Shown: positions 1 to 64,000 of the stretch, one piece after another
Layout: the number at the start of each line of letters is the position of its first letter
Position numbering within the stretch: the first letter of the stretch is position 1
IMG/VR virus record: IMGVR_UViG_3300033402_000312
Direction: 5' to 3' (one strand)
Length of the DNA: 64,000 bases
Origin: a virus
Notes under the pieces: generated by a model
Told to the model about the DNA's origin: nothing
The model's input: only the letters and a program-made list of their open reading frames with translations
Databases searched by the model: none
Translations under genes and position numbers: made by a program

Positions 1-244
1 GCTCTTCGAGGAAGCGCTCGGACGGGCGCACGTCCATGGGGTAGCGCTGGAGGAAAACTTGGAGGTCTAGGCAGTTTTCGGGGGTCGCCCTGAGGCGGTG
101 CTTCCTGCCGTAGTCGGCGGAGTCGATCCTGGGGAACCAGCGCTTCAGGCGAATACTGACATGTGGTTCAGTTTCGATTTCCCAAGCCTTGATCGCCTTG
201 TAATAGGTGCAGGTGCCGTATAGCTTGCGTTGGGCGGGTTCCAC
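1..244 (-). CDS. hypothetical protein; the gene runs off the window start, so only the N-terminal ~81 aa are visible
   Basis: Minus-strand frame not in the ORF track. It is open from a GTG near 244 down to position 1 (VEPAQRKLYGTCTYYKAIKAWEIETEPHVSIRLKRWFPRIDSADYGRKHRLRATPENCLDLQVFLQRYPMDVRPSERFLEE...). There is an in-frame stop just upstream at ~251-253. It has the same orientation as the neighbouring genes. Confidence 0.3.
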   Translation of the reverse strand, partial: MEPAQRKLYGTCTYYKAIKAWEIETEPHVSIRLKRWFPRIDSADYGRKHRLRATPENCLDLQVFLQRYPMDVRPSERFLEE

Positions 245-486
245 CCTATGTCAATACTCAATCGAAAAGGAAACGGAAAGCGGATGCAACAAGCGGTTCA
301 GCGATCTTGAGCGCAGCCCAGCAGGTGAATGCCGTGGCGATGTCGCAGAAGATCGCCCATCCCCAGCTTTCGCTGACAGCGAAAATGACCCCGCCGTCGA
401 AAGCCCCCGCCATCATATAGACATACTTGGCATGTCGGGCGGGTATGATCTCCCAAAAGAGGATGTCGTATACTTTCATGCGGATT

Positions 487-879
487 TCAGCGAACCCTTG
501 GCGGTTCTGGCAGCGCGGCAAATGCCTTGTCCATCGCCTCTTGCACTCCCGCGAAGCTGTTGGCGTAGCGAAGATGCCTTGACGCCCTGAGCCATTCCGA
601 ATAGTAGTGCCTCAATGCCACAAGGTACGCCCTCCGCTCCGCACGCGGGAGCTTCTTCGCCCATGCTTCCAAAAAGTCCATCTTATCCGCTTCATGGGCG
701 AGTTCCACTTCGTTGCTGGGCGCGATGAAATGGCCCTCGTTGTCGTAATGCCCATACTGCCTGAGGGAAATAGCTAGCTTGCGCTCAGCCGCCCAAGCGA
801 ACCCGGCGCGTTCCGCCTTGCGCTTGCTCATCTTTTCCCGCAATCGAGAGAACAGGCTCAAGGCATCGCCTCCATGCAT
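487..879 (-). CDS. hypothetical protein (130 aa)
   Basis: ATG-initiated minus-strand ORF in the operon orientation with protein-like composition. No recognisable motif. Confidence 0.4.
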   Translation of the reverse strand: MHGGDALSLFSRLREKMSKRKAERAGFAWAAERKLAISLRQYGHYDNEGHFIAPSNEVELAHEADKMDFLEAWAKKLPRAERRAYLVALRHYYSEWLRASRHLRYANSFAGVQEAMDKAFAALPEPPRVR

Positions 880-913
880 TAGATGCCCACAAACGGCAGC
901 AGGACGCAGGCTT

Positions 914-1282
914 TCATAAAAAACTGTTCAAATATACCACGTAAAGCGGCTTCCCGAGAATCTCGCCGGGGAGGTTGCGATGCTTCGACCGCGTGGTGAT
1001 CAGGATGATCGCCTTTACGTCATCGCATTTCGCGTATCTCCACAGTTGGCGCGTCACCGCCGAGAGGCCCGCGCCGCCGCGAGAGTCGTTCGTCTTGCAC
1101 TCGATGCCGATGCCGCCCGCGAGGAAGAAGTCCACGCGGTCGCGCCCGCTCAGCGGGTACTCCGGCGCGAAGGGCAGCTTCAGGGCTTCGAGGCACTGGG
1201 CGACGCCCGCCTGAAGCTCCTTCTCGTCCTTGCAGCGGAAGCGGTAGAGCGCCAGCGCACCGGCGAGTTCCTCGGCGGTCAT
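914..1282 (-). CDS. small PD-(D/E)xK-like nuclease-fold protein (122 aa)
   Basis: Segment DRVDFFLAGGIGIECK has the D...E-x-K arrangement typical of restriction-endonuclease-like folds. The ATG at 1282 overlaps the upstream gene's stop (ATGA), which suggests translational coupling. Confidence 0.45.
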   Translation of the reverse strand: MTAEELAGALALYRFRCKDEKELQAGVAQCLEALKLPFAPEYPLSGRDRVDFFLAGGIGIECKTNDSRGGAGLSAVTRQLWRYAKCDDVKAIILITTRSKHRNLPGEILGKPLYVVYLNSFL

Positions 1283-1569
1283 TGCCCACACTCGCGCAAT
1301 TTAAGTTTGTTGGAAATTGGGCAGATAGCGGAGTACATGCGGCGTACAACCCAACAATTTTCCGTTATTTGGAACGTGAGTTTGCAAATCCAGCACTGCG
1401 CAGTATCGCCCAGCATGCCGGGCACAGCGAACTCCCACTCCTTGAGGATGACAATCTCCTCCGCGCCGCAGGAGGGGCATATCAGGTCTTCCGCCCATCT
1501 CCCCTCGGCGATGCCTTCAGGATAACGTGTGTAGAAGGCATACGGTTGATGTTTCGCGCTGTGTTCCAT
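1279..1569 (-). CDS. small zinc-ribbon protein (96 aa)
   Basis: CPSCG...CWIC four-cysteine arrangement. The start at M36 of the listed ORF is preceded by TGGAG. The longer starts at 1602 and 1674 lack an SD, and 1674 would overlap the upstream gene. Confidence 0.4.
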   Translation of the reverse strand: MEHSAKHQPYAFYTRYPEGIAEGRWAEDLICPSCGAEEIVILKEWEFAVPGMLGDTAQCWICKLTFQITENCWVVRRMYSAICPISNKLKLRECGQ

Positions 1570-1606
1570 GCAACTCCAATACTGCGGAACACAAAGTCGC
1601 ATTGTA

Positions 1607-1837
1607 TCAGTACGTGACCACGACGCTCGGGAGCGGCAGCGGCATGCCCGTTGTGGACGGCTGCGTGTAGTCAAACCAGGCAGGCTCGCCGATCCAGACC
1701 GGCTGCGGGTACGGCGGGTATGGCGGGTACGGGTAGCCCGGCTGGTACGGCACGAAGTAGGGATCGCCCCTTCCGCACGTCGGGCAGTAGCCGCAGCGGG
1801 GACAGGGCTTGGGTGAGCAGCAGCAATCAGCCTTCAT
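1607..1837 (-). CDS. Cys/Pro/Tyr-rich small protein (76 aa)
   Basis: ATG at 1837 preceded by GGAGGT. Sequence is CCCSPKPCPRCGYCPTCG followed by PYFVPYQPGYPYPPYPPYPQP repeats. Confidence 0.45.
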   Translation of the reverse strand: MKADCCCSPKPCPRCGYCPTCGRGDPYFVPYQPGYPYPPYPPYPQPVWIGEPAWFDYTQPSTTGMPLPLPSVVVTY

Positions 1838-2483
1838 GACCAACCTCCGCTGCTACAGGCCCCTCGACCTCAGCTTTGGCGTCCGCCTTCGGCTCGTCTT
1901 CCATCGCCCCGGTCGAGAGATCGACCGTGAATTCGGGCTGGCTGCCTGCGGTAGTAGTCGTGACAGCCTGCCAAGCAGGGCTGGAAGAACCGCTGCTGTT
2001 CAGCACGGCGCTGTTCAGCCCGCTGAGGTTGCTGGAGCAGTTCAGCGTCACCGCGCCGCTGTTGGCGTTCGACAGCATGGTATTGCCGGACGTAACCGTG
2101 TTGAGGCTCCCGCTGTTGAGGCTCCCGTAATAGACGGAAGTCTGCGGGGTCCCGAGGTTCACAGTCCACGTGTTGCCGTTCCAGTACCAGCCGTACGGGT
2201 TGTTGTACCATACCCATTGGGGGTAGGAATAGACGTAGCGCACGTTCTGGGGCGGCTCCGTGCCGTTTATGAGGGCTTTTAGCGAACGGTCGAGCATGTC
2301 GAGCCTCGCGACCTCCGCCAGAAGCTCCGTGTGGCTCTGCTGGGCTTTGGCGAGGGCTTTCTCGGCCCGCACCAACGCTGTTTTCTTGGCTGCAAGCTCC
2401 TTGGAGCAGACGGCGGCCAGCTTTCCGTACTTCGTAGACCGCTTTTTGGGGGTCTTCACTGCTTTTTGCTTCGGTTTTGCCAT
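1827..2483 (-). CDS. basic N-terminus / coiled-coil protein with Trp-Tyr-Asn-rich low-complexity C-terminal half (218 aa)
   Basis: ATG at 2483 preceded by GAGGTG. Basic N-terminus MAKPKQKAVKTPKKR, helical segment, then VRYVYSYPQWVWYNNPYGWYWNGNTW and an Asn/Ser/Gly-rich tail. Confidence 0.5.
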   Translation of the reverse strand: MAKPKQKAVKTPKKRSTKYGKLAAVCSKELAAKKTALVRAEKALAKAQQSHTELLAEVARLDMLDRSLKALINGTEPPQNVRYVYSYPQWVWYNNPYGWYWNGNTWTVNLGTPQTSVYYGSLNSGSLNTVTSGNTMLSNANSGAVTLNCSSNLSGLNSAVLNSSGSSSPAWQAVTTTTAGSQPEFTVDLSTGAMEDEPKADAKAEVEGPVAAEVGHEG

Positions 2484-2593
2484 GTGGCACCTCTGGAATT
2501 GCACCCGGCAGTCTGAAAACTGAATGAAACTGTCAAACTGACATGCGGTTTCAAAGGTCTAATACTTGAAAACCAGATATATTGAGAATTTAG

Positions 2594-3772
2594 CTATACG
2601 TTTGCTATAAAGTAGGCGAGCGTTATTTTCGCTGTTCCGTCGCCCTGAGAAACGGGCGGCGAGCCAGCAGGACCGCTCACAGATACAACATCCACTGTAA
2701 ATCCGGTACCCACTCCAGGCTGCGGACCGTCTGCGGTTGTGGGGTCATCTTCTAAACTATCCACTAATGTGGTCGTGCCATAGTAAGTTCCTGGGTTGGT
2801 GATTTCGTAGGTTAACACCGCCCCGCTGTCGTCCACCGTCAGGACTCGGTACGTTGCGTCCATGCTGCTGTTGTTTTGGCGTATTGTGCCGGTGTCCCCG
2901 ACGGCGTACGCAGTGCCCCCACGAGGTCCGTATATTCCCCCGAAAAACTGGCCCAAAATCGTGGAGACTATCGGGGCTTTTGTGTATGTCGTAGTGCTGT
3001 TGGCATATACGACTATCTGCTGGTTGTCAGCCTCGGTCTCGGGCAACCCCTGCACGCCCGACGGACCGCTGGTGACAGGAGGAAGGGCGCTAAACCCCAG
3101 AATGTCGGCCGTAGATGTTAGGGGACTCGAAAAAGACAAAAGATTTGCTCCGAAGCCCGCGTCGTACGGAAAGGAGCCTGCATAGCCGACGTAAAGGAGC
3201 GCGTTTGCGTACGGCGTCGTGTTGAACTTGTAGGAAAGCACGCTAAGCGCCAAGGGCACTATGAATCTTCCAACGCCGGGGACGGGGATGGGGAATGCCA
3301 CCGAGACTACGCTGAGGGAGTTCAACTGGGCCGCTGACAAATCCAATTCTACTGTGTGGATAAGGCTGGAAAGCGGCATGCCGGAACTCTGCACGTTACC
3401 GTCCCCATCCGTAGTGACTATGTTGCCGCCTTCGGCCGTTTTGATGCTGCCGCTCGAATCGGTTACGGCCACGAGCGAGCCGTTGGTGCTCGTTCCCAAT
3501 ACCGTAATTGAACCCGAAGAGGTGACTATACCTGTCGCAATGCCCGCGCCTGAGACTGAAGCTACTGTTCCGCTAGCGGGACTTGCCCAGCCGAGGAATA
3601 CGTTGTTCCCGTTGATCACGGCGGCGTCGAGAAGCTGCCCCTGGATCGGCGCTATGTTCGGGAGCAGGAACGTCAGGTTGCCCCCGATGCCCTGCGCCTG
3701 GATCGTTGCCTGCCCGGCGACCGACCCCGAGAACGTGAGCGTACTGACTACCGGGTTGCCTGCGTCCGCCAT
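2594..3772 (-). CDS. tail fiber-like virion protein (392 aa)
   Basis: Gly/Ser/Thr/Val/Asn-rich beta-type composition typical of phage fibers (GSITVLGTSTNGSLVAVTDSSGSIKTAEGGNIVTTDGDGNV). Adjacent to a second fiber-like gene. Confidence 0.55.
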   Translation of the reverse strand: MADAGNPVVSTLTFSGSVAGQATIQAQGIGGNLTFLLPNIAPIQGQLLDAAVINGNNVFLGWASPASGTVASVSGAGIATGIVTSSGSITVLGTSTNGSLVAVTDSSGSIKTAEGGNIVTTDGDGNVQSSGMPLSSLIHTVELDLSAAQLNSLSVVSVAFPIPVPGVGRFIVPLALSVLSYKFNTTPYANALLYVGYAGSFPYDAGFGANLLSFSSPLTSTADILGFSALPPVTSGPSGVQGLPETEADNQQIVVYANSTTTYTKAPIVSTILGQFFGGIYGPRGGTAYAVGDTGTIRQNNSSMDATYRVLTVDDSGAVLTYEITNPGTYYGTTTLVDSLEDDPTTADGPQPGVGTGFTVDVVSVSGPAGSPPVSQGDGTAKITLAYFIANV

Positions 3773-3784
3773 ACCGCCCCGGCC

Positions 3785-4318
3785 CTACAGATTCCTGACG
3801 TACACGTACACGAGGTTGCTGCTCGCCTGGAATTGGACTTGCCCGTTCGCCTGCGTGAACACGGATGACGGAAGGACTAGGAACTCAACCGACTGCTGCG
3901 TCGAGTCGAAAACCGGGAGCGGATAGCTGACGACATTCGCTGTGCGGCCCGTGCAGGAGTCGGGTGCCGATGTGATGCTGAGGGTGGACGAGGCGTACAG
4001 CGCCCAGAATGTTGGGCTTGTCCCTGGACTTTGGTTTAGGTTTGGGCTGGGGTTTGCAAGAGCGATGTAAGTGCCCGCAGGGGAGCCTCCATTTACGACT
4101 TGACCCTGTGTGTACGTCACCGTGGTGCTCCACGCCGCAGCCGACGACGCGGGGAGGCAGATGAACGTCACGAGGTCGCGGTTGGTCGCCGTGAAATAGT
4201 TGCCGTTCAGCGGATCGCATGCCACGTACTGTGCGTTGAGCAGGGGCGACGGTTGGGATACAGGCGCTGTCGGGAAGAGATCGATTGCCGGAGTATTTGG
4301 TATCGCTGTCAATGCCAT
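3785..4318 (-). CDS. tail fiber / virion structural protein (177 aa)
   Basis: ATG preceded by AGGGGA. Ser/Thr/Asn/Pro-rich composition. Immediately upstream of the 392-aa fiber-like gene. Confidence 0.45.
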   Translation of the reverse strand: MALTAIPNTPAIDLFPTAPVSQPSPLLNAQYVACDPLNGNYFTATNRDLVTFICLPASSAAAWSTTVTYTQGQVVNGGSPAGTYIALANPSPNLNQSPGTSPTFWALYASSTLSITSAPDSCTGRTANVVSYPLPVFDSTQQSVEFLVLPSSVFTQANGQVQFQASSNLVYVYVRNL

Positions 4319-4399
4319 AGTTTCCCCCTATTAAGAGAGGCGTAGCCGAAAAACGGCTTCGCTAATTGCCGGTTTTTAGGGGGTTTCTAAAGCGTCCTG

Positions 4400-5122
4400 T
4401 TAGTGCCGGTCGTAACGGACTAGCTCAAAGCGGCCATCGTGATGCTCGACAATGGCGGTTAGGGACACCCAATCGCCGCAATTGAAATAGCCTTTGTCTT
4501 CGTGGAGCGCCGCAGTATGGATGTGCCCGCAGATGACGCCGTCCGCATCCGCGCTCTTGGCAAGCTCAAGCAGGGACTCCTCGAAATCCCCTATGTAGGC
4601 GACAGCTTCCTTGACCTGCTTTTTGATGACTGCTGAGAATGAGAGAAACTTCATGCCGAACAGCTTGCGAAGCCAATTTACTGAGGTATTGAAGGCGACG
4701 AGCCAGTCGTAAAGGACTGATCCGACCTTGGCGAGCCATTTGGCGTGCCCCATCACCGGGTCGAAGATGTCGCCGTGGATGACGAGGAGCTTGCGACCAA
4801 GCAGCCCCGTGAAGACGCGCTTGTCCACGATCTCGATGTTGCCGATCTCGAAGCCCTCGAACAGGCGAAGCTCCGGGTCGTGGTTGCCCGGCAGGATCAC
4901 GAACTTGGAGCCTTTGCGGGCTTTGCGGAGAATCTTCTGGACGACCGTGCTCGCCTCAACAGGCCAAGAATGCGAGCGCCTGACCTCCCACAGGCCGAGG
5001 AAATCGCCGACGATGTACCAGGTGTCGGCTTCGTTGTCGCGCAGGAAGTTGAGCAGGGCCGAATAGTTGCATGCCCCGCCGAGATGCAGGTCGCTGATGA
5101 AGATGGTTCGGTAGTGCGCCAT
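4400..5122 (-). CDS. calcineurin-like metallophosphoesterase, LpxH (UDP-2,3-diacylglucosamine pyrophosphatase) family-like
   Basis: N-terminus MAHYRTIFISDLHLGG...WYIVGDFLGLW...ILPGNHDPE...VIHGDIFD...ICGHIHTA reproduces the ordered metal-binding motifs of LpxH-type phosphoesterases (DxH, GD, GNHD, GH, GHxH). Confidence 0.7.
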   Translation of the reverse strand: MAHYRTIFISDLHLGGACNYSALLNFLRDNEADTWYIVGDFLGLWEVRRSHSWPVEASTVVQKILRKARKGSKFVILPGNHDPELRLFEGFEIGNIEIVDKRVFTGLLGRKLLVIHGDIFDPVMGHAKWLAKVGSVLYDWLVAFNTSVNWLRKLFGMKFLSFSAVIKKQVKEAVAYIGDFEESLLELAKSADADGVICGHIHTAALHEDKGYFNCGDWVSLTAIVEHHDGRFELVRYDRH

Positions 5123-5182
5123 TACCTATTAGATGGAAATCTGTGTTACGGGAGTGTTAATTTACCGGAGCTTGCAGTCGAG

Positions 5183-5977
5183 TCATGTCAACTTCTCATA
5201 GTTTTGGATGAACGACCCGATCAGCGCAGGGATCACGGGCGTGCAGGCATTGCCTAGCGCTTTAAGTCGGTATGACCAATCGGGAATCCCATAAACTGCT
5301 CTAACGCCTCGGGCGTAGGCATCAGATTCTGGTTCTTCTGGATCACCGCTCGAACGAGCATTTCCTGCGCCCAGTTCATACTCCCAGTAATGCCAGTCTT
5401 GGCACGCTTGCGCCATCTTCCTTTCGAGTTCTGGTGAAAGCGTCCATCCTCTGGCCACGTCTTCTCCAAGGCATTTAATGCCGTGGGGGTCGTGATGCGC
5501 GAGGATGAAAACGCGTTCCCGTTGGAATGGCGCACCGAAAGCTTCAGCACCCACCACGGACGACCAGCAGGAGTAGCCTGCTCCTTCCAAGTCAGAGACG
5601 ACCCGGTCAGCGCCTTTAGTCTTGAGATTAGGAACGTTCTCAACAAGGACCCAACGAGGCTGTAGTTCCCGGACGACTCTTGCGTACTCGAACCAGAGAC
5701 CGGAGCGGTTGTGGAGTCCTCGCTCTTTGCCCCCGGCTGCAACGCTGAGGTCTTGGCAGGGAAAGCCGCCGCTGATGAGACCGACTGGCTGGAGGTTGTG
5801 CTTGCCGACGTCTCTGACGTCGGAGAATCTTGAGACATTAGGCCACCTAGCCTCTAATACTCGGTTGCAGAAATTGTCAATTTCCACCTGCCAGATGGTC
5901 TCAAAATTAGCCCACGAGAGTCCCAGGTCGATTCCGCCTATTCCAGTGAACAAACTGCCGTGGGTCAGACTCCCCAT
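5183..5977 (-). CDS. dcm: DNA (cytosine-5)-methyltransferase
   Basis: Motif I LFTGIGGIDLG (FxGxGG), motif IV GGFPCQDLSVAG (PCQ), motif VI ENVPNL (ENV), and QRERVF (QxRxR), all in canonical order. Confidence 0.9.
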   Translation of the reverse strand: MGSLTHGSLFTGIGGIDLGLSWANFETIWQVEIDNFCNRVLEARWPNVSRFSDVRDVGKHNLQPVGLISGGFPCQDLSVAAGGKERGLHNRSGLWFEYARVVRELQPRWVLVENVPNLKTKGADRVVSDLEGAGYSCWSSVVGAEAFGAPFQRERVFILAHHDPHGIKCLGEDVARGWTLSPELERKMAQACQDWHYWEYELGAGNARSSGDPEEPESDAYARGVRAVYGIPDWSYRLKALGNACTPVIPALIGSFIQNYEKLT

Positions 5978-5990
5978 GGAGCCTAATACT

Positions 5991-6027
5991 GCAAAAGAAA
6001 GGGGCTGCCCTGTTACAGGACAGCCCC
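5991..6027 (-). terminator. intrinsic terminator after the Mrr_N-like gene (coordinates approximate)
   Basis: On the minus strand, a near-perfect 11-12 bp GC-rich hairpin GGGGCTGTCCTG-taa-CAGGGCAGCCCC is followed by TTTCTTTTGC. Confidence 0.55.
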
Positions 6028-6057
6028 AACTTTCCTCTATGTATTGTCTGGTTCAGC

Positions 6058-6318
6058 TTAGCGGGCGTAGCTGGTCAAGCCCCACGTGCCGTCGTTTTGA
6101 CGGGCAATTACGCCTTGTGTAGCTAGGGCGTATTGATCACGGCGAAGCTGATGCTGCCACGCGAACTGAGACGGACGGGATGCATCGCGGCGTCGGCTGC
6201 GGGTGAGCATCAATTTCCGGGTGCGGGCGAGGTTATAAAGCTCTTCCGTCGTGTAGTGCCCACGGTTGAGGGTGCGAACGATGAACGATTGGAAGTTTGT
6301 ATCTGCTGATCGAGCCAT
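6058..6318 (-). CDS. stand-alone winged-helix protein resembling the N-terminal domain of Mrr-type modification-dependent restriction enzymes (86 aa)
   Basis: HYTTEELYNLARTRKL...FAWQHQLRRDQYALATQGVIARQNDGTWGLT matches the Mrr_N layout (helix, conserved W, G-hydrophobic-x-R, G-x-W-x-L-T wing). ATG preceded by AGGAGA. Confidence 0.45.
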   Translation of the reverse strand: MARSADTNFQSFIVRTLNRGHYTTEELYNLARTRKLMLTRSRRRDASRPSQFAWQHQLRRDQYALATQGVIARQNDGTWGLTSYAR

Positions 6319-6390
6319 GCGATCTCCTATTGCAGCATTTGCTGCTAAGAAATAATACCGCTAATCTCGGGTTTTAAGGCTTTCGGGCCA

Positions 6391-6600
6391 TTAAAAAAAG
6401 GAATCCGGGACAAGTCCCCACACTTTCAAGAGCGCCTCGGGTATGTAACGCGTATTTTTGTGCACGACCGCCCACGCCCGAAGCTCCCTCGACTGGATGT
6501 ACTGGTCGGGAGTCAGCCCAAGCTCATTGGCTTTAAGCTCGAAAGCGCAGACAGCCGATTGGTCTTTTTTCCGGTTGGGGTTTCCGACGCATCTTGGCAT
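6391..6600 (-). CDS. hypothetical protein (70 aa from the internal ATG; 98 aa if the GTG at 6687 is used)
   Basis: ATG at 6600 preceded by AAGGGGGA. Conserved-looking core LRAWAVVHKNTRYIPEALLKVWGL. Confidence 0.4.
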   Translation of the reverse strand: MPRCVGNPNRKKDQSAVCAFELKANELGLTPDQYIQSRELRAWAVVHKNTRYIPEALLKVWGLVPDSFF

Positions 6601-6719
6601 GCGAATTCCCCCTTTGGCTTGATGAGAAGCTCGGTCTTTGCTCCCCCTTGGGAATGGCTCGGCATGCGCACGGGGTATATGTCGCACTTCGAGTACAAGC
6701 TTCTGATGAACGGGCGGTC

Positions 6720-6748
6720 ATTATAGGACAGCATCCAGCCGTTGTCCA
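6720..6748 (-). promoter_or_regulatory. sigma-70-like promoter (TGGACA-N17-TATAAT) reading into the 6391-6600/6687 gene (coordinates approximate)
   Basis: On the minus strand, TGGACA, a 17-nt spacer, and a perfect TATAAT, located in the intergenic gap after the stop of 6772..8139. Confidence 0.45.
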
Positions 6749-6771
6749 TGCCCACGGCATCCTTACCCTAC

Positions 6772-8139
6772 TCATCCTGCCGAAGCAGCACGTTTCTTGT
6801 ATGGCTTCCTTTGCTTGGGAGCATGCTGCTTCTTGAGGAAGAACTCGGCAAGCTGCTTGAGGCGCATGCGGCAACGGGCGAACTCCTGTTCGGTGACGCC
6901 CATGTACTCTGCCGCCTCCCCCATCGATCCGCACGACTCCAGCGCTTCTATCGCAGGGTAGATGCTCGGGTCTTCCCTGCGCACGTATTGCTTGAACTCG
7001 CTTGTGTACAGGCGGTCGTCATGCTGCTTCTGCATGCGCAACGACTGCGTTGCCAGCAGCGGCGAGTTGGCGTGGATGAACTCGTCGCTGCTGGACGTCG
7101 GGTCCGCCTCGTCCAAGGATACGCCGAAAGCAATGTTTCCGGGGCGGCATATCGGATTCTTCTGGCGCTTGCTCTGCATGGTGTTGAACTTGTTTGCAAG
7201 GCAGAAATTGATATAGTTGCGGAAGCGGCATTCGGACGCCCCGTACTGCTGGTACGGATTGAACGTTTCGACCACATCCGCGCATCCCAGCAATCGTCCG
7301 TTCGCGCCGGGCATCCTGTGCTTGGATGCCTGCGGGAGCCATTTCATGTGGATCAGTAAATCCTGCGTCCAATCCTCAACGTCTTCGTCTACCACGAAAC
7401 GGTTGAGGCGCTTCTGCACCCACCTGAGCACGTACTTCGGGAAGCGGTCATAAAACTCGTCAAAGTTCCTTGGAACCACGAAGCCGTCCATGCCCACATA
7501 ATGCCCGTCCGCGTTGACTGTGAACGGGTCGCCCGTGTAGTCGAAATCGATCTCATCTTCGGCTGCCTCGCCTGCCACAGAAATAGGTTCCGGCGCGGTT
7601 AGCAGGGGTGCGGGGGTTTCCGCAACGGGCTGCGGGACGGGTTGCGGGGCAGGTTGGGCAACGATCTTAGGCTCAGAAAACTTCGCCTTTTCCAAGGCTG
7701 CGACTTGGCGCATTTTCTGCTGGCGTTGCGCAAGCTCCATTGCCGCTGGGTCAATCGCAACAGCCCACCCGTTTGCGGCTACCCACCCGGTGATCGTCCC
7801 AATAATCGGGCGTCCCCACGGAGCCTTGCCTTGCAAAGACTTCTTGCCATCCCATGCAATCACAGGAGCGCCGGTGAGGTCGGCACTGTCAGCGACCACG
7901 ACATAGCTCGGAATGACTGCTTTTTTCCATGGCCGGAGGTTTTTGTAAACGGTTTTTTCCGGCTCCACGGACGGCTGCGGTCTGCGGGGCCCCGTAAGGT
8001 TGTAGGCAAAAGAAATGAGCGCGGCATGCTCAGAATAAGACAAGTCCAAGTACACGAACCGCAAAGTGACGTTTTTATCGGGATTTTGAAGCGCGTAAAT
8101 TGGTACCGACTTGCCACTACTGGCCTTCTTTGTTGGCAT
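6772..8139 (-). CDS. sigma-70 family (ECF-like) protein with long N-terminal extension (455 aa)
   Basis: Region-2-like FYDRFPKYVLRWVQKRLNRFVVDEDVEDWTQDLLIHM (AED...Q-type). Region-4-like HTH at the C-terminus: SMGEAAEYMGVTEQEFARCRMRLKQL. ATG at 8139 preceded by GGAGAG. Confidence 0.5.
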   Translation of the reverse strand: MPTKKASSGKSVPIYALQNPDKNVTLRFVYLDLSYSEHAALISFAYNLTGPRRPQPSVEPEKTVYKNLRPWKKAVIPSYVVVADSADLTGAPVIAWDGKKSLQGKAPWGRPIIGTITGWVAANGWAVAIDPAAMELAQRQQKMRQVAALEKAKFSEPKIVAQPAPQPVPQPVAETPAPLLTAPEPISVAGEAAEDEIDFDYTGDPFTVNADGHYVGMDGFVVPRNFDEFYDRFPKYVLRWVQKRLNRFVVDEDVEDWTQDLLIHMKWLPQASKHRMPGANGRLLGCADVVETFNPYQQYGASECRFRNYINFCLANKFNTMQSKRQKNPICRPGNIAFGVSLDEADPTSSSDEFIHANSPLLATQSLRMQKQHDDRLYTSEFKQYVRREDPSIYPAIEALESCGSMGEAAEYMGVTEQEFARCRMRLKQLAEFFLKKQHAPKQRKPYKKRAASAG

Positions 8140-8204
8140 AGCTCTCCGTGTACACACTCACCGCGCCGGGAGTCGGTGCCTACGCGGCTGCATGAAAATG
8201 AATT

Positions 8205-8405
8205 TTACTTCAATCCAAATGTGGGCGGAAAGTTTTCCCCGAGAAGAGCTTCTTCCTCCTCGATGCGCTTTTTCAAGTCTATCATCATGGGACACTTTTC
8301 GCCGAGGCCACAGGTCGGGTCTTGGACGTGGCTGGCATAGATGTCTTTCATGAGTTCGACTGCGCGGGATCTTTGGCGCTCGGATTGGATGATGTTTTTG
8401 GCCAT
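8205..8405 (-). CDS. hypothetical small protein (66 aa)
   Basis: Short minus-strand ORF in the operon orientation. Internal ATG preceded by a GGAG-containing stretch. No motif. Confidence 0.3.
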   Translation of the reverse strand: MAKNIIQSERQRSRAVELMKDIYASHVQDPTCGLGEKCPMMIDLKKRIEEEEALLGENFPPTFGLK

Positions 8406-8515
8406 CACTCCATGCCTCTTGAGCACTTTACCGCAGATGCGTGGGGAATGTCAACGGGCCGCAGGAGACTTCTTTTCAAGGCCTCGGTGTTAAGCACTCG
8501 ATGGTCTTGGAGTCT

Positions 8516-8737
8516 TTAGCTTGTGTTCCTCTTGGTGCTGGCTTTATCCGTCTCGCTCTTTGCGCCCTCGGCGAACGAGGCCTTTTGAGCCAGCTTCAGG
8601 AACTGGTCAAAACGGGAATTGATGGACAAATGTATGTTCTCAATCTGATTCCTCACCATCCAACCGAGGGTGAAGGTCAAAAAGGCAGGGACAGCCGTGA
8701 TGCAAGCAGCAACAATCAACACTTGGTTGTTGGTCAT
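8516..8737 (-). CDS. small membrane protein (73 aa, one predicted TM helix)
   Basis: Hydrophobic stretch VLIVAACITAVPAFLTFTLGWMV followed by a polar, charged tail. Holin-like size class, but the function is not supported by any motif. Confidence 0.4.
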   Translation of the reverse strand: MTNNQVLIVAACITAVPAFLTFTLGWMVRNQIENIHLSINSRFDQFLKLAQKASFAEGAKSETDKASTKRNTS

Positions 8738-8802
8738 AATAAGGAGGGGGGAATTAGTTTTTTGGCGGGTTCACAACCGAGTCGGATTGGAATAATAGGG
8801 AA

Positions 8803-10932
8803 TTACCTTCTCCCTCTCCTATTCCAAGGGCTTACGGGGTTAGTTCCCATGTAAGAAGCTGCATGTTGTTGGGATTTCTTGAGCTTTTCCATGATCTTCA
8901 GGACTTGCATGGGGATGCCGTCCATGCCGAGCAGCGGGGCCGGGGGGCGCATCATCTGCGCCTGCATGAGCAGGCTGAGACCGGAGGGGTCCATCATCTG
9001 CCCCTGCTCCAACAGCCAGCGCTGGGCAAGGAAGGCGCACAGCATGGCAGCGTCCGCCATGTCGTCATGAGCGCCCTTTTCCTGCGGCGCTGCGACGCGA
9101 ATGCGGTACTTCGCCATAACCTCAAGCTCGACGAGCTTCAGTTCCTGGATGAACTTCGGCACGTAAGGGAAGCGGCAGCGCTCGGACTCGATGTAGCCGC
9201 GCAGGGCGTATGCCATCTGCGAGTTGATCGCGGGCGTCAGGTTGACAAGCTCGAAGTTCCTGATCTTCTTCAGTTCAAGTGTCTGTACAAGCTGCTGGCC
9301 TCCATGCTGGTCGGTCGCCCCCTTGAAGCATGGAAGAATCTTGTTCATCTCCTCCATCCAGTCGAGGATGTCTTCCAGCGGAAGAATCTGATAACCCTCG
9401 TATTTGTTTTGCCCGATCCCCACCTTTACGCCCGGCCATTCGCCCTTCTCGCCGACCATCATCCGGTCGATATAGTCGTAGATCAGCTTGATCGTGCCGT
9501 GCGGACCGCCTGGCTCAAGGTGCCCAATGGCGAGCGCGGATGCGTCGTTCGTCATGCCGAGGTCGAAGCCCCAGAAATAGTTCCTGCCGATCTGCATCGG
9601 AGTGAAGCGCTGGATGTTGATGCGTGCGCTTCCCTCGACAGGCAACCCCCTCTCGTCCCACTTGCAGTCCGTGCATTTCTTCACCGATGCCTCAGTCACA
9701 TAGGATTCGGACGACTCTAGGAACTTGCCGCCATATTCGGCCTTGAATGTAAGCGGGTTCTTCTTGTACTCAGATTTGAGGAACTTCGCCAGCAGCTTCG
9801 GGTTCATCTCGGCGCTTGGGCAATTAAGCGTGAAGATGCCGGAAACGATAGGTCCCTCTTCCAACGCCATCTTGTGAAGCTCGTACATCTTGCCGATCTT
9901 CTTGAGCGGGCTGCTGATGCTCAGAATCATGGAGTCCTGAATGCCCTCGTTCTCGTCCTCGAACTCAAGACCCGGCTCGGTTTCCTCGAAACGCACATTG
10001 GAGTCCGTGCCGAAATCCGTGCCCATCGGCTCTTCCGGCAAGGTGCCAGCCGCGACGAGCTTCTCGTGGTGGAAGTCTGCCGTGGACGGCGTAGCCGCCG
10101 CGTACATGTCGTCCGACGTCGATCCTTTCGCGGAGCGGAAGTGTGCAAACTCGTCGAGCGCAAGGAAGATGGATGAAGGCGAACGCACGGCGTTCGTGGT
10201 GCATGGAAGGCAGCTTACTGTGACCGTGGGCGTGGACTCCTGCTTCTCGCGGTCGGCGAGCGTGACGAATGCCAAGTCCTTTGCATTAGTATCCTTCAGG
10301 TACGGGGCAAAAAAGCTTTCAGCCTTGAGCACCTGCTCGCGCAGCTTCTTGAACAGGCGGTGAGCGCCGTTCTCATCCTGCGCAAGAAACGTGAAGTCAA
10401 TGATGGAGCCGGGAAACAAACCGAAGTGCTCCTGCGGAGACCTGATATTTAATAGCAAGTAAAGCTTGTAGCAGGCCACAGCCGCCACTAGCTCCGACTT
10501 GCCTCCTCTCCGCCCGGCGAAAACGCACGCCTCATTGAAGCCCGCCTCGCCGGGGATGCCGCCCATGTTCGGGATGTCGCGCCAGTCGGAAACGTTGCAG
10601 CGCTGCTCGTTAAACGTAATGCGGAGGTACTCCTCCTCGGTCACGTCCGCGTGCAGTTTCTTCTCGCGGAACACGTCGTACATCGGCACCATGCCCCATC
10701 CGGGGATGCGCGACGTCCATTCTGGCTTGTAGTCGAAGGGAACGCCATAGATCGCCTTGACAATAACGCGCTGCACCGGACGCAGCACGATGCCTATGCC
10801 GCCCGGTCCCTCGATAAATTCGATGGCGTTTTGCAGCTTGCTCGGGTCTTCGATGCTCGCGGCAATGGCTGCGCCGAAGACGGAATCCTTGGCGGCCTTG
10901 CCGAAACGCTTGCTTCTGCGGATGTTAGCCAT
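8803..10932 (-). CDS. terL: terminase large subunit (709 aa)
   Basis: Walker A-like FAGRRGGKSELVAAVACYKL, then FLALDEFAHF (Walker B/DE), then a nuclease-like C-terminal half with acidic residues. The size and position are typical for TerL. Confidence 0.85.
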   Translation of the reverse strand: MANIRRSKRFGKAAKDSVFGAAIAASIEDPSKLQNAIEFIEGPGGIGIVLRPVQRVIVKAIYGVPFDYKPEWTSRIPGWGMVPMYDVFREKKLHADVTEEEYLRITFNEQRCNVSDWRDIPNMGGIPGEAGFNEACVFAGRRGGKSELVAAVACYKLYLLLNIRSPQEHFGLFPGSIIDFTFLAQDENGAHRLFKKLREQVLKAESFFAPYLKDTNAKDLAFVTLADREKQESTPTVTVSCLPCTTNAVRSPSSIFLALDEFAHFRSAKGSTSDDMYAAATPSTADFHHEKLVAAGTLPEEPMGTDFGTDSNVRFEETEPGLEFEDENEGIQDSMILSISSPLKKIGKMYELHKMALEEGPIVSGIFTLNCPSAEMNPKLLAKFLKSEYKKNPLTFKAEYGGKFLESSESYVTEASVKKCTDCKWDERGLPVEGSARINIQRFTPMQIGRNYFWGFDLGMTNDASALAIGHLEPGGPHGTIKLIYDYIDRMMVGEKGEWPGVKVGIGQNKYEGYQILPLEDILDWMEEMNKILPCFKGATDQHGGQQLVQTLELKKIRNFELVNLTPAINSQMAYALRGYIESERCRFPYVPKFIQELKLVELEVMAKYRIRVAAPQEKGAHDDMADAAMLCAFLAQRWLLEQGQMMDPSGLSLLMQAQMMRPPAPLLGMDGIPMQVLKIMEKLKKSQQHAASYMGTNPVSPWNRRGRR

Positions 10933-11330
10933 ACCTATTAAAAGGGCTGAAAAGCTGGGGTATTCTGTCTACAAAGAGAGGTATTTGGGGGGAGCCGGTG
11001 CGTAGATTCCCGGCTCTCCCATCGACCCGCCATGCGGTAGAGGTGCCTTATGGCGAAGCCCATACACCATTGCGGTCACTGGATCAGCCCTGCAAACCAG
11101 TCGAGGTTATCGGGATTATGCAACGGCACCTATCACAAAGCTCAGTTATTACGCCGTCTTCAACGGGAACCACCCGTGAGGTGTGTGATTTCCCCTTTGC
11201 CCCTCTGCCACCGCTCCGGCTTTCGCTTTCACGGACAGCAACCTAACACGCCTTTTCGCCTTGCGGCACGGCTAAGTCGGTCAACCGTTTAGTCAGAGTT
11301 TTTCTGACCGCAATTTTTTAGAACGCTGCG

Positions 11331-11702
11331 TTAACGCCCGTTCCCCAGATTCTTTAATACTGAAGCGACATGCAATTGCGCATCGGCAAACTCTTGGTCC
11401 CAGTTCGCCTCGCGCACCACCGCCTGCTTGCGCCCAAAATTGTCGGCTCGGCGCAGCATGCTGCCGGTGCGGGTCTGCGGCGCGATGCCCGGCTCCTCCT
11501 CGTCAAACACGGCTTGGAAAGACATCGGGTCTTCGAGCCAAAGCTCCACGACTGCTTCCTCCTCCTCGGAACTGGCGGCAGACTCAAGCTCGCGGTCGCA
11601 CTCGTCCACTACTTCCTGCCAGTGGCGGAACTCGACGGGATGCCCGTCAGCGATAGCTCCCATCTTGACGAAGCCGGAGCCTGTGATGCGGACGACCCTC
11701 AT
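11331..11702 (-). CDS. acidic hypothetical protein (123 aa)
   Basis: The ATG overlaps the TGA of the upstream gene (ATGA). Glu/Asp-rich. Confidence 0.45.
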   Translation of the reverse strand: MRVVRITGSGFVKMGAIADGHPVEFRHWQEVVDECDRELESAASSEEEEAVVELWLEDPMSFQAVFDEEEPGIAPQTRTGSMLRRADNFGRKQAVVREANWDQEFADAQLHVASVLKNLGNGR

Positions 11703-11989
11703 ACGCGATCCTGAAGCTCCCTGATGACCTCTTCGAGCGTGAACTGCGCCTTGTAAGGCATCTCGGATTGGATTTTATGTGCCTCCGCATTGATCTCCCG
11801 GATGACGGAGACGACGATCTTGTCCACAAGCGGCTTGAACTCAGGGTAGCGCTTCAAGCCCATCAACGGGGGTTCGTGCTCGATTGCACCGATGCCCAGA
11901 CCCCCTGTCGGTATGGATTTCGTGTGGCGTGCGATCTCCTTCTCAGCCACCTTGGCGATGAACGCCGCTCGGATTTTCAGGTCTGCCAT
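11699..11989 (-). CDS. hypothetical protein (96 aa)
   Basis: ATG preceded by AAAGGAAAA. Translationally coupled to the downstream gene. Confidence 0.45.
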   Translation of the reverse strand: MADLKIRAAFIAKVAEKEIARHTKSIPTGGLGIGAIEHEPPLMGLKRYPEFKPLVDKIVVSVIREINAEAHKIQSEMPYKAQFTLEEVIRELQDRV

Positions 11990-12000
11990 GTTGTTTTCCT

Positions 12001-12822
12001 TTATGCGACACCTGCGACTGTTGCTTTTGCCCGCACGATTCCGGTGAGGGGCTGTTTCATAATTCGTTCAGCGATTTTGAACTTTCTGGGCAACGCAATG
12101 ACACAGTCTTTGTAAAGTAGTGCAGTAGCATTACGAGCGCGGTCGCCACAAAGTAAAACATCATGTATGGAACCATGCGGTCCCACTTGCCCATAAATGT
12201 TGTTATCAGCGAGAAAATTCACGAATGTTGTGCATGACGCGAGCGATCCGCAAAGTTCCATGACTGCTGTGTTTTTAGATGTGGCTGGATAGCCGTCCCC
12301 GTCAACCATGCCCCGCCAAAAATGCCTACTGTTAACAACCTCGGCGGAGGGGGCGGCTGTAAAAGACTTGCGTTCAGTTATACCTAGTTCCCTGAGGCGG
12401 CGATACAGCTTATCGGAAAGAAGTTGAACTGTATTACATCCAGCCCTTGTTGGAGAAATTGGATACGAAGACTTCAAGAAATCCAAAAATAATCTAAGGT
12501 GCTTTTTATCCTTCTTCGCCAATTTCAGCCTTATTCTGGCCGCTGCGTTATGTTTGCGGTTTCCTTCAACAGTTCCGTCCGCTAGCAAAAATCCGATCCA
12601 ATAAAGCGCCTCTTCGCCTAGAGGCGCATCAAATGCGGTTTCATTGACGGAATACTTCCTGAAAGCTTCTGAGCGACTTCTGACAGCACCATCACCTTCT
12701 ACCCTGACGATCTTCAGAATTGTGGCGCGGCAAAGACGGTAAGCCTTTTGCAAATCAACGGAGCTTTCTCCAGATTTGTACCGTGTTAAAATTTCCTTGC
12801 GAGTTTTATCCATGATCTTCAT
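12001..12822 (-). CDS. LAGLIDADG-family homing endonuclease (double-motif, ~273 aa)
   Basis: Two LAGLIDADG-type motifs, LYWIGFLLADGTVEG and FWRGMVDGDGYPA, preceded by an N-terminal HTH-like segment. The ATG at 12822 lies 17 nt after the stop of the 1591-aa gene. Confidence 0.8.
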   Translation of the reverse strand: MKIMDKTRKEILTRYKSGESSVDLQKAYRLCRATILKIVRVEGDGAVRSRSEAFRKYSVNETAFDAPLGEEALYWIGFLLADGTVEGNRKHNAAARIRLKLAKKDKKHLRLFLDFLKSSYPISPTRAGCNTVQLLSDKLYRRLRELGITERKSFTAAPSAEVVNSRHFWRGMVDGDGYPATSKNTAVMELCGSLASCTTFVNFLADNNIYGQVGPHGSIHDVLLCGDRARNATALLYKDCVIALPRKFKIAERIMKQPLTGIVRAKATVAGVA

Positions 12823-12838
12823 AAATCTCAGATACCAC

Positions 12839-15800
12839 TTACTCACGAGTGCCACAAACAAAACGGTATTTCATGATGAGGCTGTCAGTATCAATAGTCT
12901 CTGGGCGAACAAAAACCTCATAGACGAACCCACCGTTTGGGTCATCGTTCCAAACGGCTGCTTGCGCCCAACTAGAATTCAGAGCGCTCTTAATGTCCCC
13001 GTCGTTGAGTTTTTTCATCAACCACGCAACACGACCGCCTTTGCCGGTGACTCCTAATGGTTGTGTCTGTTGACCCTGCTCAATAATGTCAAGCTGAATT
13101 TCCCCTACGCCTGGAACTTTATCAAGCAATGGACGTTGTGTAATTTTGAAACTTGCTACGAAAGTTGCGGCTATTTCCCCGCATACCTTTTTCAAAAACT
13201 CGGAGAATTGCTTAACTTCGTCTCCCGCAGCGACTTTCTGAGAGGCGATGGCCATCGCGGCTCCCGGTATTCCCTCATACTGACCATAAAATTCATCAGT
13301 AAACATATACCCTCTAATATCGTTCTCCTTGCGGAGAGGCGCTCCTTCGAGAACCTCGGGCTTGCCGTCGCGCCCGATGCCCATTCCGCCCGCTGGCTTA
13401 GTGGACGAGTAGTCCGCCGCAGCCATCGCGAGAGGCTCGACTTCGCCTACGTCGGCAGGCAACTGGATCATCTCGATCACGTTGGTGTCGAGTGCCTCGT
13501 CAAGCATGCCCTCAAGCTCGTGGCTGTCGTCTCCGACGATCTCCGGGTTGCCTGCGCCGCTCATCGGCTGGTTGGTTGCGTTCGGGTAATCCACGATCTC
13601 ATGCTGGATTTCCGGGTAGAATTCCTTCACCACCTGTCCGGGGAAGAAGAAATTGAAGCCCGCTTCCTTTTCGACCTGCTCTTCTGTTTTTGCCATACCG
13701 TCTCCTGCTGTCTTGCCCGCGTCAATTTGCGCCATCGCATCCAAGAACCGTTTCTCTCCGCGACCGCTCTTCAAGGCGGCAATCGCGTCCCGAGCGTTCT
13801 GACCAAACATTTTCAGATTCTCGCGACCTTGGTTTCCGCGCAAAGGATTTTCGCGGGGCAAGTTAACGCCCGCGCCGCCGATAGGCTTGCCCTTATAATA
13901 GAGCATGTAGCCATCGGCATTTGCTTGGTAGGTTAAATCTTCCGCCGCTTTTTTAACGCCCACATTCACGACTTTGGAGAAATCTTTCTTTGTGCCGCGC
14001 CTGTAGCTTTCCCAGCAATCGGATGTGTCTGGGGCGTCGCACTTGATCTTCTTGAAGAGCGTCCAACTGCCTTTTGGCTCCCGGGCCCCCTCGGAGTCTT
14101 GCGTATCCTCGGTCACAAGCTCTATTTTGATTTTCCGATTCGTCGGATGAAAGAAAAACATGTACAATGAACCGTCCACGTTTTCTTGCTTCCAGCCGTT
14201 CGCCCTCAGCAGTTTCTTCATCTGCGTGATGAGCTTGCTATGCCCCCAGCCCTTCTGAGCGGCTTTCTTCACGCCCGTGCCCCCTGCCGTGTAGGCTTTC
14301 TCGTCCCAGCGCAGGCCGTACTGCGCGAGTATCTGCTCGGACTCTTCCCTGTCCGGGCCGCCCATGACGTTGACCATCGGGTCGGGCATCTTCATCGTCT
14401 GGACGGCGATCTGAAGCTGGTGCCATTCCGGCGTGCCCTTCTGCGGCATGCGCTTCACAGAGGTGACATGGATGGCTGCGTTCTTCAGCGAGGAAGAGAT
14501 GCCGACGCTTTTCATGAAGGCGCTGTCTTGGATGTCGGTCTCCCTGCGTTCGTAGTCCATGTTCGCCTTGGCAAGCTCGACCCAGTTCGGCTCTTCCCAC
14601 GGCTCGTTTCCCTCGAACCCGGATTCGCGCTTAAGCTCTTCGTATTGCTTCCTGAAAGTCTTCTTCAGTTGCTCGGCAAGCTGCTCCGGCGTCAAGCCCT
14701 CCTTGATGGCGCGGCGCACCATGTCCTGCTTGAGTTCGAACGTCTCCCTGCTCTCGTTGTCGAGCCACATGTCAAGCTGCCCGGTCTCCCAGTTCGACCA
14801 GTGCTCCTCGCTAATGCCTTGCGGGTCGTCGGCGGTTTTGCCCGAGCTTGCTGATGTTTTCATCGAGATGCATTCGTTGCACAGCCCACGGCCTTCCTCT
14901 AGCTCCGTGCCGGGCAGAAGCTCCTCGCCGCACTTGTAGCAAAACCGCTCAGGATGCTCCGATTCCCCGGATTGCTGCTGCAATTCCTCAAACTTTTTGC
15001 CGCGAGTACCCGCCCCCGCTTGGTCGTAGAATACGTAGGTGTCGCTTTCCGGCGCGTAATCCATCTGCAAGCCCAAGGCTTCCGCAGTGTCCATCATGAA
15101 CGTCGTAAGCTGCTGCTCGAAGGAATCCATGTAGCCTTGCGGGTTCCTCTTCTTCAAGTCCGCGAAGATGCCGTTGAGCCTGTCCGTGACCGCCTTGATC
15201 ACGTCGGTCTTGTTCTTCTCGCTGACGCGGCTCTCGATGGACAGCGCCCTCTTGCCGAAGGAGGCCTTCTTGGAGGCGCTCACGATCCTCTCGGTCTCCC
15301 AGTCGTCGAAACGCATCGCAGGCTTGCCATCCACTTGCCCGCGCACAGCCCAAGTGAAGTCTTGCCCGTTGTGCTCCGGGTCAATCGTCGGGTACTTCTT
15401 TTGAGCCTCGGCGAGGTTCGGGAAGACCTCGCGCCCCTTGCTGCGGGTCACGACCTCGACGGGCGAGTTCACATAGCTCCTCCATTCGACCCACGCTGCT
15501 GTCTTTGTCCTTACGGCAGTTTTGAGGTGCCAGCGCATCTGCTTGTGCTTGAGCAAGCCTTCCCTGAGGAGGTCCTGGAGCACAGGATAAGCCATGTTGG
15601 TGTACTTGCCGCCGCCGAGCGCTTTTTCGATTTCGTCCGTCGTCTTCGGGCCGTGGCCCAGGATTTCCAGCACAAGGTTGCGCTTCGCAGGATCGGCTGC
15701 CGCTGTCTTCTTCACGGGCGGTTTTTCGGGCGGAATCGGCGTTTCGCTCACGGCAGTATGGGAGTTCCACCCGCACGAGCAGGCGTAGGAGTCCTCGGGC

Positions 15801-17614
15801 TTGCCCTTCGATGTCATTTTCCCGCACCACGGGCACCTCATAGTCCAGTTGCTCGCGAACTTGCTGAACTTAGCGGATGCGCTCTTGATGAAGGCATGCG
15901 CTTCCTTGAAGGAGGAGAACGAAGCCTCGCGCCGGGTGCCGCGAAAGACGAACCCAACGTGGAACGATGGGCCCTCTAAGTCCGTGCCGCCGAAAGCCCC
16001 GGTGCCCATGCCCGATGTGACTTTGCCTTGGTTTTCGCCGCCGATTGGCTCAGCGCCCTGCTTGACTTCGGAGGCATCCCCGATCTCGCGCCATATCCCG
16101 CCGCTTTGATCGACCCAAACGTTTTCTGCTTGGTTGTAGTCGAACTCTTCGCTGTTTTCGCTGGCAGCGGCAAGCTCTCCAATGTCGTGGACTTGGACGC
16201 GCTTGCCTTGGCGTTCAAGGACACGGAGGTTGGCGGTCTTTGTTGACTCAGCGCCCTTTTTCTCCTTCGCGATCTCGGCCTCGACGACGGCTTGGGCGTC
16301 GGAAGTGGTGAGACCTTCCTCTTCCAGTTTCCTGACCCTCTCCGCGTAGTCGGGACTCGGGTCGTTCGGGTACTGTTGACCGCCGGTCCCGATGCCCAGC
16401 TTGTCCCGAATATCGACGAATTTCTGCTGGGGATTGATGGGTTTAAGGCTCGTCAGGAGCTTCACCAATTGATGGTAGTTTTCGTTTTCCAATTGGTCGA
16501 TGACGGCTTGGGAGATGCGCTTGAAGCCAGCAGTCTTCATCGCCGCAAGCATCGCCGCCTGGTAGCGTGCCTCCAGTTGCGGGTCCTCCATGATCTGGCC
16601 GCCGCTTTCGATGCCGAGCCTGTCCCAGACATCGTTCTCCAGCAGCATGAGCCTCTCGGCTTGGGAGACCGCCGTCTTGGAGCCGACGTTGATGATGATC
16701 TGGGTGCCTGGCTTCGCGGAGACCTCGGTTGCGCCAGCCGGGGCCTCGCCGTTGAGCTTGGCTTCCGTCTGCTCCACGGCACGCTCGACTTGCTCCTGCT
16801 TGACCTCGATGGGCTTGTGGACTTCCATTTCCGCCTGCGTCTCGATTGCCTCGCGGATCGCGTTCACGTTCTGGCGCTCCGGGGACTTGATTCCGCCGTC
16901 GGCCACAGGGACGCCGTTTTCCTCGTGCGTGTTCGCATGAAGCTCGTCGTTGGAGGCCCCCGCTTCCGGCCCGTCGATGTGGGCTTCGCCGTACGCGTTC
17001 TCTATCGGCTCCATCATCTTCGAAAGCTCTTGGTCGCTGTGGATCAGTTCGGCCGCCAGCTTGTAGGCTTCCGGGCTGTAGCCGTCGTCGGCGAACTTGA
17101 TCGTCACGCCTGTTTTCGTCGAGGCCGCCTTAAGCTTCGCCTCGTATGGCTGCTCTTTCGCGGGCAGCCCCAACGCTTCCAGGTGCTTGCACTTGCGGTG
17201 GCCGATCCAGCCGGGGCAGTTGCAGCCCCAATAGCGCCACTTCTTGTTCTGCGCGATGGTGTAAAGCCTGCCGGAAGACTCGGACTTGATGTAGAAGCGG
17301 TTCGTCCATTGCTTGTTGTCAGGCAGCAGTTGCCCCTCAAATCGTTGTCCGTTGATAACTATGGCTTGCGGGTTGTACTCGGGGTCGTCCGCAGGCTGCG
17401 GGGCTTTGCCCTCGGGTCGCGGCGCTTTCTTCTCGGATTGCTGGGACGGGACGGCGATGTTGAGGGGCTTCATGCCTGCCTCTTCGCGCATCTCGTTGAG
17501 GGCGTCGATCTCTTCCTGCTCGACCGGGTGCCCTTCGGTGAGCTTCCAAAGCAGCGTCTTCGTGAAGACGTTGACTGCGTTGGTTATGTCCGCGATTTTA
17601 TTCTGCTGGTTCAT
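12839..17614 (-). CDS. giant virion-module protein (1591 aa) with N-terminal SWIM-type zinc finger
   Basis: ATG preceded by AAGGGAG. SWIM CxCxnCxH: WGCNCPGWIGHRKCKHLEAL. Additional zinc ribbon CPWCGKMTSKGKPEDSYACSCG and a KYCYKCGEE...CNEC pair. Acidic overall. Confidence 0.7.
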   Translation of the reverse strand: MNQQNKIADITNAVNVFTKTLLWKLTEGHPVEQEEIDALNEMREEAGMKPLNIAVPSQQSEKKAPRPEGKAPQPADDPEYNPQAIVINGQRFEGQLLPDNKQWTNRFYIKSESSGRLYTIAQNKKWRYWGCNCPGWIGHRKCKHLEALGLPAKEQPYEAKLKAASTKTGVTIKFADDGYSPEAYKLAAELIHSDQELSKMMEPIENAYGEAHIDGPEAGASNDELHANTHEENGVPVADGGIKSPERQNVNAIREAIETQAEMEVHKPIEVKQEQVERAVEQTEAKLNGEAPAGATEVSAKPGTQIIINVGSKTAVSQAERLMLLENDVWDRLGIESGGQIMEDPQLEARYQAAMLAAMKTAGFKRISQAVIDQLENENYHQLVKLLTSLKPINPQQKFVDIRDKLGIGTGGQQYPNDPSPDYAERVRKLEEEGLTTSDAQAVVEAEIAKEKKGAESTKTANLRVLERQGKRVQVHDIGELAAASENSEEFDYNQAENVWVDQSGGIWREIGDASEVKQGAEPIGGENQGKVTSGMGTGAFGGTDLEGPSFHVGFVFRGTRREASFSSFKEAHAFIKSASAKFSKFASNWTMRCPWCGKMTSKGKPEDSYACSCGWNSHTAVSETPIPPEKPPVKKTAAADPAKRNLVLEILGHGPKTTDEIEKALGGGKYTNMAYPVLQDLLREGLLKHKQMRWHLKTAVRTKTAAWVEWRSYVNSPVEVVTRSKGREVFPNLAEAQKKYPTIDPEHNGQDFTWAVRGQVDGKPAMRFDDWETERIVSASKKASFGKRALSIESRVSEKNKTDVIKAVTDRLNGIFADLKKRNPQGYMDSFEQQLTTFMMDTAEALGLQMDYAPESDTYVFYDQAGAGTRGKKFEELQQQSGESEHPERFCYKCGEELLPGTELEEGRGLCNECISMKTSASSGKTADDPQGISEEHWSNWETGQLDMWLDNESRETFELKQDMVRRAIKEGLTPEQLAEQLKKTFRKQYEELKRESGFEGNEPWEEPNWVELAKANMDYERRETDIQDSAFMKSVGISSSLKNAAIHVTSVKRMPQKGTPEWHQLQIAVQTMKMPDPMVNVMGGPDREESEQILAQYGLRWDEKAYTAGGTGVKKAAQKGWGHSKLITQMKKLLRANGWKQENVDGSLYMFFFHPTNRKIKIELVTEDTQDSEGAREPKGSWTLFKKIKCDAPDTSDCWESYRRGTKKDFSKVVNVGVKKAAEDLTYQANADGYMLYYKGKPIGGAGVNLPRENPLRGNQGRENLKMFGQNARDAIAALKSGRGEKRFLDAMAQIDAGKTAGDGMAKTEEQVEKEAGFNFFFPGQVVKEFYPEIQHEIVDYPNATNQPMSGAGNPEIVGDDSHELEGMLDEALDTNVIEMIQLPADVGEVEPLAMAAADYSSTKPAGGMGIGRDGKPEVLEGAPLRKENDIRGYMFTDEFYGQYEGIPGAAMAIASQKVAAGDEVKQFSEFLKKVCGEIAATFVASFKITQRPLLDKVPGVGEIQLDIIEQGQQTQPLGVTGKGGRVAWLMKKLNDGDIKSALNSSWAQAAVWNDDPNGGFVYEVFVRPETIDTDSLIMKYRFVCGTRE

Positions 17615-17628
17615 GCCGCCTGGCTCCC

Positions 17629-20600
17629 TTACTTTTCTTCTTCGTCTTCCACGAGGACGATGTCAGCCAAATCTCCGGCCCCAAAATCGAACTCTACCGA
17701 CTCGGACTGATCCTCACCGCACGCCGTCTTGTCTTTGCTGGCAAAATGCTCCGGGTTCACCGTGTCTTCCGCTGCGGGTTCGCCCGCGATTGCCGCCTTG
17801 TCGAAATCGACTCCCGCATCCGCTTCAGCGAGGTCTCCCTCGACGCCGCCGTCATGCTTCGGCCCGACGATCTGCTTGACGGCGGAGTTCTTTCGCCCGG
17901 CCTGCTCCGCTGACTCGGTCTGCGTCGCCATCGGCTCGCCCGCGACCCCGGCCTTGTCGTAGTCAAGCCCGGACTTCGCCTCGCCCATGTCGCCGCTGAT
18001 GTCATCCGCAACTTTTTCGACATCATTTGGCTGACTGTCCTGGACGCGAACAGATAAATGGGGCAAATCCCCCATCATTGCGCGAGCCAGATGGTCTGCT
18101 TCTTCATTGGTATCAAAAGAGTCAAAAACAAATTCTTTGCCACTGTTGTGGACTGGGTTCCTTACTATGACTTGGAATCTTTTTCCATGAACATCATGAG
18201 AAGCTTTGCGCCTGCCCGCGTCGAGGACGGAGACTGTCGGCTGCGGGATGTCCTTGTCCACGGCGTTCGGGCTGGTGCTCTCGGACTTCGCCTGCGCTAT
18301 GTCGCCCTCGATCCCGTGGTCGTGCTTTTCGCCGACCATCTGCTTGACGCCCGTGTTCTGGTTCGCGCTCTTGGTGTTGCTCGGCGTCGGCCCTGAGGTG
18401 TCCCTCTTCTCGACGACCTTCTTGTTCTCCGGCGCTCCCTTGCCGTCGTTCTCCATGTTGTACGGGTTGTCGGCGGTGTCGGCTTTCTTCGCGTTCGCGG
18501 GCTGCGCTTTTCCGTCGTTCGGCGGCGCATCCGCACGACGCTCATTTCTGATCGCCTCCTCCATATCCTCTACAGAGGGGATCGCTTCTATCGCGCTCGT
18601 CTTGTCCTTCCCCTGGGCATGCTCGGGCTTGCTTTCCATCCGGTCGTCAAGCCCCGCCGTCCCGTATTCGCGGACGGAACGCAGCGCCTTTCCCGCCTCC
18701 TCGGTAGTCATGGGCCTGAGCACGCTGCCAGCCGCATCGGCTTTCTTCTGCCCCTGCGGGGGAGCATCCGGGCCGCTGGTGTCCTCAACGTCCGCGTCGG
18801 TCTTGGGCTGGATCACGCCCTCGCCGCCCCTCCAGTTGGCGGGGTTGTCGGCAGTGTCGCTTCTCTTTCTCCTCAGCGGCTTCTTCGGTGCCTTCTTTGC
18901 CTGCTGGGCGATCATTTTCTCGATCATCGCCATCAGCGGCTTGTAAGTCATGAACGTTTTTCCGCCGAGACTGATGAGATAGCCGTTGGAACTGCTTTGA
19001 TCCTCAAAGAGACCGTAGACCGGGTGAACCAGGTCGCCGCTCTCGTCCTCTCTGAATCCTGCACGCTCAAGGGCGTTGTGGATTCTCGCCATCGAGAACT
19101 GCGTTGGAAGAGAGTTGTCATCTCCCTCTTCTTCGTCGTCTTCTTCGTCAACCAGGAATCCCTCGCTGTTCGTCCGTGGCGACCATCCCTTTCCCTTCGG
19201 CGCTGCTTGTTTGATGTCCGCGCCAGCCTCGGGCCTCGGTCGGTCTGTGCCCTTGGAGCGCTCGGCGTCGGTGTCCTTGTGGCACTCGACGGTGCCGCTC
19301 GGCCCGGTCTCCTCGGAGGTCGGGTCCGAAGCAGCGTCGATGTCGTGCTCGTTGTCCGCCGTGTCGGCGACTTTGGCAGAGGCTTCTTTCTCCTGCGACT
19401 CGCCGGTCTCACCGCTAACGCGGGGGAAACTGCGCCGCAGATTCTTATCTCTAGCAAGCGCAAATGGATGAAATTCTCCATCCGCGTCAATGATGCCATC
19501 CTTGTTTTTGGATATGATGCGACCGCAGCCCACGCAATCTATCGGAGCATTTACCGCCTGGCAAGACGGGTTGGTGCAATGAGACGCCGTGCCGTGCGGG
19601 TACCTCCTGTTGCATTCTGGGCAACGACCACTGGCAGCACCACAATGCGGGCACTTAAGCCGAGGCTCCGCTGTCTTGGCGCTCGCCTCATGCTGATAGC
19701 TGCGGATGCGCTTGAAAAGCGCCGCCGCTTCCTGCTTTTCCTGAGGCTCAAGACCGGCCGCGCTGAGCAGATTATCCCAGTTGCGCCTCAGGTCGGACAC
19801 GTCGCCGATCATGTCGTTCATGCCGATGTCGCCCGACTGCTGCGCCATGACGAAGCCGTCGCTGGTGATCGCCATGTCGGTGATTGACGGGTTGGTGTAG
19901 GTCTCGCCGAGGATGTACCCCACGATTGCCGCCATCTTGCCGGACATGTCGGAGAAGCGGCCGGGGAACAGCTTCTTCTTCAGGCCCTCGGACGCCGCTG
20001 CCGTCTTGGACGCCATGCACTCATGCTGGATTTCATCGCTTTCGGCTGAGCAGCAAGGGTCGTCCTCGTCAACGTCGAAGCCGCACTCGCGGCACTTGCG
20101 CTGCCTGACCCACCTGCCGCTCTCCTCGTCCCAGCGTGCGTTCGCGTTCGGGCAGCCGTGCTCGTGGCAGGGCACGCCGTTGATCGCCGCCATCTCGCAC
20201 TGGTCGCAGCTTACGCGGCGGCCGGAGTCCTCGATCTCGCCGGAGACTTCGTCCACGAAGTCGGCGAACTTGCTGTCGATGCGCCAGGCGGACTGCTTGG
20301 TGGCCTCGTTTTCGAGACCGGACTCTTCCCTTTCCGCATCGCCTTCGGAGACCTCCTTTTTGTCCTCCGGCTCGGGGCTGCGGAACGCCTCCGGCAGGTC
20401 TCCCACGTCGCGCTTGTTTGGGCGTGCGCTGCTGCGCGGCTCCGTGCTCTGGCTCTCGCCTTCCGTGTTGGACGGGGCGGAGTTGCTCGGGTCGGTGTCA
20501 ACGTCCACCAGCGGAGCCGGACCCATGTCCTCGGTGATCGCGTCCCAGATGGAGTCGATGTCAAGCTCGACCGCCGTCTTCGGGCGGAACCTGTCGAGCA

Positions 20601-23600
20601 GGGACTCCTTCTCGGCGCGTGCCTGCTTGCCCCTTGTCGAAATGGCTTCGTAGCCGCCATCGCTGTCCACGATCTTAGCCAGCTTGTTAGCAACGTATGC
20701 TGGCGAGAAAGACTTGGACTTCGCGGAGGCGACGTGAACCATGTGGTCGTCGCCGATGTACAGGTCGGACTCGCCGAAGCTTCTCGCGACTTCGCTCAGC
20801 CTGTCCCCCAGACCGCCTTCTTTGAGGGCCTCACGATCCCAGAACCCCACGCCGTGGCCGCAGCGGGTCAGCCAGAAGTCGTGCCCTGCCATGGCCTGAC
20901 CTGACCATTCGCCGGGGCGATCATAGCCTGGGCGCTGGTAGGCTTCCTGAAGCAGAGGCGCGGCTTTCTTCTGGAAATCCGCGCAATCCTTGCGAATCTG
21001 CTGCATGCCCTCGTCGGAGATGTCCTCGATGTCGTAGTTCCTGTCCAGCGGCTCGCCGCCGCTCGGATCGGAACCGTCGTTGGTTGACCAGAGAGCGGCT
21101 TCGATGTAGCCGCGCTCAAAATCGTTCAGGATGTCGCGGTTCACTGCACCGCGCTTGAACTTCAGCGGAATCTCGACGCTGCCCCACTTCTCCTCCGCCT
21201 TCTTGGAGAACGAGTTGTCGCCAGCCGCAGACTTGTCGAGCGGGTACTTGCCGTATCCGCCAGCCTTGATCTCCTTGGCATGGTCGGCAACGGCGCTTGG
21301 ACTCTGGGAATCCGGCTGTGTGGTGGCGGTGATGTACGCCGCAACCTCCTTCGGAGGCGCGTTGCGCTTGTCTACAAAGCCGCCGCTGTACATCTTGGCG
21401 TAGTGGTCGGTGAGATTCGCGTTGATCGGGGGTTCTATCTGCTTGCCACGATTGTCGAAGCCCTCCTTTTCGGGGTGTGGCGTCTTCACGATCTTCGCAG
21501 TCTTGCCCTCTTCTTCCTTGCGGCGGGGATCGCTGCTTGCGGCATTCTTATCCGAAGCCAAAAATCCCCCTTGGTCGGCATATCCCTTAATCCTGTCGAT
21601 GAGACCGTCGGTCCGGTGGGCGGGCATATTCGGATCGTAGCCGGGATTCTCCTCGTTGTACTTGTCGCGGCACTCGTTGGAGCAGAAGTTCGCTCCCGGC
21701 TCTACAGTCGCCTCGCACTGCTTGCAGTGCCCCCAGTGGTCGGCTTTCTTACCTTTGCTGCCGACCTTGGCTTCCTCCTCCTTGCGGCGAGGCACTCCGG
21801 TCTCGTCGATGGCGATGCCGATTGGGCCGCCGGTCGATTCGTCTTCCCTGCCCTCGTCGCCTTGGACGCTCTCCTTCATCGCCGGGGCGGAGGCTTCCTG
21901 CTCGGCGTGGGCTTCGGTCCCCGGGCCGACGTTCGTGAACGGGGTCTCGTGCGGGGCGCAGGCTTCCTTCGCGCTGCCCGTCATCTGCCGCTCGTCAAAG
22001 GCCGCAGCCTCGAAATCGCGTGCCGCCTGTTTCCCGCAGTCCTCGCCGTCGCAGTAAACCGTCTTGGTCTTCGGGTAGTAGTAAACCCGTTCCCCGGCAT
22101 TGATGTCCCGCCCGCACTTCTTGCAGCGGGAAGGCTGCTTGGCTTCCAGCCAGCGGGGGTCGCCGCTGTAGGCTTTCTTCTCGGCGGAGCCTTTGTGCGA
22201 CTCCATGTTCCTCAAGCCTTCTTTTGCCGCATCTTCGGACTTGAAGCTTTCCAGAATCTTGCCCGTCTCGTGCTGCTTGATGCACCATTCGGCCTTCTCG
22301 CCCTTCGAGTTGCGGTGACCGGGGCAATGCGACACGTAGGCGACCTTCTTGAGCGACGCCGCCTTGCAGGTGCAGTTCTCGCAGGAGCACTCGCCGCCAG
22401 CCTTCTTGCAGCCGGGGCACACGCCGTCCGCGCCGATGTGGGCGACCTTCTCGGAGTCAGCCTTGCTCTTGCTGTAGCCGCACTTCTTGTTCGTGCAGGC
22501 TTCCCTCTTGATGGGCTGCCCGGCGACAAACACCTTCTCGACCTCCGTGTCGCTCCCGCACTCGGGGCACTTCTGTCCCTTTTCCTTCTTAGCCTTTTTG
22601 GCGGAGGACTCTTTCTTGTCCTTCTCCTTGGAGCCGAACGGCGGGGCCTGCTTGCCGCCGAAAGCCTCGGAGGCTTCGTGCGCCACGGTAGGCTCGTCGC
22701 CTTCGATGGCGCGGAGCCACTCAGCGGGGACTTGGTCTCGCGGGACTTCTTGGCAGCCCTTCAGGAACTCTTCGCTGATGGCTGTGGTTTGGACAGAGCT
22801 AACACTCCCGGCGATAGCTGTCCCGCGCCCTTCGTACTGGTCTTCGCCGAAGTTCTTTTGGTAATAAGACAACGAATCCGGGTCGATAGCCAAATAGTCG
22901 CCGTTGGACTCTTGGAAAAACCTTAACGGCTCGCCGTTTGCTTCCTTCGACGAAGCCTCGCGGGGCACGCCCGGCTTCGCTTCGGGGGCCTTGAACCCGC
23001 CCTCGCCCTGTGCGCCATCGGCGCTGGGGAGCAGGGACTGCTCAAGCGCCTGGTTCAGGGAGTCGAACACGTCGAGTTCCTGGGGGTCGAGCGTCTGCTT
23101 GGCGATCTCGTCGGCGGTCTTCCTGTTCAGTAGCACCGTCGCCCTCTTCCAGCCAGCCGACTTCTCAAGCTGCGGGAACTGCTTCAGCGGGTTCTCGGAC
23201 AGGAACGGGTAAGACAGCTTCGGCGTGATGTCGGTGACGTCCACCTTGGTCGTGTCCACGTTGGTCATCAGCGCGTTGAAGGCGCTGGACACTGCGGGGT
23301 TGTAGTACGCCGAGAAGACCAGGTGGCGCAGGTCGTTCTTAAGCTGCTCGGCGTTGTCGCTGAAGTGGAAGCAGACGTACTCGCGGGAGTTCATCCAGTT
23401 CGGGGCGAACACCACTAGGGAGGCTTCCTCGCCCGTCTTCGCATCGGTGAAAAGCTCCTTCTTGATCGTGTCGAAATCCGCTTGGCTGTACTCGTCGAAT
23501 TCGCCAGCCCCGATTTTCTTCTCGATGAGGTCGGCGACCTCCTCGCCTCCGGTGCCGAACACGCGGACGAGAGCGCCGTGGAGCAGCGCCGTGGGGAAGT

Positions 23601-23847
23601 TCTGCCTGTCGTTGCACACCTTGGCGGGGACGACCATGATGCGCCCGAGGGAGATGTTCTGGCGAAAGCCGTGGCAGAAGACCTCGAACGACTGCACGTT
23701 GCCGGACGAGCGGGCCTCCTTCTCGCCAGCCTGGACGGCTTCGACGACTTTTTGCAGCAGTTCCTCGCTTACCGTGAATATCTGGAAGCTCTTGCCTGCG
23801 ACGCTGTTGCCGCCGACGCCAGCCTTCTTGGTGATTTCCTTTGCCAT
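17629..23847 (-). CDS. giant acidic zinc-ribbon-rich protein (2072 aa)
   Basis: ATG preceded by AAAGGGGAA. At least 8 CxxC...CxxC ribbons (e.g. CPECGSDTEV...CTNKKCGY, CKKCGRDINAGERVYYYPKTKTVYCDGEDCG, KCPHCGAASGRCPECNRRYPHGTASHCTNPSCQ). N-terminal GNSVAGKS fits [AG]x4GK[ST]. Conserved-looking GHDFWLTRCGHGVGFWD. Confidence 0.7.
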   Translation of the reverse strand: MAKEITKKAGVGGNSVAGKSFQIFTVSEELLQKVVEAVQAGEKEARSSGNVQSFEVFCHGFRQNISLGRIMVVPAKVCNDRQNFPTALLHGALVRVFGTGGEEVADLIEKKIGAGEFDEYSQADFDTIKKELFTDAKTGEEASLVVFAPNWMNSREYVCFHFSDNAEQLKNDLRHLVFSAYYNPAVSSAFNALMTNVDTTKVDVTDITPKLSYPFLSENPLKQFPQLEKSAGWKRATVLLNRKTADEIAKQTLDPQELDVFDSLNQALEQSLLPSADGAQGEGGFKAPEAKPGVPREASSKEANGEPLRFFQESNGDYLAIDPDSLSYYQKNFGEDQYEGRGTAIAGSVSSVQTTAISEEFLKGCQEVPRDQVPAEWLRAIEGDEPTVAHEASEAFGGKQAPPFGSKEKDKKESSAKKAKKEKGQKCPECGSDTEVEKVFVAGQPIKREACTNKKCGYSKSKADSEKVAHIGADGVCPGCKKAGGECSCENCTCKAASLKKVAYVSHCPGHRNSKGEKAEWCIKQHETGKILESFKSEDAAKEGLRNMESHKGSAEKKAYSGDPRWLEAKQPSRCKKCGRDINAGERVYYYPKTKTVYCDGEDCGKQAARDFEAAAFDERQMTGSAKEACAPHETPFTNVGPGTEAHAEQEASAPAMKESVQGDEGREDESTGGPIGIAIDETGVPRRKEEEAKVGSKGKKADHWGHCKQCEATVEPGANFCSNECRDKYNEENPGYDPNMPAHRTDGLIDRIKGYADQGGFLASDKNAASSDPRRKEEEGKTAKIVKTPHPEKEGFDNRGKQIEPPINANLTDHYAKMYSGGFVDKRNAPPKEVAAYITATTQPDSQSPSAVADHAKEIKAGGYGKYPLDKSAAGDNSFSKKAEEKWGSVEIPLKFKRGAVNRDILNDFERGYIEAALWSTNDGSDPSGGEPLDRNYDIEDISDEGMQQIRKDCADFQKKAAPLLQEAYQRPGYDRPGEWSGQAMAGHDFWLTRCGHGVGFWDREALKEGGLGDRLSEVARSFGESDLYIGDDHMVHVASAKSKSFSPAYVANKLAKIVDSDGGYEAISTRGKQARAEKESLLDRFRPKTAVELDIDSIWDAITEDMGPAPLVDVDTDPSNSAPSNTEGESQSTEPRSSARPNKRDVGDLPEAFRSPEPEDKKEVSEGDAEREESGLENEATKQSAWRIDSKFADFVDEVSGEIEDSGRRVSCDQCEMAAINGVPCHEHGCPNANARWDEESGRWVRQRKCRECGFDVDEDDPCCSAESDEIQHECMASKTAAASEGLKKKLFPGRFSDMSGKMAAIVGYILGETYTNPSITDMAITSDGFVMAQQSGDIGMNDMIGDVSDLRRNWDNLLSAAGLEPQEKQEAAALFKRIRSYQHEASAKTAEPRLKCPHCGAASGRCPECNRRYPHGTASHCTNPSCQAVNAPIDCVGCGRIISKNKDGIIDADGEFHPFALARDKNLRRSFPRVSGETGESQEKEASAKVADTADNEHDIDAASDPTSEETGPSGTVECHKDTDAERSKGTDRPRPEAGADIKQAAPKGKGWSPRTNSEGFLVDEEDDEEEGDDNSLPTQFSMARIHNALERAGFREDESGDLVHPVYGLFEDQSSSNGYLISLGGKTFMTYKPLMAMIEKMIAQQAKKAPKKPLRRKRSDTADNPANWRGGEGVIQPKTDADVEDTSGPDAPPQGQKKADAAGSVLRPMTTEEAGKALRSVREYGTAGLDDRMESKPEHAQGKDKTSAIEAIPSVEDMEEAIRNERRADAPPNDGKAQPANAKKADTADNPYNMENDGKGAPENKKVVEKRDTSGPTPSNTKSANQNTGVKQMVGEKHDHGIEGDIAQAKSESTSPNAVDKDIPQPTVSVLDAGRRKASHDVHGKRFQVIVRNPVHNSGKEFVFDSFDTNEEADHLARAMMGDLPHLSVRVQDSQPNDVEKVADDISGDMGEAKSGLDYDKAGVAGEPMATQTESAEQAGRKNSAVKQIVGPKHDGGVEGDLAEADAGVDFDKAAIAGEPAAEDTVNPEHFASKDKTACGEDQSESVEFDFGAGDLADIVLVEDEEEK

Positions 23848-23857
23848 ACGTTCCCCT

Positions 23858-24358
23858 TTACTTCTTGGAGTCGAGCTTGTCGATCTCGCGGCGAATCTCT
23901 TCTTCCTTTTCCGCCATTATGTCCCGCCAGTGGTTGAGAATGCTGTTGATGGTCGTGTCGTCGAGCTTCACCATCCGCATCGCTTCCTTCAGGCCCTCGG
24001 AATACTGGATGAGGGCGTACTTGAACTTCTTGCCGTCCATGTTGAGGAAATCCTTGTGGCTGAGCGTGTCGGCTTCCATGATTTCCTTGCCAAGCTCGCG
24101 GAGCGACTTGACCTGCGTCTCGAAGACCTTGACTTTCATGCCCTCGATGATGTTGACGTCGTTCCCGTACTTGATCATCAGCATGTTGATCGACGCGATC
24201 TCTTCCGCGATGAGCCTCTTGATCTTCGCCGGGGGCGTGGTTTCGTCGGCGATCAGCCTGCGGATTTCGCCGAGCTTGGAGTCGCGCTCCTGCTCGGACT
24301 GTTCCTTTTCGCCGCTGACGTTGCCGTTCTCGTCGATGTTGAGCGTCCACTCTTCCAT
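23858..24358 (-). CDS. hypothetical helical/charged protein (166 aa)
   Basis: ATG 4 nt after the upstream stop, preceded by TAAGG. Lys/Glu-rich. Confidence 0.5.
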   Translation of the reverse strand: MEEWTLNIDENGNVSGEKEQSEQERDSKLGEIRRLIADETTPPAKIKRLIAEEIASINMLMIKYGNDVNIIEGMKVKVFETQVKSLRELGKEIMEADTLSHKDFLNMDGKKFKYALIQYSEGLKEAMRMVKLDDTTINSILNHWRDIMAEKEEEIRREIDKLDSKK

Positions 24359-24362
24359 TGCC

Positions 24363-26498
24363 TTAGTCCAAGTCCACCTTGTAGTGCTCTCCGATTTCCA
24401 CGTCGTCCCTCTTCGGCCCGCTGACGTCTATGTCCGGCATGTCGTGGCTCCCGGTCAGGTCGAACTCGTTCAGGATCGCATGGCCGTCCGTCGCCTTCTT
24501 TTCCCCCGCGTGCTTGCCCATGCCGGGGTAGGACAGGAAGTTTGCATCTTCCGGCACGCTCGCCACGACCTGCGTCACTGGGCGGCGCTGCGGGTCGAGC
24601 ATCCTGACCTGCTCCGGGCGGAACCCCAGCTTGCCGATGAGGAATGCACGGTCGTTCTCGGACACGGCGACCTTGCCGGGGCGCTTCCTCATGTCCTCGA
24701 CGAACCCCGCGACCGCCCTGTGTGCCTCGACCGACCCCACCTTGCCCGCCGCGCTCTTGTAAATCCTCTCGACGCTGTGCCCGGCTTGGTGCAGCATGCG
24801 CACCTTCGCGGCGGTGACGACGATCTCGGCTTCGCGGTCGGGCTGCTTGCTCGCCGCGACATGGGAGGACGACTCCGCGAACTTTGCCGCGACGCGCCCG
24901 GCCTTGGAGCTTGTCTTGCCGCTCTGCTGATACGCCATCAAGTCCTGCTGGCTGATGGGCTGAACTTCGCCGCAAGAGGTGCAGAACACCTCGCTGTGCT
25001 CGTCGTAGGTGAAGTAGTGCTGGTCTGCGCCGCAGTTCGCGCACGGCCGGATGTCCACCGCGCTTTCCTCGTAGTCGAGGATCGGGGACAGCGCCTTCTT
25101 GTGGTACTCGCAGCTTGCGCACCTCTCCTTGCCCTCGAAGGCGGCGTTGCGGATTCCGATGCTGTTCAGGAACGACAAGTCCTTGCTCGCGACCTCGATC
25201 CTGCCGCTCGCGTTCTTCCTCAGGCCCTGGACGAAGCCACGGAACGCAAGGCTCACGTCCACGCTGCCGAACTTCTCCTCAGCCCATTTGTAAATCTGCT
25301 CAAGGGACGCGCCCTTGCCGTGCATCTTTGCCACGTGCTCGGAGGAGAAGCGCCTGCTCGTCTCCCGGCTGTCCGAGAACTGGTAGCTGGCACGCTTCTC
25401 CTGGTTGCGGACCTTGGCGTCCGCCGTCTTGACCACGCCGGTCTGCTCGGCGACCTTCGGGTTCTGCACCCGCTTTCCGTCGCCGTTCGCGAGGACTACC
25501 AGAGCCGCGTGCTTGCGCTTCTCCGGCACGCCCGGCGTCAGGTGGTTCACGATCTGCGAAAGCTCCTGTGCGTTGGCGACTACCGGGAGGTGGTACAGGT
25601 TGCAGGTCTTGCTGCGTGCGCCCTTGCCGAAGTACTGGCAGCCTTGGCACGCTGCGATCTGCTTCACGCTGTGCGCCTGCGGCTTGATGCCCGCCTGATC
25701 CCACGCCTTCTTCTGCGCGACGCAAACATTGCTGCTACTTTTTGGCAAAGCCCGAAAACCTAGCTCTCGCACATGACCACATTTCGGGCATTCATACTGA
25801 CCGCCTGAGTGCTTCATTTTAGTGCCGCATTTTGAGCACTTCGGGTTATCTTCAATGTTTTTGTCAACAGCCGTGTGCTCGTAGGTCGGGCTGTTCTTGT
25901 CCATGTAGGTGTTCGGCTCAAGGTAGGCAATGCCCAGCAGGCCCGCATTGCGCTGTAGGTAGTCCGTCGCGCTCTGGTGGTTGAAAAGCTCGATCTCGGC
26001 GAGCTTCTGAAGCTGCTGGGCGACCTTCGCCGGGGAGGTGCCTTGGTTGAGCAGGTCGCGGACGTACTTGAGCACCTGCGCGTCCGACACCTCTTTCTTC
26101 GCCGCGCTGTTCTCCGCGAGGTTGCTGCTGGAGTACGCCTTCTCGATGCTCTCGGTCACCTCGTTCATCAGGGAATCATTGTCGCCGTCCTCGGACTTGT
26201 ACTCGTCCATGCGGCGGTACGCCGTCACGGAATTGATGCGCGGTGCCGCCGCCTCCTTCTCGGCGATGCGCTCCTCGTAGATGCGAGCGCCGGACTTCGG
26301 TCCCCAAATCGGGGTGTGGCGGCTTGCCGACTCGGCGATGTCGTCCTCGAAATCCGTGTCCGCGTACTGGTGCGACCAGTCCGCGACCTCCTCGCCGGAC
26401 TTCCGGGCGTCTTCCATGCCGATGTCTTTCCAATTGGGTTCTCGGCGATCCAGTAGAGCATCAATTATATTGGAATATGGCTGTTTTTCTGTTGCCAT
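24363..26498 (-). CDS. zinc-ribbon protein with three internal ~45-aa repeats (712 aa; 730 aa if the GTG at 26555 is used)
   Basis: Repeats LEQIYKWAEEKFGSVDVSLAFRGFVQGLRK, VERIYKSAAGKVGSVEAHRAVAGFVEDMRK, and QVLKYVRDLLNQGTSPAKVAQQLQKL. Ribbons CSKCGTKMKHSGGQYECPKCGH and CANCGADQHYFTYDEHSEVFCTSCGE. The ATG at 26498 is 4 nt after the GIY-YIG stop. Confidence 0.5.
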   Translation of the reverse strand: MATEKQPYSNIIDALLDRREPNWKDIGMEDARKSGEEVADWSHQYADTDFEDDIAESASRHTPIWGPKSGARIYEERIAEKEAAAPRINSVTAYRRMDEYKSEDGDNDSLMNEVTESIEKAYSSSNLAENSAAKKEVSDAQVLKYVRDLLNQGTSPAKVAQQLQKLAEIELFNHQSATDYLQRNAGLLGIAYLEPNTYMDKNSPTYEHTAVDKNIEDNPKCSKCGTKMKHSGGQYECPKCGHVRELGFRALPKSSSNVCVAQKKAWDQAGIKPQAHSVKQIAACQGCQYFGKGARSKTCNLYHLPVVANAQELSQIVNHLTPGVPEKRKHAALVVLANGDGKRVQNPKVAEQTGVVKTADAKVRNQEKRASYQFSDSRETSRRFSSEHVAKMHGKGASLEQIYKWAEEKFGSVDVSLAFRGFVQGLRKNASGRIEVASKDLSFLNSIGIRNAAFEGKERCASCEYHKKALSPILDYEESAVDIRPCANCGADQHYFTYDEHSEVFCTSCGEVQPISQQDLMAYQQSGKTSSKAGRVAAKFAESSSHVAASKQPDREAEIVVTAAKVRMLHQAGHSVERIYKSAAGKVGSVEAHRAVAGFVEDMRKRPGKVAVSENDRAFLIGKLGFRPEQVRMLDPQRRPVTQVVASVPEDANFLSYPGMGKHAGEKKATDGHAILNEFDLTGSHDMPDIDVSGPKRDDVEIGEHYKVDLD

Positions 26499-26502
26499 GG
26501 CA

Positions 26503-27306
26503 TTAAGCGGCTGCTGCCGCACTCCTTTTGTTATTGACCGCGTTGGCACAAGCACGCTTGCAATACTTTCTCGTCTTCACAGAACTAAAATCCTTCCTAC
26601 GCGGGATGATAAAGGAGCCACACGCAGCACAGAAGTTCGGATGAGCTAGATACTCATTCCATTCACGATTTTGCCGCTCTTTTGTAGACTCCTTACGCAA
26701 AGAATTCACAAAACTACGTACACTTTGGATGCCTTTGGAGTACCCGTTTGCCCGCAAACGTTTACAAATCGTAACTGCATCCATCTGTGGCGTCCGTCGA
26801 AGCCACAAGATAATCATTTCCCGAAAAGCATCGCACGCTTTGGCAGGAGGATGCTCTTTACGATACTGACTTAGCTTTTTCCGTCCCTCGGCATTTTCAG
26901 CCCATTTCTGTCCCAAATGCATTTTTCCACCAACCGCGCCCCCTTTTCGACAACCTTCTAACAGTCGCCCAGTCTTAGGACGTCCATACATCCAATTCAA
27001 CTTGCCCGGTGCTGCCCCGTCGCCCCCCAGCGTCATGTTGTAGCCGTTCGCCGGAACGTGGCTTTGGTGCAGGACGATGAAGAAGGTCTCCATTGCCGAA
27101 AGCTCTTCCGGGGTCTTGGCTCGGCGGATTACCTCGACGGTGAAGGCGTCGGCTCCGTACTTGCGGATAGCATTTGACAAATACAACGTGCTTCCGTTTT
27201 TTGCAGCGCGAATATGCTGTTTCCATCGGTCTCGGGCAGACCGTCCCTGCCATTTCCCAATGTAAATTTTGCCGTTCTTCCGGTTTGTAATTTTGTATAT
27301 CAGCAT
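26503..27306 (-). CDS. GIY-YIG homing endonuclease (I-TevI-like, 267 aa)
   Basis: MLIYKITNRKNGKIYIGKWQ (GIY...YIG), R...H, FIVLHQ, and NGYNMTLGGDG (the I-TevI NGYN motif). Basic C-terminal DNA-binding tail with a CxxC. Confidence 0.8.
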   Translation of the reverse strand: MLIYKITNRKNGKIYIGKWQGRSARDRWKQHIRAAKNGSTLYLSNAIRKYGADAFTVEVIRRAKTPEELSAMETFFIVLHQSHVPANGYNMTLGGDGAAPGKLNWMYGRPKTGRLLEGCRKGGAVGGKMHLGQKWAENAEGRKKLSQYRKEHPPAKACDAFREMIILWLRRTPQMDAVTICKRLRANGYSKGIQSVRSFVNSLRKESTKERQNREWNEYLAHPNFCAACGSFIIPRRKDFSSVKTRKYCKRACANAVNNKRSAAAAA

Positions 27307-27308
27307 GG

Positions 27309-27629
27309 CTAGAATTCGAGGTCATCCAAAATATTTGCCAAAAATGCAGCCGGTTTATCGTCTGGGGCCGCTGGAATGCTTTGTCCATCATCAACCTCAT
27401 TACCAACTAGCTTGATGATACGTCCGCCTTTGACAGCCCAGAACGATCTATCCGCTGGGCACTCGTACACGTTGCCTGCCACGCGGCGCAGCATGAGGCT
27501 GTCGATCTCGAACTGCACGTCGCGGGGAATCGCCATCATCGACGCGAAATGGTTCTTCGAAAAGATGGACTCGCCGGGCTTCTCGCCCCTCACGCCGTGC
27601 GCGACTTTCGGGTAAACCTTCCTGCTCAT
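27309..27629 (-). CDS. small protein tightly coupled to the fiber-like gene (106 aa); possible fiber chaperone
   Basis: ATG 2 nt after the TAA of 27632..28525. Only the C-terminal 106 codons of the listed 300-aa ORF look protein-like. Confidence 0.45.
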   Translation of the reverse strand: MSRKVYPKVAHGVRGEKPGESIFSKNHFASMMAIPRDVQFEIDSLMLRRVAGNVYECPADRSFWAVKGGRIIKLVGNEVDDGQSIPAAPDDKPAAFLANILDDLEF

Positions 27630-27631
27630 AG

Positions 27632-28525
27632 TTAGCCTCTCAACCCCTCTAGGTATGCGACGGTGCTTGCGCCGCCGTGCGTGACCCTCAGGAATTTCCA
27701 AGTCATGTTGGACGACGACCATATCAAGTTGCCGCCGCTTATGAAGACAGCAACCGCCGTGTTGGTGTTGGACGTAAGGGTGCTGAGTCCGGCCCCGTTG
27801 CTGACGCTCACGCCGGAACCTGTGCCCCCGGACTGGTCGCTGGACGGCGGAGTCCATTGCGTTTGCTGGAACCCGTTGACCATCGAGAAGTTCTGCCCTT
27901 GCACCTTGACGACACTGCCGATGACGTTGGTTATCAATGGCAGCGCCCCGCTGATCGCGAAGCGCGTGGACTGGTTCGGGCCGAGCGGGTTCACCGTGCC
28001 TCCCACTGTGCCGATGCCGTCGATGAGGCGTTGCGGGTTGTATTGCGGCGCGGTCTGCAAGACTTCTTTGCCGCTGCTCAAGCCCACGTAGCAGTTCCAG
28101 CCGGTGACGTACGGCTGCTGCGCAGCACTCGGGACTGGGGCCGCGACAAAAAGGTAGTTGCCCGCCAAGACCGACAGGGAGGATTCCGGGGATGCCGTGG
28201 TTTCGCCCCACTTGGTGATGAACGTGGTCTTGACGTAGAAGGTCTGCGGCGGAAGCGTGCTGGTGTCAACGTTGCCGGGCGGGGTTGAGAGGCTTCCCGG
28301 CGTGGACAAAAATTGGCTCAGCACGGGAGCCGCGCCCGGAGCGCCGATGCCCGAGCCGTCGATCATCACATTCGGGTCGTTCGAAACCTCGATGTCGGTG
28401 CTGGCGGCGACGTAGTTGTTGATCTGAACCGAGATGGCCACGAGGTTGCTGACATCGATCCAAGAACCGTTGGAGTTCGGCGGGCTGCCGCTGGTGCTGT
28501 AAATCTGTAAGGTTTGAACCTGCAT
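27632..28525 (-). CDS. tail fiber-like structural protein (297 aa)
   Basis: ATG preceded by GAGGGG. Ser/Thr/Asn/Gly-rich beta-type composition (STSGSPPNSNGSWIDVSNLVAISVQINNYVAASTDIEVSNDPNV). Confidence 0.5.
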   Translation of the reverse strand: MQVQTLQIYSTSGSPPNSNGSWIDVSNLVAISVQINNYVAASTDIEVSNDPNVMIDGSGIGAPGAAPVLSQFLSTPGSLSTPPGNVDTSTLPPQTFYVKTTFITKWGETTASPESSLSVLAGNYLFVAAPVPSAAQQPYVTGWNCYVGLSSGKEVLQTAPQYNPQRLIDGIGTVGGTVNPLGPNQSTRFAISGALPLITNVIGSVVKVQGQNFSMVNGFQQTQWTPPSSDQSGGTGSGVSVSNGAGLSTLTSNTNTAVAVFISGGNLIWSSSNMTWKFLRVTHGGASTVAYLEGLRG

Positions 28526-28582
28526 GCTCTTTCACCCCTCGCTTAAGGAACGCGATAGTTTGAAAAATGCTATAGAAACCGC

Positions 28583-28618
28583 AAAAGGGACGGTTGCCCG
28601 CTGCCGAGACCCTTTTTA
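28583..28618 (-). terminator. weak, imperfect hairpin flanked by A-tract and T-tract; possible bidirectional terminator (approximate)
   Basis: AAAAGGGACGGTTGCCCGCTGCCGAGACCCTTTTT between the HNH gene and the fiber gene. Confidence 0.3.
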
Positions 28619-28721
28619 GAGTCCTGCCCACCCATAACCCGGCGTCCTCGTCGGGTCTCGACGCGAGGCGTGATCCTCCGTGGGGTGCCGGGGCTGGCAG
28701 GACGGAAAATAGTCCCGGCAT

Positions 28722-29171
28722 CTAAACTTCGTGCCCGGCTGGTTCCTTGGCGCTTCCGTCTACCTGCTCCAGAGCCTTCCTTAAAATCCCCGGATCGTCC
28801 TTGAAGCACTCCATGCCCCGGTTACAATTAGTGCAAAGCAGACGTTTCCGGGAACCGAATGCGTGGATGTGGGTGTCGCGATGGTACAAGGTGAGGGAGG
28901 CCCCGCAGATGAGGCACTTCTTGTCCTGCGAACGCCATAGCTCAAGGTAGTCGCCGGGTGACATGCGCCACTTTTGCTCAAGAAGCTGCTCGAAAGCGGA
29001 GACCTTGGCCCAAAACGACCCGGTGTAGGCATTGTGGCAGGTCTTGCAATAGTCCTGCCTGCCGGAGGCGGTGCGGCGGTTCTCGCCGAAGGCGTCGTAG
29101 GGCAAGACTTTGCCGCAGCGGTTGCACCATTTGGTCTTGGCTATCTCGTCAAAAAGCCTCTTACGCCCCAT
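28722..29171 (-). CDS. HNH endonuclease, phage T4 endonuclease VII-like (149 aa)
   Basis: CNRCG...CKTCH zinc site, then CLICGASL...HRDTHIHAFGSRKRLLCTNCNRG matching the EndoVII C-x2-C / H-x-H / LLC-x2-CN pattern (looser than the 58264 copy). Confidence 0.65.
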   Translation of the reverse strand: MGRKRLFDEIAKTKWCNRCGKVLPYDAFGENRRTASGRQDYCKTCHNAYTGSFWAKVSAFEQLLEQKWRMSPGDYLELWRSQDKKCLICGASLTLYHRDTHIHAFGSRKRLLCTNCNRGMECFKDDPGILRKALEQVDGSAKEPAGHEV

Positions 29172-29305
29172 TATTCCACCGGCACTTTTCCATAAATCCC
29201 CTTAATTCCCTAATACCGCCGTTTTCCCCCTAAAACGATTTCAGTAGTCAAAGGATTTCGCTACCTATGCTCTTTGTAGAGGACACTTCCTCCAAGGTTT
29301 CTTAA

Positions 29306-30886
29306 ATGGCTAACAACATTGTTCTGAACCCGCAGCGCGGCGACTCCTTCGCCCTGACGGGCGTGGCAAGCGTCTACAACCAGCCTTCTGCATTCCAGCC
29401 AATCGGCGTGACGGTCTACAGCACCGCCAGCATCGCGGCAAACGCGAACAGCGCCCTCGCAGGCAAGGCCCTGACCATCTCGGGTTTCGCCAACGCCAAA
29501 AACAACGGCACATTCCTCGTCACGGCATCCACGGCAACGACTGTGACGACCAACAACGCATACGGCGTGGTCGTGTCGGCAGCAGGCACTGCGACCTTGG
29601 AGACGTCCGGCTTCCCAGCGCAGTACGCCTCGAAGGTCACAAACATCTGGTCGAACCAGAACGGCGACAACGTGACGGTCAACGCCAACGCAGGCGACAC
29701 GCTCGTTGCGATCATCGTCGGTCTCAAGGCTTACAACCAATTCGACTTGCTCCATGGAACGGCACCTTACGGAGTCAAAGTCGTGTCGTCACCTGTTGAG
29801 TACAGCTTCAGTTTCGGTCAGTTGCAGGGCTTGAACGACTTCAACGCAAACCCGTCGATCACCGACCAAGCGAACGGCATCCCCATCGACATCGCAGCGA
29901 CCTCAGTCGCTTCGAACGTTTTGACTGTCACGCTCGAAGAGAACGCTTCGCCAGCGCTCGTGGGCGGCCAAGCTGTCCTGCTCAGCGGCACGCAAGAGTC
30001 CTTCCTGAACGGGCAGTCCGTCACTGTGGTCGCTTACACAGCCGCCACGTTTACTACGCTCAGCAACGGCCAGACAGTGCAGAAGACGCCAGCCAAGTTC
30101 ACCGCTTCGTTCCACACGTCGAACTACAGCAACGCGGATGACACGGGCAGCGCGACCCCGGCAGGCAACACATGGTCCCTGATTGCAAACGCGAACATTG
30201 TGGACTCGGACTACATCGCGTCCCTCCCAACCGCCAACGGCAGCGTGACACCCTCGGTGTGGAACGGTCGGTTGACGTACACCTCGAAGGGCGCATATGC
30301 ATACGGGTCGAACCTCGCCACGTCGTTGACGGCGTCGTCCCCATACCAGTCCAGCAAATGGAACCTCGATGGGTACTACCCGAGCATCTACATCTTCGTC
30401 GCGCAGAACGTCAAGTCTGGCAGCTATAAGGTCGGTGTCAATTCGATGTACCAGCCCGGAGCCGCCAACAACCTGATCGACTGGTCACAAGGCGCTGTCC
30501 CGATCTTTGATGGCGGCGTGAACGTGCAGGTCTACTGCATCAGCGGCGCTGCAACAAGCGGCGGCGTGTCGGCGTCGATCTCGACCACAGACACCACATC
30601 CAACCCGGCGACTGCCCCGTCCCCGCTTACCATCTCGGCTGCGGACGGCGGCGCTCTGCTCTCCATCGGTCTGATGAAGAGCGGCAACGTCTTTGCGCCC
30701 GGCACCTTGGCTGGCAGCCCGCCAGACGCCACCATGACGCAGGTCGGAAACGGCATGCTGGTCGGCTCCGACGCTCGCTACTTGGTTGAGTTCGTGACTG
30801 TGCCTGCGGGCACTTGGAACCCCGGCTTCGCCAACCCCCTCGGGTACTCGATGCTGGTCGCGTCCGTAGCGATCTCCTCGACCTAA
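29306..30886 (+). CDS. plus-strand structural-like protein (526 aa; Ala/Ser/Thr/Asn/Gly-rich); fiber or capsid-decoration candidate
   Basis: ATG preceded by AAGG. Beta-rich low-charge composition similar to the fiber genes. Followed by a clean terminator. Confidence 0.55.
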   Translation: MANNIVLNPQRGDSFALTGVASVYNQPSAFQPIGVTVYSTASIAANANSALAGKALTISGFANAKNNGTFLVTASTATTVTTNNAYGVVVSAAGTATLETSGFPAQYASKVTNIWSNQNGDNVTVNANAGDTLVAIIVGLKAYNQFDLLHGTAPYGVKVVSSPVEYSFSFGQLQGLNDFNANPSITDQANGIPIDIAATSVASNVLTVTLEENASPALVGGQAVLLSGTQESFLNGQSVTVVAYTAATFTTLSNGQTVQKTPAKFTASFHTSNYSNADDTGSATPAGNTWSLIANANIVDSDYIASLPTANGSVTPSVWNGRLTYTSKGAYAYGSNLATSLTASSPYQSSKWNLDGYYPSIYIFVAQNVKSGSYKVGVNSMYQPGAANNLIDWSQGAVPIFDGGVNVQVYCISGAATSGGVSASISTTDTTSNPATAPSPLTISAADGGALLSIGLMKSGNVFAPGTLAGSPPDATMTQVGNGMLVGSDARYLVEFVTVPAGTWNPGFANPLGYSMLVASVAISST

Positions 30887-30903
30887 ACCTATCCGAAACC
30901 CGG

Positions 30904-30938
30904 AAAAGGCGGGCTTGTGGCCCGCCTTTTCCTTTTGC
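30904..30938 (+). terminator. rho-independent terminator (approximate coordinates)
   Basis: GGCGGGC-ttgtg-GCCCGCC followed by TTTTCCTTTTGC, immediately after the stop of 29306..30886. Confidence 0.6.
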
Positions 30939-31085
30939 TTCTTCAAAATTCACAGTATTGGAGTATTGGGTGGTGGGGTTTTGCGATTAAATCCAAAGGA
31001 CACACCACCCCATTATAATCGTACCACAAAATTTCATGGAGGCACGACGTAAGTCGTTGACAATAAAATCGAGAACACGCCCTAC

Positions 31086-31802
31086 ATGGATAGCATCTCG
31101 GCCGAACGGTCAATGCTCCTTACCGAGGAGGAGCAGCTAGAGGGCACCACCACGATCAGCCTTGAAACGCAGGCTGACATGACCGAGGAAGACGTATTGA
31201 CGTACATCATGGAAAATTTTGCAGAATTCCTAAAGTTCCTGCGCTACCTGAAGAAAGAAGACCAAGAGCTTCTGCTGTCGTACTACCTGCTCAGCAAGAC
31301 CCAAAACACCCTTGCGATCATCCACAAATCCACGCAGACAGTTTGTTCCTTCCGAATCCGCATGGCTGTCAAGACGCTGGCTTGCTTCATCATGATGGGG
31401 GAACCAACCGTCGAGCACATGCACGGCATACTTGAGGGGGCGGGGCTGGAGAAAAGCCTTGAGAAGATCGACTTGTCGGAGGTCATCGACTTGTACGCGA
31501 AGACGCGCTCGTTCCAGCGGATCGCGGAAGTCCACGGTCTGCACCGCCCCGACATACGCCGTGCCATGAGCCGGGCATCGAAGGCGCTCATGGAGTCGAA
31601 AGACCCGAGTGAGCATGCCCTCGGCGCGTACATCCATTCGCTGATAGACAAGGCAAACCCGTCAGGCGTCGGCTACAGCAAGAGAAAGATGCAAAAGTTG
31701 GGCCACATCTACCGCGTAGACCCGGCTATTTTAGGCGAGTTTCGCATAGATGTCTCTAACCCCGACTTCGACCACATGTTCGTCAGCCGGGCGAACCGCT
31801 GA
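31086..31802 (+). CDS. regulator with two sigma-70 region-4-like HTH segments (238 aa) in a lower-GC block
   Basis: LLLSYYLLSKTQNTLAIIHKSTQTVCSFRIRMAVKTL and VIDLYAKTRSFQRIAEVHGLHRPDIRRAMSRASKAL both follow the region-4 pattern (aromatic, T/S, hydrophobic-EIA, V-x2-R-x2-A-x2-L). Codon usage is visibly more AT-rich than the surroundings. Confidence 0.45.
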   Translation: MDSISAERSMLLTEEEQLEGTTTISLETQADMTEEDVLTYIMENFAEFLKFLRYLKKEDQELLLSYYLLSKTQNTLAIIHKSTQTVCSFRIRMAVKTLACFIMMGEPTVEHMHGILEGAGLEKSLEKIDLSEVIDLYAKTRSFQRIAEVHGLHRPDIRRAMSRASKALMESKDPSEHALGAYIHSLIDKANPSGVGYSKRKMQKLGHIYRVDPAILGEFRIDVSNPDFDHMFVSRANR

Positions 31803-32007
31803 TGCTAGTTTTTCTCTTGAGATGCCCTGTGTGGTAAAACCCGCAAAACGTGCATGGGTAAACGACCCGACTGCCGGGGCAGTTTCGCTTGGCAGCCGCC
31901 TCGTTCAGGTAGCGCGTCTTTCGACCGCACTCCTTGAGCTTCCGCAGCAGCCAATATGTCCGTTCATCCATATATGAAATCTTATTTTGTCGGGAAGAGC
32001 CAGTCAA
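31783..32007 (-). CDS. small Cys/His-containing protein (74 aa)
   Basis: CPGSRVVYPCTFCGFYHTGH, a possible zinc-binding regulator. Overlaps the 3' end of the plus-strand gene by 20 nt. Confidence 0.3.
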   Translation of the reverse strand: MTGSSRQNKISYMDERTYWLLRKLKECGRKTRYLNEAAAKRNCPGSRVVYPCTFCGFYHTGHLKRKTSISGSPG

Positions 32008-32120
32008 CGAGCCAGTCAGCGAAAGCTTCCCAAGCTGCGTTCAGCACGTAAAAGATTATGAAGAGCAAAACCGCGACCGTCGCGCACGCAAACGCCAACG
32101 TGAGATCGGAAAGCACCTGT

Positions 32121-32330
32121 TCAGTATAGTACGTTTTCCCTTTCCTTTGGGGAAAGAATCTCGTGCGCTTTGTAGTACGTTTCCCAATCCTTGAGAAGCT
32201 CCTCGGCTTCCTTGTAAGTCGCGACCTGCGGCCCGTAGACCACGCCGTTTTCGTCTTGCACAACGAAGCCGCTGTCCTTCGCCGCTATTCCAAGCTTTCC
32301 CATGGTGCTCCTTTCGATTGGGTCGGTCAC
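32121..32330 (-). CDS. hypothetical protein (69 aa)
   Basis: Balanced composition (MTDPIERSTMGKLGIAAKDSGFVVQDENGVVYGPQVATYKEAEELLKDWETYY). Overlaps the start of the downstream gene by 4 nt. Confidence 0.4.
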   Translation of the reverse strand: MTDPIERSTMGKLGIAAKDSGFVVQDENGVVYGPQVATYKEAEELLKDWETYYKAHEILSPKERENVLY

Positions 32331-32740
32331 TTCGTTTTCAATTTCACTGTCTTGATCATTAGCGCGATGAACGTGCCCATAGACCTGTTCGCTTCCCTAA
32401 ACTCATTTTCAGCTTCGAGCCAATTCTGCGAGGCTGTGCGGGACGCTTTCTCGGCATTCTCGGCGACCTGACGGAGGCGGTTGGTCTTGGTAGCCATCGC
32501 TTGGGCGTTGCCGAAGTTCTGGTTCGCGGCGATGGCTGCGGTCATCAGCTTGGGGTTGTGCTCGAAAAGCTGTTCGAGCGCGATCACACGCTGCCACAGC
32601 GGCATGTCGGTGAGCAAGCCATCAAGGTGCGACGCGGTGGCGTCGGCAGTGCGGAGCGCGAGGCTGGAATTCTTGTAGATGACCAGCTTTTTCTGGCATC
32701 CATCGGCACCGGGATAATAATGAACTTTCAGCACTTGCAT
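32327..32740 (-). CDS. hypothetical protein (137 aa)
   Basis: ATG at 32740 preceded by GGAGGG. Confidence 0.45.
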   Translation of the reverse strand: MQVLKVHYYPGADGCQKKLVIYKNSSLALRTADATASHLDGLLTDMPLWQRVIALEQLFEHNPKLMTAAIAANQNFGNAQAMATKTNRLRQVAENAEKASRTASQNWLEAENEFREANRSMGTFIALMIKTVKLKTK

Positions 32741-32845
32741 TGTCCCTCCAGAAGCTCCTTGCACACCCCCAGTATACAGGCAACAATGCGGAATCGTCTA
32801 GTTTTAAGTGTTTTGTTTTCCTTTACTTATAGGAATGCGGCAGCC

Positions 32846-33808
32846 TTACGACCGACCAGCCGCCTTGGCATTTCCGGCAGCCTCGGACTTGCCCTGAGAC
32901 TGGGGGATGTTCTTCACGAACTCCTCCGCTGCCGGGGCTGCGGGAGTGCCGGGGGAAACGATCTGCGTCCTCGGGCGGACGCGCCCGGCTTTGCCTGCGC
33001 CGACCTCCGCCTTGCCTTGGGATTGCGGGATGTCTTTCACGAACGACTCGGCGGACGCCGCACCGTCTTCCGCACGCTTCCTGCTTGCATCCTTGATGGA
33101 AGTCTGAGCTTCGCCGCCTTCGACCTGCGGGCTTACGACCTTCTTCGGGGTCTCGGGCTTGCCCTCATTGCTGCGGTCAGTCACAAAGCCCTGGCTTCCG
33201 GGGCCGCTGTTCGCGGTGCGGGGGACTTCGACCCGCTCCGGGGTCTTGGGTTGACCACCCCCATCACGGTCAGTGACCCAAGCATCAGAGCCAGCGCCTT
33301 CCTTAATTTCCTCGTCCACCGGGGCTTCCTCGCCGACCTCCTCGCCTGCTTCCTCACCGTGCTCAAGCTCTTCGATGCCCTCGTTGGAAAAGGCTTCCTC
33401 GGCAGGCGTGGCGTTCAAATCGACTCCAAGCTGGTCAGCCGCCATCTCCAAGGTACCGGCGATCTCGTCAAGGCTCTTGTACGCCTCTTGGACCGCCTCG
33501 GCAAGCTGCTCGGGGGCTTCCTCGGCGATACGTTGAAAGGATTTGGCATAGTTCCGCGCAGCCGCGACGCGAACCTTGAGGGAAGCCTCTTTGGGGGCTT
33601 GGACAAGGTCTAGGTTTGCCTTCAGGTTCTCGAATGCCTCGGCTTGAGCCGCGCAAAGCTCGGACAGGTAGGCAAGCTTTTTTTCGAAGTCGCTTGCGCC
33701 CTCTTCAGCCGCGTGGCGCATCTTCGCCCACTTAGCCTTCTCCGCCGCCTCTTTCTCAGCCTTGCGGGCTTGGATTTTCTTCAGCAATTCCGCACGTTTC
33801 GTTGCCAT
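32846..33808 (-). CDS. acidic coiled-coil protein with C-terminal repeats (320 aa); scaffold/assembly-like
   Basis: Lys/Glu/Ala helical N-terminus, acidic middle, and a repeated FVKDIPQSQGKAEV / FVKNIPQSQGKSEA unit. Confidence 0.5.
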   Translation of the reverse strand: MATKRAELLKKIQARKAEKEAAEKAKWAKMRHAAEEGASDFEKKLAYLSELCAAQAEAFENLKANLDLVQAPKEASLKVRVAAARNYAKSFQRIAEEAPEQLAEAVQEAYKSLDEIAGTLEMAADQLGVDLNATPAEEAFSNEGIEELEHGEEAGEEVGEEAPVDEEIKEGAGSDAWVTDRDGGGQPKTPERVEVPRTANSGPGSQGFVTDRSNEGKPETPKKVVSPQVEGGEAQTSIKDASRKRAEDGAASAESFVKDIPQSQGKAEVGAGKAGRVRPRTQIVSPGTPAAPAAEEFVKNIPQSQGKSEAAGNAKAAGRS

Positions 33809-33861
33809 AAATAGTCCCTCTTAAACAGATTGTGTAGTTACGTTTTTCAGATACTGGGCTG

Positions 33862-36800
33862 TTAGCCGTCCAAACCTGCTTCCCGCGCCAGCCGTTCCTC
33901 CTCGGAAGCAATCAAAGCGCCCATCATGTGGTACTTGGCGTTCGGTAGTTCCGGTTCGATGGTGTGCCTTCTCTCGCCGCCCGGCTCTTCTTGCCCCTCG
34001 CCCGGTATGATCGCCACGGTGCTGCCGCCCGGCCCGGGTGCCTGCTCCTGCGGGCGGACAAGGTTCAGGTTCTGCTGCACATTCGGATGCACGGCTGCCG
34101 GGGCTGCACCCGCCGCGTCCTTCATGCCGCTCAGCATGCCGTCCGTTGACAGACCTTCCGTCCTGTGCTCGTAGAAATTCTCGCGCCAAAGGTCGCCAGC
34201 GCCACGGACGTCGTCATTGCCGCTGTTCGAGCCAGCGGCATCCTTATCAAATAATCTTGTTTTATCCGCAAAATGCCCGTTCACCATATCCCCGAGATAT
34301 TGACGTTGCCCGTCCGAATAAACCCCGTAAACTCTTTCCCCCTCCTTCATTTTTCTGATTGCGTCAATAAACGTAGAAAATGGGAGGACTTTGCCCTTTC
34401 TTTCGACTTCATACGAAATAGGAAAGCCTCCATCTTCTTCGGCGGACGTCTTGCTGCGCTCGTCCTCGCGGGCGGCGTCGGCGTCCCGATCAAGCTCAAA
34501 ATCAGGTTCGATCTCCCCCTCGATTCTCCCCATCCTTTCGAGCATGCTCCACTCGTCGCCAGGGGGGTTGCCGGGAGTCTCGCGGTAATCGCGTGCCGGT
34601 CTGCCGGGCACAAGCCTGCCCTCGTAGGTCACCTGCTCGCAATCCTCGCAGTAGATTTTGTAGCCTTCGCTCCCGACTGCGTCAACGTCGATGTTGGTGC
34701 CGTGGCACCTCGGGCACGTGATTTCCTCAGGGTCTTCGATGCTCGCGGTGCTGGACATCCCGGTCTCGCCCTCAGTGCCGGACGGGACGTTAACGATGCG
34801 CGGCTGGATGCCGGGGGATCGCGGGGCGGTCGCCGGGGCGTTCGAGCTATGCGGACCGGGGATTTGGTCGATTGCATTGGGCACCGCTATCGGCTGCCCC
34901 TTGCTGGGCACGTTCGGGTCGGTGACGTTCTGCTCCTGCATCGTGACCGTGGTGTTGCCGCCGCCTTGCGCGGTCTTTCCGATTTTGGGATCAGGATTGG
35001 GGCTGATCCTGCGCTCCCGGATCGGCACCATGCGCCTCTCCACCTCGACCGGCTTGGTTTCCCGGATCGTGCTGACGCCCTCTGTTGGCCCGGCAGGGAG
35101 GGCTGGCTGCTGGTTATCGAGGGCTTCCGGGTGGACAGCCTCCGATCCGCACGCCCCGCACCGACCTTCGCGGTTCAATTTCCCCACATTCCCGCAGTCC
35201 ATGCACTTCCAGCGCTCGTTGCTCGGAATAGCCCCGCTCTTGCCCATCGTGCCCAGCGACGTCGCCAGACCCGTTTCGCTCTCAAAGACCTCGCGGAGCG
35301 AGTCCGCGTAGACGTCGTCGTGCTTGGAGATCACCGTGTCCTTGCTGCCGCGCAGCCGGGAGAAGGTCACGTTGTAGGTGTCGTTCGGGGTGAGGTCGAT
35401 GCGCACCACATTGATGCCGTTCTTGATAAATCCGCCGGAGCCGGGGAGCCTGAACGACAGCCCGTTCCCGGTGTCGATGAAATTTCGCGCCCCGGTCATG
35501 GCGATGAACCTGCGCCCGCCGAGTTGCTCAAGGATCGTTTTCGCAACGGAGTGTGCTTCGTCAGCCGCTTGCCTGCGCTCCCTGAACTCCGCCGTGTCCG
35601 CCTCGCCCGACACGTACGCCGTGTCCGGGTATGTTTCGTTGCGGATAGCCTGGCCGTCCGCATTGTCGAACTCGTGCGGGATCATCGCTTTCTTATAGAC
35701 AGCTTTTTTGGGCTGTGTACGGTACCGCGTCTCCACAGCTATGTCCACGATGAAAGGCTTTCCGCAGTCGGGGCATTCTACTTCCCACTCGCCCGAAAGC
35801 CTCTCGCCGTCATCCGTATTCCACTCCTCATCCGTCAACCCAGCGCCGCAGTGCGGGCACTGAAAGTCGTTTCCATTATGGGTAACCCAAAACCAGCCTC
35901 GGTTTGAGAGGGCAGCCTTCTTCTTTGCGTGGATTCCGATCCCCATGTACTCTTCGCGCTCGGGGTAGAATGCCTTCCACTCTTCGATCACCTCGTCGTT
36001 CCCGGCTCCGGTGTCTTCCGCTTCCGTGATCATCGAATTGAGGTAGCGGTAGCCCTCGGTCGTCAGCGGGTTCTCAAGGAAGACGCCGCAGCGTGCGCAG
36101 TGCTCCGGTGCGTCGGACTCCTGGTCGAAGTACGGCCCCTTGGGGTAGTAGTCGGAGTCGTAGGAGTACTCGTCGCTCGGCTTCTCGGGAGCTTCGCCTG
36201 CGGCGTCGAGTTTCTCCCTTATCGCTTCGCCGCACATCTCGCAATACGGCTCAGCCTGGTAGATGTACTGCCCCTTGCCAGGATTGTACGCCGCCTTCTC
36301 CATGGCGAACTTATGCGCCAAGGAAGCGGCCACGGGGAGTTGCTCCGGCGCGAGGTAGGCTGGCACCGCGTGGCGGCGCGGCAGGAGCTTGCCTGCGTTC
36401 GTGAAGTAGAACGCATGTTCCCTCAGCCACTGTTCGTCTGTCTGGAGGGGGATCGTCGGGTGCTGGTGGCCTTCCGCCGAGGTTGTGTTGACGTACGGGT
36501 CCTTTTGTACGTCGCACTTGTCGCAGTGGTAGACGTCGCCCCGGCGCTCGTTGTCGGAAGTCCAGCGGTAGATGAAGGCGTCCTTCACCTGCTTGATTTC
36601 GTCCGGCGCAAGCTGGTCGCCACGGACGAGCTTTTGCGCGGTTTTCATGGAAGCCCGTAAACTCTTCTTCGGATTTTGAGCATGAGCGATGGCGTTGTCC
36701 AAAACTTCATCGGGACGAAGCTCTGCATTGGTGATTCGAGAACTGCCTCCGGGGTTTGCGTGATTTTCATGGAGGTGTTCCCTGCCCTCTTCCCAAGTAG

Positions 36801-38844
36801 GAAACGGACCATAAGCAGTTGCGGACTCGCGCCAATCCCACCCGCCCTTGGGGGAGTCCCAATTCTCAAGCAAGTAATACCAAACACCGGGCTTGTATTC
36901 GATGAATTGACACTCTAAGCCTGTCGAGGACTGCTTCGCCTTCCGCACGCTGACGATGTTCTCCACGGTCGCGACGCCGGGCGTGCCGTGCGCCCCGCCC
37001 ATGTTCAGCGCGACGCGGTCGGGCGAGACGATGACCGCCCTCCCGGTCGCCTCCGTCCACTCCTGCCCCCCGCGCCCCGTCCCTGCGGGAATCCAAATTG
37101 TGACGCGGTCGCCGGGGCGGACGGATTTCAGAAGCTCTTCGCGCCTGATCCTTTCCTCCCCACTTGCCGACGTCCATTCATGCTTGCACTCGTTGCATCT
37201 TTCCTTATCGCCCAAGGTGACGGAGCGGTCAACATCCGGGCTGCCGCACTTCGGGCAGTTCTTCACACGGTCCCGATTGAACCATTCTCCGGGTTTCCAA
37301 TCCCGTTCTGCTGGATTAGCCGGATTAGCAGCAGTCTTTTCCGCGCCCTCTTCTTCTTCGTCCCCCTCGCCTTCCCACTTCTTGGCTTCCTCGACGCTGT
37401 CAAGCCAGTACTGGGCCGCCTCGTCGCGCTCCCAGTCCTCCTGCGTGTACTCGGCGGTCTTCATGCTGCACGCCGGACAGGACTCGACATAGGTGGTCGT
37501 TTTCGGCTCCGAGCAGCGGCAGGTCCGCACGTTCCCGCACTTGCACTCGATGCGCTCGTGATGGTGTGCCTGCCTTGCCTCAGCGTAGTCCTGCTCGACG
37601 CCAGCGATGTTCAGCGACGACACCATGGCGGGGCGGGCGCGTTCCCTTTGGTAGTACTCGCGCTGCGTGCGCTCGGAGCGGATGACATTCATCAAGTCGA
37701 TAAATATGTTCTTGTCGCCAAGTTCGGCGCTGTGGGACATGATGAACCGCTCGATCATGTCGGGGAGCCGGGTGAAGTAGTCCTTGAATGATCCGAATCT
37801 CAGCCCTGTCTTCTCTATCCATTCCTGCTCAAAGTCGCTGCGCTTGACGTCGGCATCCTCCTCGGTCTGGAGGATGCGCCAGAAAATATCGAACATCAAA
37901 AGGAAGTTGTTGCCGGTCTTCTCTCCGACAGTCTGGCGGAGCCACTTCCTGAAGCCCTCGCGGAATTTGGCAATGTCCTTCTGTGCCTCGGCACCTTGGA
38001 ATTCCTCTTCGCCGACCCCATACTCCTTGGTTTCAAGGATATTGGCCTCTTCACCCTCGTTCCGAAGGTCGTGGCTCGGCTGCCACATGGAGATTTCCTC
38101 AGGAGGATTTTGTTTCTGGAATTTGTTCTGCATCTCGTTGATGCGGTACATGAAGCTGCTGATGAGGAAGTCGGTGAGCTTCTTCGCGGCGTTTTCTTTA
38201 TTCACGCCGCCGCCGAAGCTTTCTGCCTTGGCGACAAACTGGTCGAGAACCCTGCGCTGCCCAAGCGTCGTGAACAGCATCTCGTGGATGAGTTCGTCTT
38301 TGATGATTTGCTTGTCCTCGGCGTCGCCGCGCCCCGGCACGTAGAGCTTGGGGGAGACTACCTTCTGGAACCAGTCAGCCCAGCGGAACGCCTTGCCGTC
38401 ATGCCCCACAGGGTAAGGCAATTGATGGGACATCTCCGACTCAAGCTCCTCGCCCAAGAGCTTGCGCTGTTTTTTGTCGGTAACGCGCTTGAGCGCCTTG
38501 CGGATGTTTTTGGCACGCTCGGCATGGTCATTGTTGTGCTTTTCGATGTATGAGTTGATGTACAGGTCGAAGTCGCGGTTGTAGGCGAGATGGTACCGCA
38601 ACCACGACGCGAAGTGCGCCGCAGCAAGCCCGACCGGACGAAAATCAGGGGGCGTCTGGACAGGCTCCCCTCGCAGGCTGGACAGCCTCACGACAACGCC
38701 GTCCGGGCTGGCAAACTTGGACGCCACCCGGTAGACAGAACCGTCGATTCCTCGAACGATTTGCCCCGGCTCCGGGGAGGAAAGCTTGGCCGACGCCGCT
38801 TTCGGCTGATGTTCGTCGCCGAAGATCAACGCGGCGTACTTCAT
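33862..38844 (-). CDS. giant zinc-ribbon-rich protein (1660 aa)
   Basis: At least 8 CxxC pairs (CKCGNVRTCRC...CPACS, CPKCGSPDV...CNECKHEW, CPHCGAGL...CPDCGKPF, KCMDCGNVGKLNREGRCGACGSE, CPRCHGTNIDVDAVGSEGYKIYCEDCEQ). No enzymatic motif recognised. Confidence 0.7.
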   Translation of the reverse strand: MKYAALIFGDEHQPKAASAKLSSPEPGQIVRGIDGSVYRVASKFASPDGVVVRLSSLRGEPVQTPPDFRPVGLAAAHFASWLRYHLAYNRDFDLYINSYIEKHNNDHAERAKNIRKALKRVTDKKQRKLLGEELESEMSHQLPYPVGHDGKAFRWADWFQKVVSPKLYVPGRGDAEDKQIIKDELIHEMLFTTLGQRRVLDQFVAKAESFGGGVNKENAAKKLTDFLISSFMYRINEMQNKFQKQNPPEEISMWQPSHDLRNEGEEANILETKEYGVGEEEFQGAEAQKDIAKFREGFRKWLRQTVGEKTGNNFLLMFDIFWRILQTEEDADVKRSDFEQEWIEKTGLRFGSFKDYFTRLPDMIERFIMSHSAELGDKNIFIDLMNVIRSERTQREYYQRERARPAMVSSLNIAGVEQDYAEARQAHHHERIECKCGNVRTCRCSEPKTTTYVESCPACSMKTAEYTQEDWERDEAAQYWLDSVEEAKKWEGEGDEEEEGAEKTAANPANPAERDWKPGEWFNRDRVKNCPKCGSPDVDRSVTLGDKERCNECKHEWTSASGEERIRREELLKSVRPGDRVTIWIPAGTGRGGQEWTEATGRAVIVSPDRVALNMGGAHGTPGVATVENIVSVRKAKQSSTGLECQFIEYKPGVWYYLLENWDSPKGGWDWRESATAYGPFPTWEEGREHLHENHANPGGSSRITNAELRPDEVLDNAIAHAQNPKKSLRASMKTAQKLVRGDQLAPDEIKQVKDAFIYRWTSDNERRGDVYHCDKCDVQKDPYVNTTSAEGHQHPTIPLQTDEQWLREHAFYFTNAGKLLPRRHAVPAYLAPEQLPVAASLAHKFAMEKAAYNPGKGQYIYQAEPYCEMCGEAIREKLDAAGEAPEKPSDEYSYDSDYYPKGPYFDQESDAPEHCARCGVFLENPLTTEGYRYLNSMITEAEDTGAGNDEVIEEWKAFYPEREEYMGIGIHAKKKAALSNRGWFWVTHNGNDFQCPHCGAGLTDEEWNTDDGERLSGEWEVECPDCGKPFIVDIAVETRYRTQPKKAVYKKAMIPHEFDNADGQAIRNETYPDTAYVSGEADTAEFRERRQAADEAHSVAKTILEQLGGRRFIAMTGARNFIDTGNGLSFRLPGSGGFIKNGINVVRIDLTPNDTYNVTFSRLRGSKDTVISKHDDVYADSLREVFESETGLATSLGTMGKSGAIPSNERWKCMDCGNVGKLNREGRCGACGSEAVHPEALDNQQPALPAGPTEGVSTIRETKPVEVERRMVPIRERRISPNPDPKIGKTAQGGGNTTVTMQEQNVTDPNVPSKGQPIAVPNAIDQIPGPHSSNAPATAPRSPGIQPRIVNVPSGTEGETGMSSTASIEDPEEITCPRCHGTNIDVDAVGSEGYKIYCEDCEQVTYEGRLVPGRPARDYRETPGNPPGDEWSMLERMGRIEGEIEPDFELDRDADAAREDERSKTSAEEDGGFPISYEVERKGKVLPFSTFIDAIRKMKEGERVYGVYSDGQRQYLGDMVNGHFADKTRLFDKDAAGSNSGNDDVRGAGDLWRENFYEHRTEGLSTDGMLSGMKDAAGAAPAAVHPNVQQNLNLVRPQEQAPGPGGSTVAIIPGEGQEEPGGERRHTIEPELPNAKYHMMGALIASEEERLAREAGLDG

Positions 38845-38856
38845 CTTTGCTCCCTG

Positions 38857-39093
38857 TTAATCTTTGAGGACGTCGTTCGGGGCGAAGTCTTCGGAAGCGT
38901 CAGCCTTCAAGGCAGACTGGAGGAGGTCAAGGTACTCATCGTGATCCTTGAACGCTTGCGGTGCCTCGGGTGCGCCGTTCTGGTCGCGGACGTCGCCGTC
39001 TGCGGCGATCTTCGAGCCGGACATCTTTTCGTACTCGGACGCGAACAACGAGTTCATGTTGTCGGCGTCGATTTTGGCGATCTTTTTAGCCAT
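38857..39093 (-). CDS. small acidic protein (78 aa)
   Basis: ATG-initiated. Immediately downstream of the 1660-aa gene. Confidence 0.45.
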   Translation of the reverse strand: MAKKIAKIDADNMNSLFASEYEKMSGSKIAADGDVRDQNGAPEAPQAFKDHDEYLDLLQSALKADASEDFAPNDVLKD

Positions 39094-39216
39094 TTGCAGT
39101 CTCCTAGCGGTGACGGGGATAGTTTTCCCCTACAGAAGGGGCAGAAATACGAGTTTTAGCTTGGTGATTGTTGAGGCGCAAGCTGTATGCTGCACAACCC
39201 CTTGATTCTTAAGCAA

Positions 39217-39570
39217 TTACGTAACGACAAGGAAATAGACCGATGTCGCTGACAATAGGTTGCTGCTCAGGTCGTAGGTGTACAGCCCGAAAACTCGTGT
39301 GGACGGGAAGCCGCTCGGAATCACGAGGGTGCCGCCGCTGACGGTCGGGTTGGCGATTATGCCGGTGTCGAACGGTGGCGAACTGTTGAAAGCCGTGATG
39401 CGGACTTTAGCGACATTGAACGTTGCCCAAACCAAGGTAACCGGGGTGTTGGGGGCCACGGGGGATGCGGGCATCGAAGCCAGGGAGGCGTAGGGCGGCA
39501 GGCTTCCGTCCCCCGCCGTGGTGTACGACGCTACCAACGCGAAGCCGCCGATCAGAGGCAGTGACGGCAT
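39217..39570 (-). CDS. virion structural protein (117 aa)
   Basis: Pro/Ser/Thr/Val-rich beta composition. Start overlaps the stop of the upstream Ig-like gene by 1 nt. Confidence 0.45.
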   Translation of the reverse strand: MPSLPLIGGFALVASYTTAGDGSLPPYASLASMPASPVAPNTPVTLVWATFNVAKVRITAFNSSPPFDTGIIANPTVSGGTLVIPSGFPSTRVFGLYTYDLSSNLLSATSVYFLVVT

Positions 39571-40565
39571 CAGGGCACCACCACTACCACGGTGTTGGAC
39601 GTGCTGCCAGCGAAGTAGCTCTCCGAGGGCGGGGAGGTCGGCACCACTACCACGGTGTTGGACGTGCTGCCAGCGAAGTAGCTCTCCGAGGGCGGGGAGG
39701 TCGGGGGCATGTATTGAGCGCTAAGGCTGTGCGTGCCGGGGGGAAAGAAGTTATTGCCAGCGGTCAGCACCATTCCCCACAGTATTGTTTCGTATATGTT
39801 AGAAGCTAAAGCACCGTTTGTTACAGTAAACGTGTAGGTTCCAGGCGATGCTATGATTTGATCCCAAGCTGAGGCACTTTCGGTCCCGTAAGGCGGGGGA
39901 TTCACTCTGTTCGTAAACGTTCCCGGAGACATCACGACAGACCAAGTACCGGCTGTGTAGGAATAATAAAACAAGACCGCTTGTTGGTTGGGGGCCGTAG
40001 TAGTAAGGCTCACGCTGATAGTGGGCGTGTGCGGTATTGTCACATTGGATGCAGAGGCAACCAATGCCGGAACCCCAGAACTCCCCGCATATTCCACCAG
40101 AAAAATGTTGGCACCGCCAGGGGTTTGACTATAAGTTGCTGTTACCGAATTTGAGCCGCCTGCAATGTTCTCCGCCATAAAGACAGAAGTCCAACGTAAA
40201 TCAGTCGGGTAGTCAGCGGTACCCAACTGGGTGTAGTGGTTGTGGTTGGTGTCGCTGACGCCGAATGTCCCGGCCAACGCGTTGTTGATGTCGATATACA
40301 CAAGAAGAGTGTTCCCCGGTACGTTGGTAAACGGCAGTGTGGGACTATTGAGGTTTCCCGCTTTGAATTGGTAAAACGTCGGTTCCGGGGTGGGGAGCGT
40401 TAGAACGGCAACCCCGTCCACCAGGGTCACTGGGCTGCCGATGGGGGTTGTCCCAGGCGGCGACCCGCCTGAATCATAGAACTGCACTGTCCCAACCGGG
40501 GCAGACGGCGGAACGGGAGGGGGTGGGGTTGAAACTGTCACTGTAGCAGTCAATGTTGTTGGCAT
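39570..40565 (-). CDS. Ig-like (bacterial Ig-like domain) structural protein with C-terminal tandem 20-aa repeat (331 aa)
   Basis: TVQFYDSGGSPPGTTPIGSPVTLVDGVAVL is a Big-type Ig segment. The C-terminus carries TSPPSESYFAGSTSNTVVVV twice. Confidence 0.55.
   Translation of the reverse strand: MPTTLTATVTVSTPPPPVPPSAPVGTVQFYDSGGSPPGTTPIGSPVTLVDGVAVLTLPTPEPTFYQFKAGNLNSPTLPFTNVPGNTLLVYIDINNALAGTFGVSDTNHNHYTQLGTADYPTDLRWTSVFMAENIAGGSNSVTATYSQTPGGANIFLVEYAGSSGVPALVASASNVTIPHTPTISVSLTTTAPNQQAVLFYYSYTAGTWSVVMSPGTFTNRVNPPPYGTESASAWDQIIASPGTYTFTVTNGALASNIYETILWGMVLTAGNNFFPPGTHSLSAQYMPPTSPPSESYFAGSTSNTVVVVPTSPPSESYFAGSTSNTVVVVVP
39575..39704. repeat. in-frame tandem direct repeat, 2 copies of ~60 nt (one copy has 3 extra nt); coordinates approximate
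   Basis: GCACCAC(CAC)TACCACGGTGTTGGACGTGCTGCCAGCGAAGTAGCTCTCCGAGGGCGGGGAGGTCGG occurs twice back-to-back at the 3' end of 39570..40565. Confidence 0.6.
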
Positions 40566-40582
40566 TTTCTCTCCGCTCCGGT

Positions 40583-41176
40583 TTAGGTGACCACCAGTTG
40601 AGTCATCGTCTGGAACACGACGACCTCCTCGCTAACGATGTTCGATATGCCTGAAACAAAGGGGGATTCGCCCGCAGTGTATACCGCGAACAGTGGATGG
40701 ATTCCCGCCGCCAGCGACGAGTCCGTGTACGAGGCGGTGCCCGACACGAGGGTCTGCGGGCTTCCTATCGGGATAGCCCCGTCATAAAACTGGATGGTGC
40801 CTGTCGGAGTGCCCGCACTCGATGTCACTGTCGCCGTGAGAACAACCGGGGCTGTCAGGTATGTTGGGTTCGGGCTTGCCGCCAGCGAATAGGCCATGCC
40901 GCTGCCGCTCACGAACGGCGGCGACGGGACATGGTGGATGACTTGGATCACGCCCTGCAAATTGATCACGTTCGCCATGAAAAGCAAGTAACGATTGTTC
41001 GCCGGATCGAACGAGAAGGTCTGCACCGCCTGAAGCACGCCGTCAACGTACACGCTCAGGTCGCGGCGGGGATCAAACGAATCGAGCAAGCCGCCCTGCA
41101 CGAACGGCCCCGCAAACGGCGCGAGCGCGATCTGTATGCGGTTTGAGTAAGGCTCATTGGTCTGCGCGTGCATCAA
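40583..41176 (-). CDS. Ig-like structural protein (197 aa)
   Basis: TGTIQFYDGAIPIGSPQTLVSGTASY Big-type segment, paralogous to the segment in 39570..40565. Confidence 0.5.
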   Translation of the reverse strand: MMHAQTNEPYSNRIQIALAPFAGPFVQGGLLDSFDPRRDLSVYVDGVLQAVQTFSFDPANNRYLLFMANVINLQGVIQVIHHVPSPPFVSGSGMAYSLAASPNPTYLTAPVVLTATVTSSAGTPTGTIQFYDGAIPIGSPQTLVSGTASYTDSSLAAGIHPLFAVYTAGESPFVSGISNIVSEEVVVFQTMTQLVVT

Positions 41177-42228
41177 TCTTCCTCTTCGCCTTTGACGAAT
41201 TTCTTGATCTTTTTCCAGACATCGCGGCGCTTGTCAGGGTCTTTGACGCGCATCCAAAGGTTGTGCAGAATGTCGAACGCGGATTCGCCCTTTTCCTCTT
41301 CCTGGTACGGAAGGCCTTTGTGGATGTGCGGCTCGCCTTTTTCGTGGGCTTCCTCGATCCTTTTTTCTTCATCGTCAGTCAACTCCCCGATGTCAGCAGC
41401 CTCCTGTTCCTCGACCGTCTTCGCCGGGGCTTTGGCTGGGGTCGGTGGGGTTGGTGCTTCCTCATGCGGCTGCGTCGCTGGCTCGGTGCGCTCGACCGCG
41501 CCTCCCTCAGGCACCTGTTCCTCAAGCTCCCTCTCATGGAGCATCCTCGCCTCTTCTTCCTTGCGCAGCGCGTCCAGCAGCTTTTCCTTGATCTCCACGT
41601 CCTTCGTCTTGCGGACCTTGTCGATTTTCTTCCTCTTCTCCTCCCGTTCCTTCTGCTTCTGGAGAAGCTCGGGGCTGCTCTCAACCTCCAGCTTGCGCTG
41701 CTCCATCTCTCGTTTCCGAAGGATGTTCACGATGTTGTGCTGCACGCTCGGCAGGATGCGCTCGAACACCGCGTGGATGTGCTTGCAAATGACGTAGTTC
41801 CCCCGCAGGTCAAGGCGCTCCTTCGGGGCTTGCAGCAGCGGGCGGGAAGGCCCAAGCAGGCCGTCGCGCTGGTGAAGGTTCCACTGGGCACCCCAGTAGA
41901 GGAACGCCGGGCACGAGCACTGGACTTGGATGTCAAGGTCTTTCGCCTTCTGTGACTCCTGCACCTTCGTCACGTCGAACTGCGTCCTGACGTCGTGACC
42001 GGCAGGATCGCTGTCATCCTTGTTGCACTTGACATTGTAATGAAGGAACAACGCCTTCGGGTTCGAATCCAGCAGGCGGGGCTGGCAGCCGCCGCGATAC
42101 TTCTTCGAGAAAGCATTAGTCTGGCGGACAAGGTCGGGGAGGGAGATCGCAGTCTTGACGGCACGCTCGCCGACGCCTTCGATGACATCCACGGCAGCGG
42201 AAAGCGGGATTGTAATAAACTCAGCCAT
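41173..42228 (-). CDS. SWIM zinc-finger protein with Lys/Glu-rich coiled-coil C-terminal half (351 aa)
   Basis: QVQCSCPAFLYWGAQWNLHQ...YVICKHIHAVF equals CxCxnCxH. The C-terminus is a KEEE repeat-rich helix with an acidic tail. Confidence 0.6.
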   Translation of the reverse strand: MAEFITIPLSAAVDVIEGVGERAVKTAISLPDLVRQTNAFSKKYRGGCQPRLLDSNPKALFLHYNVKCNKDDSDPAGHDVRTQFDVTKVQESQKAKDLDIQVQCSCPAFLYWGAQWNLHQRDGLLGPSRPLLQAPKERLDLRGNYVICKHIHAVFERILPSVQHNIVNILRKREMEQRKLEVESSPELLQKQKEREEKRKKIDKVRKTKDVEIKEKLLDALRKEEEARMLHERELEEQVPEGGAVERTEPATQPHEEAPTPPTPAKAPAKTVEEQEAADIGELTDDEEKRIEEAHEKGEPHIHKGLPYQEEEKGESAFDILHNLWMRVKDPDKRRDVWKKIKKFVKGEEED

Positions 42229-42288
42229 TTGGACGCACTCAACCCTTCACTTAGGGTTCAAAAAGCACGCATTTAATAGCTGAAAGGG

Positions 42289-42447
42289 CTACTGTTTTTG
42301 CGCAGTGTTTTTGGCACGGAAACAGACCTTCAGCGGAATGCCCTTCGCAAGCTTGCGCTGGCATTCCTTACAGATAATCCAATCGATGGCGTAGCCCAGC
42401 CACTCGTATGCCTTGCAGTAGAAGACGCAGAGACGCTTTTTACCCAT
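42289..42447 (-). CDS. unlisted 52-aa Cys-rich small ORF (coordinates +/-2)
   Basis: MGKKRLCVFYCKAYEWLGYAIDWIICKECQRKLAKGIPLKVCFRAKNTAQKQ. Its ATG overlaps the TGA of 42447..42872 (TGATG). It fills an otherwise unexplained 218-nt gap. Confidence 0.3.
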   Translation of the reverse strand: MGKKRLCVFYCKAYEWLGYAIDWIICKECQRKLAKGIPLKVCFRAKNTAQKQ

Positions 42448-42872
42448 CAAATTGTCTCGTCCTCGATCTCTTCAAGCTTAACTTTGCCGGAAGGCTTCGG
42501 CTTCGGTACAGATTCTGGCAGCTTTTCGCGCTTGAGCGGCTTTGGTTCTTCTCTCGAAGGCGCGGAGACAGGCGGCTTAGGCGTCGGCTTAGGCTCTTCC
42601 CTCTTGGGGACTGGCTTGGAAGCCTCCGCAGGCTTCGGGGGCGCTTTGGGAACCGCTTTGGCAGCCTGGATCACTTCTTCGATGAACCCGCTTTTTTGCA
42701 TGGCGGCAAGCCCCAAGAACGTCTGTTTCACGGCTTTGACAACCTCCCCGTTGCGGTACACCGTCAGGCGGTTGGCGTTGGAGGTATCGTGAACCAGTAT
42801 GTCCCCGACCTTCACGAAGAAGCCGAAATCGGCGAAATGCACCGGGGACTTGACTAGGTAACTACGCTGCAC
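42447..42872 (-). CDS. hypothetical protein with Pro/Lys-rich C-terminal half (141 aa)
   Basis: ATG-initiated. PKPAEASKPVPKREEPKPTPKPP low-complexity tail. Confidence 0.45.
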   Translation of the reverse strand: MQRSYLVKSPVHFADFGFFVKVGDILVHDTSNANRLTVYRNGEVVKAVKQTFLGLAAMQKSGFIEEVIQAAKAVPKAPPKPAEASKPVPKREEPKPTPKPPVSAPSREEPKPLKREKLPESVPKPKPSGKVKLEEIEDETI

Positions 42873-42890
42873 GTGTATTTTTCCCTCTAA

Positions 42891-43874
42891 TTAGATACCG
42901 AGATTGTCTGTATTGCTGGCTTTCCGGGCTTTGTGAGACGCCCTCATCCTTTGCCTAGTGGACTCTGGGCGTGTCTTTCCCGCCCAATATCCGGGCTTTC
43001 CGAAGCGGTTATTGCCAGCCCCCTGCCTCTGTTCGGATAGCCGCTTGCGTGCTTCATCCGACCATTTCCAGTGCTTTCCCTCGGCTGCCACGCGGACTTT
43101 CGCGGCGTGTTCCTTCGAAAGTTTGCGTCCATCCAATGTTTCGCTGATCTTGTCAGCGACTTCCTTGGGGCAGCCGCCTGCACGATGGTGCCGATCTCTG
43201 TGCGGGAGGTAGGAATAGGCGTTTGGTTTTCCCTTCTCTAGTTGATGATGCGCTTTGCTTCTTTCGCCTACTTTCATCTTAAATTCGCTTGAATGATAAG
43301 TGGGCCTCCCCAAGCAAAATCCTCGCTCCAAAGACGATTGAACCTCCTCGACTGGGACACGGTAAGACTCTTCTCCCTTGTGTACCCATTGGCGCGGCGG
43401 AGCGACCTGTGTCCATCCATCTATGAGCTTGGTGTCGAGTTCTTCGGCGGACACCACGGTGTGCAGCTTGCCTTTGTAAATATGCATCCAGCCTTCGACT
43501 GACACAGCGCCGGAGCGGATGCGCTCGTATTCTAGTGACATGTCCCGCACCAACGCCTCGTCGTAATTGCTCTGCACCAAAATGTTGAGGCGCTCCACGG
43601 ATGCCATCTTGAGGAAGGACAAGTAAGCAACCGGATGCTTCGGCAAAGCGCGGTAGAGGTAGTAGTGCGCTACGAAATGGTCGGACGGTGTGAGACGCTT
43701 CAGATTCCATGAGTGGTCTCTGAACGACTCGAACTCGGGGAACATGGCGCGTGGCAGAATGTGGTGGCGATGGCTGCGACCTGCCGGGGATTTGGCGGAC
43801 GTGACAAAATCCAGATAAGCGCCAATCCAATTCTGGTCAGCGCCCAGCCGACCGAAGTACGTTTTGAAATCCAT
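42891..43874 (-). CDS. HNH homing endonuclease with NUMOD-like C-terminal DNA-binding repeats (327 aa)
   Basis: SHRHHILPRAMFPEF...NLKRLTPSDHFVAHYYLY (HH...N...H HNH_3 pattern). C-terminal LSKEHAAKVRVAAEGKHW and GKPGYWAGKTRPESTRQRMRASH NUMOD-like repeats. Confidence 0.75.
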   Translation of the reverse strand: MDFKTYFGRLGADQNWIGAYLDFVTSAKSPAGRSHRHHILPRAMFPEFESFRDHSWNLKRLTPSDHFVAHYYLYRALPKHPVAYLSFLKMASVERLNILVQSNYDEALVRDMSLEYERIRSGAVSVEGWMHIYKGKLHTVVSAEELDTKLIDGWTQVAPPRQWVHKGEESYRVPVEEVQSSLERGFCLGRPTYHSSEFKMKVGERSKAHHQLEKGKPNAYSYLPHRDRHHRAGGCPKEVADKISETLDGRKLSKEHAAKVRVAAEGKHWKWSDEARKRLSEQRQGAGNNRFGKPGYWAGKTRPESTRQRMRASHKARKASNTDNLGI

Positions 43875-43913
43875 GCAGTCTAATACTGCGATTTTTGAAA
43901 TTCAAAAGAAAAA

Positions 43914-43943
43914 GCCCCAAAGCGAGTTCGCTTTGGGGCTTTT
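43914..43943 (-). terminator. strong intrinsic terminator after the putative major capsid gene (approximate)
   Basis: GCCCCAAAGCGA-gt-TCGCTTTGGGGC perfect inverted repeat. On the minus strand it is followed by TTTTTCTTTTG. Confidence 0.65.
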
Positions 43944-43967
43944 GGTAGGTTGTTGGAAAACTTAGGG

Positions 43968-44927
43968 TTAGTTCTCACCCGTGTTCGCCGAGCTAACGAA
44001 ACGTCCGTTAACCGTCAAACGCTGGACTCCCGAAGGATTGAAAACCAAAAATCCCAAATTCTCGAAGATCGAGAAGCCGATCTGGCGGAGGTCCGGACGG
44101 TCGGCAGACATCACCGTGAGCGGAATACGCTCGGGGATGACGCCGAGGAACTCTGCGTCCGCAAGGATGTAAATGGAGCCGTAGCCGACCTTACGGGACT
44201 GGAGCAGCGTTGCGCCCCAGAGGTAGCCCATGACGCCGGTCTTGAGCAGCTTGCGCTGGGTTTCGCGGTCGATGTTCTGCTGAGTCCACTTGAGCAGGTC
44301 GGTGTAGTCGCGCGGGTTGAAGAACACGAACGCAACCGAGAGGTCGTGACGCTGCACCTGACCGAAGCCATCAGCCATGCTGTTGATGTCGATAGGGGCG
44401 TTGATCGCGATGTCCGGGTTGTACACCGGGTCGTTTGCCGCGTGCGTTGCCGCTGCGGAAGCGACTGCGTCGAAGAGCGAGAAGACGTAGGCGTCTTCCT
44501 GCGCTCCGACTTCTGCCTTCGCCAAGTTCAGGGAACGGGCGACGAGGTCGAAGCGGCGCTCCTTGATCTGGGTGATGGGGATCATCGGGTTGGAGACGAT
44601 TTCGAACGTCGGCACGGTGACGCGCTTCGGCTTGGTGACGCGGACGATGTCGCCGCCCTCTTCACCAACCACGAAAGCTTCGACGAAGGACGAGCCGGGT
44701 GTGGAGCCGACTGTCATCGCCGCCGTGTCGAATTCCTTGTCGTAGATCGGCAGTGCGCCGTCAGGCAGTGTCTCGACCATGAGCGCCTTGCGTGCGATGC
44801 TCATGTAGTCGCGACGGCGGCGAAGGGAAGGACCCAACGACGCTGCGAGCTTCTGGCGTCCGCCTGCTGTCTTGAGCAGTTGCCCAAGCATTGCGGTCTG
44901 TTGCTGCGTGCGTGAAAGATTTGCCAT
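43968..44927 (-). CDS. putative major capsid protein (319 aa from the internal ATG)
   Basis: ATG at 44927 preceded by TTAGGAGAAAAA. Sits after the scaffold-like gene and is followed by the strongest terminator in the window. Size and composition are compatible with an HK97-fold coat protein. No motif-level proof. Confidence 0.5.
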   Translation of the reverse strand: MANLSRTQQQTAMLGQLLKTAGGRQKLAASLGPSLRRRRDYMSIARKALMVETLPDGALPIYDKEFDTAAMTVGSTPGSSFVEAFVVGEEGGDIVRVTKPKRVTVPTFEIVSNPMIPITQIKERRFDLVARSLNLAKAEVGAQEDAYVFSLFDAVASAAATHAANDPVYNPDIAINAPIDINSMADGFGQVQRHDLSVAFVFFNPRDYTDLLKWTQQNIDRETQRKLLKTGVMGYLWGATLLQSRKVGYGSIYILADAEFLGVIPERIPLTVMSADRPDLRQIGFSIFENLGFLVFNPSGVQRLTVNGRFVSSANTGEN

Positions 44928-44968
44928 GATAGTTTTTCTCCTAAGAAGTTGTCTTAGTCGATTCCCCC

Positions 44969-45541
44969 TTACAGCAAGCTCGCAACGCCCAGCCACGGCT
45001 CGGGAGCCGTGGGGACGTGCGTGACGATGCCAACGGCAGGCGAGGCTGAACCCTTGTGAGCGGAGTCAGTGTACTTGCCGACGTTGGATTTTGTGTTGCC
45101 GCCTGCGTAGGCGTACTGCCCGAGCGCGAAGTTCGCGTTGGCATCGTAGCCTTGGAAGTCAACGTTGCCTTGCCACAAAGCGCGGACAACAGGAGCCTTG
45201 CGGGAGCCGGAAGGCCCGATAGCACCAGCGAACTCGCCGGGGCCATTGAGCAGTGTTGCGAACGGGACGTTGCCCTCGGAAGCGCCATAGGAAGGCGACG
45301 CCGCGTCAGTGTCAACGGGGACGATGTTTCCAATGGAACCCATCGCAGGCTCGTATGACGGCTGGAACGCAAGGGGGGCGGTCAAGGTCGCGGACGAGTC
45401 GATGATCGCCACGATGACGCCGCCGAGGTAGCCAGCGGAGGTAAGAGTCTGTTGGTCAGTGCCCGGATCGCCGGTCAGGAAGACGGCCGGGGTGCAATTG
45501 ACCGAATCGTTCTGACCATAGTATGTCAATTTCAAAGACAT
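44969..45541 (-). CDS. head-module protein (190 aa), Gly/Ala/Ser-rich; decoration or minor capsid candidate
   Basis: ATG preceded by TGGAGAAA. Located between the scaffold-like gene and the capsid gene. Confidence 0.45.
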   Translation of the reverse strand: MSLKLTYYGQNDSVNCTPAVFLTGDPGTDQQTLTSAGYLGGVIVAIIDSSATLTAPLAFQPSYEPAMGSIGNIVPVDTDAASPSYGASEGNVPFATLLNGPGEFAGAIGPSGSRKAPVVRALWQGNVDFQGYDANANFALGQYAYAGGNTKSNVGKYTDSAHKGSASPAVGIVTHVPTAPEPWLGVASLL

Positions 45542-45733
45542 AGTGGTTTCTCCAGTTTATGAAACGAAAAGATACGCTCTTGATTTGCCTAACCCAATCC
45601 GGTCACCTTGGGGGCGAGTAGGACTATAGGTTTTGGCGCGTATACACTTAAGGGGGTGGTAGCGGGGATTTTTGTTCATTATCGACGTGCCACGTGCAGT
45701 ATTAGTCTGGAGTCCAGTTGAGGAGACGCAGCT

Positions 45734-46312
45734 ATGACCAAGGGAACAAGAAGAATCTATTACCAATTCTCGACGTCCAGAGGGGTAGGCTCTTGGTTCA
45801 TCCGCTGGTTCACTTGGTCAGAGTTCAGCCACGTGGACTTGGTGGAGCCGGACGGCTGGCTTCTGGGTGCCCGCCTCTTCGCTAACCATGCGCCAAGCGG
45901 GAAAGGCGGTGTGCAACGGAGACCGCCCGAGTACGTCAAGTTCACTAAGACCCTTCGTGTCTGCATCGAGGTGACGCAGACCCAATACGAAACATTCTGG
46001 GCGGAGGCGCACAGGCAGATAGGCAAGAAGTACGACTGGCTGGCTGTCTTTGGGTTTCTGTTCAAGAAGGACTGGCAGAACCAAGATCGGTGGTTTTGCT
46101 CAGAGTTTGGTCTTTGGGTGGCTGTGCAGGCTGGGGTGCGAATGCTGAACCTTAGCCGCATAGACAGGTGCTCCCCAGAGCTACTTCTCTGCTCGCCTGA
46201 GTTTCACAGAGAAGACGAAGACGAGTACTACAAATACTACTCTGAGTGGACGATTGGAAAACGAGATTGGCCACGAAGCCCGATGCCCGCTTCTCGAACC
46301 TTCGTTAAATGA
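45734..46312 (+). CDS. permuted papain-fold (NlpC/P60 superfamily, YiiX/YaeF-like) amidase/peptidase (192 aa)
   Basis: ATG preceded by GAGGAG. Has SHVDLV (His) ahead of DRWFCSEFGLWV (Cys in a CSEL/F-type context), the His-before-Cys order of permuted NlpC/P60 enzymes. Confidence 0.5.
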   Translation: MTKGTRRIYYQFSTSRGVGSWFIRWFTWSEFSHVDLVEPDGWLLGARLFANHAPSGKGGVQRRPPEYVKFTKTLRVCIEVTQTQYETFWAEAHRQIGKKYDWLAVFGFLFKKDWQNQDRWFCSEFGLWVAVQAGVRMLNLSRIDRCSPELLLCSPEFHREDEDEYYKYYSEWTIGKRDWPRSPMPASRTFVK

Positions 46313-46345
46313 AAAAAGGGCAGGAGCTATTTGCCCCTGCCCTTG
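46311..46345. terminator. bidirectional intrinsic terminator (approximate)
   Basis: AAAAAAGGGCAGG-agctatttgcc-CCTGCCCTT. On the minus strand the hairpin is followed by TTTTTTCATTT. On the plus strand it follows the stop of 45734..46312. Confidence 0.7.
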
Positions 46346-46367
46346 TCGTGCAGCCTTTCGGCTGGAG

Positions 46368-48593
46368 TTAAAATTCGTCGTCGCCAAGCAGTGCGCCAGC
46401 GATGTCGAATGGCTTCTGCTCCGAAGCGGTGATATTCTTGAGCTTCTTGATGACCGGGACCTTCTCGGCAACCTTCTCCTTGGCGGGAGCGGCTGCGTTG
46501 GCTGCCTTCGCGGACGATGACTTCGGCGCTTGCAGAACGTTGGTCTCGTCCTGCTTGACGCGCTTGAAGCCTCCGTCCTCGGGCTTCTGGTCTTCGATGG
46601 CTTCCGCGAACAGGTCGCCTTCGTGGTCGTTCTCGTTGTCGCGGCTCTCGCCGGTCGCGGAGTCAGACTCGAAATGCTTCGCGGCTTCGCCTGTGAACGA
46701 CGGGACGACTTCCATCCCGGCGACTTCGGCTGCGGTGCGAACCTCGCCTGCGATCAGTGCGCGGAGAGGGTCGGAGTCGGAGCCTTGCAGGGAGAAGAAG
46801 TCCTCCATCGATGCGATCTGCGTGTCGTCGAGGCTGGCTTCCATGCTCTCTGCGGCGGACGGAGCGAAGTACTCTTCGCCATTGCCCGCGACGTGCTCTT
46901 CGCCTTCGTTGGCAAGGGCGGAGACCTTTTCTTCTATCTCGTCCTCGTTGAAGACCTTCGCAAGGTCAAGCTCCTCTTCTCCCTCTTGCAGGATTTCCTG
47001 CTCAAGGGCTTTGATGGCTTCCTGCGCCTCCTCGATTTTCTCCTCAACGACCATCTTCTTCTCGTCGCTTAGAACTTCGCCAGCAGTGTCAGCTTCCGCG
47101 CCTTCGTCCACCGGCAAGTCTGCCGGGGCTTCCTCAATCGGGGCCTCTTCAACCGGGGCTTCTCCGAGAGCTTCCGGGGCTTCCTCAATCGGGGCCTCTT
47201 CAACTGGAGGTACATCCCCTGCGGGAGCGTCTATCGTCTCGTCAGCCTTCTTGGCTGCGGCTTCCTTCGCGCCGCACTTACACGGTCCCTCGCACTTGCA
47301 TTCTGCTTCAGCCTTCTTGGGCGCTGCGGCTGCCTTGGAAGCTGCCTTGCCGTCGCCTTCGGACTTGTTGACTGTGTTCTCGGGACGGTTGGCAGCCTCG
47401 GTCTGCGATGCAGACGTGCCTGCATCCATGGGCTTCGGCTCGGTATGCTTGCCGCCGCCTGCGCCGCGCCCATCGTTGTAAGTCTCGGTCTGCGGTCCCG
47501 CGTCCTTGCGGTCGTCAGCCTTCTTCTCAACGGCGGCGTTCTTGGGATCGCCCTTGACTTCGGCTGCGACTTCTTTTTTGAGGGACGAGAGGACTGAGGG
47601 GTCTTCTAAGGCATCGTTAAGCTCGACCTTATGGACTTGCTTGAAGGTCTCGGCAAGCTTGGAATAGTGCGCGTTTTTTGCCGTCTGACGAAGCATCGCG
47701 TTCAGGACTTTCGTGCTGTTTGAGAGCAAGCTGGATGCGGCGTCCTTCTGCGCCTCTGCCGGAGCGGTCGGGAGCATCGTCTTAGCGATAGTCCACGCGG
47801 CCGCGACGCGCTGCTGCGCCTCGCGCCTGATAGCCTCGCGCTTGGTCTTCACTTCTGCCAGCTTCTCTTGCACCGAAGCTTTGGCTGGGGTCGAATTTGC
47901 CATGTTGGAGCCTTCCTTTTTCGTGTCAGAACGGGCAGAAACGCCCTTCTTAACAGGGGATGCGTAGCTGTTTTTCTTGCCGATTGCGTCCTTGCTTTGT
48001 CTAACTCCGCAGTAAATGCACTGGTTGTTCGGGTCGTTGCCTGGGTTTTGCCCGCAAACCCAGCACTTCTTGGCAGCAGTCACCGAGGCTGTCGGAGGTT
48101 CCAGCGGGGCTGGTTCTGCTGCTGGTTCTGCGGCGGGGATTTCAGGTGCCGGAGCGGGTTCGGCAGGAAGTGCTTCAGGAGCGGGGGGTATTGCTGCCTC
48201 AGGAACAGGGGCTGCTTCCGGCAGAGGTGCCGGGGCTGCCAAGCCGGGGGCGGGTGCTATGCCGCCAAGCTCGTCTGCCGCTGCCACTTCCCCGCCAGCG
48301 ATGTCGCTGATCTCGATGTCGATCTCGCCGAGCAAGCCCTTTATCTGCTCAGACCACGGGCCGTCCTTGAACTTCTCCCACTGGGAGATAAGCTCGACCC
48401 CCTCGCGCATCTGCCGAATCTCTTCCTCAAGCTCCTCGCGCTTCTCGGACAAAAGGTCAAATTCAGGAGAGACTGCCATGTTGGCTGGAGCCTCGGGTGC
48501 CATCTCAGGCATGCCCATGATTTGGTCGTCCATTACGTCCAGATCAGCTTGCTTCTTCGCCAATGCAGCTTGCAATTTCTTTAAGTTTGCCAT
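46368..48593 (-). CDS. acidic low-complexity scaffolding-like protein (741 aa)
   Basis: ATG preceded by TAGGGAG. Coiled-coil N-terminus, APIEEAPEALGEAPVEEAPIEEAP repeats, CWVCG...CIYCG and CKCEGPCKCG cysteine clusters, pI strongly acidic. Sits in the slot upstream of the capsid gene. Confidence 0.55.
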   Translation of the reverse strand: MANLKKLQAALAKKQADLDVMDDQIMGMPEMAPEAPANMAVSPEFDLLSEKREELEEEIRQMREGVELISQWEKFKDGPWSEQIKGLLGEIDIEISDIAGGEVAAADELGGIAPAPGLAAPAPLPEAAPVPEAAIPPAPEALPAEPAPAPEIPAAEPAAEPAPLEPPTASVTAAKKCWVCGQNPGNDPNNQCIYCGVRQSKDAIGKKNSYASPVKKGVSARSDTKKEGSNMANSTPAKASVQEKLAEVKTKREAIRREAQQRVAAAWTIAKTMLPTAPAEAQKDAASSLLSNSTKVLNAMLRQTAKNAHYSKLAETFKQVHKVELNDALEDPSVLSSLKKEVAAEVKGDPKNAAVEKKADDRKDAGPQTETYNDGRGAGGGKHTEPKPMDAGTSASQTEAANRPENTVNKSEGDGKAASKAAAAPKKAEAECKCEGPCKCGAKEAAAKKADETIDAPAGDVPPVEEAPIEEAPEALGEAPVEEAPIEEAPADLPVDEGAEADTAGEVLSDEKKMVVEEKIEEAQEAIKALEQEILQEGEEELDLAKVFNEDEIEEKVSALANEGEEHVAGNGEEYFAPSAAESMEASLDDTQIASMEDFFSLQGSDSDPLRALIAGEVRTAAEVAGMEVVPSFTGEAAKHFESDSATGESRDNENDHEGDLFAEAIEDQKPEDGGFKRVKQDETNVLQAPKSSSAKAANAAAPAKEKVAEKVPVIKKLKNITASEQKPFDIAGALLGDDEF

Positions 48594-48672
48594 GAGACTC
48601 CCTATAAGTAGGCTGCTATAGTGGAAATTTTGTATTGATATTGGCCTATTTCCGACTTGGAAGCAGCCGCTT

Positions 48673-49596
48673 TCAACGCCTCAAGTCCCCGCGAAAATCC
48701 GACTCAAGCAAAAACTCCCCGGTATCTTGGGCAAGGGTTTTTGAAGCAATCATGGCAAATTTAGAAGCTGCCGACTGCTTCTTGGTGTACGGGGTCGAGG
48801 GGCCGACCCATTCCTCGGCGACGATGCTTCTTTTCGCGGCTCCGGGGAACGCCGGGGTTGCAACCCAGCTTGCCTCGACGAATTTCACGCCGCCGTTGAC
48901 CATGGTCTTGTGCCCGCAAAGCTCGGCGATGCGGCGCGGGATGCCGTCGTCGTCGGCCAAGAACGTGCCCTTCTGGAAAGAGAGGTGGTTGCAGTACGTG
49001 TTGGCGTCAGTGACGCGGGTCCCGCAGTAGGAGCAGATGACAAGGTCGGTCACGCACCCCATGGACAGGTAGCGGACGTTGCCCTCGCGGATGTCGTTTA
49101 CCAGCTTCTCATGGGTGATGTCGGTCGCCACCAGGATGTCGCAGTAGTAGACCCAGATTTCGGGGGTAATGTTGATCTTGCGCAGGACTTGATCCAAGAT
49201 ATGCCCTTTTGCGTATTTACTGTTCTGAAAATGCTCGACGAAGTTGAAGGCTCCGACAAACGAAGGCGCTGACAGCTTCAAGACTTCGTTAGTCCATGCG
49301 TCATCGTTGTTGTTGACCAGGTGGCTTGTCTCGGGCTTGATCAGGTAATCGAACGGCTCTTCCTCCGTCATCACGCTGCTCATGATCGTTACGTGCGACA
49401 GCAAGTACTTTGAAGAAGAACCAGCGGCCATTTTTCGGCGTGCTGCCGCTGCGCTTCTGCTTGCAACTTTGCAGAACGGATGATCGCTGTCGATGTCGCA
49501 GCCGCGAAACGCACGCTTCCCGAACATCTTTTCCCAGTCGCCGGGATTCAGGATGGGTTCGTTCAACTGCGCGTTTGCTATCTTGTTAAACGGCAT
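48673..49596 (-). CDS. head-module protein (307 aa); prohead protease candidate by position only
   Basis: Lies between the 1883-aa gene and the scaffold-like gene. Contains conserved-looking His/Cys/Ser residues but no motif I can assign. Confidence 0.4.
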   Translation of the reverse strand: MPFNKIANAQLNEPILNPGDWEKMFGKRAFRGCDIDSDHPFCKVASRSAAAARRKMAAGSSSKYLLSHVTIMSSVMTEEEPFDYLIKPETSHLVNNNDDAWTNEVLKLSAPSFVGAFNFVEHFQNSKYAKGHILDQVLRKINITPEIWVYYCDILVATDITHEKLVNDIREGNVRYLSMGCVTDLVICSYCGTRVTDANTYCNHLSFQKGTFLADDDGIPRRIAELCGHKTMVNGGVKFVEASWVATPAFPGAAKRSIVAEEWVGPSTPYTKKQSAASKFAMIASKTLAQDTGEFLLESDFRGDLRR

Positions 49597-49608
49597 AAGC
49601 TTCCCTAC

Positions 49609-52600
49609 TTAATGGCTTGGTAAGTTCGTCTTTCCCGCGACAGTCCCGATGCGCTGAACCACCTCGTCGTCCGGGCGCTCGCTCTTGCCCCATGCCGCGT
49701 CAATCTCGCCGAAAAGCGGGTTTTCCGCAGCGCTGCTCTTGTGCCTTTCCTCGCTGGGAACTTCCTCGTCGGGAACTTCTTCATCAGTGAAGTCGTGGAC
49801 GCGCTTGTACGGGTAGCCGTAGAACTCGGCGGTGTACTCCTCACCCGCCATGTCCCACATCTCGTCCATGGTCTTCGAGTTCTCCTCGGCGAGTTGCTTG
49901 ATGTAGCCCTCCTGCATGAAGTGGCGCTTCACCTCGTCCTCAGCGTCCTGCTCCTGTTCGAGAAAGTACTGCGCCTCCTCGCCGCGCTCCGTGTCCTGTT
50001 GCGCGTACTCGGCGGTTTTTGATGCCATGCGCTCCTCTTGTTCTTCCATTGAAGGACGTCGATGTGACGGATTAAGGTTTATACTGTACGGAGTTAAGCT
50101 CATTGGAACCTCACGTTCATCAACCTTCGGCGTTATCCTTACCTCCGCTGCGGGTAACTTATTGACGTGGTCGCGTAAAGCAGTACGAGCTTTCAAAAAA
50201 CTTTGCCATTCTGGTGTGCGCCTTCGCTCAAACTTGTTCTCCTGATAGCCTTTCGCCCAACTCCATGGCGTCTCTTTTTCTTTGGCTTTATACAGCTTGT
50301 AGGCTGTCACGACCTGCTTGCACAACTCAAGAAGTCTCGGTGCATTCCTGCCCGTGGCTTTTTCGACTAATGTCATGAAGCGCTTTGACGGATTATCCGG
50401 GGTAACAAACAGAAACTCCTTTGCCTCCCCAAGGAGAGAGGCGATCTTGCCTTTGCCCTCAAGCATCCTGCGGATGTCTGCGGGGCGCGACCATTCGGGA
50501 AGCTCCTTGGCGTCCAAGTCTGGCGGAAAATAGAAAATCCATTTATCCGTGACGGACGGCTCCCAGTTAGCGGCGAACGCCGTTGCCTGCGCGATTTGCT
50601 GCGGCGTCAGCCCTTTCGGCGGAAGGTGATAGAACAGCACGCCATCGTGCAAACCGACGCGCAGCGCCCCGGTGTCCTTAAGGAACGCGACAATCGCTTC
50701 CTCGTCCTCGTACTCTTCGTCGGTATAAAAGTTCTCAACCGTGAAATGGTCCATGTCGTCGCAATTCAAGATGGTGCCGTTCCGAAGGACGTAGATACGC
50801 TCATTGTCCACGGAGCCGATGCCGAACTGGTCGAGAGCAAGCTTTTCAAGTTCCTGCTTGCTGCGAGCGGCCGTCTTCGGGCGGGTTCCTTTGCTAGCGC
50901 ACTCCTTCGAGCAGAACGGGCGGCAACCCTCTGATTTCTTGTAATAGTTCGGTCCGCCGCAAACCGGGCAGTGGTGGCTCGGCTGCTTGACTTCGATTGC
51001 CGCGACCACGCCGTCAGGATTGATGCGCGGGTCGATCATCGGAATGCGCTTCTTTTTCGGGTTCAGCGGCTCATGCACGCCCTGCATCACGCCCTTGGTG
51101 AGCAAGTCCTGCTCCTGCTGGTCGAGGTGCTCCTTCATGTCGTCGCGGGGCGGGAGCTTGTCCGATGTCTCGTGCATCTCGATCAGCGCTTTCTTCTTGA
51201 GCAGAAAGGACTGGAACTGAAATCGCATCTGGTTCTTGTCTGTCTTCTGCTGCGGCGAACCGCCCTCGGTGTACCACTTCTCCATAAGCTCTGGCGCTTC
51301 GTACTCCTCATCACGGTCGCTGTAGTCCGGGTTCGGGTCAACCCAAAGCTCAAGCTGTCCATCACTGATGTCCTTCGGACCGTCGCTCAGCATTCTCGAC
51401 GCGCCCCAGCGGTCGAGAACTTCGTAGACCGGGGCGATCCTCCATTCGTAGCCGAAGCTCTCGTCGAACTTTGGGCCGTAGCGAAGCTCGGTGTAGACGT
51501 TGTCGTTGCGCTCGCGCATGCCGTCAGTGAGTTCGTAGTGAAGGTCGCTCGTGCGGTCATCCGCGTATCGCGCCTCGCCGCTGAGGCGGTAAGCCTCATG
51601 GATGTTTTTCCAAACCGAGCAGTCCGGTGCATAGCGTGCCATCGTCAGAAGAATTGACCGCATTTGGTTCTCATCTGTAAAGTCAATCTGCTGAACTTCA
51701 CGAGAAGAAGTGACTCGGCCTGCTTTTTGCTCCTGCGCCCACCATTGGAGCACCCCCTCTTCTTCCTGCTGGAGAGACTGACCGATCCGGCGCATCGCAT
51801 CGTAGCTGAGCGCTTTCACAAGCTCGTCCGCCATCTCCCTGTCATCAGGCATTTCCGGCGTGGGTCTGGTGCCCTCCGACCTCAGCGCGTAATACAGCGC
51901 GTCGTTTGCGCCCTCATTGCCGATCTGGGAGACACACTCCTCTAGGTCGTCCCACTCGCGCACGATCCACAGGTCTTGCTCGGGGCGGAAGTTGCGCTTG
52001 TCCAGCCCGGATTCAGGGGCGATACGCTCCATGAACTGCTCCCACATCTCGCTAGGGAAGAAAGTCTTCGCGTAAAAGTGCTCGTTTTTAGCGTCAGACG
52101 CAATAAGCGCTTCCTCGTGGAATGTGCCGTCTGGCATTGGTTCGATCCCCGGCGTGTCGCGCCATGCCCGCTTCAGTACTTCGACTGCGTATTTCGCTGA
52201 GCCAAACGCAGTCTCAAAGTTTGGCTGCGCTTTGTGTAATTTTGCTTCAAACTCCGGCCAGCGTCCTTTGATGACTCGAAGGGCATAGTCTACTGCCTGT
52301 GACATCATTGACCTGACTCCATATTTTTCGCTGCTCTTGGTGGGGAATGCTTTTTGTAGAATCTTCTTTTCGCCCGCTGCCCAACGCCCCCTGACAAATT
52401 CAAGCGCGTAATCCGTTATCTCTTGCTCCCTATCTTTGGCGCTGAGAACGGCTTTCTCCAACGGTGCCCATCGTTGCCCGGCGTGGAATTTTGCCCCGTA
52501 CCTCATAAGGAGAGGCAACTCGACCTGTTTCCCGAGGTGCTGCTCTTCCTCGGGGCTGAGAGGCTCGCCCTTCGCCAACGCGTACTGTACTGCCATGGTG

Positions 52601-55212
52601 CGGGTCTTCGTGCCTTTTGCCGATTCCTCCTCCTTTTTCTTGCCGAGGATTTCCACCAACGTTGCGGGGTCGGTGGCATTCTCCTTTACCCAAGCCGCGA
52701 CGTCCGGCGCTTTCGCGGATAGAAGCTGAAGCCCGCGCAAGGCGGTCGGGTCGTCAACGAATTTGGCGATGGTCTGCCCCTCGTCCTCGATCTCCTGAAC
52801 CATGCACACGTCGGTGCGATTCATAAGCTGATCGGAGGCGGGATGAAGCTGTGCGAAGGCGCTGCCGCCCTTGAAGAAGACGTAGCTGGGACCCTCGCTG
52901 AGATACTGCTTGCTCCACTTATTGTGCGCCGTGCACCAGTTCGTGCCGCCCGAAAGCTCCATGAGCGCGGCAGCGTCTATGACCTTATAGATCGTGAGGT
53001 CGCCGTCTTTCACGATGATCTCCGATCCTTTGGCGACGTCTTGGCGCACTTTCTCCTTTTTGCTGACCGCCTCTTGGTTCTGTTTAACGGTCTCGTACAG
53101 GGATTCCGGCATGTACGACTGAATGTCTTTGTTGCCTTGGAATTTCGGCGACTTCTTCAGCTTGTTGAACAGGTCAAGCTGCTGCTTGAGCTTCGGGGCA
53201 TCCTCGGGGAGCTTGATCAGATTCCTGCCGAGCCACTTCGCGATTGTTGCGACGAAGTCCGTCTGATTCGGGCTGGGGTCGGCTTGGATGCAAAATTCAA
53301 TCTGTTCGGGTGTGAGCCTGAACTGTTTCTGCAAAAGCTCGATCTTCTGCTCGGTAGGGCGTGCAGACTTGGCGAACCATCCGCAGTTGTCGGTGCTGCC
53401 GATTTTCCCCATCGCGACAGCTAGGTCGTTGCCATCCACCTCGGAGGCCCACAGGCGAGCTTGGCTGTCATATTCGTTTTCTTCAGACGAAGTCATGTTC
53501 AGCATCGCCTCGCCCTCGTCGAGTTCCTCTTCGTCGGAAGCCCCCGCGTCGGGGTTGTCGGTGCCGCCTATCGGCGTGCCCATGCCGTAGCTCTTGGTCG
53601 GGACGTCAGCGGTTTTTTTGCACGGGTCATTGATGCCCGGAACGATGCCGTGACCCCAATTTTTCCCGCAGGAGTTGCATTTCGCCGTTTCGAAGTCGGC
53701 AGGCATCAGACCGTAGTCGTCCGAGCCGCAGTGCGGGCACTTTGGCTTGCCGCCCAGCTTGACTTCCCTGTTCTGGATCACCGCCTTGACCATCTCTGGC
53801 TCAAGCGCATGCACGGAGACGATCTGCTCCGGCTTGACGGAGCCAACGGCTTTCAGCCAGCGCCCGGCGTTCGCCGCCTGCGAGATCGGGTCGGAGGTGT
53901 CAACCTTCCACTGCTCCGTGCCGAACTTGAAGGCAATGATGGAAATCTTGCCCGTGCCCATGCCCTTGTTAAACTCCCAGTCCATCTTGGATGCCCAGCG
54001 CACCGCATCGGCAGGGTTGTCGATTGCATAAATCTCGCCCTCGCCGTAGCGCTCGCCTTCCGGGCTGCCCTTGATCCAGTTGGAGGCCTGAAGCGGGAGG
54101 ATTCCCTTCTGCCTGATGCTTGGGACTTTGTCCGTGAACGTGACGTGGTACAGCGTTCTGCCTGCGCCTGCTGCCGTCCTTGCAAGCTCGGCGATGGTGA
54201 CGAGGCTGGCATCCTTGTGCGGCTTGTCGCCCTCGTCCCATTCCGCGCAGCAGGCAAGGGGAACAATGTGCATCCCCCAGAAAGCACACCATGACTTGCG
54301 ACCGTGCTGGTCTGGGGCTTCCGCCTCGGTGCCGTACTCGCAGCGGTGGCACCCGAAGCCGCCCTCGTGCTCGGCGTACTTGGCTTCCGCCCTGGAGAAC
54401 TTCTTCTCCATCGGCATCTGGTTTTCCGGGCTGCCTCTGTGGTACAGTCGGCACGACCCCTTCTCGAAGCTGATGGGTCCGTTGACGCGCATGCACTCGT
54501 CTGTACCTTGCCGCATGTCGCACGTCCCGCACAGGTAGTTGCCCTCCGGGTCGAATGACTTGATGTTGTCGGTGTTGACGTTGTCGGCAGGCTCGGCATA
54601 TTGCGACCACTGCTTAGCTTCCCTGCGCACGTGGTCTTCGTGCTCAAAATCGTACTGGCCTGAATCAGGGAACTGCCCGTGCGCTTTTTTGACGACTGGC
54701 GCGTGCTTGTAAAACTCGTGCTCCGCCTTGTCTTCTTCGACAGGGACAATCTCGCGAGCTTCCTTCTCTTCGCCTTGCACTTCCCTTAGCACGTTCTCAA
54801 TTGGCTTCACGCCGAGGCTGACGAGCGTAGCCTGCGCCTCGACCTGCGCCTCGCTCCAGTCCGGGTGCGCCTCGGCGATCTGGATATAGGTGTTGAGGTG
54901 GCGGCGATTCGCCGGGCGGCGGTGGTAGCGGGTCCCGACCTTCGGCTCGGACTCCTTGAAGAACTCCGCGTCCTCCGGGCCGGACGGGGGCGCAAGGTCT
55001 TTCGGCGGGATGACCACATTGATCTCGCCCGAGTTCCTGTCGCCCTTGTTCTCGAACTCGGTGCCCTTGCTCCCCCCGGTGCCGCCGATGGGGCTGGCGT
55101 AAGGCTTGTTGCCCTTGTCCACGCCGTGACCGCCGAGCGACTGGTAGTCGTCGGTCATCATCGAATCCAGAAGGGCGTCAAGGGCGCGTTTCTTCAGCAG
55201 TGGGGATTTCAT
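49609..55212 (-). CDS. giant protein (1867 aa from the ATG at 55212; 1883 aa from the GTG at 55260) with zinc ribbons and a possible ART-fold segment
   Basis: CGTCDM...C, CHRCEYG, KCPHCGSDDYGLMPADFETAKCNSCG, and CPVCGGPNYYKKSEGCRPFCSKEC ribbons. The segment LYHVTFTDKVPSIRQKGILP resembles the LYHGT...I...GL-P start of Tpt1/DarT-type ADP-ribosyltransferase folds. Confidence 0.7.
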   Translation of the reverse strand: MKSPLLKKRALDALLDSMMTDDYQSLGGHGVDKGNKPYASPIGGTGGSKGTEFENKGDRNSGEINVVIPPKDLAPPSGPEDAEFFKESEPKVGTRYHRRPANRRHLNTYIQIAEAHPDWSEAQVEAQATLVSLGVKPIENVLREVQGEEKEAREIVPVEEDKAEHEFYKHAPVVKKAHGQFPDSGQYDFEHEDHVRREAKQWSQYAEPADNVNTDNIKSFDPEGNYLCGTCDMRQGTDECMRVNGPISFEKGSCRLYHRGSPENQMPMEKKFSRAEAKYAEHEGGFGCHRCEYGTEAEAPDQHGRKSWCAFWGMHIVPLACCAEWDEGDKPHKDASLVTIAELARTAAGAGRTLYHVTFTDKVPSIRQKGILPLQASNWIKGSPEGERYGEGEIYAIDNPADAVRWASKMDWEFNKGMGTGKISIIAFKFGTEQWKVDTSDPISQAANAGRWLKAVGSVKPEQIVSVHALEPEMVKAVIQNREVKLGGKPKCPHCGSDDYGLMPADFETAKCNSCGKNWGHGIVPGINDPCKKTADVPTKSYGMGTPIGGTDNPDAGASDEEELDEGEAMLNMTSSEENEYDSQARLWASEVDGNDLAVAMGKIGSTDNCGWFAKSARPTEQKIELLQKQFRLTPEQIEFCIQADPSPNQTDFVATIAKWLGRNLIKLPEDAPKLKQQLDLFNKLKKSPKFQGNKDIQSYMPESLYETVKQNQEAVSKKEKVRQDVAKGSEIIVKDGDLTIYKVIDAAALMELSGGTNWCTAHNKWSKQYLSEGPSYVFFKGGSAFAQLHPASDQLMNRTDVCMVQEIEDEGQTIAKFVDDPTALRGLQLLSAKAPDVAAWVKENATDPATLVEILGKKKEEESAKGTKTRTMAVQYALAKGEPLSPEEEQHLGKQVELPLLMRYGAKFHAGQRWAPLEKAVLSAKDREQEITDYALEFVRGRWAAGEKKILQKAFPTKSSEKYGVRSMMSQAVDYALRVIKGRWPEFEAKLHKAQPNFETAFGSAKYAVEVLKRAWRDTPGIEPMPDGTFHEEALIASDAKNEHFYAKTFFPSEMWEQFMERIAPESGLDKRNFRPEQDLWIVREWDDLEECVSQIGNEGANDALYYALRSEGTRPTPEMPDDREMADELVKALSYDAMRRIGQSLQQEEEGVLQWWAQEQKAGRVTSSREVQQIDFTDENQMRSILLTMARYAPDCSVWKNIHEAYRLSGEARYADDRTSDLHYELTDGMRERNDNVYTELRYGPKFDESFGYEWRIAPVYEVLDRWGASRMLSDGPKDISDGQLELWVDPNPDYSDRDEEYEAPELMEKWYTEGGSPQQKTDKNQMRFQFQSFLLKKKALIEMHETSDKLPPRDDMKEHLDQQEQDLLTKGVMQGVHEPLNPKKKRIPMIDPRINPDGVVAAIEVKQPSHHCPVCGGPNYYKKSEGCRPFCSKECASKGTRPKTAARSKQELEKLALDQFGIGSVDNERIYVLRNGTILNCDDMDHFTVENFYTDEEYEDEEAIVAFLKDTGALRVGLHDGVLFYHLPPKGLTPQQIAQATAFAANWEPSVTDKWIFYFPPDLDAKELPEWSRPADIRRMLEGKGKIASLLGEAKEFLFVTPDNPSKRFMTLVEKATGRNAPRLLELCKQVVTAYKLYKAKEKETPWSWAKGYQENKFERRRTPEWQSFLKARTALRDHVNKLPAAEVRITPKVDEREVPMSLTPYSINLNPSHRRPSMEEQEERMASKTAEYAQQDTERGEEAQYFLEQEQDAEDEVKRHFMQEGYIKQLAEENSKTMDEMWDMAGEEYTAEFYGYPYKRVHDFTDEEVPDEEVPSEERHKSSAAENPLFGEIDAAWGKSERPDDEVVQRIGTVAGKTNLPSH

Positions 55213-55355
55213 CCTAATAGAAGAACGGGAAAGTCCGAGAAAACAGAGAATATAAAGCACTGAAAACGCAGGAGATCGCTACTGGACATTTTTTGATGCC
55301 CGGCTGTATACTATTGGCGTACGAACGGCATCAAATAAGAAGGAGGAAGGAACCC

Positions 55356-56147
55356 ATGAAGAACGGAGCTTCGGCAGTCCTTTCAGCCCACGCCGATACC
55401 AACCTGGTGACCCGCGAAACCCTCCGGGCGCTCCCGGCTGTGGTCGGCACCGACACTTTCAAGCCTGTTGCCCACATCGAACTGATCGAGACCCTCGAAA
55501 GAAAACTCAACGACCGCAGCATCCAGATCATCCGCGAGCAGTACGCAATGTCCAAAGACGGCATGAAGCTGTTCGGCACCCTCGACCTGACGCTGGACGG
55601 CGTCGAAGGCATGGGCGCGAGCCTCGGCATGCGCACCGCCAACAACCGCGAAATGGCGCTCCAGATGATCGCCGGGATGCGCGTTTTCGTTTGCGACAAC
55701 ATGGCGTTCAGCGGCGAGACGATCATCCTGCGGCGCAAGCACACTTCCGGTCTGAACCTGATCGGCGAGTTGGCGAACGCCCTCAACCAGTACGAAATAC
55801 ACTACCGGAAACTCAAGGCGGAGATCGGCGACCTGCGCGACTACGGCATGTCCGACCGCGACGCGAAGGTCATGATTCACGACATCTTTGCCAAACAGAT
55901 CATGCCCGTCCGGTACATGCCGGAAGTGAGCGACGTCTACTTCACGCAGTTCGTGCAGAGCGACGAGCCTCAGTTCGCCGCGTTCCGCAATCGCTCTGCG
56001 TGGAGCCTCCTGAACAGCTTCACCGAGGTCGCCAAGCTGATGCCCCTGACGACCCGCATGGACGCCACCCAGGAGATCGGCGCGATCTTCGGCAAGCTGG
56101 TCGCCAGCGCCGAAGCCACGGGTCTCGACCGCTTTAACATTCATTAG
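55356..56147 (+). CDS. DUF932-like phage/plasmid protein (263 aa)
   Basis: ATG preceded by AGGAGGAAGG. FGTLDLTLDGVEGMGASLGMRTANNREMALQMIAGMRVFVCDNMAFSGE resembles the DUF932 core (NSHDGS-like stretch followed by R-x-x-C-x-N). Confidence 0.45.
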   Translation: MKNGASAVLSAHADTNLVTRETLRALPAVVGTDTFKPVAHIELIETLERKLNDRSIQIIREQYAMSKDGMKLFGTLDLTLDGVEGMGASLGMRTANNREMALQMIAGMRVFVCDNMAFSGETIILRRKHTSGLNLIGELANALNQYEIHYRKLKAEIGDLRDYGMSDRDAKVMIHDIFAKQIMPVRYMPEVSDVYFTQFVQSDEPQFAAFRNRSAWSLLNSFTEVAKLMPLTTRMDATQEIGAIFGKLVASAEATGLDRFNIH

Positions 56148-56250
56148 TAGGTAGCCAGTTTCGGGAAGTCGGCTGTATACTCAGTATGACTAAATGAAAC
56201 CGCTGGACAGGCGGGGCGCAAGCCCCGCCGCCAGCCTCAAGGAGAGAAGA

Positions 56251-56466
56251 ATGTGCGAGATTGGAAAGCCTCTTGAAATCCTGAACGTCGAACCACTGGT
56301 TCACCCCGCGCCCCTGCGCCGGGAAACGGAGCAGCCGGAAGAGCAGCCCACGGAGCAGCCCGTGATTGTCCCGGTTGAAGTTCCGGTTGGAGAACCGACG
56401 TGCAAAGGCGCGACGGTGTCCCCGGTTGCTGGCACGGAAAAGACCGCCTACCCGTACATCTACTAA
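56251..56466 (+). CDS. small Pro/Glu-rich protein (71 aa)
   Basis: ATG preceded by AAGGAGAGAAGA. Confidence 0.35.
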   Translation: MCEIGKPLEILNVEPLVHPAPLRRETEQPEEQPTEQPVIVPVEVPVGEPTCKGATVSPVAGTEKTAYPYIY

Positions 56467-56468
56467 CC

Positions 56469-57347
56469 GTGCCGAGGCGAGCCAAACGCGGCGGGTACGA
56501 AGCTCTCCCTCACGCCGGGTACGGCGTTGACTTGAGCAAGGTGCCGGACACGTACATCGAGCCGTTCACGGCGTACCGTTCGTGGAACTGGACTACCAAG
56601 GGCGTCACGTCCCTCAACGGCACGCTGTGGACTCCCAAGCAAGCCTTCGAAGCCACGTGCCCGCACGCCGACGACCTGCGCTCGATGCAAGCCGCGTGCG
56701 GCTCAGAAGCAGGGAGCAGATTTTGGCAGAAGCAAGCCCACCTTGTCCCCGACCCCGGCTGCACGTGCGGGATGTACGCCGGGATAAACATGCAGCACCT
56801 TCTCGACATCGGCTACATCCAGCGGGGCATCCACGGCGAGGTCAGCCTTTGGGGCAGATTGTATCGTCACACCCTCGGCTGGCGTGCCCAGTTCGCGTAC
56901 CCCAAGTTCTTCGTCGTGCCGATGAATATGATTCCGTTCCGGCTCGACGAGGCAAAACAGCAGCTTAACATGCTCGCCGAATTCGGCGTGGACGTCTACC
57001 TTCAGCCGGAGAAGGAAGCGCAGGTCGGGCAGGAAAGAATCCCGCTGTGGATGAGCGACTACGGCTACAGCCAGCAGGGCTTGTCATTGCTGGTCGAGAA
57101 GCGTGCGCAGTGGTACGCGGAACACCCGATGGTGCATCCCGTCCTCGCAGTCGGCGACCGCGTGGCGGTATTCAGCAGCGTGAACGGCGGCGGAATCGGC
57201 ATCGTCACGGAAATCATCGGCGAAGAAATGTTCTACAACTTGTTCAACCCGAACGTGGTCTACCGCAAGCCAGTCAAGGAAGTCCTGTGGAACGAGCAGA
57301 ACTGGCGCTGGGAGACGAGCGGACTCGGCTTCATGCGCAGGGTGTAA
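56469..57347 (+). CDS. hypothetical Cys/His-containing protein (292 aa)
   Basis: GTG 2 nt after the upstream TAA (translationally coupled). Contains CPHADDL and DPGCTCGMYAG. Confidence 0.45.
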   Translation: MPRRAKRGGYEALPHAGYGVDLSKVPDTYIEPFTAYRSWNWTTKGVTSLNGTLWTPKQAFEATCPHADDLRSMQAACGSEAGSRFWQKQAHLVPDPGCTCGMYAGINMQHLLDIGYIQRGIHGEVSLWGRLYRHTLGWRAQFAYPKFFVVPMNMIPFRLDEAKQQLNMLAEFGVDVYLQPEKEAQVGQERIPLWMSDYGYSQQGLSLLVEKRAQWYAEHPMVHPVLAVGDRVAVFSSVNGGGIGIVTEIIGEEMFYNLFNPNVVYRKPVKEVLWNEQNWRWETSGLGFMRRV

Positions 57348-57368
57348 ACACCGCAAGTAAAAGGGGAC

Positions 57369-57566
57369 GTGATGTCAGGGCGCACAGGAAAAATGACGGC
57401 GGAAGCCCTTGCGGCTCGCGGGCCGAGGATGGCTCTTGCTCAGGTGGACGGCAAACTCAAGATTTTTGACAATGAGCACGATGTGCCGGTCGGCGCGACC
57501 ATCATCGCCAAGTCTTTCAGCTTGAACTACCTCAAGAAGATCGAGAAAACCAATCGCCTTTTTTAA
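57369..57566 (+). CDS. small protein (65 aa)
   Basis: ATG preceded by AAAGGGGA. Confidence 0.4.
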   Translation: MMSGRTGKMTAEALAARGPRMALAQVDGKLKIFDNEHDVPVGATIIAKSFSLNYLKKIEKTNRLF

Positions 57567-57569
57567 TCC

Positions 57570-58250
57570 TCAGGAACCCGAGTAAAGAAGCGACTGACCC
57601 GTCGCGTCGCTGCGGCTCAGACCTGCGTCGAGGAACTCGCCGTAGACTGAACCGGAGACGTCGAAAATGTCGGTGACGGTGATGGTGCAGTCTTCCGCGA
57701 CGGCGGCCGTGTCCACGGTGTAGCCCGTGTTGTACGATTCCATCCAGCACCCTTCGTAAACCGTTGCTACGCAGAACACGCCGGGGTTGCCCGTGTTGTC
57801 CAGACCGCCCTCTGCGGGCACGTCCGCGACGGTCGCCTCCCCGACGTTGCCGGAATTGAACGACGCCAGTTCCGAGAACACGACCTCGGTCTTGATGTCG
57901 AAAGGCCAGCGGTGGTGCCTCAGGGAGCGGACCGCGCCGGAAGTGCCTGCCTTGTAGCCGAGGACTTGCATGAGGTTCGCGAGGTAGAGGCAGGTGCGAG
58001 TGATGCTGATGCTCAGCGGGGTGGTGACGCCAGGCACAAGCTCCGCGACCTGGTCGCCGTAGCCGAGACCGCGCACCGGGTCGATTGTCTTGCTTTCAGT
58101 GTAGGTGAAGCTGGAGGTCACGCCCAGCTTCACGAATGCCCCGACGTCCACCAAGTCCGTGAAAATCTTGAACCTTGTGGACAGGACGGTTTCCGTGTTC
58201 GGGGTCGTGCCCTGCCTATAAATGTAGGCTCCCTGCGTTGCTGCTGCCAT
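57570..58250 (-). CDS. virion structural protein (226 aa), tail-module
   Basis: Beta-rich Thr/Ser/Gly/Val composition. Lies in the tail region next to the tube and sheath genes. Confidence 0.5.
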   Translation of the reverse strand: MAAATQGAYIYRQGTTPNTETVLSTRFKIFTDLVDVGAFVKLGVTSSFTYTESKTIDPVRGLGYGDQVAELVPGVTTPLSISITRTCLYLANLMQVLGYKAGTSGAVRSLRHHRWPFDIKTEVVFSELASFNSGNVGEATVADVPAEGGLDNTGNPGVFCVATVYEGCWMESYNTGYTVDTAAVAEDCTITVTDIFDVSGSVYGEFLDAGLSRSDATGQSLLYSGS

Positions 58251-58263
58251 AGTATGCTTTCCT

Positions 58264-58698
58264 TTAGAAGCTTACTGCTCCTGTCACAAGGGTTGCAAAG
58301 TTGGAGTTTAGATATTCACTTGCCTTTCGGAGTAGGTTGCTGTCATCTCTTCCCATTCCGAGTAACCTATTGCATCGCCCGCACAAAAGTCCTCTTATGC
58401 ACTTACCGCAACTGCGCGAACCGGGGCAACAAGCATGGTCATGGTCTAATTGCAGCCGCCTAGGGCCTTCGACGACTTGCCCACAGATAGCGCAAGCTCC
58501 TTTTTGTTTTTCCAACAAAGCATTGAATTGCTCTAATGTGATCCCATGCCTTTCGATTTTCTGCCCTCGTGCACGTTGGTTGTGGCAGACTTTGCAGTAC
58601 GTTTGAACCCCAAATCTGCGCGACGCATCCTTGTAAAACTTTTCAAGGTCAGTTTCCCCGCAAGGGCAGACTTTGAACAACTTAGCTTTACGCCCCAT
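58264..58698 (-). CDS. HNH endonuclease, T4 endonuclease VII family (144 aa)
   Basis: CPCGETD...CKVCHN zinc site, then CAICGQVV...LQLDHDHACCPG...CIRGLLCGRCNRLLG, close to the EndoVII signature CLIC...HLDHDH...VRGLLCNLCN. Confidence 0.8.
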   Translation of the reverse strand: MGRKAKLFKVCPCGETDLEKFYKDASRRFGVQTYCKVCHNQRARGQKIERHGITLEQFNALLEKQKGACAICGQVVEGPRRLQLDHDHACCPGSRSCGKCIRGLLCGRCNRLLGMGRDDSNLLRKASEYLNSNFATLVTGAVSF

Positions 58699-58839
58699 TT
58701 TGACTACACCCCTACAAAGAATTGAGTAGTCAAAATGCTCCGGGGGCGGCTACCATTTCCATCTGCTTCCTAGCCCGTAACCATAGCGATCCCAAGGTCA
58801 GCCACGAAGCCCGGCATTTTGATGCCGTCCCCGAACTCG

Positions 58840-60741
58840 TTACTCAGCGGCAGCCAGCGCGAGACCCTCGAACGAGGACTTCTTGCCCTTGTTCTTTTCC
58901 TTGATCTCGGCGGCAGCAGCCTCGGATTCCTCCTGCTGGCGCTGCTTGCTGAGCGCCTTCGTCGCCTCGTCGAACATGTCCGCAGCGCGGAAGATCGCCT
59001 CCACCGCCTCGCGCACCGCCCGCGTGTCGTTGACCTGAGTCAGCGGCTTCGCTTCCAGGTACATCTTCTTCAGGTCGTCGCCAAGCTGCTCGGACTGCTT
59101 CACAGCCTTGCTGGTGGTCATGTCTGCCGCGACCTTCGCCCCGGTCTTAAGCCCCCGCTGCTCGCTCAGCTTGATCGGCGCGACGACTGCTGGCTTGTCG
59201 ATCCCGGTGTTGTCTTCGAGACCGGCGTGGGCCTCGGCGATCTCCGGCGTACGCCCGCCGTCCTCTTCGACTTCCATTGGCTTGTAGCTGGTGTACCAGC
59301 CGCCGCCGTAGCCCGCCGACGCGTACTTCGCGTATTTGGACGCAAGGAACGTGTGCATTTCAGCCTGACGCGACTTCCAGTGTTCAAGCGCCGCCAAGCG
59401 GCGGTCAACGGAGTCCGGCTCGTCGTTGGATTCCTTATAGTGCGGCTTGTCGCCCTTTTCCTTCATGTAGTAGGCGAGGGCGAAAGGATTGTCAATGTCC
59501 TTGTGCTTCTTCATGTGCTCGACGGTGCCGCCCCAACCTTCGGGCGAGACGGCTTCCTTATTCACGGAAGCTGACATCGGGACTTCCTGCATTTCATTCG
59601 GAAAATCTACCGATGGCGGAACTCCATGCTCTTCCTGCTCTTGCAAGTCCGGTTTCCCGCCGCTCGGGCGGATGCCCTCCTCGGTGAGCTTATAGTCCTG
59701 AATGCGGTAGTCGTCGGCCGTCTTTTCCTCTTCGAGGGAAGCGAGGCTCAGACCGCCGAGGTCGATCTCGGCTTTCTGAGGCTCAGGGTTGGCGCTGATC
59801 TGTTCCGGGGCTGCGCTGCTGCCGTTTTGCCCGACCTGCGCCGAAGCGCCGGAGCCGCTGCTGATCGTTCCGTTGTCGCCCATGGCATGGTCGCCGAGGT
59901 CTGCCTTCTTGGCAGACGCCGCGACCGGGACCGCCGCAGGCTCGGCCAGAGCCGGGGCAGTGGACTGAGCAGGAGCCGCTGGGGCTGGTGCCTTGCCGCC
60001 TTCCTGCTCAGGCGGAAGGACCGGGCGGGTCTTCAGAATTTCGGTCAACTGGACGACCGCATCCTGCTTGCCCTTGTTCTGCGGGAAATCGTCTTCCTTC
60101 GGAAGGTCGCCGATGACCTTGATGAGGATTTCAGTCGGGATGTAGTCGATTGGGTTCGTGCTGCCCGCTGCGGGAACTGGTTCTTGCGCTGGTACTGCCG
60201 CCGCTGGCGCTGGTACTGCCGCCGCTGGCTCCTCGGGCACGGCTTCCTTCTTTTTCTTTGCCAAGCGGGGGACTTCAAGCTTCTCCGGGGCCTTGGCTTC
60301 GCCCTTCTCGTCGCGGTCGGTGGCGAACGCCGCGCCGCCGTCCGCCTGCTTCCTGCTCGCGGCAACGCCAAGCTCGGCGACCGCCGAGTCGGGGACGTAA
60401 TCGACCTGCTGGCGTGGTTTGCGCTGCTGTCTGTTCATTTTTAAGATCATATCCACCTCGCTCTTCAGCTTCCTCGCTTCCTCTGGCATTTTGGCGTCGT
60501 CCATGTAGTCCGAGATGCTTGCCGCGCCATCTTGCCTCATCTGCTGCGGGTCTGCTTTCAGAATCCGCGACATGTGGGACACGGCTTCCTCGATCTTGTC
60601 GATTTCGGGATCGCTCGGGTTCGACTCCATCAGGCTCTCGACGAGCATGTTGGCGCGTTGCACGGCTTCCTCAAGCGTCCTCTTGGACACCAAGATCGTT
60701 GACTTCTTGCTGCGCCCGGCGATGAACCTCGACTTTGCCAT
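58840..60741 (-). CDS. acidic Ala/Pro-rich protein (633 aa), tail-module
   Basis: AAVPAPAAAVPAQEPVPAAG low-complexity. Charged helical N- and C-termini. Position after the tube gene suggests an assembly/chaperone or tape-measure-associated role (inference). Confidence 0.5.
   Translation of the reverse strand: MAKSRFIAGRSKKSTILVSKRTLEEAVQRANMLVESLMESNPSDPEIDKIEEAVSHMSRILKADPQQMRQDGAASISDYMDDAKMPEEARKLKSEVDMILKMNRQQRKPRQQVDYVPDSAVAELGVAASRKQADGGAAFATDRDEKGEAKAPEKLEVPRLAKKKKEAVPEEPAAAVPAPAAAVPAQEPVPAAGSTNPIDYIPTEILIKVIGDLPKEDDFPQNKGKQDAVVQLTEILKTRPVLPPEQEGGKAPAPAAPAQSTAPALAEPAAVPVAASAKKADLGDHAMGDNGTISSGSGASAQVGQNGSSAAPEQISANPEPQKAEIDLGGLSLASLEEEKTADDYRIQDYKLTEEGIRPSGGKPDLQEQEEHGVPPSVDFPNEMQEVPMSASVNKEAVSPEGWGGTVEHMKKHKDIDNPFALAYYMKEKGDKPHYKESNDEPDSVDRRLAALEHWKSRQAEMHTFLASKYAKYASAGYGGGWYTSYKPMEVEEDGGRTPEIAEAHAGLEDNTGIDKPAVVAPIKLSEQRGLKTGAKVAADMTTSKAVKQSEQLGDDLKKMYLEAKPLTQVNDTRAVREAVEAIFRAADMFDEATKALSKQRQQEESEAAAAEIKEKNKGKKSSFEGLALAAAE
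60186..60227. repeat. 21-nt tandem duplication (approximate)
   Basis: GCGCTGGTACTGCCGCCGCTG x2 inside 58840..60741. Confidence 0.4.
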
Positions 60742-60752
60742 TCACTTCCTTC

Positions 60753-61199
60753 TCAAACGTTTGTTGCCGGGATCACCGGCAGCAGCACCATCGACCGGAG
60801 CAGCATCATCGCCTGCGCGATGCGTCCCGTGCCCGGCATGATCATGATATTGACCCATGCCTGCGCCGCTTCGCTTGGGTCTGTCGTGATGCAGTCAAGC
60901 GGCCCTTGGATCGGGGCTGGCTGGTTCGGGTTGTACGGCGCTGGCAACGCCTCCATGAATCGCACCGTGTAGCTTGACATCTGCGTCGTGATCCCCACGT
61001 AAAGCTCGGTCGTCGGGAACTGGAACGTGAACGACGGGTTGCTCGGGTCGGCGAAGCTGCCCGCGATGTTCACGACCGGGTCGCCAAAAGCCGCGATCCT
61101 CGCTTTGTCCGTGGCATCCGTTGGGTCGCCGACGAACAAGGCTTGCACCACCACGCTTATGATCCCGTTCGCCTGCGTTACTATCGGCGTTAGCTTCAT
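60753..61199 (-). CDS. putative tail tube protein (148 aa)
   Basis: Small beta-rich protein immediately downstream of the sheath-like gene. Confidence 0.45.
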   Translation of the reverse strand: MKLTPIVTQANGIISVVVQALFVGDPTDATDKARIAAFGDPVVNIAGSFADPSNPSFTFQFPTTELYVGITTQMSSYTVRFMEALPAPYNPNQPAPIQGPLDCITTDPSEAAQAWVNIMIMPGTGRIAQAMMLLRSMVLLPVIPATNV

Positions 61200-61224
61200 T
61201 GCGCTCCGGCTCCCTTAGCTTTCA

Positions 61225-63999
61225 TCACAAACTTGTTTGGACGGTGAACGTCACCGACAAGTACAGCAAGCTGAAGATAGGCGCGAAGGTGACCGTCACG
61301 TCAACTTCGGTCGGGTCGTTCGGGTTCTGGATGACCACAAGGCTCTGGTACCCGGAGATGATCTGCAAATCCTTCAGGTTCTTGAGCAGGCTGTTGCTGA
61401 CCACCGTGATGTCGGTCACGAGGCTGTCCACCAGCTTGCGGCCGATGAACTGCTGCAAGGTCGAGCGGAACTGCTGCGCGACGTAGTCCGCGATGGTCGT
61501 CGAGGTCGGCTCGCTCACGAGCGTGTTCTGCGGGTCTGTGGTCTTGTAGTGGCGGATGAGCAGGCTGCCGTTGTTGTCGAGCAGCCAGGTCAGGCCGTTC
61601 GCTGCCCCGAGGTCCATCGTCGGGTTGTCGTAGGTGATGAGCAGGCGGCTGAACCCGACCAGGTTCTGGAGGGTCAGCGTGGTCGCCACGTCGTTTGCCG
61701 GGTTGCAGTTCAGGCCAGCCATCGCGGCTGCCATGAACGGTCCGTCAACGAGGTATTCTATTGCGACGCCCGTCGTCGGGTTGGTGATCAGGATGCCCGC
61801 CGCTGCGTTGCCGATGGCGATCACGCGCTGGCTGAGCAGGCTTTGCGCGTTCGCGCTCGCTTGCGCAGCCGTCGTGAACTGGCTGTATCCCACGAAGCTG
61901 ATTGCCTCGCCCTTGTACCGTGCGGTCGCCTGGGTCGTCAACTGGCGGCTCAAGGCCTGGTGCACTGTCGGGTCGTTGCTCAGCGGCACCACGACGTCCG
62001 CCTTGCGGTTGAGGCCGGGCAGGTTGCTCGTAAGCTGCTGGAGCGCCGCGATGTAGTCGCTGGAGGCAGCCACGTTCGTGCCGGGCTGCACCGGGACTTG
62101 GATCGCACCGAAGGTCTGCACGCCGTTCAGTGCCATCAACTGGATGCCCAGCGAGAGGCGGTTGATCGTGGAAGGCTGCCCGTAGTTGCTGTAGGCTGCC
62201 GATGCCGACGTGTAAAGCTTGAGGGCGTAGTCGCTCGCGACCTTGTTCGTCGTGAAGGTCACATAGTAGAACGTGCCGACAGCCGGTCCGTCGCCGCTGC
62301 CACGGAAGGTGCTGACGACAACCGTGTCGCCGGTCGTGGCGTTGTAGTCCGAGACTACTTCCGTCTTCAGGCCGGGGATCGCGATTGCGTTGTTGCTGTA
62401 CGCCGGGGAGATGCCGGGGGTGCCGCAGTTGCGTGTCGCCGCGCTCGCGCCGGAGGCGTCAGCCTTCACGATGAACCGGAGCGTGTCGCCCACCCCATAG
62501 CTGTAGCTTGCCGGGATCGAGGTCACGCCGTAGGCGACGTGGTCGGCCGGGTTGACGATGGTGACGCGGAATCCGGTCACGATGTCGATGTACGTTTGGT
62601 CAAGGTAGCCGATGTTCGACCCGCCAGTGCCGGAACCCCTCGGGTTGGTCGAGGTGACGGTGTAGCTGTGCGTGACCGGGGTGAAGACCGCGTCAGCGCC
62701 GCCAACCAAGTTGGCTGCCGCAGTGGTCGCCACGTTCGTGGTGTTCGGCGTCACGACTGTCGCGAGAACCTGACCGCCGCTTGCCGTCCCTGCGGACGGG
62801 AAGTTTGCCGCGATCTGAGCCAAGGTCTGCAACGCGCCAGTCCAATTGGCGTATATCGTAACGAGGTTGCCGCTGACCGTCACGGGGACAGGACTCAGGG
62901 AGGACGCGTCGAGCGCGATCTGCACGCTGTCGCCGTTTGCGCCCGGAACTGACGCGGTGAAGGTGATCGAGCCGTTGGAGCCGAAGCTCGTCGTAAGGTG
63001 AGCCTGCACTGCCGGGGTGGTCACGCTGTTGCCGTCGTTGTTGAACGTGAGGGTGATCGTCTCGTCCACCGCCGCCCCGGCGACCGCCTGCGCGTCGCCT
63101 GTCTGGTACGGGCTGTCGAACGACACCACGCCCGGATAGATGATGCCGGTCTCGCCGAACGCAGCGCCCTGCGCAACCGAGTTCGCGCCGCCGATGACAA
63201 GCGGGGCGATGCGCCCCAGTTCGTCGGCGATCTGGTAAGTGCCCAGTCCGACGTAGCCGGGGGTGACGACTGAAACCGTGTACTGGTGCGAAGCCAAGGT
63301 GTTGCGGTAGTAGGATGCCCACACGCCCACCGGCTGGGCTGGCTGGCTTCCGCCGCCGCTTGACGGCTGAGGGGGATTGAACAGGGTGACCTGCTGCTGC
63401 GCCTCACCGCTGAGCGCCGCCACTACGACCGCGCCAGCTTCGAAAGCCTCCAGCGGGTCGGAGCCGACATAGACTTTGATGAGCGACGGGTTGTCCGTTG
63501 GGCGGCCCAATCCGCTGCCGTCAGTCGGCGTGTCAGGAATAGAGAAGACCGCGTTGCGGCCGTTGACGACGCCGGACAGCGGGCGGAGCCAAACCTGCTC
63601 GTCCACAAGGGTTGTCAGAATCTCGGACGGGGTGAAGTTCGCAAGCTCGCCAGCGGACGACGTGCCGACCGCCTCGCTCACGTTGTTGCCCCAGTTGACC
63701 GTGTTCGACACGACGTTGCCCAGCTTGTCGTATGCCTCGCCGAGGACGTAGTCCACGCCCTGTGCGAAATCCGTGCGGTTCGGCCCGAGGCCGACCTCGA
63801 TGATCGAGGCGACATTCGAGCTTGGGAGCAAGTCGAACGTGTTCTGCCACGTGTTGTAGTAGTAGGTGAACGTGAGGGTCGAGCCGTATGCCACCGGGCT
63901 GGCGAGGGTGATCTGGCCAGCACCGCCGTTGACCGCCGCAACCACAACAGGGGAGCCGTTGACCAAAGCGGCGACAAGCGCCGGGTTGGTCGTGGTCAC
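61225..63999 (-). CDS. putative contractile tail sheath protein (>=924 aa; the gene probably continues beyond the window end)
   Basis: The C-terminal ~120 aa (LLIRHYKTTDP...IADYVAQQFRSTLQQFIGRKLVDS...VDVTVTFAPIFSLLYLSVTFTV) follow the conserved sheath C-terminal pattern. Central Ig-like insertions. First in-window start is a GTG 1 nt from the edge. Confidence 0.55.
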   Translation of the reverse strand: MTTTNPALVAALVNGSPVVVAAVNGGAGQITLASPVAYGSTLTFTYYYNTWQNTFDLLPSSNVASIIEVGLGPNRTDFAQGVDYVLGEAYDKLGNVVSNTVNWGNNVSEAVGTSSAGELANFTPSEILTTLVDEQVWLRPLSGVVNGRNAVFSIPDTPTDGSGLGRPTDNPSLIKVYVGSDPLEAFEAGAVVVAALSGEAQQQVTLFNPPQPSSGGGSQPAQPVGVWASYYRNTLASHQYTVSVVTPGYVGLGTYQIADELGRIAPLVIGGANSVAQGAAFGETGIIYPGVVSFDSPYQTGDAQAVAGAAVDETITLTFNNDGNSVTTPAVQAHLTTSFGSNGSITFTASVPGANGDSVQIALDASSLSPVPVTVSGNLVTIYANWTGALQTLAQIAANFPSAGTASGGQVLATVVTPNTTNVATTAAANLVGGADAVFTPVTHSYTVTSTNPRGSGTGGSNIGYLDQTYIDIVTGFRVTIVNPADHVAYGVTSIPASYSYGVGDTLRFIVKADASGASAATRNCGTPGISPAYSNNAIAIPGLKTEVVSDYNATTGDTVVVSTFRGSGDGPAVGTFYYVTFTTNKVASDYALKLYTSASAAYSNYGQPSTINRLSLGIQLMALNGVQTFGAIQVPVQPGTNVAASSDYIAALQQLTSNLPGLNRKADVVVPLSNDPTVHQALSRQLTTQATARYKGEAISFVGYSQFTTAAQASANAQSLLSQRVIAIGNAAAGILITNPTTGVAIEYLVDGPFMAAAMAGLNCNPANDVATTLTLQNLVGFSRLLITYDNPTMDLGAANGLTWLLDNNGSLLIRHYKTTDPQNTLVSEPTSTTIADYVAQQFRSTLQQFIGRKLVDSLVTDITVVSNSLLKNLKDLQIISGYQSLVVIQNPNDPTEVDVTVTFAPIFSLLYLSVTFTVQTSL

Positions 64000-64000
64000 G

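Follow-up and report, generated by a model that had tools for sequence, protein, structure and literature searches.

The stretch of viral DNA analysed here, a window of 64,000 nucleotides, raises the question of what seven long open reading frames (ORFs) embedded among virion genes encode, and what the phage might do with their products. A preliminary description placed the seven between the terminase and the tail genes, put their sum at roughly 28 kb or 44% of the window, and regarded them as one set of acidic, zinc-ribbon-rich proteins that may form an undescribed class of packaged cargo. The ORFs do lie between the terminase gene (8803-10932) and the tail sheath gene (61225-63999), and they measure 27.9 kb (43.6%). 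All seven are on the minus strand, in the same direction as the terminase, head protease, capsid and sheath genes, and are named here A1591 (12839-17614; 1591 aa), B2072 (17629-23847; 2072 aa), C730 (24363-26555; 730 aa counted from the first GTG), D1660 (33862-38844; 1660 aa), E741 (46368-48593; 741 aa), F1883 (49609-55260; 1883 aa counted from a GTG) and G633 (58840-60741; 633 aa). The 712 aa originally given for the third ORF fits an internal ATG start, but not the first GTG. The probable true start of F1883 is M17 at 55212, from which the JGI product of 1867 aa is counted.

The window comes from among the head and packaging genes of a huge soil phage, put at roughly 450 kb, that is related to Tunturiibacter phage Tunturi_5, a cultivated phage. 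A comparison of gene neighbourhoods, which had been proposed as a check, showed that the gene order matches Tunturi_5 gp326-gp350 and gp1, with the giant genes standing alongside those for the head protease, a scaffold-position protein and the capsid. The head maturation protease (48673-49596, minus strand) has 55% identity to Tunturi_5 gp331 and matches phrog_18299 at E 3e-14, and a PDB sequence search with it returned no match. The major capsid protein (43968-44927, minus strand) has its true start at MANLSR.... The phage also encodes a sigma-factor homologue, which suggests that it uses the host polymerase. Searches by tblastn with the terminal domains of A1591 (C-terminal) and D1660 (N-terminal) against 50,697 phage records found Tunturi_5 only, or nothing.

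The initial impression that the seven proteins carry no recognisable signature was borne out at the sequence level, with no Pfam, NCBIfam or PDB-sequence match above threshold. Scans against Pfam, NCBIfam and PHROGs returned nothing beyond short matches to zinc ribbons and four modules in PHROGs to which no function is assigned, and PDB sequence searches gave weak zinc-finger matches and PioC (HiPIP) at E 0.059. The isolated Cys-rich modules, and a module with a predicted ADP-ribosyltransferase (ART) fold described below, had no Pfam match at E up to 10. Homology to tape-measure, portal or RNA polymerase proteins, which had been named as evidence against packaged cargo, was looked for and found neither in Pfam, where no polymerase, portal or TMP family matches any of the giants, nor against Tunturi_5 genes, of which the TMP gp257 and the portal gp7 match no window ORF. 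Portal, tape measure and polymerase identities were rejected on this absence of homology. Also absent were peptidase families in the giants (Pfam, NCBIfam and PHROGs), including any zincin-like processing metallopeptidase, methyltransferase or helicase domains in A1591, B2072 or the other giants (Pfam and NCBIfam), matches above threshold between window proteins and the polyvalent-protein Pfam families, and, in PHROGs, any similarity to the E or inner-body proteins of giant phages.

Six of the seven proteins are acidic as claimed (D+E 15-20% versus K+R 11-13%), but C730 is neutral (13.7% each). CxxC motifs number 3 in A1591, 10 in B2072, 6 in C730, 12 in D1660, 2 in E741, 5 in F1883 and 0 in G633. 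In 1000 shuffles of each protein the mean was 0.1-1.0 and the maximum never exceeded 5, so the Cys motifs are real; the figure of at least eight ribbons each in B2072 and D1660 was nevertheless too high, their motifs amounting to about 4-6 paired ribbons. Three paired CxxC ribbons are present in C730 and one ribbon each in A1591 and E741; G633 is without any cysteine and hence without zinc ribbons. Low-hydrophobicity sequence makes up 36% of B2072, 44% of E741 (where it is rich in A/E/K/P) and 30% of G633. The seven do not hold together as a single class: E741 keeps its length and sequence across relatives, hypervariability marks the F, D and B proteins, G633 is ribbon-free, and A1591 and B2072 are one split gene. 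Paralogy among the seven was rejected, since they share short module matches only.

A recurring architecture is found in A1591, B2072, C730, D1660 and F1883, which combine a clade-conserved terminal handle with a hypervariable string of small modules of 30-250 aa, many of them zinc ribbons. Their multi-domain make-up is apparent from shuffled homology blocks and from segments bounded by the motif K[TKQ]A. D1660 has a conserved N-terminal handle (about residues 1-420/460) followed by a variable, zinc-ribbon-rich C-terminal string; D-slot proteins of relatives range from 493 to 1940 aa, and in relatives with capsids 83-98% identical the D-slot protein retains only the N-terminal ~420 aa. Proteins in the F slot range from 539 to 2576 aa across relatives, and even where the capsids are 83-98% identical their lengths still run from 539 to 1952 aa and the matches are purely mosaic. 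Within the F family modules recur in altered order, and in F1883 itself the N-terminal (residues 17-108) and C-terminal modules are conserved and the middle is re-ordered; no counterpart of F1883 was found in Tunturi_5. Comparison of the sequences indicates that modules have been exchanged both between relatives and between genes, the B and D families having 491 HSPs between them at up to 80% identity.

Some modules also occur outside the giants. A module of B2072 (residues 903-1039; 20731-21141, minus strand) matches phrog_1915 at E 9e-33 and forms a small gene of its own in 298 phage records, among them mycobacteriophages and phages of Klebsiella and Caulobacter. Another in D1660 (residues 1097-1202; 35239-35556, minus strand; phrog_9437, E 3e-28) is the stand-alone gp289 of Tunturi_5, and it has 49% identity to residues 257-365 of P0139, a distant protein with SNF2, N6_Mtase and Helicase_C domains. 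Residues 163-488 of C730 are homologous to gp348, which is denser in K[TKQ]A than any other Tunturi_5 protein.

The two ORFs nearest the terminase gene are the two halves of one ancestral gene, represented by Tunturi_5 gp350, with B2072 corresponding to the N-terminal half of the gp350 homologue and A1591 to the C-terminal half, at 41-44% identity at both ends. The B|A split is seen in two independent assemblies. A1591 consists of variable modules followed by a conserved C-terminal domain (residues 1307-1591) that is equivalent to the gp350 C-terminus. B2072 begins with a handle (residues 1-290; 22978-23847, minus strand), continues for some 1700 aa as a series of small modules with acidic linkers, and ends in a conserved C-tail, 'FDFGAGDLADIV'. 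Across the B family (70 proteins of 1150-2521 aa) the only common sequence is the first ~290 aa and this C-terminal tail, and the handle is N-terminal in every one of its 106 representative clusters. The structural model of the handle is of moderate quality (pLDDT 57) and had no match in BFVD at E <= 0.001, which makes its role in loading a guess. Tunturi_5 gp350 is labelled a 'DarB-like antirestriction protein' by a structure-based annotation pipeline, a label that was not reproduced here because the handle model has no BFVD relative. Like P1 DarB, the gp350 homologue is very large and encoded beside packaging genes, and the SNF2 and methylase composition of P0139, in which the D1660 module occurs, matches that of DarB; unlike DarB, every giant in the window is without N6-adenine methyltransferase and superfamily-2 helicase domains.

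F1883 contains a predicted ART fold, a HEAT-like solenoid and zinc ribbons in one chain. Residues 369-504 ('LYHVT...'; 53749-54156, minus strand) are predicted to fold as an ADP-ribosyltransferase, with Foldseek E-values of 4e-3 or weaker and no sequence-level match. Within this module H372 of 'LYHVT' is invariant and S393-N394-W395 are nearly so; set against the catalytic H-Y-E or R-S-E motif of the superfamily, no acid was assigned. Two F-slot homologues, P0094 and P0099, carry the Pfam family ART-PolyVal (E 1e-18); GNAT domains are present in five more. The largest continuous fold of F1883 (residues 634-1080) has structural matches to HEAT/ARM-like repeats only.

E741 and G633 are of a different kind. 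The gene for E741 sits between those for the head protease and the major capsid protein. E741 is a homologue of Tunturi_5 gp332, is 690-820 aa long in relatives, and has 40-84% identity over residues 200-741, with conserved K-x-A sites at 357, 420, 448 and 619. In position, in its hydrophilic, low-complexity sequence and in its conservation along with the capsid it resembles a scaffolding protein, and it is referred to here by its scaffold position. Part of G633 matches Tunturi_5 gp328, which is annotated as a 'DNA ejection protein'.

A short linker motif, K-[T/K/Q]-A, connects these proteins. KTA is the most over-represented tripeptide: it is seen 23 times versus 3.3 expected, 500 local shuffles never gave more than 10, and each of the five remaining permutations of the three residues occurs 1-6 times; in 159 family proteins KTA is present 533 times versus 73-116 for the other orders. 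Per 1000 aa, K[TK]A occurs 5.3 times in the seven proteins versus 0.6 in the remaining window ORFs, and copies of K[TKQ]A number 5-20 in A1591, B2072, D1660 and F1883 and 4 in C730. The motif lies where modules join. KTA is shared after identical upstream modules that are followed by differing downstream modules, and the reverse is also seen; homology blocks start within 5 aa of the motif in 24% of cases versus 7.4% at random, in sequences that are related and not independent, and the peak of block starts falls exactly on the motif K. In modelled regions all three motif copies are in segments with pLDDT below 50, and an invariant K-T-A-D (B2072 residues 243-246) is inside a low-confidence linker of the handle model. 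Simple composition bias is ruled out as a cause by permutation counts and local shuffles. Codons of the motif vary freely, so a DNA-level signal is rejected and selection acts at the protein level. The motif is also present in the homologous genes of Tunturi_5, where the five of 79 ORFs with the highest density are gp348, gp332 (the scaffold position), gp350, gp328 (the 'DNA ejection protein') and the protease gp331. The head maturation protease of the window was searched for strict K[TKQ]A and has no copy. The linker motif could also serve another purpose, such as docking or flexibility.

Taken together, the synteny with head genes, the predicted ART fold, the ART-PolyVal and GNAT domains of homologues, the module shared with P0139 and a motif that in Tunturi_5 marks the homologues of these proteins along with the protease and the scaffold-position protein make packaged cargo that is ejected with the DNA the best-supported reading, though indirectly. 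What the analysis shows is the genes themselves, their synteny and hypervariability, the sharing of modules, the statistics of the motif and the predicted ART fold; packaging, cleavage, ejection and targets we infer. It is somewhat better than an even bet that A/B, C730, D1660 and F1883 are polyvalent cargo proteins that are packaged, cut by the protease at K-[T/K/Q]-A and ejected with the DNA. The handles would load the giant proteins into the prohead together with the scaffold-position protein E741 and the ejection-type G633, and the head maturation protease would then cut at the motif to give many small proteins inside the capsid. Ejected with the DNA, these might target the nucleic acids, transcription or defences of the host ahead of any phage gene expression, and module swaps at motif-bearing linkers would renew the effector set. 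A more specific version, in which this soil huge-phage clade delivers dozens of pre-made small effectors as protease-cleavable, KTA-separated polyproteins behind a few capsid-loading handles, with cassettes of 30-250 aa swapped at linkers from one carrier gene or phage to another, is put forward tentatively and could well prove wrong.

The head-gene context and the sharing of the motif with the scaffold-position protein would also fit a structural inner body or bolus, as proposed for phiKZ-type phages, in which the proteins organise or pressurise the large genome in the capsid, the modules and zinc ribbons hold on to phage DNA, and nothing acts as an effector after ejection. Long acidic low-complexity stretches in B2072, E741 and G633, the many modules that are zinc ribbons or plausible DNA binders, and the tens of MDa of internal protein in giant phages (PMC10052503) all point that way. 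Such a body, however, leaves unexplained why length and content differ so greatly among phages whose capsids are 98% identical, why there is an ART fold together with ART-PolyVal and GNAT in homologues, and why other phages have some of the modules as separate non-structural genes, and we think it unlikely. The giants might instead stay in the cytoplasm as late multidomain proteins, either assembly or late anti-defence factors, with K-[T/K/Q]-A a favoured linker that is never cut. Virion association of the giants is deduced from context, the motif falls in linkers predicted to be disordered, a setting in which short motifs of biased composition often occur, and the window protease has no strict copy of it. 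Against this improbable account, composition-matched permutations and local shuffles exclude simple bias, a generic linker would not single out the protease, the scaffold-position protein and the 'ejection protein' of Tunturi_5, and pre-made effectors among late head genes make most sense if packaged.

A place on the outside of the virion, as fibres, decoration or tail appendages, comes to mind because the giants adjoin tail as well as head genes and because several nearby Tunturi_5 genes of >1000 aa are annotated as tail fibre proteins. Yet gp337, gp341 and gp342, the genes annotated as fibres, encode non-acidic proteins (D+E 6-8%) that lack CxxC, hardly ever carry the motif and are without a window homologue, whereas acidity, abundant zinc ribbons and linkers, and a predicted ART fold characterise the giants of the window; an external location is very unlikely. 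Sequence methods do miss polymerases of the crAss type, and A1591 and most of D1660 are outside the modelled regions, so that some large enzyme, such as a divergent N4- or crAss-type virion RNA polymerase, might in principle be hidden in a giant. This is scarcely credible for proteins that are mosaics of modules mostly <250 aa, whose largest continuous fold resembles only HEAT/ARM-like repeats and which have no match to any polymerase family, in a phage whose sigma-factor homologue suggests use of the host enzyme. N4 virion RNA polymerase and crAss-like cargo are likewise giant proteins encoded with virion genes, but no polymerase domain was detected in the small-module mosaics of the window.

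Among smaller internal proteins, those of T4 have a short targeting sequence that is removed by the prohead protease, and the prohead protease of phiKZ cuts at S/A/G-X-E. Unlike the strings of modules of 1600-2000 aa described here, T4 Alt and IPI-IPIII are small single-function chains of about 10-75 kDa, and the T4 cleavage motif is L/I-X-E. T4 packages the ADP-ribosyltransferase Alt in its head and injects it together with the DNA (PMC5512222). In SPN3US, whose ejection proteins are processed by the prohead protease, as in phiKZ and 201phi2-1, large phages encode many internal head proteins near head genes, and the protease cuts these at a short consensus, the protease and scaffold-type proteins being cut too (PMC10052503); here we infer such cleavage. 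The window giants differ in having no sequence homology to the E or inner-body proteins of these phages, and the known motif is A-X-E, not K-T-A (PMC10052503). Known cleavages of giant-phage E proteins, moreover, mostly remove N-terminal propeptides and do not dissect a chain into multiple modules.

Packaged cargo of the polyvalent kind has the closest precedent. As set out in Iyer et al. 2017 (PMC5512222), polyvalent proteins join several (2-15) distinct domains in one polypeptide, are predicted from genomic context to be injected with DNA, and draw on a repertoire of ART-PolyVal, GNAT, SNF2/MTase, ArdC, MuF and LPD families. The window proteins are like them in having many unrelated domains in a very large chain, in being encoded with a portal-terminase packaging system and in being predicted to be packaged and injected, and ART and GNAT effector domains occur in their wider family (ART-PolyVal in P0094 and P0099 and the predicted fold in F1883). 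They differ from them in lacking the defined Pfam families, zincin-like peptidase, methylase and helicase, having instead a separate adjacent protease; in their much smaller modules; and in the clade-specific terminal handle on each protein. The K-[T/K/Q]-A linker motif, too, is not described in the passages of the survey used here. To speak of an undescribed class was therefore an overstatement, the architecture fitting both polyvalent proteins (PMC5512222) and protease-processed ejection proteins (PMC10052503).

If packaging and ejection hold, about 40% of the head region would be an exchangeable library of injected proteins, and part of the reason for the size of huge phages would be explained. 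On the more specific version that library would be one of injectable effectors in modular form, and so differ from the polyvalent proteins known to date, which are rich in enzymes. A handle together with K-T-A-bounded cassettes would then be a simple sequence rule by which packaged proteins and their mature fragments might be predicted in uncultivated phages, and the many small modules, whether zinc ribbons or of no known type, would be candidates for immediate-early factors directed against the host or its defences. The tripeptide is found in the capsid protein as well: KTA occupies residues 17-19 in all 16 clade relatives examined, in an N-terminal segment that is near-identical throughout, and Tunturi_5 has KSA there.

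The seven long open reading frames of the window, each designated by a letter and its length in amino acids, lie on the minus strand at 12839-17614 (A1591), 17629-23847 (B2072), 24363-26555 (C730, for which the 712 aa given earlier are consistent with an internal ATG start), 33862-38844 (D1660), 46368-48593 (E741), 49609-55260 (F1883, whose JGI product has 1867 aa and starts at M17) and 58840-60741 (G633). They amount to 27.9 kb, or 43.6% of the window, in line with the 44% given in a preliminary description, and, again as described there, the large terminase (8803-10932; PHROG terminase families) lies on one side of the set and the tail sheath (61225-63999; Pfam Phage_sheath_1C) on the other. 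The statement that no known signature is recognisable was borne out by all seven proteins, which have no Pfam, NCBIfam or PDB-sequence match above threshold; the features that define DarB, portal, tape-measure and polymerase proteins were not found in them. Acidity had been claimed for all, and holds for six of the seven, C730 being neutral. CxxC motifs number 3, 10, 6, 12, 2, 5 and 0 from A to G (G633 is cysteine-free), and are real because shuffled sequences (means 0.1-1.0) never exceeded 5, but the "at least 8 ribbons each" reported earlier for B2072 and D1660 had counted single CxxC motifs and not pairs.

Along its whole length the window terminase shares 42% identity with the terminase of Tunturiibacter phage Tunturi_5, a 308.7-kb jumbo myovirus from Arctic tundra soil with an acidobacterial host (PMC11924767), and gene order in the window parallels Tunturi_5 gp326-gp350 and gp1. 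The sheath corresponds to gp326, G633 in part to gp328 (labelled 'DNA ejection protein'), 57570-58250 to gp329, the head maturation protease (48673-49596) to gp331 (55% identity), E741 to gp332, the major capsid protein (43968-44996) to gp334 (70% identity), the first 100 aa of D1660 to gp345 ('virion structural protein') and C730 to gp348; PHROGs also back the protease (phrog_18299) and capsid (phrog_2522) assignments. F1883 has no Tunturi_5 counterpart, and a 170-aa gene occupies that position. Relatives of the window capsid protein are encoded at no fewer than 163 IMG/VR loci, the best 80 of which are 83-98% identical to it. The window proteins lie on an 894,233-bp contig, and the contigs of relatives measure 447-465 kb; since half of 894,233 is 447,117, the longer contig may represent two concatenated copies of a ~447-kb genome and not a phage of record size.

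The seven proteins had been treated as one set, a grouping that does not hold: E741 is stable, G633 lacks cysteine and is conserved only in part, and A1591 and B2072 are, judging by sequence comparison, halves of one ancestral gene. The N-terminus of B2072 and the C-terminus of A1591 match the respective ends of Tunturi_5 gp350, and a single chain joining the B handle (the clade-conserved terminal domain of the giant protein) to the A C-terminal domain is found in gp350, in the homologues P0058 and P0070 and in more distant members of the family. The split itself, a stop codon and a 14-nt spacer, is seen in two independent assemblies. Relatives of E741 have 690-820 aa and are 40-84% identical across residues 200-741; because this protein is stable, low in hydrophobicity (44% low-hydrophobicity sequence, rich in A/E/K/P) and encoded between the protease and capsid genes, it is assigned to the scaffold position.

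The giant proteins combine conserved termini with exchangeable small modules. In the B family, 70 proteins with lengths of 1150-2521 aa have nothing in common but their first ~290 aa, at 50-90% identity, and the C-terminal tail 'FDFGAGDLADIV'. In an exhaustive HMMER search the B handle was confined to 106 representative clusters, N-terminal in all, and a structure search with its model found no recognisable relative. In the D slot (the same gene position in relatives) the N-terminal ~420 aa alone are conserved, in totals of 493 to 1940 aa. F-slot proteins range from 539 to 2576 aa, with a conserved N-terminal segment (residues 17-108) and two conserved C-terminal segments around a variable middle in which modules reappear in changed orders; the zinc ribbon at residues 500-551 of F1883 lies at 112, 552 or 675 in different homologues. 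In phages whose capsid proteins are 98% identical, the F-slot proteins share only 50-62% identity across half of their length, and the remainder is unrelated. Modules are shared between the B and D families (491 HSPs, identity up to 80%), and several are separate small genes elsewhere: residues 903-1039 of B2072 (phrog_1915) are found in 298 phage records, and residues 1097-1202 of D1660 (phrog_9437) stand alone as Tunturi_5 gp289.

Of all tripeptides in the seven proteins, KTA is the most over-represented (23 observed, 3.2 expected), followed by KKA. When the sequences were shuffled locally, within blocks of 15-60 aa, KTA averaged 3.3 copies and never exceeded 10, and each of the other five permutations of K, T and A is present 1-6 times. 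In 159 proteins of the families, KTA was counted 533 times and each of the other permutations 73-116 times. The seven proteins carry 5.3 K[TK]A motifs per 1000 aa and the other window ORFs 0.6. The motif codons vary freely, and selection therefore acts on the peptide. The motif lies at module junctions: the upstream module 'HGIVxGINDP' leads through KTA into five different downstream modules, and 'EYTQEDWERD' follows KTA behind four different upstream modules. Homology blocks, in related and hence non-independent sequences, start within 5 aa of a motif in 24% of cases against 7.4% at random, with a peak exactly at K, and their ends peak 2-3 residues past it. All three motif copies within modelled regions fall in segments with pLDDT below 50.

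All of 36 sequences have K-T-A-D behind the B handle, and K-x-A sites are conserved in the scaffold-position family. Capsid residues 17-19 are KTA in 16 of 16 clade relatives examined and KSA in Tunturi_5, which adds little alone because the whole N-terminal segment is near-identical in the 16. In Tunturi_5, ranking by motif density covered 79 ORFs with 200 aa or more, from 173 kb of the 309-kb genome. The median density was zero, and the five densest were gp348, gp332 (scaffold position), gp350, gp328 (the 'DNA ejection protein') and gp331, the protease. The motif is nearly absent from the sheath, the capsid protein and the tail-fibre-annotated gp337, gp341 and gp342. The window protease carries no strict copy.

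Prohead proteases cleave at consensus motifs that mark the protease itself, the scaffold, the N-terminus of the capsid protein and proteins that are internal or ejected, and the T4 motif is L/I-X-E. That of SPN3US is A-X-E (PMC10052503). The K-[T/K/Q]-A pattern resembles these consensus motifs, and from this likeness we infer a scheme of loading, cleavage, ejection and module exchange. Handle domains would load the giants into the prohead, where the adjacent protease would cleave them at K-[T/K/Q]-A and so release numerous small proteins; these would exit together with the DNA and act on their presumed targets, and module swaps at the motif-bearing linkers would refresh the repertoire. Tunturi_5 is a cultivated phage, which makes the idea directly testable.

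One candidate effector lies in F1883, whose structure model covers residues 340-1420 and has two confident regions. Residues 369-504 (pLDDT 85-90) matched only ADP-ribosyltransferase (ART) folds by two methods, with Foldseek probability 1.00 for Tpt1/KptA, cholera and heat-labile toxins, DarT1 and Rhs ART toxins, and H372 of 'LYHVT' is invariant across the F family. These matches support a predicted ART fold; because even the best Foldseek E-value is a modest 4e-3 and a Pfam search matched no sequence family, the support extends to fold and not to catalysis. Residues 634-1080 are modelled as a HEAT-like solenoid. Among F-slot homologues, P0094 (E 1e-18) and P0099 (E 6e-16) carry Pfam ART-PolyVal and five others carry GNAT domains. 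The phrog_9437 module of D1660 shares 49% identity with a segment of P0139, a protein of 2620 aa with SNF2, N6-methylase and helicase domains, the composition seen in DarB.

The nearest concept is the polyvalent protein (Iyer et al. 2017; PMC5512222), whose injected forms have named effectors that include ART and GNAT domains (PMC5512222; PMC7824862). The window giants are proposed to work alike but differ from the polyvalent proteins described there in two features: at the sequence level they match none of the repertoire domains, and no peptidase was found within their chains. The nearest process is protease maturation of giant-phage ejection proteins, to which the giants have no homology. 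No equivalent of the handle-plus-cassette organisation or of the K-T-A boundary motif was found in the literature, the available portion of PMC5512222 describes nothing like the motif, and within those bounds both appear undescribed.

Several further features were seen within the giant genes. Residues ~1490-2072 of B2072 (17629-19400, minus strand) contain repeated acidic spacer units that recur throughout the B family. One unit, '[KR]x[AS]DTADN', is at residues 1492, 1661 and 1787; the other, 'GDxx[EQ]A[KHED][SA]', is at 1848, 1952 and 2004. The best-conserved F-family module (F1883 residues ~186-346; 54222-54705, minus strand) is 57-72% identical in most homologues and has two cysteine clusters resembling a HiPIP 4Fe-4S signature; the one database match is a weak PDB hit to PioC (E 0.059), with none in Pfam. 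SWIM-like CxC...CxH zinc-finger signatures were noted by eye, without Pfam support, in the gp336 homologue (41173-42228, minus strand) and at residues ~129-145 of A1591 (about 17180-17230).

Homing-endonuclease-like ORFs lie between the giant genes and beside the capsid gene (12001-12861, 26503-27306 and 42891-43874, all minus strand), with LAGLIDADG and GIY-YIG domains that pass Pfam cut-offs and a NUMOD3 domain just below (19.0 versus 20.4 bits); tblastn gave no Tunturi_5 match. The ORFs at 27309-28211 and 23769-24350 (both minus strand) look largely spurious, being arginine-rich and in overlapping frames; only the final ~100 codons of the former are gene-like, and its last ~60 residues match Tunturi_5 gp347. 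Just past the terminase lie two minus-strand genes, one for a C5 cytosine DNA methyltransferase (5183-5977; Pfam E 1e-40) and one for a homologue of the Tunturi_5 sigma factor gp3 (6772-8157). Two plus-strand islands break the head module: 55293-57566, opening with a DUF932 protein (55293-56147; Pfam E 2e-7), and 29306-33613, holding a homologue of Tunturi_5 gp346 ('exonuclease') at 31086-31802. Outside the window-homologous region of Tunturi_5, gp321 (segment L003, 26463-30551) and gp273 (segment L004, 40764-45233), of 1362 and 1489 aa and labelled 'MutT/NUDIX hydrolase', adjoin head-tail connector and minor head genes and may be further cargo-type proteins.

Follow-up and report, generated by a model that had tools for sequence, protein, structure and literature searches.

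A giant SWIM-bearing open reading frame of a jumbo phage encodes the C-terminal half of a split and greatly expanded member of a gene family

What a giant protein with a SWIM zinc finger is doing among the virion genes of a phage is the question raised by the open reading frame (ORF) of 1591 aa at 12839..17614 (minus strand, ATG start, stop codon counted in) of the window, i.e., the whole stretch of 64,000 nucleotides of viral DNA that was analyzed in the present study. The original prediction regarded this ORF as a virion-module protein that starts with a single SWIM finger and ends with a globular domain, for which MuF, ADP-ribosyltransferase (ART), and toxin folds were suggested. The ORF itself is genuine; a Shine-Dalgarno sequence (AAGGGAG) is located 8 nt 5' of the ATG, and 30 metagenomic orthologues of 930-1518 aa were found. 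Its assignment to the virion module was also borne out, as it is located among the late virion and packaging genes of a jumbo phage, in a block in which the genes are all on one strand and which includes the capsid protein, the head maturation protease (48673..49596, minus strand; phrog_18299, E 3e-14; the homologue gp331 of Tunturiibacter phage Tunturi_5 is so annotated), and the large terminase subunit (TerL; 8803..10932, minus strand). TerL is the conserved downstream anchor of the locus, and 17 related loci have a gene of the same type at the same position upstream of TerL. A megablast search with the gene as query gave zero matches in 50,697 phage records, and scans of the whole protein against Pfam, PHROGs, NCBIfam, and PDB sequences returned weak helix-turn-helix matches, phrog_25052, and noise, and nothing else.

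Regarding the SWIM finger, the sole match to CxCx(6-25)CxH in the protein is CNCPGWIGHRKCKH at aa 131-144, with the spacing CxCx8CxH, and when the protein was shuffled 20,000 times with its composition preserved, such a signature arose in only 8 cases. All four ligands (C, C, C, and H) are retained in 26 of the 30 orthologues, and the remaining four are without the entire cassette; the original prediction was to be abandoned if the ligands were unconserved among orthologues, and they are kept in every one of the 26 that bear the module. Alignments A3 (20 sequences) and A5 (44 sequences, 36-54% identity) show no variation at these ligands, which are C56, C58, C67, and H69 in the numbering of the module. 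The Pfam profile PF04434, the SWIM zinc finger described by Makarova, Aravind, and Koonin (2002), scored 13.1 bits (E 0.071) on the window copy, which is below the gathering threshold of 19.6 bits, and 12-16 bits on the orthologous copies; among the 44 members of the family, 12 reach E≤0.01 with it, the best value being 1.2e-4, and a second recurrent Pfam family was not found. As far as may be judged from its sequence, the finger is genuine but divergent, namely, a relative of PF04434 without the score of a curated member. It resembles classical SWIM fingers in the CxCxnCxH pattern, the C-x-C-P-x-W ... C-K-H-[LI] context, and the invariance of the ligands; however, the module possesses a conserved N-terminal extension of its own (LPDN.QWTNRF.IKSESS..LY.IAQNK) and, unlike the classical cases, is not attached to a SWI2/SNF2 helicase, MULE transposase, or kinase. 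A search with the SWIM profile gave 816 clusters of homologues, and among the 150 best-scoring of these matches, the majority are stand-alone proteins 80-150 aa in length. These small proteins are without names in the source databases, no PDB sequence relative was found for the module profile, and nothing relevant was found in the literature on the role of phage SWIM proteins.

The protein opens with the SWIM module, as had been proposed, in a loose sense only; the module is near the N-terminus, but a leader of 75 aa precedes its 94 aa (aa 76-169; 17108..17389, minus strand, as are all of the following segments), in which the ligands are C131, C133, C142, and H144 (codons 17183-17224). The leader (aa 1-75, MNQQNKIADITNAVNVFTKTLLWKLTEG...; 17390..17614) is specific to the clade of the window, with homologous segments in 31 related proteins at 32-81% identity, and is missing from the corresponding proteins of more distant loci, the start of which is an HSDxDL cassette. 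It is the core cassette at aa 170-315 (AAELIHSDQELS...HIDGPEAGASNDELH plus an acidic linker ending in GSKTA; 16670..17107), represented by 33 homologous segments, that forms the N-terminus in these distant loci. The variable cassettes at aa 316-544 (15983..16669) have 3 homologous segments each, and aa 315-391 and 412-458 are shared with two proteins of the upstream partner type described below (P0032 and P0033). A second core cassette at aa 545-622 (15749..15982; 32 homologous segments) combines a small alpha/beta unit (FHVGFVFRGTRREASFSSFKEAHAFIKSASAKF) with a zinc ribbon (C594, C597, C612, and C614) weakly resembling ribosomal S27ae ribbons (E 0.006), and this unit also opens the short relatives P0042-P0064. 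It is followed by a core cassette at aa 632-702 (15509..15721; 31 homologous segments) that is probably a winged helix-turn-helix, on the basis of sub-threshold Pfam matches at aa 640-697 (HTH_20, E 0.048; TrmB, E 0.16); no PDB sequence relative was found for this cassette. The stretch at aa 704-1118 (14261..15505) comprises cassettes at aa 704-784 and 785-882, a second zinc ribbon (C892, C895, C912, and C915), and cassettes at aa 927-1046 (HWSNWETGQLDMW...) and 1047-1118 (core), with 6, 14, 7, and 24 homologous segments, respectively, among relatives; phrog_25052 matches weakly at aa 979-1066 (E 0.0057). Both zinc ribbons and the winged-helix match had been overlooked in the original prediction. 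The two cassettes at aa 1119-1302 (13709..14260) are lineage-specific, each with 0 homologous segments in the orthologue set. The idea that this ORF joins a single finger to a virion protein whose C-terminus is an effector is not supported; the SWIM finger is one of approximately 15 cassettes in a mosaic, the middle cassettes of which are gained and lost among orthologues. The SWIM cassette is itself mobile, being missing in four orthologues and duplicated in one, present in two copies at locus L018, and carried by the upstream partner at locus L031. Internal repeats and paralogous cassettes were sought among the giant ORFs of the window, and none were found.

The best-conserved stretch of the protein is its C-terminal domain (C-domain) of 289 aa (aa 1303-1591), which shows 68-86% identity among orthologues, versus 37-73% for the N-terminus. 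Part 1 (aa 1303-1461; 13232..13708) is very conserved, with the consensus FNFFFPGQV.EFYPE.QHE.VDYPN ... GIGRDGKP.VLEG.PLRKEND.RG.MF.DEF, and yet its model is of low confidence (pLDDT <55 at aa 1303-1460), whereas part 2 (C2; aa 1462-1591; 12842..13231) is predicted with a pLDDT of 84-96 from aa ~1463 onward as a compact alpha/beta domain consisting of a long helix and a 4-stranded sheet. The alignments behind the low-confidence AlphaFold models of C-domain part 1 and of the N-terminal domain of the partner protein were shallow, with 38 and 24 sequences, respectively. The C-terminal text quoted previously is present (RGYMF... from aa 1434, ...YEVF to aa 1568); however, a globular region of ~350 aa was too generous, as the conserved unit has 289 aa and the confident fold is confined to its last ~130 aa. 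The fold of C2 gave zero structural matches in the PDB and BFVD, and a MuF, ART, or toxin fold was accordingly not detected; the profile of the whole C-domain also had no sequence relative in the PDB. In each of the 17 related loci, profile matches to the C-domain stop ≤4 residues from the final residue of the ORF. Two further sequences with this domain were set aside: P0036, considered as a stand-alone C-domain gene, was dismissed as a contig-end artefact, and P0060 (247 aa) begins inside the domain and, thus, has probably been truncated by a frame error.

The C-terminus of the 1591-aa ORF is the conserved and invariably C-terminal domain of the family of Tunturi_5 gp350 (XOB77793.1), the partner N-domain of which is not found in the same polypeptide in the window, but on the upstream ORF of 2072 aa (17629..23847, minus strand). 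This partner, hereafter the N-type half in distinction from the C-type half at 12839..17614, has its N-domain at aa ~10-270, followed by cassettes and an acidic tail (...FGAGDLADIVLVEDEEEK). One of its cassettes is phrog_1915 (aa 903-1039), the 141-aa profile of which is matched end to end, as is the profile of phrog_9437 in a 1660-aa ORF. Tunturi_5 gp350 is a single unsplit protein of 1080 aa; its N-terminus is 41.5% identical to the 2072-aa ORF over 259 aa, and its C-terminus is 44% identical to the 1591-aa ORF over 284 aa (tblastn E 1e-70). The two halves in the window are separated by 14 nt (17615..17628, minus strand); at this junction, the TAA stop is followed by a GGGAG Shine-Dalgarno sequence and an ATG in a different frame, and the SWIM cassette adjoins this split point. 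In related loci, the halves overlap by 1-25 nt, are 0-9 nt apart, or are separated by a gap of ~600 nt (L029 and L031). A programmed frameshift joining the two ORFs was ruled out by the second ORF having its own Shine-Dalgarno sequence and ATG, and is also contradicted by the conservation of the N-terminus of the second ORF among orthologues and by the overlapping or abutting arrangement elsewhere. No terminator-like site was found between the halves, and a promoter and terminator scan around the pair gave nothing beyond shuffle expectation.

A gene of 166 aa (g166; 23858..24358, minus strand) is located upstream of the pair, and its homologue is directly upstream in all 17 related loci and in L010. 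The order g166, N-type, C-type, TerL was found in 16 of the 17 loci in the HMM survey; TerL was not found downstream in L029, and in Tunturi_5 it lies across the record origin. The survey contained two unsplit forms (1080 and 1276 aa) and 13 distinct split forms with a summed length of 1601-3059 aa, with L022-L025 reading identically. A third unsplit form, P0073, is the minimal one; its 488 aa consist of the N-domain and C-domain with zero cassettes, and it is flanked by homologues of g166 and TerL. At 2072 + 1591 = 3663 aa, the pair in the window is the largest observed, and in the whole comparison of 18 loci, which counts the window and the 488-aa form, every array of at least 1,601 aa is split into two genes. 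These comparisons demonstrate that the 1591-aa ORF constitutes the C-terminal half of a gene that has been split and greatly expanded and belongs to a family of Tunturi_5-like jumbo/huge phages, and that the ancestral form was one protein, with an N-domain of ~250 aa and a C-domain of ~290 aa, between the 166-aa gene and the large terminase. They also establish that small autonomous cassettes, many of which are known elsewhere as stand-alone phage ORFs, have piled up between the two domains. This region has been expanded to approximately 3,100 aa of SWIM, zinc ribbon, winged-helix, and small-ORF PHROG modules, and cassettes have been swapped between N-type and C-type proteins as well as among orthologues.

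The motif [A/S/G]-[S/A/G]-K-[T/K]-A is enriched approximately fivefold and marks the borders of the cassettes. K[TK]A occurs 12 times in the 1591-aa protein versus 1.5 expected (maximum of 7 in 5,000 shuffles), 223 times versus 43 in the orthologue set, 164 times versus 35 in the surveyed loci, and 6 times versus 1.3 in Tunturi_5 gp350. When related orthologues are counted as independent, 44% of BLAST segment ends are located ≤8 aa from a motif, versus 12% with random motif placement. One copy is found in the low-confidence linker directly before the folded C2 domain, and the N-type proteins of the clade of the window have a prefix of 8 aa (MAKEITKKA), the end of which coincides exactly with the start of their relatives (MGVSGNS). 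The enrichment is limited to giant and neighboring late proteins, and none was detected in TerL, the capsid protein, or a 924-aa ORF at the end of the window. The codons at the motif vary, which indicates that selection acts at the peptide level; a DNA-level recombination signal was ruled out by the same variation. Two observations count against the cleavage of proteins at this motif: a scaffold-like 741-aa protein shows no clear enrichment (3 versus 1.4 expected), and a KTA near the N-terminus of the capsid protein (LLKTAGG), which was considered as support and found to be weak, is not kept, being KSA in Tunturi_5 and missing in phage G. A literature search on the motif found nothing relevant, and cleavage sites are not reported in the multi-omics paper on phage G.

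Considering the architecture together with the late context, we favor, with roughly even credence, the reading of the pair as a multi-module cargo that is carried in the capsid, enters the host with the DNA, and is possibly cut at K-[T/K]-A; the architecture is read from sequence, and packaging and cleavage are what we infer. Under this cargo reading, the two proteins would be made late with the virion proteins and loaded into the capsid via the conserved terminal domains, the acidic GDLADIV tail of the N-type half may stand in for its missing C-domain, and the pair would enter the host along with the DNA. The cassettes, which are non-enzymatic (SWIM, zinc ribbons, winged helix, and others), may each bind a nucleic acid or protein of the host or phage, and this binding may serve early takeover or anti-defense functions, as proposed for polyvalent proteins. 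The prohead protease, for which the head maturation protease at 48673..49596 is the putative candidate, may also cut the K-[T/K]-A sites and free the cassettes as separate small proteins.

The polyvalent proteins are multi-domain proteins that are proposed to be delivered into the host with the DNA, as is envisaged here for the pair, and the account by Iyer, Burroughs, Anand, de Souza, and Aravind (2017; PMC5512222) describes the same combination of many unrelated domains per phage polypeptide, mosaic shuffling, and a late-gene context. In contrast, the fixed frame of an N-domain and C-domain, the K-[T/K]-A border motif, and the two-gene split are absent from the passages of that account (PMC5512222) matched by keyword search, and the cargo of the pair consists of small binding modules rather than enzymatic or anti-restriction domains. 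Two further observations count against a cargo role: the polyvalent hallmarks (methylase-helicase, ArdC-N, zincin/MPTase, MuF, ART, lysozyme, ParB-like, and PBECR) were not found in either ORF by Pfam, PHROG, and NCBIfam scans, and the terminal domains gave no match to known capsid-targeting or structural folds. Tunturi_5 belongs to the same lineage as the window (capsid protein 70% identical, GC 58%), and its gp350 was annotated as a 'DarB-like antirestriction protein' by Phold (PMC11924767). This label is structure-based and automatic, and PHROG profiles gave zero matches to gp350. The protein has the homologous N- and C-domains and is also located after a g166 homologue (gp349) and before TerL; however, it is a single ORF of 1080 aa in comparison with the two ORFs totaling 3663 aa in the window, and it is without the SWIM cassette and the acidic GDLADIV tail. 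Similar to the pair, DarB of phage P1 and the Dar system involve a very large phage protein for which transport in the head and activity upon arrival are proposed or known. DarB is defined by the pairing of N6-adenine methyltransferase and DExH helicase domains, and no methylase or helicase families were found in the 1591-aa or 2072-aa ORF using Pfam, PHROGs, and NCBIfam.

Regarding precedents for cleavage, some P1 Dar proteins are processed proteolytically before incorporation (PMC5512222), and the ejection proteins packed by giant phages, which amount to tens of MDa, are cut at a recurrent short motif by the prohead protease (PMC10052503). The giant myoviruses SPN3US, phiKZ, and 201phi2-1 have a large internal head-protein mass, and, as in the putative substrates of the window, a short motif recurs many times within their substrates and the protease gene is in the same module (PMC10052503, PMC7411985). 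The window represents a different, phage G / Tunturi_5-like lineage without sequence similarity to their proteins. The candidate motif K-[T/K]-A, at which cleavage in the window is putative, is also unlike the cleavage motif of SPN3US gp245, A-x-E.

A more far-reaching version of the cargo reading, which we consider speculative and rather unlikely, is a true polyprotein cargo, in which ~30 small host-directed modules, many of which also occur as free phage ORFs, would be strung between two capsid-loading domains and enter the prohead as two giant chains. The head maturation protease would then cut these chains at K-[T/K]-A into small proteins that accompany the injected DNA, and the locus beside the terminase would be an open-ended growth zone that captures new modules and splits past ~1,300-1,600 residues. 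If a cargo role is true, very large phages would package many small takeover or anti-defense factors as expandable fused arrays, not as separately targeted proteins, and injected effectors of uncultured huge phages could be located by the rule of an N-domain, cassettes separated by K-T-A, and a C-domain. Candidate effector modules could likewise be catalogued, among them the small SWIM proteins with their more than 800 clusters, and Tunturi_5 together with its Acidobacteriota host constitutes a cultivable test system. Even without a mechanism, an automatic 'DarB-like' label is corrected, and two neighboring giant ORFs are revealed to be halves of a single evolutionary unit.

The leading alternative, which appears unlikely, is that the pair represents an internal head or DNA-organizing structural protein, similar to the inner-body proteins of phiKZ or to internal scaffolds. 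Its zinc ribbons, winged helix, and SWIM finger would then bind and arrange the very long genome inside the head, with no action in the host. The location within the virion block directly upstream of the packaging genes, the nucleic-acid-binding types among the cassettes (SWIM, winged helix, and zinc ribbons), and the conservation of both terminal domains, as expected of assembly contacts, are consistent with such a role, as are the relatives on very large contigs, the longest of which reach 463 kb (IMG/VR) and 894 kb (protein table), sizes that imply large capsids. However, phages with 80-86% identical C-domains differ strongly in their cassette content, which is difficult to reconcile with a fixed structural role, and a structural role is also opposed by the 488-aa minimal form without any cassette and by the giant proteins having neither internal repeats nor paralogous copies.

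We regard as quite improbable a non-virion role, in which the pair would act inside the cell as a hub or regulator, such as a late DNA- or protein-binding scaffold in packaging initiation, replication-packaging coupling, or transcription, and would never be packaged. The conserved adjacency to the terminase genes (16 of the 17 loci), the SWIM, winged-helix, and zinc-ribbon modules, and the absence of a recognized structural fold would suit this role; on the other hand, it is unlikely that a regulator could gain or lose the greater part of its sequence (488 to 3663 aa), and the K-[T/K]-A enrichment is common to other giant late proteins of the head and tail block, which points to a shared virion-linked process.

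Very doubtful is the view that the locus serves as a tolerated sink in which mobile small ORFs, introduced by recombination or homing-endonuclease activity, become in-frame fusions between two domains that are essential, and that the resulting cargo is largely functionless. Homing endonuclease genes do occur at the locus, with a LAGLIDADG gene (12001..12813, minus strand) immediately 3' of the 1591-aa ORF and an HNH-like ORF between the two halves in L031, certain cassettes are found in this genome alone, and cassettes also occur as free small ORFs; against this stand reading frames of 1,000-2,000 codons that are kept open across dozens of lineages, clear purifying selection on the SWIM ligands and core cassettes, and a border motif that is preserved as a peptide despite varied codons. 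A MuF-like or toxin-carrying head protein with a C-terminal ART or other toxin, to which the virion-block position and large size alone would point, is effectively refuted, as no Phage_Mu_F, ART, or toxin family was found in Pfam, PHROG, and NCBIfam scans, the C-domain profile is without a PDB sequence relative, and, in contrast to MuF fusions, in which Phage_Mu_F is N-terminal and the toxin tip at the C-terminus varies, the C-terminus is the most conserved region of the protein. The LAGLIDADG gene of the window is missing at the corresponding position in L009 and is a mobile insertion outside the system.

Regarding the 1591-aa ORF on the minus strand (12839..17614), its position and length were exactly as originally predicted, and the C-terminal text quoted with that prediction is present at aa 1434-1568. 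Its ATG start codon is preceded by a good Shine-Dalgarno sequence. The minus strand carries all convincing genes of the window, which make up a tailed-phage late block: a large terminase (8803-10932, -), a major head protein (43968-44996, -), a head maturation protease (48673-49596, -), three homing endonucleases, one endonuclease VII and further giant ORFs, which encode 2072, 1660, 1883 and more than 924 aa. No nucleotide match was found among 50,697 phage records. The capsid protein shares 70% identity with its counterpart in Tunturiibacter phage Tunturi_5 and 35% with the one in Bacillus phage G. Tunturi_5, which exists in culture, is a jumbo myovirus of 309 kb with an acidobacterial host and a GC content of 58.4% (PMC11924767), and the GC content of the window is 58.6%.

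The 1591-aa protein is the C-type half of a split gene pair, the N-type half of which is the 2072-aa ORF directly upstream (17629-23847, -). Among deposited phages, its C-terminal domain occurs only in Tunturi_5, in the unsplit gp350 (1080 aa), the last gene ahead of the terminase; the gp350 C-terminus is 44% identical to the 1591-aa protein over 284 aa, and its N-terminus is 41.5% identical to the first 270 aa of the 2072-aa ORF. The metagenomic protein P0073 (488 aa) consists of the N-domain and C-domain alone, directly joined, and is flanked on one side by a gene homologous to the 166-aa gene of the window and on the other by a terminase homologue. HMMs of the N-domain, C-domain, SWIM module, TerL and 166-aa protein were used to survey 17 loci, 14 of them from IMG/VR, and the order 166-aa gene, N-domain protein, C-domain protein and TerL was observed at 16 of the 17 loci, with TerL of Tunturi_5 lying just across the record origin; at locus L029, this survey found no TerL downstream of the pair. 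Both domains reside in a single ORF at two surveyed loci (1080 and 1276 aa), P0073 being a third unsplit form, and in two adjacent ORFs in the window and at 13 distinct loci, a number that takes into account that L022-L025 read identically. N-type proteins span 1232-2072 aa and C-type proteins 369-1591 aa, and their summed length is 1601-3663 aa, the window pair being the largest. We consider this family architecture to be solid.

A sequencing frameshift was rejected as the cause of the split: the halves are two genes because the window junction consists of TAA, 14 nt with GGGAG and then ATG in a different frame, while at other loci the two ORFs either abut or share 1-25 nt. An acidic tail, [FL]-G-x-G-D-L-A-[D/N]-[I/V]-V-x-E, terminates almost all split N-type proteins and reads FGAGDLADIVLVEDEEEK in the 2072-aa ORF; the exceptions are L029, which lacks it, and L021, which has a divergent form. 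This type of tail is confined to split lineages, and was not found in the unsplit or C-type proteins of the collected set. A strongly conserved HSDxDL motif pair, A(A/D)(E/D)(L/I)(I/M)HSD(N/D/Q)(D/E)L ... GPEAG(P/A)SNDE(L/M)H, lies at aa 170-315 of the 1591-aa protein (16670-17107). In the distant lineages L021, L022, L027 and L028, it forms the very N-terminus of the C-type protein, and may be the counterpart, at the split, of the N-type acidic tail.

The last 289 aa (aa 1303-1591) are the best-conserved part of the 1591-aa protein, with 68-86% identity among orthologues, the N-termini of which share 37-73%. A profile search with this domain recovered 42 further relatives, with identity down to 33%, and the domain occupied the extreme C-terminus in all full-length relatives. 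In an AlphaFold2 model based on an alignment of 38 sequences, only aa ~1463-1591 reached good confidence (pLDDT 84-96), and are predicted to form a small alpha/beta unit with four strands in its sheet, preceded by a long helix. The aromatic-rich stretch aa 1303-1460 was poorly modelled, though its motifs are the most invariant ones of the domain (FNFFFPGQV.EFYPE.QHE.VDYPN and GIGRDGKP.VLEG.PLRKEND.RG.MF.DEF); folding of this stretch may require a partner, or the alignment may lack depth. The domain had no match in PHROG, Pfam or NCBIfam and no relative among PDB sequences, and the best BFVD match of its model in Foldseek had an E of 0.019 and a TM below 0.2. The suggestion that the C-terminus adopts a MuF, ART or toxin fold was rejected because nothing resembling it was found in these searches; moreover, toxin tips are variable, whereas this domain is conserved more strongly than any other region of the protein.

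In the cargo region, BLAST comparisons with orthologues resolved the 1591-aa protein into blocks that are each independently present or absent. Homologous segments counted among approximately 30 relatives were most numerous for the HSDxDL core of cassette 170-315 (aa 170-240; 33 segments), an alpha/beta unit with a zinc ribbon (aa 545-622; 32), the leader (aa 1-75; 31) and a winged helix (aa 632-702; 31), followed by the cassettes at aa 1047-1118 (24), 785-882 (14), 927-1046 (7), 704-784 (6), 316-400 (3) and 462-547 (3); those at aa 1119-1223 and 1224-1303 had none. The winged-helix match is weak (HTH_20, aa 640-697, E 0.048), and two zinc ribbons are present (C594/C597/C612/C614 and C892/C895/C912/C915). 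The two halves also exchange cassettes: C-type orthologues contain blocks of the 2072-aa ORF, and vice versa. The 2072-aa ORF, which contains many CxxC zinc ribbons, carries phrog_1915 from end to end (positions 5-140 of 141; aa 903-1039; E 9e-33), and the 1660-aa ORF (33862-38844, -) carries phrog_9437 (positions 2-98 of 98) and an end-to-end copy of the small-ORF family phrog_6504. The SWIM, phrog_1915 and phrog_9437 cassettes are counterparts of free small phage protein families. No paralogous cassettes were found among the giant ORFs of the window, and every module is therefore different. Family and sequence searches recognised no enzyme domain in either half of the pair.

The SWIM finger itself was substantiated. 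A pattern scan of the protein for CxCx(6-25)CxH gave a single match, CNCPGWIGHRKCKH, at aa 131-144, and a signature of this type arose in 8 of 20,000 shuffles. The original prediction would have been undermined by loss of the ligands in orthologues; C, C, C and H are retained in all 26 that bear the module (26/26). The entire module (aa 76-169 in the 1591-aa protein) is missing from 4 of 30 orthologues, and another orthologue, P0018, has two copies. Across 20 modules (31-74% identity), the four ligands and W28, R31, S36, Y43, Q47, W54, L70 and L75 are invariant. PF04434 (SWIM) was not reported in a Pfam scan of the whole protein. When isolated modules were searched, it was matched by 8 of 10 and was the sole match in 6 (12-16 bits, E 0.007-0.15; 13.1 bits for the window copy), and is the best or only Pfam match for most, yet these scores are under the gathering cut-off of 19.6. 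When 1.84 billion representative proteins were searched with a module profile, 816 clusters were matched at E<=0.001, of which 352 reached E<=1e-10, and the best 150 of the 816 were mostly stand-alone proteins of 80-150 aa, for which the source databases gave no names. R31, C56, C58, C67, H69 and L70 are invariant in a 44-member alignment (36-54% identity to the window module); 12 of the 44 matched PF04434 at E<=0.01 (best 1.2e-4), and no other family was matched by more than one member. Judged from these sequences, the module represents a divergent type of SWIM finger, widespread as an independent small protein. One stand-alone member lies within a run of short same-strand ORFs, nearly all without a Pfam match, a setting that resembles an accessory region of a phage. 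Among deposited phage genomes, a copy was found only in a 595-kb uncultured megaphage. The cassette is on the C-type ORF in the window, L009, L018 (two copies) and L019, and on the N-type ORF in L031 (aa 1324-1410 of 1450); the HMM scan did not find it at the 12 remaining surveyed loci.

The tripeptide KTA is over-represented 13-fold in the 1591-aa protein, as are KTA and KKA 7-8-fold in the 2072-aa ORF. K[TK]A was observed 12 times against 1.5 expected in the former (maximum 7 in 5,000 shuffles), 16 against 2.2 in the latter, 7 against 0.8 in the 1660-aa ORF, 223 against 43 in the orthologue set and 164 against 35 in family proteins of 14 distinct surveyed loci; it was absent from the terminase (0.43 expected) and from the 924-aa ORF at the window end (0.17). 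Its context is [A/K/V]-[S/A/G]-[S/A/G]-K-[T/K]-A-[A/G/D/S]. SWIM modules mostly end no more than one or two residues from an ...[AG]-S-K-T-A linker, and almost all homologues have a copy ahead of the second part of the C-domain (aa 1462-1591), in a low-confidence linker of the model. Internal BLAST segment ends fell within 8 aa of the motif in 44% of 216 cases against 12% for random placement (P ~5e-4), a value that is indicative only as the orthologues are non-independent. The N-type protein starts MAKEITKKA-GVGGNS in the clade of the window and M-GVSGNS in relatives, and the motif therefore closes an 8-residue prefix at exactly the point where the relatives start. Free variation of the codons encoding the motif speaks for selection on the peptide rather than for a recombination signal in the DNA. 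A 730-aa protein with zinc ribbons, encoded two genes upstream of the pair (24363-26555, -), has 4 K[TK]A against 0.7 expected, and its positional counterpart in Tunturi_5, gp348, has 6 against 1.2, clustered near the N-terminus (GSKTAS, NKTASA, AKTASA); this protein may be a further substrate of the same process. The listed start of the capsid ORF (43968-44996, -) is an upstream GTG, and the likely start is an ATG giving MANLSRTQQQ..., as in Tunturi_5. The K-T-A (LLKTAGG) 19-21 residues past this ATG is a weak candidate for a propeptide site because it is KSA in Tunturi_5 and missing in phage G.

Considering its fixed place in the virion/packaging block, its conserved terminal domains and two precedents, we infer that the pair may be a late, capsid-loaded cargo protein, a reading to which we give roughly even confidence. 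Ejection proteins make up a large mass within giant phage heads and are processed by the prohead protease at a repeated short motif (PMC10052503, PMC7411985), and multi-domain "polyvalent" proteins are described as entering the host together with DNA (PMC5512222). The way of working would be similar to that of the latter, but the pair was not classed as a polyvalent protein because every hallmark domain of that class is missing. A DNA-organising internal head protein or a non-virion regulatory hub would each have to accommodate the extreme turnover of cargo between close relatives and the cargo-free 488-aa form, both of which speak against these roles. A locus that is largely a functionless sink for mobile small ORFs is made less likely by the length of the open frames and by the conservation of both the ligands and the peptide motif. 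As capsid cargo, the pair would be made late and loaded into the capsid, the SWIM finger would be one binding module of many, acting early in infection on host or phage nucleic acid or protein, and the K-[T/K]-A sites would be possible protease sites freeing the modules. Assemblin-type proteases, which are kin of phage prohead proteases, cut after alanine. We regard cleavage at the motif as rather doubtful.

The nearest named relative of the pair, gp350, was labelled "DarB-like antirestriction" by the structure-based annotator Phold (PMC11924767). This label was not supported: DarB is defined by a methylase-helicase pair that was found in neither half in the window, and nothing was found for gp350 among PHROG profiles. 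As far as our searches show, four features appear to be new within the literature searched: a constant frame of N-domain and C-domain around a cargo region that is open-ended, the separation of long arrays into two genes, an acidic tail specific to the split forms and the K-[T/K]-A motif at cassette borders.

Besides the pair, the head/tail block contains the 1660-aa ORF and an 1883-aa ORF (49609-55260, -), which may follow the same cassette-array logic. The latter is directly upstream of the protease, a position like that of Tunturi_5 gp328, annotated as a "DNA ejection protein", three genes upstream of the protease of that phage. Homing endonucleases of the LAGLIDADG, GIY-YIG and HNH classes lie in the structural module (12001-12813, 26503-27306 and 42891-43874, all -). 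The LAGLIDADG gene lies just after the 1591-aa ORF and is missing there in L009; in L031, an HNH-like ORF separates the halves, and P0024, an orthologue of the 1591-aa protein, has precomputed LAGLIDADG_3 and HypA Pfam matches within its ORF. The large terminase genes downstream of the pair in L020, L030 and L031 encode 998-1493 aa with the TerL match in separate pieces, which suggests intein or endonuclease insertions. Relatives of the 1591-aa protein are on contigs of 155-465 kb (332-465 kb for L018, L021 and L026), and the identical protein P0001 is listed on a contig of 894,233 bases. If a single phage genome, this contig would surpass the quoted upper limit of 735 kb for known tailed phages (PMC8814770); a concatemer or misassembly is an equal possibility. 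The only sizeable plus-strand candidate gene of the window encodes 238 aa (31086-31802).

Follow-up and report, generated by a model that had tools for sequence, protein, structure and literature searches.

Polyvalent proteins of phages and conjugative elements, such as P1 DarB/DdrB and the N4 virion RNA polymerase, are very large proteins that carry many unrelated domains per chain and are encoded beside virion or packaging genes; their packaging and injection have been predicted or shown, and they are sometimes proteolytically processed (Iyer, Burroughs, Anand, de Souza & Aravind 2017, PMC5512222). Giant phages likewise package many proteins that a prohead protease cuts at a short motif, and the head-internal or ejection proteins cut in this way include the T4 internal proteins and Alt, the substrates of phiKZ gp175 and the substrates of SPN3US gp245 (PMC10052503). 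These are late genes of the head block with a prohead protease nearby, and each product carries several copies of a short recurring tripeptide. The known prohead protease motifs end in Glu, being (L/I)xE in T4 and (S/A/G)xE in phiKZ and SPN3US.

Here we describe a locus that resembles both groups, found in a 64,000-nucleotide stretch of viral DNA (IMG/VR record IMGVR_UViG_3300033402_000312; hereafter the window). Its giant protein p2072 and the downstream p1591 share with polyvalent proteins the size, the many unrelated domains and the place beside virion and packaging genes. They differ in that the modules are tiny (50-140 aa), conserved N- and C-terminal anchors are present, K-[T/K]-A junctions recur and the coding sequence is frequently divided among two to four ORFs. 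A Pfam search detected none of the polyvalent signature domains (MPTase, ART, methyltransferase, SNF2/DExH helicase, ParB, ArdC-N, MuF and LPD families). With the head-internal proteins the locus shares the head-block setting, the recurring tripeptide and the nearby protease; in contrast, the tripeptide here is K-[T/K]-A, its copies are candidate sites only, and they are far more numerous per protein (16-39).

Genomic setting and the split gene

By sequence, the window comes from a jumbo myophage of the Acidobacteria type, a relative of Tunturi_5, and it encodes TerL, a tail sheath, a major head protein and a head maturation protease. The gene for p2072 lies in a co-directional head/packaging block directly upstream of TerL, and the Tunturi_5 gene order gp347-348-349-350-TerL is kept. 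The gene for the head maturation protease precedes p2072 by about 25 kb in the direction of transcription; no solved-structure relative of this protease was detectable by sequence. Tunturi_5, on Tunturiibacter, is a cultured relative within the clade.

The original prediction had singled out a 2072-aa ORF as the longest in the window, which is borne out: p2072 runs from ATG to stop. p1591 follows in a different reading frame, and p2072 would be the first, p1591 the second, of two translationally coupled genes (Table 1). Tunturi_5 gp350 (XOB77793.1), which occupies the same position upstream of TerL, is an orthologue that aligns with p2072 aa 11-269 (N-domain, 42% identity) and with p1591 aa 1307-1590 (C-domain, 44%), and it also contains the conserved KTA-peptide. 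It differs in being one 1080-aa ORF that lacks the PHROG 1915 module, whereas the form in the window is split and 3.4 times longer. Related loci carry both end domains on a single ORF of 1080-2253 aa or spread them over two abutting ORFs or over four, and length ranges more than threefold, from 1,080 aa to the 3,663 aa of p2072 and p1591 together. These alignments indicate that p2072 and p1591 descend from one gene, of which gp350 is the single-ORF form.

Table 1. Features of the p2072/p1591 locus and the head maturation protease gene, in window coordinates
Feature	Residues	Position	Strand	Remarks
p2072		17629..23847	-	upstream half of split modular gene, by alignment
N-terminal anchor domain	p2072 aa 1-270	23038..23847	-	clade-specific
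GNSVAGKS	p2072 aa 13-20	23788..23811	-	chance Walker-A look-alike, judged from homologues; GK glycine not conserved
Optional module	p2072 aa 304-398	22654..22938	-	missing in close homologue P0121; ..EAS junctions on flanks
Two Cys4 zinc-ribbon units	p2072 aa 425-495	22363..22575	-	
Zinc-ribbon module	p2072 aa 560-607	22027..22170	-	matches phrog_5664; KKA just before
Segment	p2072 aa 626-700	21748..21972	-	common to 20/35 related loci
Treble-clef zinc finger	p2072 aa 707-733	21649..21729	-	weak DUF2116 match; KKA just before
PHROG 1915 domain	p2072 aa 903-1039	20731..21141	-	KKA just before
GHDFWLTRCGHGVGFWD	p2072 aa 988-1004	20836..20886	-	near-invariant core of PHROG 1915 domain
Conserved peptide KTA-VELDIDSIWDAITEDMGPAPLVDV	p2072 aa 1090-1139	20431..20580	-	also in Tunturi_5 gp350 and ~20 loci
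Zinc-ribbon module	p2072 aa 1195-1280	20008..20265	-	38 of top 150 matches free-standing (median 98 aa)
Module	p2072 aa 1281-1392	19672..20007	-	82 of top 150 matches free-standing (median 121 aa)
Double zinc-ribbon module	p2072 aa 1393-1462	19462..19671	-	few free-standing homologues
C-terminal region	p2072 aa 1826-2072	17632..18372	-	common to 9-17 orthologues; acidic tail at end
p2072 stop / p1591 ATG spacer, GGGAGCCAGGCGGC	14 nt	17615..17628	-	GGGAG, likely ribosome-binding site
p1591	1591 aa	12839..17614	-	downstream half of same ancestral gene, by alignment; modular, K[KT]A-rich
C-terminal anchor domain	p1591 aa 1307-1591	12842..13696	-	
Head maturation protease		48673..49596	-	phrog_18299; 55% identical to Tunturi_5 gp331; candidate processing enzyme

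A mosaic of small modules between conserved ends

The N-domain is present in 35/35 related loci and the C-domain in 28/31; single modules are found in 0-20 loci. As delimited by these homology matches, conserved N- and C-terminal anchors thus enclose a chain of small modules, about 20 or more, whose make-up varies, and at least 12 modules are separable. Those of p2072 include zinc ribbons, the PHROG 1915 domain and the aa 1281-1392 module, which none of the 35 related loci carries. Several match independent small genes (Table 1). Across a census of 38 orthologous ORFs, almost the only domains found belong to small PHROG families without assigned function, together with one Xre/MbcA/ParS_C antitoxin-type domain. 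No paralogy was found among the giant ORFs of the window.

Searches of the whole p2072 against Pfam, NCBIfam and PDB sequences returned nothing usable apart from a single weak match to the DUF2116 treble clef, and profiles of the N-domain, C-domain, PHROG 1915 and aa 1281-1392 had no significant match among PDB sequences. The original prediction had read the bulk of the protein as acidic linker with more than eight Cys4 ribbons. The linkers are indeed acidic, and rich in Lys, Ser and Ala. The ribbons are also present, but the 15 CxnC motifs pair into about eight Cys4 units (aa 427/451, 477/487, 575/599, 708/722, 1214/1227, 1252.., 1399/1409 and 1424/1438), so that about eight is a better count.

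The PHROG 1915 module

A block containing HGxGFWD had been proposed as a conserved enzymatic core of unassigned kind. The conservation holds: the profile of PHROG 1915 matches p2072 aa 903-1039 with E 9.1e-33 over positions 5-140 of 141, which places the core, GHDFWLTRCGHGVGFWD, within this domain. An alignment of 130 sequences has 34 positions with an identity of 90% or more, and p2072 matches all 34; HGxGFWD is near-invariant among these homologues. The retained residues comprise the xGHDFWLTRxGHGxGFWD core and an N-terminal AALWS..D..GG.P.D pattern. The domain is about 135 aa long and helical with a C-terminal beta-hairpin, and it has no fold match in the PDB.

PHROG 1915 usually occurs as a free-standing phage protein of about 130 aa, with more than 1,100 homologues, mostly of 125-160 aa. 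The p2072 segment is thus a full-length member of the PHROG 1915 / 20867 family with every near-invariant residue, but it sits inside a giant protein, whereas members are usually encoded on their own among arrayed small accessory genes. About one quarter of the orthologues contain the module. In its nine embedded copies, every polar position that is near-invariant in the free-standing family is retained, with one exception (His989 to Asn in L016), indicating that the module is under functional constraint of its own.

The "HD...H...D" pattern invites an HD-phosphohydrolase-like reading, which we do not claim because it has neither structural nor profile support. PHROG 1915 is also rare in plasmids (9/72,556 records, mostly non-mobilizable) and is accordingly no conjugative leading-region gene. 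The names and neighbourhoods of free-standing homologues were uninformative, and we found no literature on PHROG 1915 or on the K[KT]A motif.

K-[T/K]-A marks many module junctions

The modules are separated by exposed linkers with the peptide motif [A/S]-S-S-K-[T/K]-A-[D/A/G], and K[KT]A was counted 16 times compared to 2.3 expected (z 9.3). Residue order matters. Among 24 orthologues, KTA occurs 139 times compared to 12-33 for its permutations, and KKA 115 times compared to 42 and 22. The codons of K[KT]A vary synonymously, which excludes a DNA-level recombination joint or a relic Shine-Dalgarno sequence. As far as sequence can tell, the K-[T/K]-A junction motif is selected at the peptide level.

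Within the window, enrichment is confined to five giant ORFs. The motif lies in contexts of low hydrophobicity, and homology breakpoints gather around it (62% compared to 28% at random). K-x-A immediately precedes the C-domain in 19/21 listed orthologues and stands a few residues upstream of 7/9 embedded PHROG 1915 copies. We note that not every site is a junction, since some lie inside folded domains (aa 960, within PHROG 1915, and aa 243). When the 280 ORFs of the complete Tunturi_5 genome are ranked by K[KT]A, the orthologues gp348 and gp350 take the top two places, a result that at P ~2e-3 is not significant after multiple testing.

The scaffold-like p741 also has KKA[DE] motifs. A single KTA near the N-terminus of the capsid protein shows no variation within the clade, and it may simply belong to the fold. 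It is conserved too strongly for a propeptide site and differs in phage G, so that the capsid KTA is uninformative. The phage G paper contains no cleavage-motif data.

Proposed packaging and processing

We favor, at even chances, the reading that the locus encodes a virion-associated polyprotein that delivers small accessory proteins. p2072 and p1591 would be made late and taken into the prohead, where the head maturation protease would cut them at K-x-A into domain-sized pieces of 30-260 aa. The pieces would accompany the DNA into the cell and serve as ready-made accessory or counter-defence factors. The PHROG 1915 module, which has an invariant His/Asp/Arg-rich core, would be one such effector and would probably bind a metal or ligand.

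If this reading is right, a jumbo phage brings many small proteins ready-made, with no expression needed after entry, and one role would be shared by hundreds of small phage protein families that are so far uncharacterised, among them PHROG 1915, the aa 1281-1392 family and small zinc-ribbon proteins. K-[T/K]-A would then be a new maturation-protease signal that predicts head cargo across this soil-phage clade. The fullest form of the reading, an "effector train" in which a capsid polyprotein that reaches 3,663 aa, held between two anchor domains, is cut by the head maturation protease at K-[T/K]-A into at least 20 small proteins delivered with the DNA, is possible but doubtful. The same small proteins would be ordinary early or accessory genes of smaller phages. 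Were the train real, the junction motif would provide a sequence-only readout of the injected-factor catalogue, widespread ORFan families such as PHROG 1915 would gain a role in the "first minutes of infection" and the prohead protease family would have a new cleavage specificity.

It is unlikely, in our judgment, that the protein remains uncleaved as a structural or internal head protein of the inner-body, scaffold-like or DNA-organising kind, with functional zinc ribbons and acidic linkers, K-x-A as a linker or assembly-recognition feature and the small modules as passengers. The location in the head gene block, the many zinc ribbons and acidic disordered linkers, the KKA[DE] motifs of p741 and the conserved end domains around a freely varying middle are all consistent with such a role. 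However, the embedded PHROG 1915 copies show functional constraint of their own, and the length range of the family sits uneasily with a fixed structural role.

We consider it rather improbable that p2072 is a non-virion cytoplasmic multi-domain protein, late or early, or a self-processing polyprotein, that lies beside the terminase gene by chance. Synteny is kept inside the co-directional head/packaging block, and K[KT]A is common to other giant ORFs of the same block. The N-domain family has no conserved cysteine, and the AF2 model of this domain is of low confidence.

A DarB-like antirestriction enzyme, that is, a head-packaged methyltransferase/helicase shielding incoming DNA, is very unlikely. 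The GenBank label of gp350, "DarB-like antirestriction protein", was assigned automatically by Phold, and p2072, like P1 DarB, is a very large phage protein, here beside head and packaging genes. P1 DarB has an N6-adenine methyltransferase and a DExH helicase domain, whereas Pfam, NCBIfam and PHROG searches found no methyltransferase or helicase domain in p2072, p1591, gp350 or the 38 orthologous ORFs. This label and that of "P-loop NTPase" are both corrected here, even if the processing proposal is wrong.

The P-loop-like motif

The original prediction had also noted GNSVAGKS near the N-terminus as either a possible NTPase head or a chance match. The peptide is present and fits [AG]x4GK[ST], but the same pattern turns up in 27% of composition-preserving shuffles of p2072, so that its occurrence is no more than chance. 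Among homologues, the lysine of GK[ST] (K19) is nearly invariant across the N-domain family, whereas distant members and Tunturi_5 gp350 have L, I or V in place of the preceding glycine. Most homologues begin 4-5 residues ahead of the motif. The Walker B motif hhhh[DE], which the original prediction had suggested looking for, is absent from aa 1-250. In the low-confidence AF2 model, aa 1-25 are disordered, the first helix starts at aa 28 and no P-loop fold was found. On these comparisons, GNSVAGKS is a chance match and not a Walker A motif.

That a P-loop NTPase head powers an enzyme with the HGxGFWD block as its catalytic core is extremely improbable despite the fit of the motif and the near-invariance of K19, given the evidence above and the distance of about 970 residues to the block, whose module most often exists as a separate protein.

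A split, expanded gene

The longest open reading frame of the window, p2072, is one half of a split, expanded gene. As originally described, the ORF is genuine. It starts on the minus strand with the ATG at 23847, ends with the stop codon 17629-17631 (2072 aa), and is longer than any other ORF in the window. The start of gp350, a 1080-aa single ORF of Tunturiibacter phage Tunturi_5, aligns with p2072 aa 11-269 (42% identity), and its end aligns with aa 1307-1590 of p1591, the downstream neighbor (44% identity). A short post-KTA peptide at p2072 aa 1090-1139 is also common to gp350, and the flanking gene order is conserved. The p2072 stop and the p1591 ATG, which lies in a different frame, are 14 nt apart with GGGAG in the spacer.

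The two clade-specific anchors, the N-domain (p2072 aa 1-270) and the C-domain (p1591 aa 1307-1591), share a single ORF of 1080-2253 aa in Tunturi_5, L022/23, L030/31, L033 and L036. Most other related loci carry them on two abutting or overlapping ORFs, and at L029 the N-to-C stretch is broken into four. This span measures ~1,080 to 3,030 aa in related loci, all exceeded by the 3,663 aa of the window. A DarB reading of the modular gene fails its membership tests.

A mosaic of small modules

The motifs singled out in the original prediction were both located in p2072: aa 13-20 spell GNSVAGKS, and aa 988-1004 spell GHDFWLTRCGHGVGFWD. The linkers of the protein are acidic, with abundant Lys, Ser and Ala. 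Zinc ribbons are present; by pairing, the 15 CxnC motifs make up ~8 Cys4 units, a better fit than more than eight. The NTPase reading, one of two options in the original prediction, fails the membership tests for P-loop NTPases.

In a census of 38 orthologous ORFs, nearly all matches were to small PHROGs without known function, and no NTPase, helicase or methyltransferase was found. An exhaustive HMMER search with p2072 aa 1041-2072 yielded 930 homologues. The top 150 of these include 82 small proteins, of median length 121 aa, that align with aa 1281-1392, and 38, of median length 98 aa, that align with the zinc-ribbon module at aa 1195-1280. Large orthologues match this region in a collinear yet patchy manner. 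The census and these matches therefore indicate that p2072 strings together modules, several of them found elsewhere as independent small genes: PHROG 1915 (aa 903-1039), aa 1281-1392 and the zinc-ribbon modules. The N-domain occurs in 35/35 related loci and the C-domain in 28/31; any single module occurs in 0-20 loci (PHROG 1915 in 9-11, the aa 1276-1475 segment in 0-1).

One orthologue carries an Xre/MbcA/ParS_C antitoxin-type toxin-binding domain (E 6e-7), a different one an in-frame HNH endonuclease, and three carry DUF7249. p1591 occupies 12839-17614 on the minus strand, and its sole match beyond the clade is a SWIM-like zinc-finger segment at aa ~95-162 (..WGCNCPGWIGHRKCKHLEALG..), 57% identical to part of the unannotated 595-kb uncultured phage LR756511.1.

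A K-[T/K]-A motif at module junctions

K[KT]A occurs 16 times in p2072 against 2.3 expected (z 9.3), 12 times in p1591 against 1.7 and seven times in p1660 against 0.9. Enrichment within the window is confined to the five giant ORFs, and the motif is absent from TerL and sheath. Across 24 orthologues, the enrichment is order-specific: KTA numbers 139 versus 12-33 per permutation, and KKA 115 versus 42 and 22. The extended junction consensus is [A/S]-S-S-K-[T/K]-A-[D/A/G]. Because the motif codons vary synonymously, in about genome proportions, selection acts at the peptide level.

Homology breakpoints between relatives are concentrated around K-x-[A/S]: 62% of HSP starts lie ≤8 aa from such a site, versus 28 ± 6% for random positions. 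K-x-A immediately precedes the C-domain in 19 of the 21 listed orthologues (EKEA|GFNFFFPGQ and variants; ITA|GFSFFYPGQ in the other two) and lies a few residues upstream of seven of nine embedded PHROG 1915 copies. The sites have low-hydrophobicity surroundings, and cuts there would yield pieces of 30-260 aa.

When all 280 ORFs of the whole Tunturi_5 genome are ranked by K[KT]A, gp348 and gp350 take the first two places, in that order, though with P only ~2e-3; the protease comes third and the ejection protein comes sixth. The top six include gp205 (853 aa, 'ADP-ribosyltransferase exoenzyme toxin') and gp328 ('DNA ejection protein'); such enrichment would fit packaged, processed proteins, but the statistics are weak. 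In the window, p1660, with matches to phrog_9437 (E 3e-28) and phrog_6504, as well as p1883 and p730, may share the building plan of p2072.

Position in the head block and a possible role

The window comes from a tailed phage. Its capsid protein shares 71% identity with the one from Tunturi_5, a jumbo myovirus of Acidobacteriota with a 309-kb genome (PMC11924767), and 35% with gp27 of phage G; the largest related IMG/VR contigs reach 463 kb. Almost every gene lies on the minus strand, in the transcriptional order sheath, p1883, protease, p741, major head protein, p1660, p730, p166, p2072, p1591, LAGLIDADG endonuclease, TerL, which places p2072 in a head/packaging block.

Features of the window and of Tunturi_5 (PP885688.1)
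Feature	Sequence	Coordinates	Strand	Remarks
TerL (large terminase)	window	8803-10932		
LAGLIDADG homing-endonuclease-type gene	window	12001-12861	-	Pfam, phrog_4645
p730	window	24363-26555	-	K[KT]A-enriched, zinc ribbons
GIY-YIG homing-endonuclease-type gene	window	26503-27306	-	phrog_314/7168
p1660	window	33862-38844	-	K[KT]A-enriched, zinc ribbons
HNH homing-endonuclease-type gene	window	42891-43874	-	phrog_655
Major head protein	window	43968-44996	-	
p741	window	46368-48593	-	
Head maturation protease	window	48673-49596		
p1883	window	49609-55260	-	K[KT]A-enriched, zinc ribbons
Tail sheath	window	61225-63999		
gp205	Tunturi_5	144708-147269		K[KT]A enrichment
gp328	Tunturi_5	273832-276330		K[KT]A enrichment

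Beyond the directly observed architecture, split, mosaicism, junction motif and head-block position of the modular gene, we infer a sequence of late synthesis, packaging, cleavage and delivery from two precedents, the prohead-protease substrates of giant phages (PMC10052503) and packaged polyvalent proteins (PMC5512222). The modular protein would be made late and brought into the prohead by one or both anchor domains; the head maturation protease is a candidate for cutting it at K-x-A, and the pieces would enter along with the DNA. Two other readings are the chief competitors: a structural or internal head protein that stays uncleaved, and a protein that is not part of the virion. Some K[KT]A sites fall within domains, and the single KTA of the capsid protein is uninformative. 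The cultured relative Tunturi_5 makes direct testing of the inferred packaging and cleavage possible.

Phages are already known to package large multi-domain proteins and to have head cargo processed by a protease. What is new is the combination of two clade-specific anchors with a chain of very small modules that varies between loci, several of these modules being free-standing genes elsewhere, as well as K-[T/K]-A at the junctions and a gene that is frequently split.

Other features of the window

The GTG given as the start codon of the major head protein is probably wrong, as its relatives all begin at a Met 23 codons downstream (MANLSRTQQQ..). This protein is 86-100% identical over ~80 metagenomic loci, whereas the N-domain of the modular gene is only 43-85% identical. 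Between the protease and capsid genes, p741 is Ala/Pro/Glu-rich with coiled-coil-like ends, and contains several KKA[DE] motifs as well as a small cluster of Cys residues (AECKCEGPCKCG). Its Tunturi_5 match is gp332, and it probably serves as the scaffolding protein.

Three homing-endonuclease-type genes, each of a different family, lie amid the head and packaging genes, one directly between p1591 and TerL and another immediately following the gene for the major head protein. Plus-strand AT skew is strongly negative (to -0.36) across the giant ORFs (14000-27000 and 32000-38000), because their acidic, Lys-rich linkers use purine-rich (GAx/AAx) codons; high G+C content most likely explains, as artefacts, the numerous long ORFs that overlap them on the plus strand.
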